Notes: generated by a model not told the origin, from the letters alone. DNA of 28,600 nucleotides from a virus (IMGVR_UViG_3300027563_000033:1-28600), one strand, 5' to 3'. Numbered from the stretch's first letter, positions 1 through 28,600 are shown. Program-made: numbers and translations.

Positions 1-601
1 AATCACTGCAACAGTGTTTGCTTCAACAGCAGTTATGGATACAGCAACAGTAACAACTGGTGCTACACTTTCAGATTTTGGAGTTGCAAAGTTTGTCGCA
101 ACACTTCCAGCAACTGGAACACGATCATTAATCACATTCAGCCCAACAACTGCTGGAGATGCAACAACTACTGATGTAGTTGGTCTACCTGCTCGTGCAC
201 TTGCACCGTTTGCAGAAATCACAGTTCGTGATCTAGTTTCAGAACTTGCAGCACAAACTGCTGCTAAGGATGCAGCACTTGCTGCTAAGGCAATTTCAGA
301 TGCTGCAGTCGTAAAGGCTGCTTCAGATGCTGTTGCTGCTAAGGCTGCTTCAGATGCTGCTCTTGCAGCAGAGAAGGCTGCTTCTGCAACTGCACTTGCC
401 GATGCAAAGGCTGCTTCTACTAAGGCACTTGCTGATGCAAAGGTCGCTTCTGATGCAGCACTTGCTGCAAAGGATGCACAGATTGCTAAGTTGACTGCAG
501 ATAACGCAGCAGCACTTGCATCTTTGAAGAAGGCATTTAACACATTGGCAAACAATTGGAACAAGAAGAATCCAAAGGCAAAGGTTACTTTAGTTAAGTA
601 A
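1..601 (+). CDS. 3' part of a surface/S-layer-like protein with Ala/Lys/Asp-rich coiled-coil C-terminus (5'-truncated by the window)
   Basis: Frame is open from the window edge. Thr/Val-rich region, then repeated AAKAASDAA-type units, ending KNPKAKVTLVK; followed by a terminator. Confidence 0.6.
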   Translation, partial: ITATVFASTAVMDTATVTTGATLSDFGVAKFVATLPATGTRSLITFSPTTAGDATTTDVVGLPARALAPFAEITVRDLVSELAAQTAAKDAALAAKAISDAAVVKAASDAVAAKAASDAALAAEKAASATALADAKAASTKALADAKVASDAALAAKDAQIAKLTADNAAALASLKKAFNTLANNWNKKNPKAKVTLVK

Positions 602-614
602 TTAGTCCAGCATT

Positions 615-647
615 AAAGGGGTTACCAATTACGGTAGCCCCTTTTTT
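615..647 (+). terminator. Rho-independent terminator
   Basis: GGGGTTACC-aattac-GGTAGCCCC stem followed by TTTTTT. Confidence 0.85.
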
Positions 648-658
648 GTGCAATAAAA

Positions 659-667
659 TGGTATAAT
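659..667 (+). promoter_or_regulatory. extended -10 promoter (TGgTATAAT)
   Basis: TGGTATAAT just after the terminator and upstream of the GGGGG SD at 693-697. Confidence 0.6.
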
Positions 668-705
668 CAGCCTATCAGACATCAGTCTGCAAGGGGGAAA
701 GGTAA

Positions 706-2871
706 ATTAAAAAACTAATACGAATAGCAGCAGCCACATTATTAGCATTTGGCTGGCTTCTTATTTCCCCAGAAGGTGCCCACTCTGATGATCCCCTCAC
801 AGTAGCAGCCCAAGAAATACAAGACCTTAACGATAGCATTGACGACCTTGGCTACAAGGATAAATTCATATCACTAATTGAAGAAGCAGAAGATAAGTAT
901 ACCCTTGCCGTATCTGCAAAAGAAACCCAGACCCAATCTTCTACCTCATACGACAACTCTCTTGTCTTAAAAGCCACGGCAGGGGAACAAAAAGCATCAG
1001 CCCAATCAGCAGTAGATGGACAAACAGCAGTAGTTGCAACTGCCCTAACTAATAAAAATAATGCACAGGATGCTCTTGATGTGGCCAACATAAACCTTTC
1101 AACCCAGTCTGGCTCAATAACTGATATCACAACAGAAGATTTTAATAATAATAGTATAAATAATGGTAGACAAAATTGGCCAGCAGGTGCTCTTAGTATA
1201 TTTATAGTTGGATCAATAGACTCAAACGGTAACTCAAATAATAGCCTTGAAGTTCCAATATCATCAACAGTAAATGGTGGATATTTTTATGGAAGCGAAC
1301 AGGTTCCAAGTAATGATTATACAAACCCACCAGCGTTGCATCTTCAAGCCCCAAGTCAAACACTTGCTTTTCGTGTTGCCAATTGGAGTGAGGGATCAGT
1401 TACTCAGGTTAAATTTTCCGTTTATGCAAAAAATGGAGATGCCACTGCTATGGTCAGGCATACAGATGGAACAACATATAACTTTACAATTCAAGACAAT
1501 GTTAATTCAAATTATCCAGGATTTGTTCATCAAGAAGTTTTAGATGCCCTCCCTGGTAAACAAATTCATGAGATATATTTTTGGGCACACAACAGTGACT
1601 GGTACGTTATTGATAATGTAATTATAAAAACTATTATAGGTAGTGGTCCAAGCCAAGAGTCAAGTGATGCAGTTGCCTCAGCACAGGCTGTATACAATGA
1701 CAAACTAAATGTTTATAATCAAGCAGTTTCAACATTAAATGGTTACAATCAAACACTAACTAATAAAACAAATGAATATAACAACTCAGTTTTAAATGTT
1801 GCAACGGCACTCCAAAATAAAAATAATGCAATCAGCGCATACAATCAAGCAATTAATTATCTTAACAACTACATTGATAACGCATGGCGTTACTATGATG
1901 AACAATCACAAAGAGAAATTCAAAGAGCAATAGCACAAGCAGCAGCACAGGCACAAGCAGCAGCCGATGCTGCAGCAGCCATCAAGCCTACCCCTAAGCC
2001 AGAGCCTTCTCCAGAACCAAAGCCAACCGTTGAACCAGAAAAGCCTAAGCCATCTGACCCACCAACAGATAAGCCAGAACCAAAGCCAACCCCTCCAACA
2101 GATAATCCAGAGCCTAAACCAACTCCACCAAGTGAAAACCCAGATCCAAAACCAACACCTCCAGGTCCTAAGCCAGAACCAACAGATAAGCCTAAACCAG
2201 AAGAGCCTAAGCCAACACCTGCCCCAAGCCCTGAACAAAAGCCAGAACCCACTCCAGAGCCTCCTGTAGAGCCTTCACCAGAACCCAAGCCATTGCCAAG
2301 ACCAGAATTTAGGCCAGCAGAAAATGTTGATCCAGTAATCAAAGATGAAGTATTAGCAGCACTTATTCCACAAAAGGGTACAGGAAATGCGGAAGATTTG
2401 TCTGGTGTTATTGCAAACCTTACAAGCAGAGATAACAAATTAGTTAAACTTTCAACAGAGCAGACTGCAGCAGTTAGTCAAACACTTAAATCTTTGACGC
2501 AAGAAGCAAAGAAAGAGATTGCTTCAAACCTTGGTATTTCTTCAGCAGAGGTAGCAAAGGTAGCAGAAGTAATGAAGTCAAATCCTGCAGTTGCAGAAGC
2601 GTTTGTTGAGTTTGCAGAAAGATCAGGGGATGCAGGAGATACCCCGATGCCATTTACATTAGCAGATGCAACGACAGAAGTACAAACAGAAGCATTTTTA
2701 GCAGACCCACTTGGAGCAGTATTTGAAGTGGACCCAGTAGAACTCCTATCTAATTTCTCTGAGTTAGGTATGGATATGACAGATGATCAGAGAGAAAAAG
2801 CGCAAGAAGTAATTGTCCCAGTGATCATCGTATCACAAATTGCAGGGGCAGTCATAAGGAGGAACAAATGA
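706..2871 (+). CDS. Secreted, membrane-anchored surface protein: signal peptide, coiled coils, beta-rich domain, Pro-rich stalk, C-terminal hydrophobic anchor; probable ATT start (721 aa)
   Basis: Frame stays open 125 codons upstream of the tracked GTG at 1081, back to TAA at 703-705. It begins ATT-KKLIRIAAATLLAFGWLLISPEGAHS (signal-peptide-like) and ends VIVPVIIVSQIAGAVIRRNK. Confidence 0.75.
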   Translation: MKKLIRIAAATLLAFGWLLISPEGAHSDDPLTVAAQEIQDLNDSIDDLGYKDKFISLIEEAEDKYTLAVSAKETQTQSSTSYDNSLVLKATAGEQKASAQSAVDGQTAVVATALTNKNNAQDALDVANINLSTQSGSITDITTEDFNNNSINNGRQNWPAGALSIFIVGSIDSNGNSNNSLEVPISSTVNGGYFYGSEQVPSNDYTNPPALHLQAPSQTLAFRVANWSEGSVTQVKFSVYAKNGDATAMVRHTDGTTYNFTIQDNVNSNYPGFVHQEVLDALPGKQIHEIYFWAHNSDWYVIDNVIIKTIIGSGPSQESSDAVASAQAVYNDKLNVYNQAVSTLNGYNQTLTNKTNEYNNSVLNVATALQNKNNAISAYNQAINYLNNYIDNAWRYYDEQSQREIQRAIAQAAAQAQAAADAAAAIKPTPKPEPSPEPKPTVEPEKPKPSDPPTDKPEPKPTPPTDNPEPKPTPPSENPDPKPTPPGPKPEPTDKPKPEEPKPTPAPSPEQKPEPTPEPPVEPSPEPKPLPRPEFRPAENVDPVIKDEVLAALIPQKGTGNAEDLSGVIANLTSRDNKLVKLSTEQTAAVSQTLKSLTQEAKKEIASNLGISSAEVAKVAEVMKSNPAVAEAFVEFAERSGDAGDTPMPFTLADATTEVQTEAFLADPLGAVFEVDPVELLSNFSELGMDMTDDQREKAQEVIVPVIIVSQIAGAVIRRNK
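1987..2310 (+). repeat. Low-complexity coding repeat (PKPEP/PKPTPP/TDKP)
   Basis: Degenerate CCWAAGCCAGAR-type units encoding a Pro/Lys/Glu/Thr linker. Confidence 0.8.
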
Positions 2872-3095
2872 AAATAATCAACAAAGCAGTTAGTCTTGTA
2901 GGTAAATCACTCAAGGGATTAACTAAATGGTTTAAAGACGCAGGAATGGAATTAATCGCACAGGCATTCACCCTCCTAGGCTTCTTTATCGCATGGCTAA
3001 CTTTGACGGGATCAGCAAGAGACATTGTTGGTATTGCTGTAATGGCAACAACAATTATCTGGCTAATTACAATCCCGCTAAGAAAGGATAAATAA
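2868..3095 (+). CDS. small two-TM membrane protein
   Basis: ATGA overlap with the upstream gene; two hydrophobic segments. Confidence 0.75.
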   Translation: MKIINKAVSLVGKSLKGLTKWFKDAGMELIAQAFTLLGFFIAWLTLTGSARDIVGIAVMATTIIWLITIPLRKDK

Positions 3096-3097
3096 AA

Positions 3098-3382
3098 ATG
3101 GCAACTAAAAAAATAGTAGAACCCCCAAAGAACGATCACCCACAGAAAGCAATAACAAATATCTTAATGAGAATTCTTGCGGTATTCGCAGCATCAGGAC
3201 TATCAGTCTTGGGAGCAGGAGCCGTAGTAGGAATTGAAACTGGACAGGCAGTAATGCTTGCAGGACTCCTAGGTGTAGCAACAGTTATTGAAAGACTGGC
3301 AAGGGCTTTTTTGGACGATGGAAGGCTATCATTATCAGAAATAAATGACGCCTTTAGAACGGTAGATAAAAAGGCTAATTAG
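3098..3382 (+). CDS. two-TM membrane protein (holin-like)
   Basis: Two Gly/Ala-rich hydrophobic helices and a charged C-terminus; holin function is inference. Confidence 0.6.
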   Translation: MATKKIVEPPKNDHPQKAITNILMRILAVFAASGLSVLGAGAVVGIETGQAVMLAGLLGVATVIERLARAFLDDGRLSLSEINDAFRTVDKKAN

Positions 3383-3398
3383 TCATTATCACCCATAG

Positions 3399-3428
3399 TT
3401 GACAGCCCTCTCTGGGCAATGGTATACT
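3399..3428 (+). promoter_or_regulatory. sigma70-type promoter embedded in a long inverted repeat
   Basis: TTGACA-18-TATACT with TG extension. Confidence 0.75.
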
Positions 3429-3461
3429 TGAGTATAACCTATCTGGAGAGGGCTTCTACCT

Positions 3462-3986
3462 GTGACTTGCATTGCCGTTGTAAAACATGAAGACAAAATT
3501 TATATGGCTGGGGATCGTGGAGCATCAGATGATGGTACCATTCTAGCACTTGAAGCACCAAAGGTTTGGAAGATAGGTCCATACTTAATTGGATATGCTG
3601 GATCAATGGACGGAGAAAGAATCCGTTATAACTTTAAGCCATCTGCTCCTAATATTAAAGACACAGATAGATTTATGCAGACAAGGTTTATCAAAGAACT
3701 TAAAGAGTTTTACAATGAGTTTTGGGTTGACACATCAAAAGAAGGAGACCTTGGTTTGATAATTGCAGTTCGTGGAAATATATACGAGCATAGTTCTGCT
3801 GACATGTCTTTATCTAAGTATACACTTCCATACCTTGCTATGGGTTCAGGAGCAGAGTATGCATACGGTGTTTTGTATGCAACAGATAAACAAAAAAATG
3901 CAAGGAATAGAGTGATGCAAGCAGTAAATGCTGCAATTAAATTTAACCCATCATGCATGGGTCCAGTTGACATCGTTAGTATCTAG
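3462..3986 (+). CDS. Ntn-hydrolase, proteasome-beta/HslV-like peptidase
   Basis: N-terminal M-T-C-I-A (Thr nucleophile), AGDR, K in PKVW, GYAGS and AMGSG motifs. Confidence 0.8.
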   Translation: MTCIAVVKHEDKIYMAGDRGASDDGTILALEAPKVWKIGPYLIGYAGSMDGERIRYNFKPSAPNIKDTDRFMQTRFIKELKEFYNEFWVDTSKEGDLGLIIAVRGNIYEHSSADMSLSKYTLPYLAMGSGAEYAYGVLYATDKQKNARNRVMQAVNAAIKFNPSCMGPVDIVSI

Positions 3987-3995
3987 GAGTATACT
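3967..3995 (+). promoter_or_regulatory. sigma70-type promoter for a leaderless mRNA
   Basis: TTGACA-17-TATACT; ATG at 4002 is 6 nt after the -10. Confidence 0.8.
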
Positions 3996-4001
3996 TAGTA
4001 T

Positions 4002-4220
4002 ATGAGCGAAGAGTTTGAAGAGATTCTAAAAGACATTCAGAATATAGAGTCAGACTTTGATGAGTTTGAGATCTGGCTTGAAAATGGAATTGAGCGGGGA
4101 TGGGTAACTGAACCGTTCTGCAATACTCATGAAGGAGATCCCTACATGACAGATGAAGAACAGCAAGAATGGGAAGAGGGCGGAGACCCTTGCCAAGTAG
4201 TTTTAAAAATCAAACAATAA
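4002..4220 (+). CDS. acidic hypothetical protein (CxTHxG...GGDPC)
   Basis: ORF directly behind a consensus promoter. Confidence 0.75.
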   Translation: MSEEFEEILKDIQNIESDFDEFEIWLENGIERGWVTEPFCNTHEGDPYMTDEEQQEWEEGGDPCQVVLKIKQ

Positions 4221-4240
4221 CAACAACAAGGAGAAACAAA

Positions 4241-5101
4241 ATGAAGAAAGCACTACTAGCACTACTATCAATTGCAATTGCATTTACAGCAATTTCACCA
4301 GCACAAGCAGAAGACCAGAAGGTCTTAGCAATTATTGATTCAGCAGTTAATTCTGACAAAATTACTTCAGTGATTTATGAAGCATGCTTTACACAAAACA
4401 ATTCATGTCCAAACAAGACAAACTTTATGGAAGGCAAGGGGTCTGCAAATTCACATGTGTGGCATTCTTCAATTGTCAATTCTGTCTACCACGGCCACAA
4501 CATGACTCAGGCAGCACTTACAGTGGATCCAAACATAAAGATTGTATTTGTTAGAGTTGCCAACATTACAAGTTCTGGAAATATTCTTCAAGATGCAAAG
4601 TCTTTGCAGTCTGCAATTGATTGGGTATCAAAGAACGCTGAAAAATATAGCATTGATGCAGTTTCAATTAGTCTTTCATCTATATCAGCAAATAACTTAA
4701 ATGCATGCACTACAAATTCTGTAGTTATTAATGCAGTGTCTTCTTTAAATTTAAAGAATATTCCAACCTTTGCTGCAACTGGAAATGATGGTTCTTTAAA
4801 TGTTGTTGGATATCCATCATGTGTCTCTGGAGTTATCGGAGTTGGAGCATCATGGTTTGACAATACAACAAAGTCTCACATTTTTGCAAAATCTACAAAT
4901 CGTGGTCCAGGACTTGATGTCCTTGGTGTTGCAGAGACCTTGATCGTAAGATACCACGGAACAACGGTAGATACATCTGGAACTTCTGGAGCAACTGTTC
5001 TTGCAGCAGCAAAGTATGTTTCTAAAAATACATACAAAACCTTTGGAGAATATGTATCATCTCTTCCAAAGATACTATCGTATCCATATAACGGTAAGTA
5101 G
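4241..5101 (+). CDS. secreted subtilisin-family (S8) serine peptidase
   Basis: AAGGAG SD, then MKKALLALL signal peptide with AQA site. Motifs: AIIDS (Asp), HGHNM (His), AATGN (oxyanion Asn), SGTSGA (Ser). Confidence 0.88.
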   Translation: MKKALLALLSIAIAFTAISPAQAEDQKVLAIIDSAVNSDKITSVIYEACFTQNNSCPNKTNFMEGKGSANSHVWHSSIVNSVYHGHNMTQAALTVDPNIKIVFVRVANITSSGNILQDAKSLQSAIDWVSKNAEKYSIDAVSISLSSISANNLNACTTNSVVINAVSSLNLKNIPTFAATGNDGSLNVVGYPSCVSGVIGVGASWFDNTTKSHIFAKSTNRGPGLDVLGVAETLIVRYHGTTVDTSGTSGATVLAAAKYVSKNTYKTFGEYVSSLPKILSYPYNGK

Positions 5102-5106
5102 TTATA

Positions 5107-5133
5107 AGTCCTGGGCATGACTAAAACTGCCTG
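5107..5133 (+). ncRNA. H-type pseudoknot motif, copy 1
   Basis: AGTC-CTGGGCAT-GACT-AAAAC-TGCCTG; 3 nt upstream of tRNA-Asn. Confidence 0.65.
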
Positions 5134-5136
5134 CCT

Positions 5137-5209
5137 TGCCCTATAACTCAGATGGTAGAGTGCCGAACTGTTAATTCGGATGTCCCTGGATCGAGGCCAG
5201 GTGGGGCAG
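5137..5209 (+). tRNA. tRNA-Asn(GTT)
   Basis: Cloverleaf: acceptor TGCCCTA/TGGGGCA, anticodon arm CCGAA-CTGTTAA-TTCGG, atypical T-loop ATCGAGG; no encoded CCA. Confidence 0.9.
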
Positions 5210-5249
5210 CGTGATATAATTATATAAAGATACCTACAAGGAGGATATC

Positions 5250-5894
5250 ATGGCAGCAAAAGGATCAGTAGAAGCAATCATCGAGGTTGCAAAAAAGGAA
5301 GTGGGCACAATTGAAGGCCCTAAAGATAACGAAACAAAGTATGGTGCATGGATCAAGGTTAACTTTCAGCCATGGTGCCAATCATTTGTTTCTTGGGCAG
5401 CATTTACTGCGGGAGTAAAATCATTTCCTAAGTCTGCATCAACAGTAGCAGCAGCAGACTGGTTTAAGAAGGCTGAGCGTTGGTCAGATGCTCGCAATGA
5501 TGATCCACAAGCAGGAGACTGGATCTATTTTGATTTCCCAGAAGATGGCGTAAATCGTATTTCCCATGTTGGTATTTGCATTAAGAATAATGGCGACGGA
5601 ACAATCCAAGTTATTGAAGGAAACACTTCAGGAACTGCCAAGGGAGATCAACGCAACGGAGGAATGTGCGTTGAAAAGACTCGTGGCTATGTAAAAAATA
5701 ACAAGAAGAAGTTGGTTAATGCTGTAATTGGTTGGGGTCGTCCAGTTTATGCTGGAGAAGAAAATGCTCCACTGCTAAACAAGTTGGCAGCAACACCTGT
5801 TAAGACAACATCAGCAGATGCTGCAAAGAAGTCCGTAAAGCCAGCAGTAAAGAAATCATCAGGTGGCGCAGCGAAAGGTTCCGTGGCCCTATAA
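5250..5894 (+). CDS. CHAP-domain peptidoglycan amidase (endolysin-like)
   Basis: PWCQSFVSW (Cys), HVGI (His) and IEGNT motifs; Lys/Ala-rich tail; AAGGAGG SD; TGATATAAT at 5212-5220. Confidence 0.85.
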   Translation: MAAKGSVEAIIEVAKKEVGTIEGPKDNETKYGAWIKVNFQPWCQSFVSWAAFTAGVKSFPKSASTVAAADWFKKAERWSDARNDDPQAGDWIYFDFPEDGVNRISHVGICIKNNGDGTIQVIEGNTSGTAKGDQRNGGMCVEKTRGYVKNNKKKLVNAVIGWGRPVYAGEENAPLLNKLAATPVKTTSADAAKKSVKPAVKKSSGGAAKGSVAL

Positions 5895-6112
5895 TGGAAT
5901 CAAATAAGAAAAGTTTATATAAGTCAATCACTTGGCCAGCAGTTCATATTTTGTTTGTTGGCACATTAGTCTATTTTTTTGAAATGGCTATTACTGGCGA
6001 GGCCCACTGGGAATATTCTGGTACATTTGCAATTATTTATACTCTATGTGAAATGTTGGGATTTTTTCTACATGAAAGAGCATGGAATAAGTTCGGAAAA
6101 GGAGTTAAGTAA
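5894..6112 (+). CDS. DUF2061-like small membrane protein
   Basis: KSLYKSITW...FFLHERAW pattern. Confidence 0.7.
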   Translation: MESNKKSLYKSITWPAVHILFVGTLVYFFEMAITGEAHWEYSGTFAIIYTLCEMLGFFLHERAWNKFGKGVK

Positions 6113-6219
6113 TGCGTATTAAAGTTATTCGTTTTGTTGTTAAAGTACTTGGGTATGAGTGGGGCGGAGACGCACTCAATGTACCAGTCTGGACAGTAAA
6201 AGCAAAAAAGAAGAAGTAG
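6112..6219 (+). CDS. small hypothetical protein (35 aa, MRIKVIRFVVKVLGYEWGG...)
   Basis: TAATG coupling and AAGGAG SD; fills the intergenic gap; below the ORF-track cutoff. Confidence 0.6.
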   Translation: MRIKVIRFVVKVLGYEWGGDALNVPVWTVKAKKKK

Positions 6220-6222
6220 CCT

Positions 6223-6408
6223 ATGGCACTGTACGAATATGATTGTATGCCATGTGCACAAAGATATATCAAGGAACGTTCTATTAAAGAAAATGATCCT
6301 GGATATACATGCGAGACTTGCAATCACACGCTAGTTCGTGTATACTCTAATGTAGGAGCAGTTTTCAACGGTATTGGATTTTATTCCACTGATAATAGAA
6401 AGAAATAG
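6223..6408 (+). CDS. FmdB-family zinc-ribbon protein
   Basis: MALYEYDCxxC...CxxC...F.G.GFYSTD. Confidence 0.85.
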   Translation: MALYEYDCMPCAQRYIKERSIKENDPGYTCETCNHTLVRVYSNVGAVFNGIGFYSTDNRKK

Positions 6409-6418
6409 GCAGTATACT

Positions 6419-6646
6419 ATGAAGACTATGATAAAAACACCTGAAGAAATTAAAGATTGGGTGCTTAAAGTAACCGATAGATGTGATTCTTGTGGAGCAG
6501 AAGCCCTTGTTAAGGTTGCTGGTTTAAATGGAGAACTTCTTTTTTGTGGTCATCACTACAACAAGATTATGGATAACCCTGAAGGATATAAAAAAATGAT
6601 GAAGTTTGCCATAACAGTAGTTGATGAAAGATCAAAACTAGATTAA
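6419..6646 (+). CDS. small Cys/His zinc-binding protein of actinobacterial type
   Basis: DRCDSCGAEA...LLFCGHH; the start could be 6428. Confidence 0.7.
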   Translation: MKTMIKTPEEIKDWVLKVTDRCDSCGAEALVKVAGLNGELLFCGHHYNKIMDNPEGYKKMMKFAITVVDERSKLD

Positions 6647-7492
6647 ATGATTAACTTTAATTATTTATTAAGGGGATCCTCTCGCAACCCATTAGAGTTA
6701 AGAGAAATATCTTCTAATCTTGAAACCATAGGGTATCAATCTGTTTTATTAACTTTTCATTCTAAATCTGCAGATTACTTTATAAAGGCAGCAGCAGCAT
6801 TGGTTTCTGGTGATAAAATAAAATACATGCTTGCTTTAAGGCCATACCACATGAGTCCACAATATCTAGCAATGGTTGTTAAAGCATTTGACGAAATAGA
6901 TAAAAACAGAATATCAATTAATTTTCTTGCTGGCGGAGTAGATAGTATGAAAGGTGAGCCAGAACAAACAGATATATATGGAAACACAGAAAGCCTAGAC
7001 TCCATAGTTAAAAGAACTGAGTTTGTTCGTCAATTTGTAGATCAATATAAATTTTACTCATTTACAAATAGTACTCCAGAACTTATTTTTAGTGGACACT
7101 CTGAATACACAATAGAGACTGCAAAAATTTTAAATGGAACTTCTTTATCAATGATAGATGACTACAGGAATAACATTGATAGATTTTCTGAAATAAAAAA
7201 CATTATGGTTTCTGTATGCCCAATAATACTAGATTCTGAGTTAGAAGCAGAAGAGTATAAAAAATTTTTACATGCAAAAAGTTACAGGTATGTGGATATG
7301 TCTATAATAGGAACAAGAGATTTTGTTAAAGAAAAATTACTTTTGCTAGAAACTGAAGGTATAACTGATGCAATGATTAATACCCATAGGTGGGAGTTTA
7401 ATGGAATGCCACATGAACTTAGTGAGAAGAATGATATACTAGTTAACGAGTTAATAAAAGAAATTTGTCATGAGAATGGAAAAATTAAATGA
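6647..7492 (+). CDS. luciferase-like flavin monooxygenase (LLM/SsuD-like, divergent)
   Basis: IKYMLALRPYHMSPQYLA...RISINFLAG resembles the LLM TIM-barrel N-terminal half. Confidence 0.7.
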   Translation: MINFNYLLRGSSRNPLELREISSNLETIGYQSVLLTFHSKSADYFIKAAAALVSGDKIKYMLALRPYHMSPQYLAMVVKAFDEIDKNRISINFLAGGVDSMKGEPEQTDIYGNTESLDSIVKRTEFVRQFVDQYKFYSFTNSTPELIFSGHSEYTIETAKILNGTSLSMIDDYRNNIDRFSEIKNIMVSVCPIILDSELEAEEYKKFLHAKSYRYVDMSIIGTRDFVKEKLLLLETEGITDAMINTHRWEFNGMPHELSEKNDILVNELIKEICHENGKIK

Positions 7493-8250
7493 TTATTCAG
7501 ATTATTGGTCTTCCAGGTTCAGGAAAGACAGAGTTAGCCAAGGCACTCAAAGAAAGAATTAATGCTATTCATCTTAATGCAGATGAGGTTCGTGCAACTG
7601 TAAATTCAGACTTAGGTTTTGCACCAGAGGATAGACTTGAGCAGGCTCGTCGTATGGGAGAGATGGCAAGGCTTATTGCTAAGCAAGGTGTTGCTCCTGT
7701 AATCGTTGACTTTGTATGTCCAACAGATTTAACTCGTGTAGCATTTGGCAAGCCAGATATTTTAATCTATATGGAAACAATTGAAGAAAGTAGATTTGAA
7801 GATACTAATAAAATGTTTGAAGTCCCAGGTAATTTTGACATGGCCTTTATTAGTCATGAGTGGGACGCAAACGAAAAAGCAACAGAAATTATTAATCAGT
7901 TTGGCCTGCATGACTGGTCTGCACCTACAACTCTTATGCTGGGTAGGTACCAGCCCTGGCACGAGGGCCACCACGCCCTTTACAAGGAGGCAGGCAAGAG
8001 AACTGACCAAGTACTCCTTGGAGTCCGTAACACCTACAATACAAGCGAAAAGGATCCTCTTAAGTTTGATCAGGTAAAAGAATATATTGCCAAGGATGAT
8101 TTTATGGACGGGGCATTAGTACTAAGACTACCTAACATTACCAACATTGTATATGGTCGTGATGTTGGATACAAGATTGAGCAAGTAGATTTGGGGGCAG
8201 ACATTCATGCTATTAGCGCTACGCAAAAACGTAAAGAGATGGGCATCTAA
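7489..8250 (+). CDS. adenylylsulfate-kinase-like P-loop domain fused to a HIGH-superfamily nucleotidyltransferase
   Basis: GLPGSGKT, LNADEVR, DLGFAPEDRLEQARR, DFVCP (CysC-like); then GRYQPWHEGH and ISAT.KR. Confidence 0.82.
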   Translation: MIIQIIGLPGSGKTELAKALKERINAIHLNADEVRATVNSDLGFAPEDRLEQARRMGEMARLIAKQGVAPVIVDFVCPTDLTRVAFGKPDILIYMETIEESRFEDTNKMFEVPGNFDMAFISHEWDANEKATEIINQFGLHDWSAPTTLMLGRYQPWHEGHHALYKEAGKRTDQVLLGVRNTYNTSEKDPLKFDQVKEYIAKDDFMDGALVLRLPNITNIVYGRDVGYKIEQVDLGADIHAISATQKRKEMGI

Positions 8251-8299
8251 AGTCTGGAACTTCATCACTAAGCCAAGCAAAATTGAGTGGCCATCATGA
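8207..8299 (+). CDS. possible overlapping 30-aa ORF (MLLALRKNVKRWASKVWNFITKPSKIEWPS)
   Basis: GGGGG SD at 8193-8197; its stop overlaps the next start as ATGA. Confidence 0.4.
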   Translation: MLLALRKNVKRWASKVWNFITKPSKIEWPS

Positions 8300-8499
8300 A
8301 TGTATCTAAACAAAGATCAGCACTAAAAGCCATTACATGGCGTATAATTGGAACAGCAGATACATTTGCTATTGCTTGGCTTATAACCAAAGAGCCAGTT
8401 ACAGCAGGTGCAATCGCAAGTTTCGAGGTAGTTACAAAAACAATCCTTTATTACTTCCATGAGCGTGGTTGGAATAAAGTTAGATGGGGGAGAAACTAA
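8296..8499 (+). CDS. DUF2061 membrane protein
   Basis: RSALKAITWRIIGT.DT...LYYFHERGW. Confidence 0.82.
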   Translation: MNVSKQRSALKAITWRIIGTADTFAIAWLITKEPVTAGAIASFEVVTKTILYYFHERGWNKVRWGRN

Positions 8500-8906
8500 T
8501 GTTTGAATATTATGTAAAGAAAGTAACAAAAGTCGTTGATGGAGATACCATTGATGTCGAAATTGATTTAGGTTTTGATATTTCTTTTAGTTCAAGAGTC
8601 AGACTGGCTGGTATTGATACACCTGAGTCTCGTACAGCAGACAAGGCTGAAAAGGCTTTAGGACTAGAAGCAAAGGCTTATTTGAAGCATGCTATTGACT
8701 CTGCTAAGAGTGTAGTTATTAAGACAGAAAAGATGGACTCTTCAGAAAAGTATGGTCGTATTCTTGGTTGGGTTTATCTTGATGGAGACACAGAATCCAT
8801 TAATGACAAGATGATTAATGATGGTCATGCTTGGGGATATATGGGAGAAACAAAGGTCAAAGACTTCGTAGCACTTGCAAAGGCTAGAAAGAAGTCTGGC
8901 AAGTGA
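8499..8906 (+). CDS. thermonuclease (SNase-like) family nuclease
   Basis: VVDGDTID, RLAGIDTPE and KYGRILG motifs; TAATG coupling. Confidence 0.9.
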   Translation: MFEYYVKKVTKVVDGDTIDVEIDLGFDISFSSRVRLAGIDTPESRTADKAEKALGLEAKAYLKHAIDSAKSVVIKTEKMDSSEKYGRILGWVYLDGDTESINDKMINDGHAWGYMGETKVKDFVALAKARKKSGK

Positions 8907-9529
8907 TCATAAAAAACATTTTAGAAAAAAATGTATACTATTATGAAAATGTTATACAGGATACAGCAAAGTTACTTGACGATATAGAAAAGATAGATCA
9001 TCTTTTAACACAAGAAACTGGTATTTCTAAGTGGTCTGATTGGACAGCATATCAGTCTACATATGCATTTGGAAAACAAAAGATGATTAGAGAACATCTT
9101 TTTGATAAAGATCATGAAGCGTATAGTCAGTGCAGAGATATTGAAAAGCAAATAACTGATGCAATACTATATGCATCAAAAGATTATGAGTCTCTTCATA
9201 CTGGACTAGATATTGGTATTCTCTGTCCAATGTCAATAAGCAAGTATTTTGTTGGAAGTCAGATGGGAAAACACACAGATACACATGATGACGATGAAGG
9301 AAAAACTATTTCGGTTGTTCTTTATCTAAATGATGATTATACTGGAGGAGAGATTGAGTTTGAGGACCAAGGTATTTTAGTAAAGCCAACTGCTGGAAGC
9401 ATCATAGTATTCCCGTCAAGGAAACCATACTTTCATGCTTCAAAGCCAGTACTATCAGGAGAAAAGTATATTGTTCCAGGGTTTTGGGAGAATAGAGTTA
9501 AATTTCAAACTGGATGGCAAAATGGATGA
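8903..9529 (+). CDS. 2OG-Fe(II) oxygenase (prolyl-4-hydroxylase-like)
   Basis: HTD...SVVLYLNDDYTGGEI.F...H...KY. Confidence 0.88.
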   Translation: MIIKNILEKNVYYYENVIQDTAKLLDDIEKIDHLLTQETGISKWSDWTAYQSTYAFGKQKMIREHLFDKDHEAYSQCRDIEKQITDAILYASKDYESLHTGLDIGILCPMSISKYFVGSQMGKHTDTHDDDEGKTISVVLYLNDDYTGGEIEFEDQGILVKPTAGSIIVFPSRKPYFHASKPVLSGEKYIVPGFWENRVKFQTGWQNG

Positions 9530-9851
9530 GTTTGATGAAATAGATAGACTTATTCTTAATGGTGGTATAGAGTTTGCAGGCAAAGATTCAGAAACTGGAG
9601 AACTTCTATACAGGCCTACAGATAGGCTAAAAGAAATTGATTCAAGACTTAGTGAGGACCTATCTGTTTACTTTTCAGATATAACCCTTATACTTTGGGA
9701 GAAAAAGTTTTTAGATATGGACATAACTGAAAAAGATCCTCTTGTAAGATTGGCTGAAAAATCTTTTGATCCTAATGCCATAAGGTCTTTAGAAAAAAAT
9801 GAAAGAGTAGTGATTGAACAAATAATCAAGGCTCTTTTTGATAAAAACTGA
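9522..9851 (+). CDS. hypothetical protein
   Basis: Start MDEFDEIDRL overlaps the end of the upstream gene. Confidence 0.7.
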   Translation: MDEFDEIDRLILNGGIEFAGKDSETGELLYRPTDRLKEIDSRLSEDLSVYFSDITLILWEKKFLDMDITEKDPLVRLAEKSFDPNAIRSLEKNERVVIEQIIKALFDKN

Positions 9852-9875
9852 TATACTAGTAAAATAGGAGCCTTA

Positions 9876-10289
9876 ATGAACAACTTTTATGGTGCTGTTG
9901 GTGCAACAGGTATCTTTTTGTTATTTTTTTATATATATATACTTAGGAATAAAGTAAGCAGAATAAAGCCTGAAATAATAAGTCAGTCTATGCTTCAATA
10001 TAGGTATAGCACTAGGAAAAAAAATCCAAGGCGTTTAAAGGCAAACTCGCAGTCAAAAATGCACCATGACAAAACAAATGTCAAGGTTATTATACTAGAT
10101 AATCAAGCATACTGGATTAAAAATAACATTTTTTATAAGGCTCCATTAGTAAATCAACTAATAGACAAAGATTCTGCAGAAGAAGTTGACACAATAAACA
10201 TGGATAAGGTACAATTAGACAAGATGCTTTTTATAATGGACAAACTAAGAGAAGGGATTAACGATGATAGTAGGGGTTCAAGGGACTAG
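9876..10289 (+). CDS. hypothetical protein with N-terminal TM helix
   Basis: AGGAG SD, TGATATACT upstream, hydrophobic N-terminus. Confidence 0.7.
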   Translation: MNNFYGAVGATGIFLLFFYIYILRNKVSRIKPEIISQSMLQYRYSTRKKNPRRLKANSQSKMHHDKTNVKVIILDNQAYWIKNNIFYKAPLVNQLIDKDSAEEVDTINMDKVQLDKMLFIMDKLREGINDDSRGSRD

Positions 10290-10614
10290 TAGTTTTGACA
10301 ACTACAACATCTTCTTAAGATCAATGGCTGTTGCCCTTTCTGAGTTACAAGAAGAAGACAAAGATTTTATTGTATATTCTGCTGGACCAAACAATATAAG
10401 TATGATGGCCATGGAATTTGTAAACTTATCTGAAAGAGGAATGAAGTCAAGAAAAAAGAATATAAAGTTTTTTAAGGTTACTCCTGAATGGATAGAAGAA
10501 AATATAAAAGATTTTAATCATTTTGCTTTTCTTTCTAATCCAAAGGAGCCTGTTTCAAAGACAGTATATTCATCAAAACTAAACAACATAAACACAAACG
10601 TATACACATTTTAA
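10264..10614 (+). CDS. hypothetical protein, possibly SLOG/YspA (DUF2493)-like
   Basis: N-terminal MIVGVQGTSSFDNY resembles the SLOG 'iiaGsR.F.dY' start; weak. Confidence 0.5.
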   Translation: MIVGVQGTSSFDNYNIFLRSMAVALSELQEEDKDFIVYSAGPNNISMMAMEFVNLSERGMKSRKKNIKFFKVTPEWIEENIKDFNHFAFLSNPKEPVSKTVYSSKLNNINTNVYTF

Positions 10615-10671
10615 ATATATTAAAATTAAGTATACCTAACCTGTGCTAATCACACAAAAGAACGGAACACA

Positions 10672-10884
10672 ATGAAAACAATTAATTCTTTGACTGAGAT
10701 GGAATCAGTCGTCAGCAAAAACAGACAACTGTCTTGGGACGGATGGACTGTAGTTGAAACTTTCCCATCAGATAAAGCATACTTTTCAAAGTTTGGAATA
10801 TATAAAAATGGTAAATGGCAAATGAGGAAAGAGTTTGTTCCTTCTAACAAAGGATGGGAAATCCCAGATAAGTATGTGAAATAA
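10672..10884 (+). CDS. hypothetical protein
   Basis: ORF in a co-directional gene string. Confidence 0.7.
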   Translation: MKTINSLTEMESVVSKNRQLSWDGWTVVETFPSDKAYFSKFGIYKNGKWQMRKEFVPSNKGWEIPDKYVK

Positions 10885-11166
10885 ATGAATAAGTATAAAT
10901 GGAAAGACAACGCAGTCTGCCTAGACTACGACACAAACTTATTTTTTGATAAGTATGAAGATGATGAGTTATTAAGACCAGCAATAGATGCACTATGCTC
11001 TTCATGCTCAGTAAGAAAAGAATGTTTCTCTGTTGGTATTTCTGGTAAAGAGTGGGGCATATGGGGTGGCGTATACTTAGAAAATGGAGAAGTATCTAAA
11101 GAGTTTTCTAGCCACAAGAGCAAGACTGACTGGGGTAAAACTTGGCAGTCTTTAACGATGGAGTAG
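10885..11166 (+). CDS. whiB: WhiB-family Fe-S transcription regulator
   Basis: W...AVC...LFF...CSSCSVRKEC...GIWGG (four Cys plus the G[IV]WGG turn). Confidence 0.9.
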   Translation: MNKYKWKDNAVCLDYDTNLFFDKYEDDELLRPAIDALCSSCSVRKECFSVGISGKEWGIWGGVYLENGEVSKEFSSHKSKTDWGKTWQSLTME

Positions 11167-11167
11167 T

Positions 11168-11407
11168 ATGTACACAGATTCAATGAGAAGAGCGTTTCGA
11201 TCACTAAATGCTCCTAAAAATTTTTCTTTACAGGTCATAGATAATGACAATTTCTTAACTGTAAAGGCCAGCGAAAAAGATTTTATGTCTTTGGAAACAG
11301 TAGAAATGAAAAGAGAGGCGATAGAATACATGATTCGTGTAAAGAAAGCACTAGAAGATAACGGTGCAATTGTTCTTTTGGTTAGAGAGGGTGGCAAAGA
11401 ACTATGA
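11168..11407 (+). CDS. hypothetical protein
   Basis: GGAG SD; tightly packed after whiB. Confidence 0.7.
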   Translation: MYTDSMRRAFRSLNAPKNFSLQVIDNDNFLTVKASEKDFMSLETVEMKREAIEYMIRVKKALEDNGAIVLLVREGGKEL

Positions 11408-11808
11408 TTGAGTCAGCATTAGTTGGAATATTTTCTTTCTTTTCCCTGCTGTTCTTATTTTTATATTTATCACAAATAAAAAAAAATCGTGCAATTCTTG
11501 CAAACACCTTAAGACTATTGGTGATGCAAGACTCTATAAATTCAGAAAGTAAAACAGATAAACAACAAGCAGATGAGGCATTCTTAAAATTTGTTTCAGA
11601 CTCTAGAGACTGGGCATACCAATACATAGATGATGTTCAAGAAGGATTAAACAAGTTTGTTACTGATATTGAGCCTGAGATAGCCTACTTTGATGAGTAT
11701 GGAATAGCAAGTTCTGCATACCCACATTACTATTCAATGAAGAAAATTTCTGGGGCTTATAAAGAACTAAAGAAACTTCTACCAGAAGACTATGATAGAA
11801 TAGATTAA
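11404..11808 (+). CDS. hypothetical protein with N-terminal TM helix
   Basis: ATGA overlap; hydrophobic N-terminus. Confidence 0.7.
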   Translation: MIESALVGIFSFFSLLFLFLYLSQIKKNRAILANTLRLLVMQDSINSESKTDKQQADEAFLKFVSDSRDWAYQYIDDVQEGLNKFVTDIEPEIAYFDEYGIASSAYPHYYSMKKISGAYKELKKLLPEDYDRID

Positions 11809-11863
11809 TGATCATTCTTAAAGGTAGAGGCCATTCTAACATGTTAGTTTGTGAAGAAAAGCC

Positions 11864-12613
11864 ATGAAGTTTTTTTGGTTTGAAAGATCTGACACGTTTG
11901 AACTTAAAAACTTGTCTGAAGATTTAGAAAAAAATGGATTTGATGGGGTTTTATTAATATACTCCTTCTATAGTGACGATCATTTTGTAAAAATTGCCAA
12001 CAGCATAGACGTTAATAAAAAAATAAAATATATAGTTGCAATTAGACCATATGCCATATCACCTCAATATCTGTGCATGATCAATAATTCATTTAAAAAA
12101 ATATCAAAAAACAGAATAATAATAAACATAGTTACTGGTTGGATATATGATCAAGATAAAACTGTTGGAGGGATACAAGGAGTAGTCAACGATCTTTCTT
12201 CTAACATAGAAAGATCAAACTATTTAATAGATTATGTCAAAAACTTAAATAGTGTTAGTGGTGGACCACCAGAATTTTATGTATCCGTAACTAACGAGAC
12301 TGTGTTTAATAGTGTTAGTAAAAATAATGTTATAGTCCCATACTCTTTATACAAACAAAATAGGTTTAATCTTGACAAAAACAAAACAATGATATCTATA
12401 TTCCCTATAATAAGAGAAACAGAAGAAGAACTGTTTGATTTAAAAAAGGTAAAAAGGCAGCAAGATGTTGAATACTTTACTAAAAAAGAATTTGAAAAAT
12501 TTTTGCATGATTTGGAGTCAGACGGTATATTTAATATATTGTTAGGAAACGATCATGACGAAGAATCCAAAAAAAATATAATAAGTTTTGTTAGTAGTAT
12601 AACTAACAAATAA
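11864..12613 (+). CDS. luciferase-like flavin monooxygenase (LLM-like, divergent paralog of 6647..7492)
   Basis: LEKNGFDGVLL, IKYIVAIRPYAISPQYL, RIIINIVTG. Confidence 0.7.
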   Translation: MKFFWFERSDTFELKNLSEDLEKNGFDGVLLIYSFYSDDHFVKIANSIDVNKKIKYIVAIRPYAISPQYLCMINNSFKKISKNRIIINIVTGWIYDQDKTVGGIQGVVNDLSSNIERSNYLIDYVKNLNSVSGGPPEFYVSVTNETVFNSVSKNNVIVPYSLYKQNRFNLDKNKTMISIFPIIRETEEELFDLKKVKRQQDVEYFTKKEFEKFLHDLESDGIFNILLGNDHDEESKKNIISFVSSITNK

Positions 12614-12636
12614 ACAAACATCCTATAGGAGGAAAA

Positions 12637-12921
12637 ATGAACACAACACAACTAAAGGCAATGCTTGCATCTTACGGACGATCAGTCCTTGGTGCTGCAA
12701 TTGCACTATACGCTTCAGGCGTAACAGATCCAAAGACACTTGCTTACTCATTGCTAGGAGCCATCGTGCCCGTTGCAATCAGAGCATTTAACCCTAACGA
12801 CAAGGCATTCGGCATGTTGCCAGATGTCAATGAAGTTGAGGTAGCACTCAAGACTGCCAAGGTAGTTAAGAGACCAGCAGCAAAGAAGGCTCCTGCAAAG
12901 AAGTCTGCAGCAAAGAAGTAA
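12637..12921 (+). CDS. small membrane protein, putative holin, with PAKK-rich basic tail
   Basis: AGGAGG SD; two hydrophobic segments, NPND motif, AAKKAPAKK tail. Confidence 0.6.
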   Translation: MNTTQLKAMLASYGRSVLGAAIALYASGVTDPKTLAYSLLGAIVPVAIRAFNPNDKAFGMLPDVNEVEVALKTAKVVKRPAAKKAPAKKSAAKK

Positions 12922-12933
12922 TATATTAGATTA

Positions 12934-12964
12934 GCAGGCCAGGGTATTTGACTGGCCTGTTTTT
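12934..12964 (+). terminator. Rho-independent terminator
   Basis: GCAGGCCAG/CTGGCCTGT stem followed by a T tract. Confidence 0.85.
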
Positions 12965-12967
12965 CTA

Positions 12968-13033
12968 TGCTATAATATTTATACCTGCCCATTAGGGGGG
13001 TATATTAACTTATTCGCTTGAAAGGGGAATAAT
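12968..13033 (+). promoter_or_regulatory. hsp20 promoter (TGcTATAAT) and ROSE-like RNA thermometer leader
   Basis: Two hairpins; the second (13010-13032) pairs TTATTCGCTT with the SD region GGGGAATAA. Confidence 0.65.
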
Positions 13034-13447
13034 ATGATGAAAGATCCATGGGCCATTTTCAATGACCCTTTTTTTATTGGGTTTAATAGAAACCTAACAC
13101 AGTTAAACAATGTATATAAAACAAACAATCAATCCTATCCTCCGTATGATCTTCTTAAACTAGATGAAGACACATATCAGATCTCGCTGGCTATTGCTGG
13201 TTTTTCAAAGGAAGATATTGATGTATCCGTAGATAATGGAACACTAATTATTAAGGGTGAGATTGTAGAAGTAACAGATGCAGAGGTAGTTCATAAAGGC
13301 ATCGCAGGAAGAAAGTTCGTAAGATCTTTTGCACTGGGAGAATATATGGAAGTCACGTCTGCAGAACTTAAGGATGGCATGCTGCATGTTCATGTAGTTC
13401 GCATTGTTCCTGAAGAAAAGAAGCCTAAATCTATTAAAATTAAGTAG
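13034..13447 (+). CDS. hsp20: small heat-shock protein Hsp20 (IbpA-like)
   Basis: SYPPYD, LAIAGF, HKGIAGRKF.RSF.L, A.LKDGML, PEEKKPK.I.I. Confidence 0.95.
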   Translation: MMKDPWAIFNDPFFIGFNRNLTQLNNVYKTNNQSYPPYDLLKLDEDTYQISLAIAGFSKEDIDVSVDNGTLIIKGEIVEVTDAEVVHKGIAGRKFVRSFALGEYMEVTSAELKDGMLHVHVVRIVPEEKKPKSIKIK

Positions 13448-13459
13448 TATAATAGATAA

Positions 13460-13574
13460 CATTCCGATATAAGACTTTAAAAGGTTTTACAACGGATGCT
13501 CCTATGAGTGGAGAGTTAGCAGGAGTCGAACCTTCGTGGCTAATAGACCTGAGCAGTCGTCTATAAACTGCTTA
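13460..13574 (+). ncRNA. candidate structured small RNA (~115 nt) ending in pseudoknot copy 3 (13543-13574)
   Basis: TATAAT at 13448-13453, three consecutive hairpins, then ATAGAC-CTGAGCAGTC-GTCTAT-AAAC-TGCTTA. Confidence 0.5.
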
Positions 13575-14151
13575 TTTTTGTACATGCAAAAAGTGTTATT
13601 GCATATCGTGTCCCGTTATAAATATCTTTGACACCATGAGCATACTCTTCAGTCCCTGGATGAATTACCATATCGCCAGACTTTGGCTTGTACTGTAAGT
13701 TTAGTTTTGGGTAATAGATCTCTCCACCATCGTAGTTATCATTTAGATATAAGACCAATCCATAATGAATTTTTGTTTCTATAACTTCAGGGCTGTCGTC
13801 AAAATGAACTGGCATACCCTTACCATCAGACCTTATTAAAGCATCAATGCTTGTTAAAAAAAGATTTTCTTTCGATATTTCTAACATTAACTCTTCTGCT
13901 CTTTGCATAAAATTGTTTTTATTTTTTAAATATTCTAATGCTGCAAGCCTTTTTGTATTTTCACTAAATAATTCTTCTATATTATTTTCTGATGGAAGTT
14001 GGATTAATTTATCATTAAAATACTCAGAAGAGATAAAATTTTTATAATTTACCTTATTGTTTAAATCAATACATTTAAAGATTGAATTAATTTCATTTTC
14101 AGAAAGGAAATTATTAACAATTATTATTTCATTATTAAAAGGTTTTATCAT
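13561..14151 (-). CDS. 2OG-Fe(II) oxygenase
   Basis: HFD...LYLNDNYDGGEIYY...HGV...RY. Confidence 0.88.
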   Translation of the reverse strand: MIKPFNNEIIIVNNFLSENEINSIFKCIDLNNKVNYKNFISSEYFNDKLIQLPSENNIEELFSENTKRLAALEYLKNKNNFMQRAEELMLEISKENLFLTSIDALIRSDGKGMPVHFDDSPEVIETKIHYGLVLYLNDNYDGGEIYYPKLNLQYKPKSGDMVIHPGTEEYAHGVKDIYNGTRYAITLFACTKISSL

Positions 14152-14157
14152 ATTTTT

Positions 14158-14733
14158 TTATCTAGTCCACCAAGAAATGCTGTATCTGTTTGTCTTTCTT
14201 ACCTCATGAACTCCATGCTCATATTCTTTATTTCCAGGATGCATGACTAGAGACAAAGCCTTTGGCTTTATAGATAAATCCTTTTGAGGATAAAAAATTT
14301 CTCCACCCTCATAGTCCTCATTTATATAAACAACAAAACCATGTGTAATAATTTTTTCTAATGGATTGTACTGCGGATGATTAGGACTAATCTCATCAGT
14401 ATGAACCCCAAGACCAGGACCAATTCTTCTAGACACTGAGTTTATTGGCAGATAATTAAACTCAGAAATGCCATACTCACTAGAAAATATAGGTTTTGAT
14501 CTTTCCTGAAGCATAGACATAAAATCATTGTATTCTTGATATTTTTCTTTAAGATTGTTTCTACCAATTCTTAATTGATTGCCATACCATTCCTTTAGCC
14601 CAGAGCCATCGTTAGACCCATCCCACAACTTTGGGTCTCTAGTTGCTAGTTCAAGTACAAAATCAGCCTCAGCCTGACTTAAAAAGTCTTCTACAACTAC
14701 TATTTCGTTATCAAATGGTCTAATTATATGCAT
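14158..14733 (-). CDS. 2OG-Fe(II) oxygenase
   Basis: HTD...VYINEDYEGGEIFY...HGV...RY; start set 6 nt after the TATAAT at 14740-14745. Confidence 0.88.
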   Translation of the reverse strand: MHIIRPFDNEIVVVEDFLSQAEADFVLELATRDPKLWDGSNDGSGLKEWYGNQLRIGRNNLKEKYQEYNDFMSMLQERSKPIFSSEYGISEFNYLPINSVSRRIGPGLGVHTDEISPNHPQYNPLEKIITHGFVVYINEDYEGGEIFYPQKDLSIKPKALSLVMHPGNKEYEHGVHEVRKTNRYSISWWTR

Positions 14734-14775
14734 ACGACCATTATACACCATATAACTCTGTGCTATAATTGTTAT

Positions 14776-15939
14776 ATGATTAAAGAAGGCGACTTCGTTA
14801 TGGGCTCAACATCTGAGGGTGTTGTACATGGTGTTGTAGAACACATTATGAATGAGGGTGGAATACTTGGTACACCTGGATCAGAATATGCTTTGGTTTC
14901 AATGCCACCAGAAAATCCAGCAATGTCTGTTAGAATTTACAAAGAAGAAGACGGTACATGGAAGCCAACAGCATATAGTATTGGTATGATGTACAAGGAT
15001 GCTGAAAAAGCAGATATGGATAATCACACAATGGATTCAGAAATAGCAATGGCAATGTATGACTCACAGATGGGCAAAGCAGAAAAACCCAACTACGCAG
15101 AAATAATTGATGAGCGTGAAGGTGGTAGCGATCCTGCAGATAAAGAGTTGTATGCAAGAGTTATTGCAGCAGCAAAAGCAAAGTTTGATGTTTATCCTTC
15201 AGCAGTCGCAAACGCATGGGTAGCACAAGAATATAAAAAGCGTGGCGGAACATACAAGTCTTATCATGAAGACGAAGAAGATAAACTTAAGAAAGAATAT
15301 GAGGGCTGTGGCTGTCCAATGTGCAAAGAACTAAATGTAACTTGTGCAGAATGCCCAATGTGTCAGGCTGGAGAAATGAAATCAGATTGCTGTGGCAATG
15401 TAAGCAAGCAAGCACCTTGTTGGGATGGTTATGTGCAAAGAGGTATGAAGCCAGGAGCAAATGGTAAGCCAGTTCCTAACTGTGTTCCTGCTGCAAAAGC
15501 AGATGATTTGTTTGAAGATGATGACACAGTTGAATATGATACAGATTCAGTATCAAAGGCTGAAGGATACTCACCACCAGCAGGAGCAAGATCTGCTGCT
15601 CGTAGAGCAATTAAATTTAAAGAAGATGGAAAAGCAAATGGTGCTGGAACATCTGTAGGTTGGACTCGTGCAGGGCAGTTAGCAAGAGGAGAATCAATCT
15701 CTCTTAGTACTGTCAAGAGAATGTACTCATACTTCTCACGACACGAAGTAGACAAGAAGGGTAAGGACTGGGGCAACTCAGCAAACCCATCTAACGGATA
15801 CATCATGTGGCTTGCATGGGGTGGAGACGCAGGATACTCATGGTCAAGAGGAATTGCTAACCGTGAAAGAGATAAAGGTTTGTTTGCTGATTTTGGAAAA
15901 GATTACACAAAGGTTCAAAGAGAAAGACACACACTCTAA
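14776..15939 (+). CDS. modular phage protein (DUF5872-like module, Cys-rich module, CWDGY...VPNCVP module, C-terminal W.AWGGDAG module)
   Basis: Short recognisable modules joined by acidic linkers; start 6 nt after TGcTATAAT (14761-14769). Confidence 0.7.
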   Translation: MIKEGDFVMGSTSEGVVHGVVEHIMNEGGILGTPGSEYALVSMPPENPAMSVRIYKEEDGTWKPTAYSIGMMYKDAEKADMDNHTMDSEIAMAMYDSQMGKAEKPNYAEIIDEREGGSDPADKELYARVIAAAKAKFDVYPSAVANAWVAQEYKKRGGTYKSYHEDEEDKLKKEYEGCGCPMCKELNVTCAECPMCQAGEMKSDCCGNVSKQAPCWDGYVQRGMKPGANGKPVPNCVPAAKADDLFEDDDTVEYDTDSVSKAEGYSPPAGARSAARRAIKFKEDGKANGAGTSVGWTRAGQLARGESISLSTVKRMYSYFSRHEVDKKGKDWGNSANPSNGYIMWLAWGGDAGYSWSRGIANRERDKGLFADFGKDYTKVQRERHTL

Positions 15940-16067
15940 TGCCAAAGAAAAAAGCAGCAGCATTTAACCCTATTCAGATTAAAGATGGTTGGATTGTAAG
16001 ACTATACAAAGATGGTCGTATTAAGTCTAAGATTGCACCATACGAAGTCAAGCATCCTAAAAAATAA
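15939..16067 (+). CDS. small basic protein (42 aa, MPKKKAAAFNPIQIKDGWIVRLYKDGR...)
   Basis: TAATG coupling; below the ORF-track cutoff. Confidence 0.65.
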   Translation: MPKKKAAAFNPIQIKDGWIVRLYKDGRIKSKIAPYEVKHPKK

Positions 16068-16070
16068 TAT

Positions 16071-16098
16071 TGGGTAGTTTTAAGTCATACCCAGGACT
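16071..16098 (-). ncRNA. H-type pseudoknot motif, copy 2
   Basis: AGTC-CTGGGTAT-GACT-TAAAAC-TACCCA on the - strand, just after the stop at 16104. Confidence 0.65.
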
Positions 16099-16103
16099 AT
16101 TTA

Positions 16104-16238
16104 TTACTTGCGCTTAGTAAAACTAAACATCTTTTCTTTTGCATTACTTGCTGCCTGCTTGAATCCATAAGCATAAGATCCAATCATCAATCCAACAATT
16201 GCTGTTGAATGTGCTAAATAAAACATTGCACTTCTCAT
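16104..16238 (-). CDS. small membrane peptide (44 aa)
   Basis: AAGGAG SD within the end of katG; one hydrophobic segment. Confidence 0.55.
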   Translation of the reverse strand: MRSAMFYLAHSTAIVGLMIGSYAYGFKQAASNAKEKMFSFTKRK

Positions 16239-18302
16239 TTACTTTTTCTCCTTAATAAATAGATCAGCATTCATTACCTTTGTCCATGCTGAAACAAAAT
16301 CATGAACAAACTTTTCCTTGGCATCATCTGATGCATATACTTCTGCAATTGCTCTAAGTTCTGAGTTAGAAGCAAGGATAAGATCTACACGAGGTACATC
16401 TCCTGCTTCGTTAGCATTGGTGTACGATAATAGTTTAACTAAATAACTATTGTCTAACTTGTTGTCAGTTAACATTCTCATTCCAGATAAAAGAACAACC
16501 ATGTCCACTGTTGTTAATCCAAGAAGGTTAGACTTTTCTACCAACAAGACCTCTGCAGGTGCAGTAATACTTGGATGAATGTAGTTACGGAATGCATCAA
16601 ACTTTGGCTCAAGTACTGCAAATGAATCAACATCTGTCTGCTCCTGAGTTGCATCGCCACGACTGAACTTAGCGCCAATTACTATACCAATACCACTATT
16701 TGCTGCAGCAACCTGAACTCCAACTAATCCAGCAAACACTATAAGGTCTGCAAGAGATACATCGAAGTCATTCTTTATTTCATTAAGAACAGAAACAACT
16801 CTGTTGATTGCCTCATGATCATTTACTTCCCATGTGTTCTGAGGAGCAAGTACAACACGAGCACCATTAGCACCACCACGCTTATCTGTTTTGCGGAATG
16901 TTGATGCAGAAGACCAAGCAGTTGTTACTAGATCAGAAGAAGATAAGCCAGATGAAATAATTCTTTCCTTAATTGCATCTACATCTTCTTGTGTTAAACT
17001 ATCTCTGGTTACATTGCCAACTGGATCTTGCCAAATTAATACTTCAGACGGAACTTCCTTACCAAGATATCTTGCGATAGGACCCATATCTCTGTGTGTT
17101 AACTTAAACCATGCACGAGCAAAGGCATCTGAGAAGTAATCAAAGTCTTCAAGGAATCTTCGAGAGATCTTCTCATACTCTGGATCAAACCTTAATGCAA
17201 GGTCTGCTGTTGTCATAACTGGAGCATGGAACTTGCCCTCAACATGTGCATCTGGAACTAAATTAGCAGCAGACTCATCTGTTGGAATCCATTGTGTTGC
17301 ACCAGCAGGAGACTTTGTTTGTGTCCAATCATACTTAAATAATAACTTAAGGTATGAGTTGTCCCACTTAGTAGGAGTTGCAGTCCATGCACCTTCAATA
17401 CCACTTGTAATTGTGTCTTCTGCATTACCCTTGCCAAATGAGTTCTTCCATCCAAGACCAAGGTCTTCAATAGTTGCTCCTTCTGGTGATGGACCAACAT
17501 GTGAAGGATCTCCAGCACCATGTGCCTTACCAAATGCGTGTCCACCAGCAATAAGTGCAACAGTCTCTTCATCATTCATCGCCATACGAGCAAAAGTTTC
17601 ACGAATATCTCGTGCAGAAAGTAGAGGATCTGGATTTCCATCTGGGCCTTCAGGGTTAACATAAATTAAACCCATCTGTACTGCAGCAAGTGGCTGCTCT
17701 AATTCACGATCACCTGTGTATCGTTCATTGGCAAGCCATTCCTTTTCTGCACCCCAGTACGTATCGTCTGACTCCCAAACATCTGCACGACCTCCACCAA
17801 AGCCAAATGTCTTAAAGCCCATGTTCTCAAGAGAAACATTGCCTGCAAGAATCATAAGGTCTGCCCATGAAATCCTCTTTCCATACTTCTGCTTGATAGG
17901 CCAAAGAAGTCTACGAGCCTTATCTAAGTTACCATTGTCTGGCCAAGAGTTTTGTGGAGCAAATCTGTGAAGACCTTCTCCAGCACCACCACGCCCATCA
18001 GTTGTTCTGTATGTTCCTGCAGAGTGCCAAGCCATGCGGATAAAGAACGGACCATAGTTACCGTAATCTGCAGGCCACCAATCTTGCGAGGTAGTTAAAA
18101 GTGCATTGATATCATACTTAATGGCATCAATATCTAAAGCATTAAACTCTTTAGCATAGTCAAAATCATCTCCCATAGGATCAGACTTTTCTGAATGCTT
18201 TCTTAATGATGATAGATCTAATTGATTAGGCCACCAGTCTTCATTTGTTGCAGCCTCTGTTGTGTATGTCTTGCCAGTATATGGACAAGTTACTTCGCTC
18301 AT
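16239..18302 (-). CDS. katG: catalase-peroxidase (C-terminal domain appears shortened)
   Basis: [16 protein letters not shown] (distal R/W/H), [25 protein letters not shown] (proximal His), [20 protein letters not shown]. Confidence 0.97.
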
Positions 18303-18338
18303 TAGTTTCTCTTTCTTTTGTGTTTATTATAAATTAAG

Positions 18339-18420
18339 GACAGTATAGTGTTGCAACACGATACGCAAATGTTTCCCGACATAAGCACAGCGACCATACT
18401 GTCACATCTTAATTATATCA
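18339..18420 (-). promoter_or_regulatory. katG promoter (TGaTATAAT) and structured 5' leader
   Basis: 11-bp closing stem GACAGTATGGT/ACTATACTGTC around an inner hairpin; 12-bp palindrome GTGTTGCAACAC at 18348-18359. Confidence 0.5.
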
Positions 18421-18422
18421 TG

Positions 18423-18495
18423 CACCCCTGGCAAGAATCGAACTTGCGACGCATGGCTTAGAAGTCCATCGTTCTGTCCACTGAACTACAGAGGT
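18423..18495 (-). tRNA. tRNA-Arg(TCT)
   Basis: Acceptor ACCTCTG/CAGGGGT, loop CTTCTAA, T-loop TTCGATT, A20 present. Confidence 0.92.
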
Positions 18496-18499
18496 AAAG

Positions 18500-18572
18500 T
18501 ATCTCCAACGGGATTCGAACCCGTGTTGCCACCGTGAAAGGGTAGAGTCCTAGGCCACTAGACGATGGAGAC
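18500..18572 (-). tRNA. tRNA-Glu(TTC)
   Basis: Acceptor GTCTCCA/TGGAGAT; anticodon arm CTACC-CTTTCAC-GGTGG; T-loop TTCGAAT. Confidence 0.93.
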
Positions 18573-18573
18573 T

Positions 18574-18647
18574 TGGAGCGAGTGACCAGAATCGAACTGG
18601 CACAATCAACTTGGAAGGATGATGCACTACCATTATGCAACACTCGC
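18574..18647 (-). tRNA. tRNA-Gly(TCC)
   Basis: Acceptor GCGAGTG/CACTCGC, U73 plus encoded CCA, loop CTTCCAA. Confidence 0.93.
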
Positions 18648-18651
18648 TTTG

Positions 18652-18725
18652 TACACCAGGTAGGACTTGAACCTACGATAGCCGAATTATGAGTTCGGTG
18701 CCTTAACCAACTTGGCTACTGGTGC
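18652..18725 (-). tRNA. tRNA-CAT, probably Ile2 (lysidine-type); elongator Met is possible
   Basis: Anticodon arm CCGAA-CTCATAA-TTCGG; C4-G69, C5-G68 and A73 fit TilS/IleRS determinants; lacks initiator features. Confidence 0.85.
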
Positions 18726-18734
18726 CTAGCCGAT

Positions 18735-18839
18735 TTACAGATTAAAGAAAAGAAATAGGACAAGAGCACCAACACAAACAAGAAGAAACTTAACCTTCTT
18801 AGTCTTTGGCCATTCGTCTGGCACTCTTACTTCATTCAT
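18735..18839 (-). CDS. small membrane peptide (34 aa)
   Basis: GGAGG SD; C-terminal hydrophobic helix. Confidence 0.55.
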   Translation of the reverse strand: MNEVRVPDEWPKTKKVKFLLVCVGALVLFLFFNL

Positions 18840-18854
18840 ATTTCCTCCAAGTAG

Positions 18855-18998
18855 TTATTTAATTAGTAATCCAAAAAATGTTCCAAGCAAAAAACATAAA
18901 ATTCCAACTGTCCAATGGTAGTATGTCTTCATATGCTCTTTAATAATTGCATGCTTTATTTCATCTGGGATTTTTTTTAGTTTATCGTAATCTATCAT
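18855..18998 (-). CDS. small membrane protein (47 aa), leaderless
   Basis: ATG lies 6 nt after TTGACA-17-TATACT (19005-19033). Confidence 0.65.
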   Translation of the reverse strand: MIDYDKLKKIPDEIKHAIIKEHMKTYYHWTVGILCFLLGTFFGLLIK

Positions 18999-19029
18999 GT
19001 TATAAGTATATCAAAAAGACTTTTGTTTG

Positions 19030-19161
19030 TCAATCTTCGTCTTTGTTATTTAATATAGAACTATCTTGTGTTTCATTTAAATTTTCTTTTATTGCCTTAT
19101 CCTTGTGACTACCATCACAATATGGATATATCTTTGATCTACCACATATACACTGTTTCAT
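19030..19161 (-). CDS. CDGSH iron-sulfur domain protein (43 aa)
   Basis: MKQCICGRSKIYPYCDGSH matches C-x-C-x2-S-x3-P-x-CDGSH; AAGGA SD; not in the ORF track. Confidence 0.88.
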   Translation of the reverse strand: MKQCICGRSKIYPYCDGSHKDKAIKENLNETQDSSILNNKDED

Positions 19162-19191
19162 TAAATAGATATCCTTATCTTATTAAACTAT

Positions 19192-19845
19192 TTATATTTT
19201 ATTTTTATAAAAATCTTTTATTTTAATAAAACCAGCAAGAACATATCTTATTGGCCCATCACCCACAGTTCTTACTCCATGGTGATACTCTGAAGATCCT
19301 GGAAAAATAAGAAGGGATCCTGAAGGTGGCTTTATTTGAAAGTTTAATTTTTCAAAAAAAATCTCACCGTCAACATAGTCATCATTTAAGTAAATTATAC
19401 TAGCAAACTGAATTGAAGGGTCTGTATCCTGATCAACGTGAGAATATAATTGAACCCCAGAATACATTCTTTGAACTACATCACATCCATCAACAGAAAG
19501 TTTTTCTTTTGATAAACGTAAAAAAGAATCTATTTTAAAATATATCATATCAACAATAGGGTTTCCTCTAATGTTTAAATTTTTGTCATGCCAGTTTGAA
19601 GTAATTTCTAATTTATTTTCTTCTACTAATTTTTCTATATCATCGCTATTAAATTTTTGTAGAGCAAATCCTTTTAAATTTTCTATGTAATGTTTTGACC
19701 AATCTTCGTTGCTTGTTTTATCAACAATATTTAAAATATATTTTATATCATCTTTAGATATAAAATCTTCAACTAATAAAATATTTTTTGCAACTTCTCT
19801 AAATTTAAATCCAGCATTTGCCAATTCTTTTGATAAGTTTTCCAA
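19192..19845 (-). CDS. 2OG-Fe(II) oxygenase
   Basis: HVD...IIYLNDDYVDGEIFF...HGV...RY; AAGGAG SD before TTG. Confidence 0.88.
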   Translation of the reverse strand: MENLSKELANAGFKFREVAKNILLVEDFISKDDIKYILNIVDKTSNEDWSKHYIENLKGFALQKFNSDDIEKLVEENKLEITSNWHDKNLNIRGNPIVDMIYFKIDSFLRLSKEKLSVDGCDVVQRMYSGVQLYSHVDQDTDPSIQFASIIYLNDDYVDGEIFFEKLNFQIKPPSGSLLIFPGSSEYHHGVRTVGDGPIRYVLAGFIKIKDFYKNKI

Positions 19846-19862
19846 TTTTACACTCCTTTAAT

Positions 19863-20024
19863 TTAAGAATAAATTCTTGAGACAGACCCTTGAACTATTT
19901 CTTCTCTAATCCTTTTTTGTTGTTGCTCAAATTTTGATAGGTATGGCTTATCCTGTATTCTTTTTTTATTCTTAACTGATCTTTTAATCTTGTTTTTAGA
20001 TACTTTATTATTAGATTTTTTCAA
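19863..20024 (-). CDS. possible Lys-rich small protein (53 aa, TTG start)
   Basis: Open frame that fills the gap; very basic. Confidence 0.4.
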   Translation of the reverse strand: MKKSNNKVSKNKIKRSVKNKKRIQDKPYLSKFEQQQKRIREEIVQGSVSRIYS

Positions 20025-20029
20025 TTAGA

Positions 20030-20158
20030 TCACTGGCCTTCTGCTACTTTGTCACAAGGACAAATGATTGATTCTGGCAGTTCGTGAACCTTTGTTACAA
20101 TCGTAATCATAGTCTCACACTCAACACACTTATAAATCTTCTTAACTCGTTTGCTCAT
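20030..20158 (-). CDS. small zinc-ribbon protein (42 aa), leaderless
   Basis: YKCVECE...ICPC; TGgTATGAT 6 nt upstream. Confidence 0.65.
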   Translation of the reverse strand: MSKRVKKIYKCVECETMITIVTKVHELPESIICPCDKVAEGQ

Positions 20159-20189
20159 AAACTAATCATACCATACTGAAATGTGTGTA

Positions 20190-20639
20190 TCAAGATTTGT
20201 TTCCATCCCATGTTCCAATTTTTGTTGTAAAGATTCCATGGTCTTCCCACAACCTAATTACATTTGGGTTATCATCAACAGCATGAACAACATCCCATAG
20301 TTTGTTTATTTTATCAAGCATATCTTTCTTTGCTTCATAGTCTGGTCTGTTGTCATCGTCTGCCCTCATAAATAATGCATGAGATCTAATGTTATTCTTT
20401 GCAAGCCACATAGAGGTTAGCCCACGATATTTTTCTTTACGGGAAGTAACAATAAGTATTGAGTGGCAATCAGAAACAGCATTATTTAACATTTCAACAA
20501 CTTTTACATTTGGCAGGGCATCTATAGAAGCCTCATGAAAAGCATCGTAATCCCTATTAGAGCCACGAACATGTTTCAGATATGGGTCTACGTTGGCCAA
20601 TGTTCCATCTACATCGTAGATGTGTGCTGTTGGCTTAAT
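20190..20639 (-). CDS. HAD-superfamily phosphatase (similar to the T4 PseT/PNK phosphatase domain); probable ATT start
   Basis: DVDGTL motif lies upstream of the tracked start; IVTSR, LFMR.DDD.RPD...K, AVDD motifs. Confidence 0.85.
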   Translation of the reverse strand: MKPTAHIYDVDGTLANVDPYLKHVRGSNRDYDAFHEASIDALPNVKVVEMLNNAVSDCHSILIVTSRKEKYRGLTSMWLAKNNIRSHALFMRADDDNRPDYEAKKDMLDKINKLWDVVHAVDDNPNVIRLWEDHGIFTTKIGTWDGNKS

Positions 20640-20724
20640 CTTGATTAACCCTGTATGTCATAATAAAATAACATGCTACATATCCTATAATAAATGCTGG
20701 AATTATAAAAAATGCACTAATCAT
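20635..20724 (-). CDS. small membrane peptide (29 aa)
   Basis: AGGAGG SD, ATGA overlap, hydrophobic. Confidence 0.55.
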   Translation of the reverse strand: MISAFFIIPAFIIGYVACYFIMTYRVNQD

Positions 20725-20894
20725 TTAAAGTCCTCCTGTCTTTTAAACATGCTCGTCATATAGTTATGTTCTCCCCTTGCAACTTTTGCTGCAAGAATAC
20801 GCATTCCAAGGGCATTGGTAACAGAGTCCTCAATTGGCAAAGACTCAATAGCCCTTGCGATTTCTTCTCGTAATGTCATTTCATCTATGCTCAT
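20721..20894 (-). CDS. hypothetical protein (57 aa, MSIDEMTLREEIARAIE...)
   Basis: ATGA overlaps at both ends. Confidence 0.65.
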   Translation of the reverse strand: MSIDEMTLREEIARAIESLPIEDSVTNALGMRILAAKVARGEHNYMTSMFKRQEDFK

Positions 20895-21208
20895 TCTTTA
20901 TCCTTTTCCCAATATGCTATTCCATCTTCATCATAGTCATCCCAATTCTGACCTGACACATCTGTTCTAATTTGATCTAGCCAGGAACTGGTATCTAATA
21001 AATAATATGTACCCCACCGTTCATAAGGTTTGTTAAGATACTTCCACATTTTTGCGTGGTATTTATAACGAAATCCTAAATTACTATCTAAAGACTCATC
21101 TAAGTCAATAGCCTTAACAAGGTGATTACCAGCATATTCCCCACAGAAATTTCCTATCCATCGTAATGGAAGAATCTTAGTCTTTTGAATCTTTGTTGAA
21201 TAGTTCAT
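20891..21208 (-). CDS. hypothetical protein
   Basis: ORF in a tightly packed string; exact start uncertain. Confidence 0.65.
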   Translation of the reverse strand: MNYSTKIQKTKILPLRWIGNFCGEYAGNHLVKAIDLDESLDSNLGFRYKYHAKMWKYLNKPYERWGTYYLLDTSSWLDQIRTDVSGQNWDDYDEDGIAYWEKDKE

Positions 21209-21299
21209 CTTTAGGTACCCACACTTTCTTTCCATCTTTCCATACAGGCCAATAACCTAGGATACGCCAGTCCATCTGGGCTATCTTAGGCTCTTTCAT
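21177..21299 (-). CDS. small Trp-rich hypothetical protein (40 aa)
   Basis: MKEPKIAQMDWRILGYWPVWKDGKKVWVP; GGGAG SD. Confidence 0.5.
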   Translation of the reverse strand: MKEPKIAQMDWRILGYWPVWKDGKKVWVPKDELFNKDSKD

Positions 21300-21364
21300 C
21301 GCTCTCCCATAAAACTAGACACTTAGTACATTGTATACCCAATTCACGCATATACCAAGTATGG

Positions 21365-21481
21365 CTACACTCTTTTGCCATATGCACACCAAATCCTGCT
21401 ATCTGTCATGGTTTGATGAAGTTCCCAGAATAGTGGATCTTTCTTAGACATCTCACACTTTATGCATTGATCAGGCTTCAC
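21365..21481 (-). CDS. small Cys-containing protein (38 aa)
   Basis: GTGA overlap with the upstream gene; CxxC...H...C. Confidence 0.45.
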   Translation of the reverse strand: MKPDQCIKCEMSKKDPLFWELHQTMTDSRIWCAYGKRV

Positions 21482-21708
21482 TCTTCTTGCCTCCAATGAA
21501 AATAAGACTTAATATAAACAATCGAGTAAGCAACAGCAGCAAACACGAATCCATATTGTTTGGTTGTTACTGCATAAAATATCCACATAGCCTCATTACA
21601 GGTAGCCCAAATCCATGCCCATATTTGTTTTCTTCCAACAAAATAAATTGCTGCCACTCCACTAACGGCAAGCACCCAAGAAGCATAGTTATTCATCCAT
21701 TGTTCCAT
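21478..21708 (-). CDS. small three-TM membrane protein (PnuC/SemiSWEET half-transporter-like)
   Basis: Three hydrophobic segments; TTGACT-17-TATACT 6 nt upstream; family assignment tentative. Confidence 0.6.
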   Translation of the reverse strand: MEQWMNNYASWVLAVSGVAAIYFVGRKQIWAWIWATCNEAMWIFYAVTTKQYGFVFAAVAYSIVYIKSYFHWRQEE

Positions 21709-21735
21709 ATATTCAGTATACCTTAAAGTCAGGGT

Positions 21736-21972
21736 TTAGTCAACTGGCTTTTGTTTCCACTTGGTCTTTACCCAAGTGCCTATTTTATTAGTGTTAACTT
21801 TTCCTCTTAACACTTCTGCAAAATCAGTGCTTATATCAGATCCAAGATACTCTTCACCTGTTTCTAAGTCTGTTAGTTTCCATTTTCCAGGGGCTTTTGT
21901 ATGAATAACTAAATCAACGGGCTTGTCAAAAGAATCAACGGATGAACCATCTCTAAGTATTCTTATATTCAT
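21736..21972 (-). CDS. hypothetical protein (TKAPGKWKLTDLETGEEYLG motif)
   Basis: ORF adjacent to the upstream stop. Confidence 0.7.
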   Translation of the reverse strand: MNIRILRDGSSVDSFDKPVDLVIHTKAPGKWKLTDLETGEEYLGSDISTDFAEVLRGKVNTNKIGTWVKTKWKQKPVD

Positions 21973-22098
21973 TTACGATACAAGGGCCATAGATAGATGG
22001 GTTAAACAAACATCTGCAACTATGTAGTCGGAGTGATCTACAACAACATCGTAATGTGTTGCATCCTCTTTGCAGAAAAAGCACTTAGATTTATTCAT
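21973..22098 (-). CDS. small Cys/His protein (41 aa), leaderless
   Basis: CFFC...VCLTH; TGaTATAAT 6 nt upstream. Confidence 0.6.
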   Translation of the reverse strand: MNKSKCFFCKEDATHYDVVVDHSDYIVADVCLTHLSMALVS

Positions 22099-22144
22099 AT
22101 ATTTATTATATCATATGGTGTGTTATATCAAGTATAATATACTC

Positions 22145-22459
22145 ATGACCCTACTATATATACTTTACAGCCCTACACATAAGGCTATTAAGATAGGTAT
22201 ATCTGATGTGTCAGGTAGAAGGTTTGCAAAGCATAGAAATAAAGGTTGGATATTAATTAAGTATTGGTCATTTTCCGAACGGGATCGGGCAAGAGCCATA
22301 GAAACTATAGTGCTAAATACACTAAGACAAAAACATGGACACTTCTTGGATAAGTCTGATATGCCACAGGGAGGCTATACAGAGACATTTGATGCATCTA
22401 AGATAACTCGTAAAGGATTAATACGTATGGTCAATAAGGCATCAAAAGATTTATTATAG
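22145..22459 (+). CDS. GIY-YIG/T5orf172-like nuclease
   Basis: LYILY...IKIGIS...RR...E...GGYTETF; TATAAT 6 nt upstream; opposite strand to its neighbours. Confidence 0.7.
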   Translation: MTLLYILYSPTHKAIKIGISDVSGRRFAKHRNKGWILIKYWSFSERDRARAIETIVLNTLRQKHGHFLDKSDMPQGGYTETFDASKITRKGLIRMVNKASKDLL

Positions 22460-22461
22460 TC

Positions 22462-22560
22462 TTATACAGCATTACATTTTGGACATTGGTTTGTAGGGTT
22501 TGGGGTACCGTAAGAAATTTTATACATACCACCACAGTTAAAACATAGAATATTTATCAT
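22462..22560 (-). CDS. small zinc-ribbon protein (32 aa), leaderless
   Basis: CFNCGG...CPKC; TGaTATACT 6 nt upstream. Confidence 0.6.
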   Translation of the reverse strand: MINILCFNCGGMYKISYGTPNPTNQCPKCNAV

Positions 22561-22577
22561 GCATCAAGTATATCAGG

Positions 22578-22648
22578 CTTCAGGTGAGGGAGTCGGACCC
22601 ACGTCGTCGGTTTCGGAAACCGCAGTACTGCCGTTATACGAACCTGAA
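22578..22648 (-). tRNA. atypical tRNA with CCG anticodon (nominally Arg)
   Basis: Acceptor TTCAGGT/ACCTGAA with G73; D-arm GTAT-AACGGCA-GTAC; anticodon loop TTCCGAA; T-loop TCCGACT; own TTGACA-18-TATACT promoter (22660-22689). Confidence 0.75.
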
Positions 22649-22668
22649 CTGCTTTAATCAGTATAGCA

Positions 22669-22806
22669 CTAATTGGCAGAACATGTCAAGCAAACGAATG
22701 GCTCATCATTAGCCTTAATGTATAGTTGATTACATTGGCTACAGGCTACCCTATAAGAATCAATCTTCTTAGCGTATAGGCTCCAAGAGGACTCGAACTT
22801 ATCCAT
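22669..22806 (-). CDS. small zinc-ribbon protein (45 aa)
   Basis: CSQC...CLTC. Confidence 0.6.
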   Translation of the reverse strand: MDKFESSWSLYAKKIDSYRVACSQCNQLYIKANDEPFVCLTCSAN

Positions 22807-22808
22807 AG

Positions 22809-22997
22809 TTAAATGCAGGCCATGCAGTAGTAGGGAGCCCGTAAAAGATCTTTATGAGTGTATATGGTTTGAGCACACTTATGACATTTAGCGTGAACCA
22901 TATCAGGATCTGAAGCAGGCATTGAGAGTTTAAGGCTTCTCGTGTAGTAATATTTCGTGGCATACCAAGTAATTAGTATTAGAGTTATTGTTAGCAT
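22809..22997 (-). CDS. membrane-anchored zinc-ribbon protein, leaderless
   Basis: N-terminal TM, CHKC...CMAC; TTGACT-17-TATAAT 6 nt upstream. Confidence 0.65.
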   Translation of the reverse strand: MLTITLILITWYATKYYYTRSLKLSMPASDPDMVHAKCHKCAQTIYTHKDLLRAPYYCMACI

Positions 22998-23018
22998 CAT
23001 ACTATTATATCAGATCCA

Positions 23019-23159
23019 TTACTCAAAGTCAACCTGGGACTCAAAGATATTCACAGGCTGCTTATCATCATCCATAGCACCACAGTTAGAGCAGGTTACT
23101 TGGCCATCAAGGTCTAGTTTATAGTCACATCCATATTTAGTACACATTGCATCGCTCAT
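23019..23159 (-). CDS. small Cys-rich protein (46 aa)
   Basis: TAATG coupling; CTKYGC...CSNCG. Confidence 0.6.
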   Translation of the reverse strand: MSDAMCTKYGCDYKLDLDGQVTCSNCGAMDDDKQPVNIFESQVDFE

Positions 23160-23488
23160 TAGTTAAAACTATCTCCACAAGCGCATGAGCCTTGTGCATT
23201 AGGGTTATCTATCGTAAAGCCTTGCTTCTCTATGGTGTCAACAAAATCTAAACTTGAACCTTGCAGGTATGGATCTGACAATCTATCTAATCTAAGATCA
23301 AAGCCTTCAAACTTATATATCACATCGCCTTCTTTCTCTTCATAGTCAAAGTAGGTTTGGTATCTAAGTCCAGAGCATCCTCCAGGGGACACGGATATAC
23401 GCAGGAACTGTGGTCGCCCAGGTGTTGATATCTGAGACTCTATAATTAGTTCGGCAACTTTTTTGGTTGCCTTATCGCTTAGTATCAT
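23159..23488 (-). CDS. erpA: A-type Fe-S cluster carrier (ErpA/IscA/HesB family)
   Basis: LRISVSPGGCSGLRY, GF.IDNPNA.GSCACGDSF; TTGACA-17-TATAAT 6 nt upstream. Confidence 0.93.
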   Translation of the reverse strand: MILSDKATKKVAELIIESQISTPGRPQFLRISVSPGGCSGLRYQTYFDYEEKEGDVIYKFEGFDLRLDRLSDPYLQGSSLDFVDTIEKQGFTIDNPNAQGSCACGDSFN

Positions 23489-23588
23489 ATATCAATTATA
23501 CCATTCGGCGAAAAAATTGTCAAGTCTTTAAAGTTCGGCGCAAAATAGAGGTAACAAACCTTCCTATGCCCTACACGGGCACTAGTGG

Positions 23589-23795
23589 TTAGTATCCCCC
23601 CATACACTCATTTCTTGTATGATAGAGGCGAATCTTAGTCAATATTTTGCGGGACGGACCAGACATATCATCCTTACAGGTAAGGCACCTATAAGACCAT
23701 TGCCCAGTAAAGAATTCATATATATAGCCCTTAGCATTGACATATTTCTTGGCTACAAAGGTTTGGAAAGGATCAGGAATTTCCATGTTGATCAT
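23589..23795 (-). CDS. hypothetical protein (CxxC...H...C)
   Basis: ATGA overlap with the HNH gene stop. Confidence 0.6.
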   Translation of the reverse strand: MINMEIPDPFQTFVAKKYVNAKGYIYEFFTGQWSYRCLTCKDDMSGPSRKILTKIRLYHTRNECMGGY

Positions 23796-24235
23796 ATGTT
23801 TGCCCACTTTCTTAAGTTACATAGCCCGTGTGCTGGTCTGACGTTCTGCAAGGTATCTGAGCCACCCTTTGCAATAGGAACAACATGATCGATATGCAAA
23901 CCTTGCTCCCAGCCCTTGACCCCACATTTTCGGGGAGCCAGAAGATCAATGCCTAATCCACATAAGTAACATATATCCCCATAGGTAGAGATAACCTGGG
24001 ATTCTTTATAGTGGTTCGTAATACTTGCCCTACGTCGCCGATTCTTAGATCTTTCTCGCTCTCTTACCAGATCAAGGTTTGAAGCACGATACTTAGCAGT
24101 TACAGAACGGCGATTTTTATTGGCATATCGTAATCTATTGTACAGACTGGATGCAGCCAAACACTCAACACATGGTTTAGTCTTATGGTTATGGTGTTTG
24201 CGATAACCAGCATAGGTTCCACAGTTAGGATACAT
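23792..24235 (-). CDS. HNH endonuclease
   Basis: CYLCG...HIDHVVP.AKGG.D..QNVRPAH..CN; N-terminal CGT..GY..H...C..C zinc module. Confidence 0.9.
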   Translation of the reverse strand: MYPNCGTYAGYRKHHNHKTKPCVECLAASSLYNRLRYANKNRRSVTAKYRASNLDLVRERERSKNRRRRASITNHYKESQVISTYGDICYLCGLGIDLLAPRKCGVKGWEQGLHIDHVVPIAKGGSDTLQNVRPAHGLCNLRKWANI

Positions 24236-24377
24236 CGTCTTTAAAGAAGTCTATACCCACATACCACTTAAAAAGATATAGGCCTATCTCCCATTGGTGT
24301 TTGACTGGATAGCCCCAGTTATGCAGATATATCCCAATAGAGTAGTTGGAGGTCATAGTGCCATAGTGTAGTTTCAT
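24225..24377 (-). CDS. hypothetical protein (50 aa)
   Basis: ATGA overlap; aromatic-rich. Confidence 0.55.
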   Translation of the reverse strand: MKLHYGTMTSNYSIGIYLHNWGYPVKHQWEIGLYLFKWYVGIDFFKDDVS

Positions 24378-24568
24378 ATAGCCTCATAGTCAGGATGGTC
24401 TAATGGAGTAGGTGCAGTGATAAGGCACTTACACTCCATGCATTGGGCATCATCCAATAAATACCCTGCGATTTCATAGGTTTGTGGATCGAACTCTACA
24501 GTTAACCTTAATAGTATTGAGTCACAACAAGGACAAACAGGTGTAGGGATGCCTCTGATATCTAACAT
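24374..24568 (-). CDS. zinc-finger protein, leaderless
   Basis: CPCC...CMEC...TAPTP; TTGACA-17-TATGAT 6 nt upstream. Confidence 0.7.
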   Translation of the reverse strand: MLDIRGIPTPVCPCCDSILLRLTVEFDPQTYEIAGYLLDDAQCMECKCLITAPTPLDHPDYEAI

Positions 24569-24588
24569 ATATCCATCATATCATAGAG

Positions 24589-24708
24589 TTATCCACATGT
24601 CAAACATAGTTATCCACAATGTACTTATTGGTCAGTTAAGGTACATTTGAGTAGGAAATAGGGTTTGGAATGTACCTTTTGTAATAGTTATCCACAGGTT
24701 TATCCACA
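24589..24708 (+). promoter_or_regulatory. four perfect DnaA boxes (TTATCCACA)
   Basis: At 24589-24597, 24610-24618, 24688-24696 and 24700-24708, all in the same orientation. Confidence 0.85.
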
Positions 24709-24746
24709 GATTGATCTTACTGATTATATATTTAGACATTCTAGAA

Positions 24747-24772
24747 GTGGAGTGAAGTGGAGGATAGTGGAG
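24747..24772 (+). promoter_or_regulatory. MraZ-binding-like triple repeat
   Basis: GTGGAG-tgaa-GTGGAG-gata-GTGGAG, exact 10-bp period. Confidence 0.6.
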
Positions 24773-24814
24773 ATTGGGGCGCTTTTAAAGAGGCGTTCGT
24801 AATGTCTTGCGGCA

Positions 24815-25443
24815 AAACCTTCACATCCCCAAACCTAACAAACCTTCAAACCTTCAAACCTCATATCCCCGCAGCGCATGATACCATAGATATAATGGTT
24901 TGTCAAGTCCTTTCAAACCTTAAAACCCCATAAAAAAATCTCCCAAAACCAGGGAGAAATTGTCGATAATCGTAATGTTTTTTTAACAAACCTTTATAGT
25001 ATTTAAAGAAACCAGGACATAATGGTTTGTTATTACCATAGGGTTAATTGTGTATACTTTAGATCCCCGCTTGCAGCGTCCTTAACAGGATAATGATTCA
25101 TTTGTGGCGGGGGAGCAGAAGGAAAGAAAGCCTTAAGAGTTATAACACTATACAACATACCAGATATAGCACTCATTGCTTCATTAAACATTACAGAGTC
25201 AGAAGGAGAGTCATGGCGATGTGAGGTTTGTCTATTTAGTTGAGCAAAGTGATCTCTTGGCATAATATAATTATAACATGGTTTGACAAACCTGGTTTGA
25301 TATGATATAAGGTTTGGGGAAATTAAGGTTTGGATCGTAATGTTCTGCTGGGGGAAAGTTTTGGAGGTTCGTAATGTCCTGGTTTGGGGATTTTTAGGTT
25401 TGGTTCGTAATAAGGTTTAAAGGTTTGAAAGAGTCACCGCCCC
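24815..25443. repeat. AAACC(T)/(A)GGTTT arrays in inverted orientation, with GGGG...CGTAA bipartite repeats (origin-like)
   Basis: AAACC cluster on the left, GGTTT cluster on the right; 17/18 inverted repeat at 24910-24927 and 25414-25431. Confidence 0.65.
25033..25263 (-). CDS. hypothetical protein, leaderless
   Basis: TGtTATAAT 6 nt upstream of the ATG. Confidence 0.55.
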   Translation of the reverse strand: MPRDHFAQLNRQTSHRHDSPSDSVMFNEAMSAISGMLYSVITLKAFFPSAPPPQMNHYPVKDAASGDLKYTQLTLW

Positions 25444-25475
25444 GTTCCAGCCCCGCAGGGGCCAGAACAGAAGGC

Positions 25476-25736
25476 TTAGTCTCCGTCTAACAAATCTGCA
25501 ATGTCCTCAAACCCTGTATCCTCAACATCCAAACCTTCAATGAACAAATCAAATGTTTCGTTTATGTATTGCTCTAGTGTAGGTGTGTGATTGATGATAC
25601 CCTCGGCAAATGCGAAAGCAAGTGGCAAACCTAAATCGTTGTACTCAAAGAAGTCTGACATTTCGTCATCTCCTTTGTACTGAATCCATAGTTGTCCTAG
25701 GATTAGTGCCTTGTTCTCAAAGGTTGTTGTAAGCAT
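25476..25736 (-). CDS. hypothetical protein (YNDLGLPLA motif)
   Basis: GGAAGG SD before MLTTTFENK. Confidence 0.7.
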   Translation of the reverse strand: MLTTTFENKALILGQLWIQYKGDDEMSDFFEYNDLGLPLAFAFAEGIINHTPTLEQYINETFDLFIEGLDVEDTGFEDIADLLDGD

Positions 25737-25923
25737 AGTTAGTACCTTCCTTAGTTTCTTTTGCTGACTCTGCGATTGTCTGTAATCTATTGTACACAAC
25801 ATTAGGCTGAGACTTTGCTAGGTATTCCCCGACTAATTCTAAATCAACTCTGAGGTCAGAAACCATGTTGCCTAACTTCATGGCTACCTTCTCCTCCTCT
25901 GTGACTCGTCTGCTTATACGCAT
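25717..25923 (-). CDS. hypothetical protein
   Basis: AAGGGAG SD before MRISRRVT; TGaTACAAT upstream. Confidence 0.7.
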   Translation of the reverse strand: MRISRRVTEEEKVAMKLGNMVSDLRVDLELVGEYLAKSQPNVVYNRLQTIAESAKETKEGTNYAYNNL

Positions 25924-25948
25924 AGTTCTCCCTTGTATCCATTGTATC

Positions 25949-25993
25949 AAAAAGTGGGGGAAAGAGCAAGCCCCACGCCTGCCCCTTCCACCC
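25949..25993 (-). terminator. probable Rho-independent terminator
   Basis: GGAAGGGGCAGG/CTTGCTCTTTCC stem followed by ACTTTTT on the - strand. Confidence 0.55.
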
Positions 25994-26015
25994 TATAATC
26001 TAGAGGACCCACTCC

Positions 26016-26381
26016 CTAGATCTGCGACAGGAAAACTGGTCGATAGGCTGCTACGAACAGGTCCCAATTGACTTGGATGTCTGAGCCCAGTTCATAGATA
26101 GTCTTAGTATTGAAGTCGATGATTACAGTGGTGTCCCAAAATTCATACTCATCGTTATTAATAGCATAGATACCAAACCCTGTCTCATCTAAGACTGAGT
26201 CTTGCGTAAGATAACTAATCATCATACGGGTACCATATGAGGCGTCTATCCACCGTGGCTTTGCATGCTCCAGGGCCATTGCGATATCACGCTGCCATTC
26301 GGTCTCACCCCAGTGACTGTACAGCACAACTGAAGGTTTAGTTAATGAGTCTTTAAATACATAGTTGATCCGTGCTCCCAT
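26016..26381 (-). CDS. hypothetical phage protein (MGAR...LYSHWG)
   Basis: AGGGAG SD before MGARINYVF. Confidence 0.72.
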   Translation of the reverse strand: MGARINYVFKDSLTKPSVVLYSHWGETEWQRDIAMALEHAKPRWIDASYGTRMMISYLTQDSVLDETGFGIYAINNDEYEFWDTTVIIDFNTKTIYELGSDIQVNWDLFVAAYRPVFLSQI

Positions 26382-26392
26382 TAGTTCTCTCC

Positions 26393-26485
26393 CTATCGTT
26401 TCGGTTCGTTGGTCCAGCCAGTGGCACCACCTAGTAGTGCTCCTAAAAACCACATAACAATAATTGCTCCAAAAATGATTTCCAT
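26393..26485 (-). CDS. small membrane peptide (30 aa)
   Basis: TAATG coupling; hydrophobic. Confidence 0.5.
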   Translation of the reverse strand: MEIIFGAIIVMWFLGALLGGATGWTNEPKR

Positions 26486-26631
26486 TAGTTCTCTTCCTTC
26501 CAGGATACAATTGATAGTTGGCTTAAAATTTCATTGCATAGGGCTTCTTCATCTTCTGCCTCTGCTTCATATTTAAAATGCATGTAATCTCCAGTGGGTT
26601 CAAAGATTACATCTACTCTATATTCGTTCAT
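26485..26631 (-). CDS. small acidic protein (48 aa)
   Basis: ATGA overlap upstream and TAATG downstream. Confidence 0.6.
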   Translation of the reverse strand: MNEYRVDVIFEPTGDYMHFKYEAEAEDEEALCNEILSQLSIVSWKEEN

Positions 26632-27071
26632 TTAGTTTCCAATCCTACTAGGGTCATTTCTTCAATGGTAGCACAATTAGGGCATTTTTCCAAATCCTGC
26701 TCTTGGAAGGCATCTCTAATAAGATTATCAGGGTCTTCCAATTCTGAGTCACAGGCCTCACAGTAGTACCATGGGATACCAACTTGGACCTGAATGGTCG
26801 TGTCAGGTGGGCAGGGTACCTCAGTGACAAAGTATCCTATTCTATTTACAAATCCCCAGCCGTTCCAGATATACAGACCACCGTCGTCACCGTCACCAAG
26901 CATCCAGATACGGTCTTCAGGGATAGACTTAACAAACTCTACCTCTGAGCCATATGTCTCAAACATATGTCCGTCAAATGAGGAGTTGGTTTCAAGGTGA
27001 TTCTTGATAGGCTTATAAGTGTTAAACCAATCCTCTTCAGTCATTTCGATAAAGCGTTCGTTAGTTGACAT
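26628..27071 (-). CDS. hypothetical protein with C-terminal zinc ribbon
   Basis: FETYG.E, G.GFVNRIGYFVTE.P, CEAC...CPNC. Confidence 0.75.
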   Translation of the reverse strand: MSTNERFIEMTEEDWFNTYKPIKNHLETNSSFDGHMFETYGSEVEFVKSIPEDRIWMLGDGDDGGLYIWNGWGFVNRIGYFVTEVPCPPDTTIQVQVGIPWYYCEACDSELEDPDNLIRDAFQEQDLEKCPNCATIEEMTLVGLETK

Positions 27072-27270
27072 CTTTACCTACAGGCTCGTATTGCTCATCG
27101 TAGATTAGGAAGTAGGCAACTGACAATGCTTCTGCATAGCCTTCTGCATAAGTGCGTTCCATAGATACCATAGCGTCACTATAGTCATCTTCTTCTTCCT
27201 CTTTGGCAATCTCGCTAAATTCTTTCCAAGCATCGTCAATCATGTCACGAAGCATTTCTTGTGGGGTCAT
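27061..27270 (-). CDS. acidic hypothetical protein
   Basis: GAGGAG SD, ATGA overlap. Confidence 0.7.
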   Translation of the reverse strand: MTPQEMLRDMIDDAWKEFSEIAKEEEEDDYSDAMVSMERTYAEGYAEALSVAYFLIYDEQYEPVGKDVN

Positions 27271-27518
27271 ACTTTGGTCTCCTCTATGTGTTTTCTGTCT
27301 ATAGATAAATTATACGTCATGCAGTATATATTTGTCAAGGCCTGCATGTATCCGTCTAGCCACTCACGTTCATCTGACTGGTCACAACGTTCTAACTTCT
27401 TTTCTGCCTCGACCATTTCAACTTTGAGATGTCCGTGCAATAGGTCGATTAATGGGATAGTTACATCTTCTAGAGCCTTCTCTAAATGTTCGGGGATGAA
27501 GGGATACTTATCGCTCAT
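27267..27518 (-). CDS. hypothetical protein
   Basis: AGGAG SD. Confidence 0.7.
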   Translation of the reverse strand: MSDKYPFIPEHLEKALEDVTIPLIDLLHGHLKVEMVEAEKKLERCDQSDEREWLDGYMQALTNIYCMTYNLSIDRKHIEETKV

Positions 27519-27669
27519 TGATAACTCCTAGTATATGTAGTACAGTATCAATCTCTGCTTCTTTAATCTTATAGAAATGATGTCCATTTACATAGTCAAT
27601 CTTTTCTAGGTCTTGTTGAAGGCTAATCAGGTGGATGTGTAGATATTCTTTGAGTGTGTTTAGGTCCAT
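27508..27669 (-). CDS. hypothetical protein (53 aa), leaderless
   Basis: TTGTAA-17-TATAAT 6 nt upstream. Confidence 0.6.
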   Translation of the reverse strand: MDLNTLKEYLHIHLISLQQDLEKIDYVNGHHFYKIKEAEIDTVLHILGVINER

Positions 27670-27672
27670 ATA

Positions 27673-27897
27673 TCAATTATAGGGGTTTGTGTTGATTTTT
27701 ACAACTGTACGGGGTGTGACATTGCTCACATCTGTAATGATAGGGGCATTGCCATCTGATACCCCGATATTAATTATATTAAAAGATCCACAGGGGCAAA
27801 GGGGTTGAAAATATTCAGACACATCTTTCAGGGTAGTGATCTCAATAAGAGCATCACAGTCAGTACATAGATAATCATACTTAGTCCAGTTCCACAT
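27673..27897 (-). CDS. zinc-ribbon protein
   Basis: YLCTDCD...CPCGS; TAATG coupling. Confidence 0.7.
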   Translation of the reverse strand: MWNWTKYDYLCTDCDALIEITTLKDVSEYFQPLCPCGSFNIINIGVSDGNAPIITDVSNVTPRTVVKINTNPYN

Positions 27898-28049
27898 TAG
27901 TCAAAGTACCCTTCTGCCCATAAGCCATCAAAGAAAGACATAGCCTTCTCCAGGCCATCTGTTACCTCAGAGGAGAGTCTACCTGATTTGATAGCATCTT
28001 CCATAGCATCTGTCATTACTGCAATATCAGTTTCAGTATAGCCTAACAT
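27897..28049 (-). CDS. hypothetical protein (50 aa, MLGYTETD...GLWAEGYFD)
   Basis: GGAGG SD. Confidence 0.65.
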   Translation of the reverse strand: MLGYTETDIAVMTDAMEDAIKSGRLSSEVTDGLEKAMSFFDGLWAEGYFD

Positions 28050-28189
28050 TCAATTGCCTCCATATATTTAATCATAGTATTAAGTGTTATGTGAATATAG
28101 CAATCACAATCATCTGATGTATCTCTGTCATCAAAATGTGCCAAGTTGTCATCATACATATAATCAATTAGTTCTTGTGATGTAATCAT
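28043..28189 (-). CDS. hypothetical protein (48 aa, CDC..H)
   Basis: TAAGG SD; overlaps the next gene. Confidence 0.55.
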   Translation of the reverse strand: MITSQELIDYMYDDNLAHFDDRDTSDDCDCYIHITLNTMIKYMEAIEC

Positions 28190-28242
28190 TCTGCCTTATC
28201 CGTTCTCATTGTTTGGGTCATGTATTAATTATCGCAGAGATT

Positions 28243-28358
28243 GGGGGAAATGTCAAGTCGTTCGTAAAGATTTTTAAGTTTGACATTTTTTGGGGGATTT
28301 GTAATTATCTTCGTAAAGATTTTTTAAGTTGACATTTTTTGAAAGTTGTGACCGCCCC
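28243..28358 (+). repeat. tandem ~49-bp repeat carrying the GGGGG...CGTAA motif
   Basis: TTCGTAAAGATTTTT(T)AAGTT(T)GACATTTTTTG occurs twice, then TTTGAAAG-tt-GTGACCGCCCC. Confidence 0.75.
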
Positions 28359-28368
28359 ATTTTCCTTG

Positions 28369-28442
28369 CGATTCCAACGGGACTTGAACCCGTAGCCTCT
28401 ACCGTGACAGGGTAGCGATCTAACCAATTGATCTATGGAACC
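28369..28442 (-). tRNA. tRNA-Asp(GTC)
   Basis: Acceptor GGTTCCA/TGGAATC with G73; anticodon arm CTACC-CTGTCAC-GGTAG; T-loop TTCAAGT. Confidence 0.93.
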
Positions 28443-28445
28443 TTG

Positions 28446-28474
28446 CGAGCAGTTTTAATTCTTGCTCAGGAATT
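28446..28474 (-). ncRNA. H-type pseudoknot motif, copy 4
   Basis: AATTC-CTGAGCAA-GAATT-AAAAC-TGCTCG on the - strand; 3 nt upstream of tRNA-Asp. Confidence 0.65.
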
Positions 28475-28481
28475 TTTTTAG

Positions 28482-28600
28482 TTATGCAATCTGCAAAACA
28501 TTTTGCACAACTTTTAGCAAACGATTTTTTTCTGCGTTGATAGCAGGGTCAAATCCTGATGCTGATGCGAGAATGGACTCGTTAGAACCACCACGAGCAG
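28482..28600 (-). CDS. C-terminus of a protein running off the window (possibly DUF932-like)
   Basis: ...RGGSNESILASASGFDPAINAEKNRLLKVVQNVLQIA*; family guess is weak. Confidence 0.55.
   Translation of the reverse strand, partial: ARGGSNESILASASGFDPAINAEKNRLLKVVQNVLQIA

Follow-up and report, generated by a model that had tools for sequence, protein, structure and literature searches.

A dispersed family of minimal H-type pseudoknots past phage stop codons: a possible 3′ cap for RNA

Four pseudoknots in a lake phage

We uncovered a predicted family of small H-type pseudoknots that typically lie just past the stop codons of phage genes, recur in unrelated phages plus bacterial and archaeal genome contigs, and might cap the upstream RNA at its 3′ end. 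A descriptor scan of the whole window, the 28,600-nt stretch of lake-phage DNA analyzed here, recovered exactly four copies, with the positions and stems that a sequence-only reading of this DNA had assigned to them: S1 AGTC/GACT and S2 TGGGCA:TGCCTG in copy 1, ATAGAC/GTCTAT and TGAGCA:TGCTTA in copy 2, AGTC/GACT and TGGGTA:TACCCA in copy 3, and AATTC/GAATT and TGAGCA:TGCTCG in copy 4. By chance, the descriptor would be expected to match 0.01 times on average (maximum 1; 100 first-order Markov resamples of the window), and a relaxed scan found no fifth copy in the window. The copies and their neighbors are as follows:

5107..5133, plus strand: pseudoknot copy 1 (core 5107-5132, with an optional sixth S2 pair at 5133)
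5137..5210, plus strand: tRNA-Asn(GTT), 4 nt past the 5-bp core of copy 1
5212..5220, plus strand: extended -10-like site TGnTATAAT, a putative promoter ahead of the endolysin gene
13448..13453, plus strand: -10-like hexamer directly after the hsp20 stop, conserved in all 8 aligned sequences
13455..13542, plus strand: three conserved hairpins, part of a small-RNA cassette of about 115 nt
13543..13574, plus strand: pseudoknot copy 2 (6-bp S1, 3-nt L2), the 3′ end of the cassette
16071..16098, minus strand: pseudoknot copy 3, at a convergent junction with a plus-strand ORF predicted to end at 16067
16104..16238, minus strand: 44-codon ORF downstream of the peroxidase-domain gene 18302-16239, its TAA 5 nt before copy 3
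28368..28442, minus strand: tRNA-Asp(GTC), 4 nt past the 5-bp core of copy 4
28446..28474, minus strand: pseudoknot copy 4, 7 nt past the TAA ending at 28482 (8 nt to the 4-bp core)
28482..28598, minus strand: 3′-terminal part of a DUF932-family gene truncated where the contig stops; the full-length relative L602 carries Pfam PF06067

Three copies had been said to start 5-7 nt past a stop codon, and they do: copies 1 and 3 at 5 nt, the former behind the TAG (5099-5101) of a protease-like ORF (4169-5101), and copy 4 at 7 nt. The proposed gap of exactly 3 nt between knot and tRNA is right for the tRNA-Asn (5137) and tRNA-Asp (28442) of the window if counted from a 6-bp S2, but it varies in their orthologues, where the 5-bp core lies 2-5 nt from the tRNA for copy 1 (4 nt in 19 of 31) and 3-9 nt for copy 4. 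No gene on the same strand follows copy 2 or copy 3; copy 3 is trailed by an A/U-rich tail, and copy 2 lies about 97 nt past the hsp20 stop and overlaps the stop of a convergent ORF (14151-13561, minus strand).

The hexamer at 13448..13453 is the probable promoter of a small RNA ending in copy 2. Double changes are seen at 5 of the 26 pairs of the cassette hairpins (7 sequences), conservation of the cassette stops 1-2 nt beyond copy 2, and a different upstream gene is joined to the cassette in contigs from RNA runs. The stretch is present in freshwater metatranscriptomes as assembled contigs only, in which RNA ends are not visible; one such contig, X1, continues across copy 2.

Architecture of the family

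The predicted family fold is an H-type pseudoknot of about 27 nt with a 4-bp S1 closed by C-G, an 8-nt loop beginning with CU, a 1-nt L2, a 5-bp S2 and a linker of the form NN-AAAC. Covariation of both stems, as previously proposed, is seen when the stems are left free in the scans: the loop-closing C-G of S1 stands in 83 of 91 unfiltered S1-free matches, its middle pairs are 97% and 96% paired with double changes, and its outer pair is open in 23 of 102. The conserved S2 comprises 5 bp rather than the 6 initially described, with a sixth U-A or U-G pair possible in 75 of 103 fully paired matches. Likewise, of the supposedly invariant CUG loop only CU is conserved (110 of 117), the next G being the first S2 base, which covaries. 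The AAAC linker is conserved as well (108 of 117 loop-free matches); the U after it was fixed in every search pattern, and its constancy among the matches is pattern-imposed. We infer a fold resembling that of the luteovirus and coremin knots, in which L1 would run through the deep groove of S2 and AAAC would line the S1 minor groove.

Association with the upstream gene

Judging by the gene ends compared, the knot goes with the upstream gene in the phage group of the window. It is kept in 45 of 49 distinct orthologous ends of the copy-1 gene, in 34 of them at exactly 5 nt past the stop and across 24 different spacer sequences, while what follows it is a tRNA in 31, a -10-like site in 9, a ribosome-binding site (RBS) in 3 and a convergent gene in 2; the -10-like site thus lies directly behind the knot in 9 of the 14 tRNA-less cases. 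In three knot-less orthologues tRNA-Asn begins 6-7 nt past the stop. For copy 4 the descriptor matches 55 of 58 distinct orthologous gene ends, the other 3 being recognizable variants, and the distance from stop to knot shifts from 5 nt to 9 nt or beyond. The 80 related loci and the window, a set anchored on one gene and hence not independent, together hold 46 non-redundant intergenic copies: each has a same-strand upstream gene, 7 point toward a convergent gene, and none comes after a divergent gene. Both scans and orthologue comparison support the structure, strand bias and tie to the upstream gene end posited by the sequence-only reading.

In the dereplicated viral set of 271 copies, the closest stop that ends an ORF lies at 5 nt in 47, 6 nt in 26, 7 nt in 18 and 4 nt or less in 11, as against at most 7 at any position in an antisense mirror control, and the position relative to the stop is tighter for the core than for the first paired base. 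There are 48 of the 271 without an ORF-ending stop inside 50 nt, and 112 are mid-operon, with an ATG within 40 nt downstream; such ATGs start mostly from about 19-20 nt on. Sense features flank both sides of 76 copies in a broad set of 122, the upstream side only of 25, the downstream side only of 15 and neither side of 6. The orientation signal is weak in the genome-contig set (27 vs 17 and 29 vs 24 of 51). A crude ORF caller gave 14 divergent-type and 11 convergent cases; on recheck, a small sense ORF ends within 40 nt in 14 of 18 copies called antisense upstream, and a sense ORF starts within 60 nt in 7 of 13 called antisense downstream. Promoters behind the knot belong to particular lineages: the broad set has 5 in 271, compared with 8 in a control window. 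A T4 late-promoter reading of the upstream TAA was rejected: TAAATA occurs near the knot in 17 copies, mostly as real ORF ends.

The release of a downstream tRNA by RNase P, invoked earlier, would apply to a minority context only: of 449 descriptor matches, 23 have a tRNA in the 60 nt downstream and 2 have one upstream. Other settings include type III hammerheads directly behind knots (two in L419, and L414 and L004), the intervening segment of the two-piece tmRNA gene of the crAss-like phage cr7_1, the order tRNA, knot, RBS in L236, scaffold/capsid genes that the knot precedes in Firmicutes phages (Lj771, StB12, B236), DUF2800 RNAs that it likewise precedes, and a chromosomal family with the stop codon inside the knot.

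Distribution

One variant alone occurs in about 7,200 IMG/VR stretches. Cultured carriers include Synechococcus phage S-RIM4, Arthrobacter phage Amigo, Lentibacter phage ICBM1, Lactobacillus phage Lj771 and the crAss-like cr7_1; hence, the knot is directly testable in phages of laboratory hosts. Tandem knots occur at L197/L198, L499 and L027. No neighbor gene is common to all carriers across phages, bacteria and archaea, and most of the flanking ORFs (52 + 52, both sides of the knot) have no PHROG. A BLAST match in Bacillus phage Page fell outside the descriptor and was left out of the counts. Rfam 15 holds no family covering the knot, even at E ≤ 10; matches to CRISPR repeats, on the opposite strand and far under threshold (E 0.07-9), were discarded. 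Judged from abstract openings, the literature surveyed holds no prior description in phages; a prior listing is possible in the 224-motif study PMC5737381 and among the 10,006 viral candidates of PMC10690425, six files of which had no match for four core words.

A possible 3′ cap and its alternatives

Our preferred reading, which agrees with the 3′-end protection proposed in the sequence-only reading and which we hold tentatively and place somewhat short of an even chance, is that the knot is a 3′ cap that would shield upstream RNA from 3′→5′ exonucleases. In ribosome numbering the stop codon occupies +4 to +6 and the knot begins from +12; a terminating ribosome would leave a knot at least 5 nt past the stop folded. 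A new 3′ end would then be made a few bases behind it, by RNase P at the tRNA for copies 1 and 4, by termination and trimming for copies 2 and 3, or by a hammerhead or an endonuclease acting in the G-poor tail. RNase P and hammerhead cleavage would both leave the knot on the upstream piece. The remaining tail of 2-9 nt would be too short for loading of PNPase, RNase II or RNase R, and the upstream mRNA or small RNA would thereby be stabilized. Persistence in orthologues whatever follows, the lack of a same-strand gene behind copies 2 and 3, and the position of copy 2 at the end of a non-coding cassette all favor such a cap, as do the clustering at 5-7 nt past stops, the excess of upstream-only over downstream-only sense features and of downstream over upstream tRNAs, the hammerheads directly behind knots, and the many carrier genomes with RNase J below cut-off. 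Against it, the closest characterized relative stops 5′→3′, not 3′→5′, decay (PMC6546385, PMC10520033), the 112 mid-operon copies would require a hypothetical cut, a 3′ cap has no evident use inside the cr7_1 tmRNA intervening segment, and the L236 order and the Firmicutes scaffold/capsid placement suit a 5′ shield; the stop codon inside the chromosomal knots also counts against it. The 5-nt edge itself may hold for structures past a stop in general, as the three knot-less orthologues with tRNA-Asn at 6-7 nt suggest.

It is conceivable, if on the doubtful side, that one minimal knot, with a core common to coremin and the prokaryotic and phage RNAs, acts as a two-way boundary, combining the 3′→5′ cap with a block to RNase J, RNase E scanning and post-termination ribosomes. 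If so, exonuclease-resistant RNA would have its first natural family in prokaryotes, and operons would have a general means of being split into independently stable units.

A purely coremin-type 5′→3′ shield, which would stop RNase J or hinder RNase E scanning as either arrives from decaying RNA upstream and so preserve downstream mRNA, pre-tRNA or structured RNA, appears unlikely, if worth serious weighing. The family conservation profile matches the mutational profile of Xrn1 stalling by coremin, as presented in PMC6546385, in its C-G closing pair, structure-only middle pairs, dispensable outer pair, free NN and essential AAC-U; moreover, H-type pseudoknots slow RNase E scanning in Escherichia coli in proportion to their length (PMC9943677). 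A shield would also suit the knots ahead of scaffold/capsid genes, DUF2800 RNAs and the tmRNA coding piece, the 15 of 122 copies with a downstream-only sense feature, and the lack of any match with two queries, a search of low sensitivity, in 5,426 E. coli genomes. Yet it explains no window copy well, as two point toward convergent genes and two would be severed from their tRNA by RNase P, and it sits poorly with the -10-like sites behind 9 of 14 tRNA-less orthologues. Of 50 carrier genomes, some of them MAGs that may be incomplete or mis-binned, only 25 score above cut-off for RNase J, which passes it in none of 8 Bacteroidota/Ignavibacteria carriers nor in one complete chromosome. Further, the hairpin hp2 that follows coremin is not enriched behind the knot (54 of 271 vs 76 and 95 at control positions), a BWYV-size knot with hp2 failed to stall Xrn1 in the assays given in PMC10321173, and a shield acting once ribosomes have left should have no need of a 5-nt gap. 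The 5′→3′ direction was absent from the sequence-only reading; it is the better fit for some contexts outside the window.

Less probable still is a boundary for ribosomes, with the knot at the mRNA entry channel when the stop is in the A site, where it would prevent sliding and re-initiation and let a tRNA, ribozyme or leader behind it fold undisturbed; this would amount to a pseudoknot form of the ribosome termination structure (RTS). It would account for the sharp 5-nt lower edge, tighter for the core than for the first paired base, and for the ATGs from about 19-20 nt on, which agree with de novo initiation; in bacteria the RTS signal centers 5 nt past stops, with an enrichment at the ends of operons and at convergent pairs (PMC7518266), and coremin stalls scanning ribosomes and promotes frameshifting. 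However, copy 2 ends a non-coding cassette and has its closest stop about 97 nt away, 48 of 271 copies lack an ORF-ending stop in the nearest 50 nt, the copy-4 spacing drifts, and simple exclusion with genome compaction explains the edge equally well.

That the knot is bound by a phage or host protein or by a small ligand, or is itself a small self-cleaving RNA, is improbable: although several bases are invariant (the C-G pair, CU, an A-U pair and AAAC) and the element is multi-copy, dispersed and at times in tandem, those bases are the ones demanded by a compact triple-stabilized knot, the unrelated phages, bacteria and archaea share no neighbor gene, and there is no expression platform, riboswitch-like placement, or Rfam riboswitch or ribozyme match. 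We give the least credence to a transcription pause or terminator with S2 as its stem, as suggested by at least 6 U in the 8 nt directly behind 52 of 271 copies (7 at +30; 17 for A), by knots at both convergent junctions of the window, where no hairpin terminator is listed, and by knots at operon ends ahead of -10-like sites, since the U tract is missing in four of five copies and a promoter-less tRNA 4 nt behind a terminator, or an ATG 20 nt behind one, would be silenced.

Were either the cap or the shield correct, the knot would be a sequence-defined stability element in prokaryotes and would explain how phage mRNA survives after a tRNA or ribozyme is cleaved off its end; it would also offer a very small portable stabilizer for synthetic RNA.

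Comparison with known RNAs

The preQ1-I riboswitch is a small H-type pseudoknot with an A-rich L3, and in this the family resembles it. The likeness drawn earlier goes no further: the family S2 has 5-6 canonical pairs, Rfam returns no match, the closest known RNA is the coremin exonuclease-resistant RNA (xrRNA), and the knot sits after stops and before tRNAs rather than ahead of queuosine genes, none of which occurs among 52 downstream ORFs scanned, most of them without a family; the window contexts are tRNAs and convergent genes.

Luteovirus -1 frameshift knots begin 5-6 nt past the A-site codon, much like the family spacing. Those of BWYV and PLRV are also minimal H-type knots with a C starting L1, an A-rich L3 and a 1-nt L2 (PMC10321173); in contrast, the family has an S2 longer than its S1 and follows strong stops (UAA in 88 of 116). 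With a slippery heptamer before 0 of 116 knots and no favored continuing frame (20 or more open codons in frame 0 in 33, in the other frames in 44 and 21), a stimulator of readthrough or frameshifting is not supported.

The REP elements of E. coli and the RNase III stem-loops of T7 are likewise dispersed, multi-copy and intergenic past stops, and stabilize upstream RNA against 3′→5′ exonucleases; they are simple hairpins, whereas the family is a pseudoknot of 27 nt, strand-specific and distributed across many phyla. RTS share the placement about 5 nt past stops, at the edge of the terminating ribosome, and the preference for operon ends and convergent pairs, and three of the four window copies have a structure so placed; as defined in PMC7518266, RTS are a signal in folding energy, with neither a sequence family nor a pseudoknot to them, unlike this family, which also ends a non-coding RNA. 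A tymovirus-type NCCA tail is not evident, as CCA occupies +2 in 14 viral copies out of 271, where local composition alone predicts 8.6, and in 2 out of 111 from genomes.

The nearest relatives are coremin (xrRNA-C), characterized by stalling a 5′→3′ exoribonuclease one base ahead of hp1, and its Watson-Crick type xrRNA-WCC of Dilweg et al. (PMC6546385, PMC10520033, PMC10321173). In the latter the loop has 4 nt, the first of them G, and S2 has 3 Watson-Crick pairs, as against the 8-nt loop starting with CU and 5-bp S2 of the family. With coremin the family shares a 4-bp S1 closed by C-G with a dispensable outer pair, agreeing with the hp1 definition of 3-5 bp with structure-only middle pairs (PMC6546385), a loop that begins with a pyrimidine and ends A-D, NN-AAAC followed by a U pairing with the penultimate loop A, and placement just past stops or between genes. 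Yet U occupies the second loop position in 110 of 117 matches and G in none, while the coremin consensus YG(NN)AD requires G (PMC10520033), and S2 is a full 5-6-bp Watson-Crick stem rather than 2-3 partly non-canonical pairs. A tRNA or other structured RNA might replace hp2 in a minority. As two defining coremin features, the loop G2 and the downstream hairpin, fail, the family is by its sequence pattern a coremin variant and not a member; it resides in DNA phages, bacteria and archaea, with putative nuclease resistance, and coremin in RNA viruses of plants and fungi. No structure of the coremin fold had been solved as of PMC10520033 and PMC10321173, and the hundreds of natural Watson-Crick variants of the family supply the covariation missing for it.

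Structure, covariation and distribution of the pseudoknot family

The ~27-nt H-type pseudoknot borne by the phage belongs to a real and widespread family. We scanned IMG/VR three times, each time letting a different part of the motif vary. When S2 was held constant (~7,200 stored stretches by estimate, 131 loci read), an identical 7-nt gap is seen in 93 of 140 matches, and the three inner S1 pairs are all formed in 85 of the 91 unique matches with that gap (shuffle mean 16, maximum 28), using 15 different Watson-Crick triplets. With S1 fixed (~3,200 stretches), the four free S2 pairs are all formed in 103 of 128 matches (shuffle mean 35, maximum 47). The claim made from the sequence alone, that both stems vary yet keep pairing, is thus borne out far above the shuffles. 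When both stems were fixed (~640 stretches), L1 was CU in 110/117 matches and the linker ended in AAAC in 108/117; the invariance at first ascribed to a CUG loop and an AAAC linker carries over to the family as a strongly preferred CU and AAAC. In an alignment of three window copies with 55/91 and 55/115 scan matches, 94.4% of cells are paired (slid controls, at most 45%) and double changes occur at eight of nine pairs, half of each row being fixed by the search pattern. The consensus comprises a 4-bp S1 with a C-G closing pair, an S2 of 5 bp plus an optional sixth, CU in L1, a 1-nt L2 and NN-AAAC in L3; the S2 originally drawn with 6 bp keeps its pairing, with a family-wide core of five.

A GTDB scan gave an estimated ~530 stretches, with full pseudoknots in contigs labelled Saccharibacteria, Bacillota, Bacteroidota, Cyanobacteria, Actinomycetota, Aminicenantes and Methanobrevibacter, these labels being those of MAG bins. 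Cultured carriers, by sequence, are cr7_1, Amigo, ICBM1, S-RIM4, Lj771, StB12 and B236, and Vibrio phage D454 carries a version with CC in L1. S-RIM4 infects Synechococcus and Amigo infects Arthrobacter; in Amigo the pseudoknot stands between ssb and tRNA-Gly. Two queries against 5,426 E. coli genomes returned no match, a weak test for 31-mers. We found no prior description in the literature searched; two motif surveys (PMC5737381, PMC10690425), with supplements wholly or partly unread, may list it.

The four copies in the window

The window is a complete 28.6-kb contig of a tailed phage coding for WhiB, Hsp20, an endolysin, four 2OG-Fe(II)-like genes and seven tRNAs, and its DNA is present in freshwater sequencing runs. 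From WhiB, we infer an actinobacterial host. The features considered here are:

5107-5133 (+): copy 1, ahead of tRNA-Asn
13448-13575 (+): ~115-nt structured small-RNA cassette with a putative promoter of its own, ending in copy 2
13543-13574 (+): copy 2, at a convergent junction
16071-16098 (-): copy 3, at a convergent junction
16239-18302 (-): 687-aa ORF with peroxidase domains (PF00141, domain match)
18422-18725: cluster of four tRNAs
22576-22648 (-): tRNA-Arg(CCG), weak Rfam score (43 bits)
28446-28474 (-): copy 4, ahead of tRNA-Asp

A descriptor scan recovers these four copies only, exactly where the sequence-only reading had placed them, against 0.01 matches expected from Markov resamples, and a relaxed score yielded no fifth copy in the window. 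In line with the novelty that reading had proposed, none of the four matches Rfam 15 at gathering thresholds or even at E ≤ 10. In the copy 2 cassette, three hairpins follow a conserved -10-like hexamer, and conservation ceases 1-2 nt past the pseudoknot; in relatives the cassette is found behind different genes. The 687-aa ORF is probably a catalase-peroxidase, an unusual cargo in a phage. The tRNA-Arg(CCG) lies immediately behind a -35/-10-like promoter and lacks a pseudoknot, as does the four-tRNA cluster. The contig start (271-515 and 1-601) is a low-complexity repetitive coding stretch with spurious isrG matches, for which a PHROG search returned no family.

Placement relative to genes, stops and tRNAs

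Among 271 dereplicated viral copies (out of 321 with enough flank), and counting the nearest stop that closes an open frame of ≥40 codons, this stop precedes S1 by 5, 6, 7, 8 or 9 nt in 47, 26, 18, 10 and 15 copies, respectively, and by 4 nt or less in 11; an antisense mirror control is flat. The positional bias of 5-7 nt noticed in three window copies recurs across these viral copies. Behind the pseudoknot, ATGs occur mostly from about 19-20 nt onward (within 40 nt in 112/271), and the tail is poor in G, with 239 G against 571 C over +2..+10. The placement ahead of tRNAs seen in two window copies recurs with the same orientation, and in a minority of cases: a tRNA lies within 60 nt downstream in 23 of 449 matches, always on the same strand, versus upstream in two. 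Both edges resemble ribosome footprints, as if the pseudoknot were packed as near as permitted; they imply that it should remain folded on translated RNA and are silent on the direction in which it acts.

Relatives of the gene preceding copy 1 were collected from 80 loci with 49 distinct gene ends, 45 of which bear the pseudoknot (34 at 5 nt; 24 different spacers). It is followed there by tRNA-Asn (31), an extended -10-like site (9), an RBS (3) or a convergent gene (2); the remaining ends have the tRNA alone (3) or a variant (1). Across these loci and the window, a sense gene lies upstream of all 46 non-redundant intergenic copies, with a tRNA (20), a sense gene (19), a convergent gene (7) and never a divergent gene downstream. 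The DUF932 gene of copy 4 keeps the pseudoknot at 55/58 ends, mostly at 5-9 nt, and because tRNA-Asp comes next in nearly every case, this set cannot separate the two sides. In a broad viral set (n=122), both sides qualify in 76 cases, upstream only in 25, downstream only in 15 and neither in 6, a milder upstream lean than among the copy 1 relatives.

RNA and peptide features beside the pseudoknot in other loci

In several GTDB contigs (L390, L395, L409, L427, L429, L434, L438, L443, L447, L453, L456, L467, L468, L483, L489, L490 and similar), a conserved ORF of ~20 codons (pattern MKRF..PR.AHC..GC), situated about 60 nt upstream, terminates in frame at the UGA of the pseudoknot loop. This ORF is preceded by an RBS and a promoter-like region of its own; a same-strand gene behind is often absent. 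Labels of these contigs include Aminicenantes, Desulfobacterota/Deltaproteobacteria, Actinomycetes and Spirochaetota, and some of the pseudoknots adjoin ArsR-like genes, as judged by eye. Three such peptides found no match in NCBIfam; the ORF might encode a leader peptide or a metal-binding micro-protein, or its UGA might be read as selenocysteine. Known RNAs are also seen nearby:

L679:1369-1725: permuted two-piece tmRNA gene of the crAss-like phage cr7_1
L036:285-445, L481:142-299; L419:1448-1502 and 1718-1772; L004:329-387; L261:161-227: DUF2800 RNA, type III hammerhead and pistol loci

In cr7_1 the pseudoknot sits in the intervening segment, 4 nt ahead of the coding piece. The DUF2800 RNA and the type III hammerheads begin a few bases 3′ of the pseudoknot, and a pistol ribozyme shares a short locus with another copy. 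In L485 and L486 the same ~30-nt sequence flanks the pseudoknot on both sides, like the spacer in a CRISPR-like array. A recurring hairpin-like unit, without a match in Rfam, stands behind at least three copies in the unrelated MAG contigs L410 and L419, and a short conserved hairpin with a G run lies directly 5′ of the pseudoknot in several freshwater phage contigs (L005, L045, L084, L099, L496).

Proposed role

The best reading of the sequence evidence, which we hold tentatively and with slightly less than even confidence, is that the pseudoknot would act as a 3′ cap for the upstream RNA, a role that accounts for each copy in the window. At copies 1 and 4, the RNase P cut would fall 4 nt past the pseudoknot; copies 2 and 3 would terminate transcription units at their convergent junctions, where the scan listed no hairpin terminator; and hammerheads directly 3′ of other copies would likewise leave the pseudoknot on the upstream piece. 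Counting against the 3′ cap are the many mid-operon copies, the copy within the two-piece tmRNA gene, the order tRNA, pseudoknot, RBS in the locus L236 and the placement ahead of scaffold and capsid genes, all of which favor a 5′→3′ shield, on balance an unlikely alternative. Against that shield, RNase J passes the TIGR00649 cut-off in only 25 of 50 hand-picked carrier genomes (out of 119 loci), and was not found in eight Bacteroidota/Ignavibacteria genomes, in three from Aminicenantes or in the complete chromosome that carries L409. A block to RNase J cannot be the general role; pseudoknots can also impede RNase E scanning, according to the part of PMC9943677 consulted. More doubtful still is a ribosome insulator, which agrees with the 5-nt edge and, as far as the consulted part of PMC7518266 goes, with the literature on ribosome termination structures, but does not fit copy 2. 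The 3′ cap, the shield and the insulator are mutually compatible. We regard a protein, ligand or ribozyme element as improbable, and a terminator or transcription pause as slightly more so.

Comparison with known RNAs

The sequence-only reading had likened the topology to preQ1-I while doubting a riboswitch: the doubt was well placed, and we reject a preQ1-I riboswitch, the window copies having no Rfam match to it. A frameshift signal was likewise rejected for the 271 viral copies, as was a CCA-tailed tRNA mimic for the pseudoknot. The class 3 plant xrRNA structure has a different fold, and the consulted part of its description (PMC12397905) does not mention phages. In the portions of the coremin literature consulted, the nucleotides required for stalling Xrn1 in this plant and fungal RNA-virus element (PMC6546385) are those conserved in our pseudoknot, barring loop position 2, where coremin requires G (PMC10520033) and the pseudoknot has U; further, the second hairpin obligatory in coremin (PMC10321173, PMC6546385) is not enriched behind the pseudoknot. 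Judged by these two sequence differences, the pseudoknot is not a member of coremin; by analogy, it may act like one.
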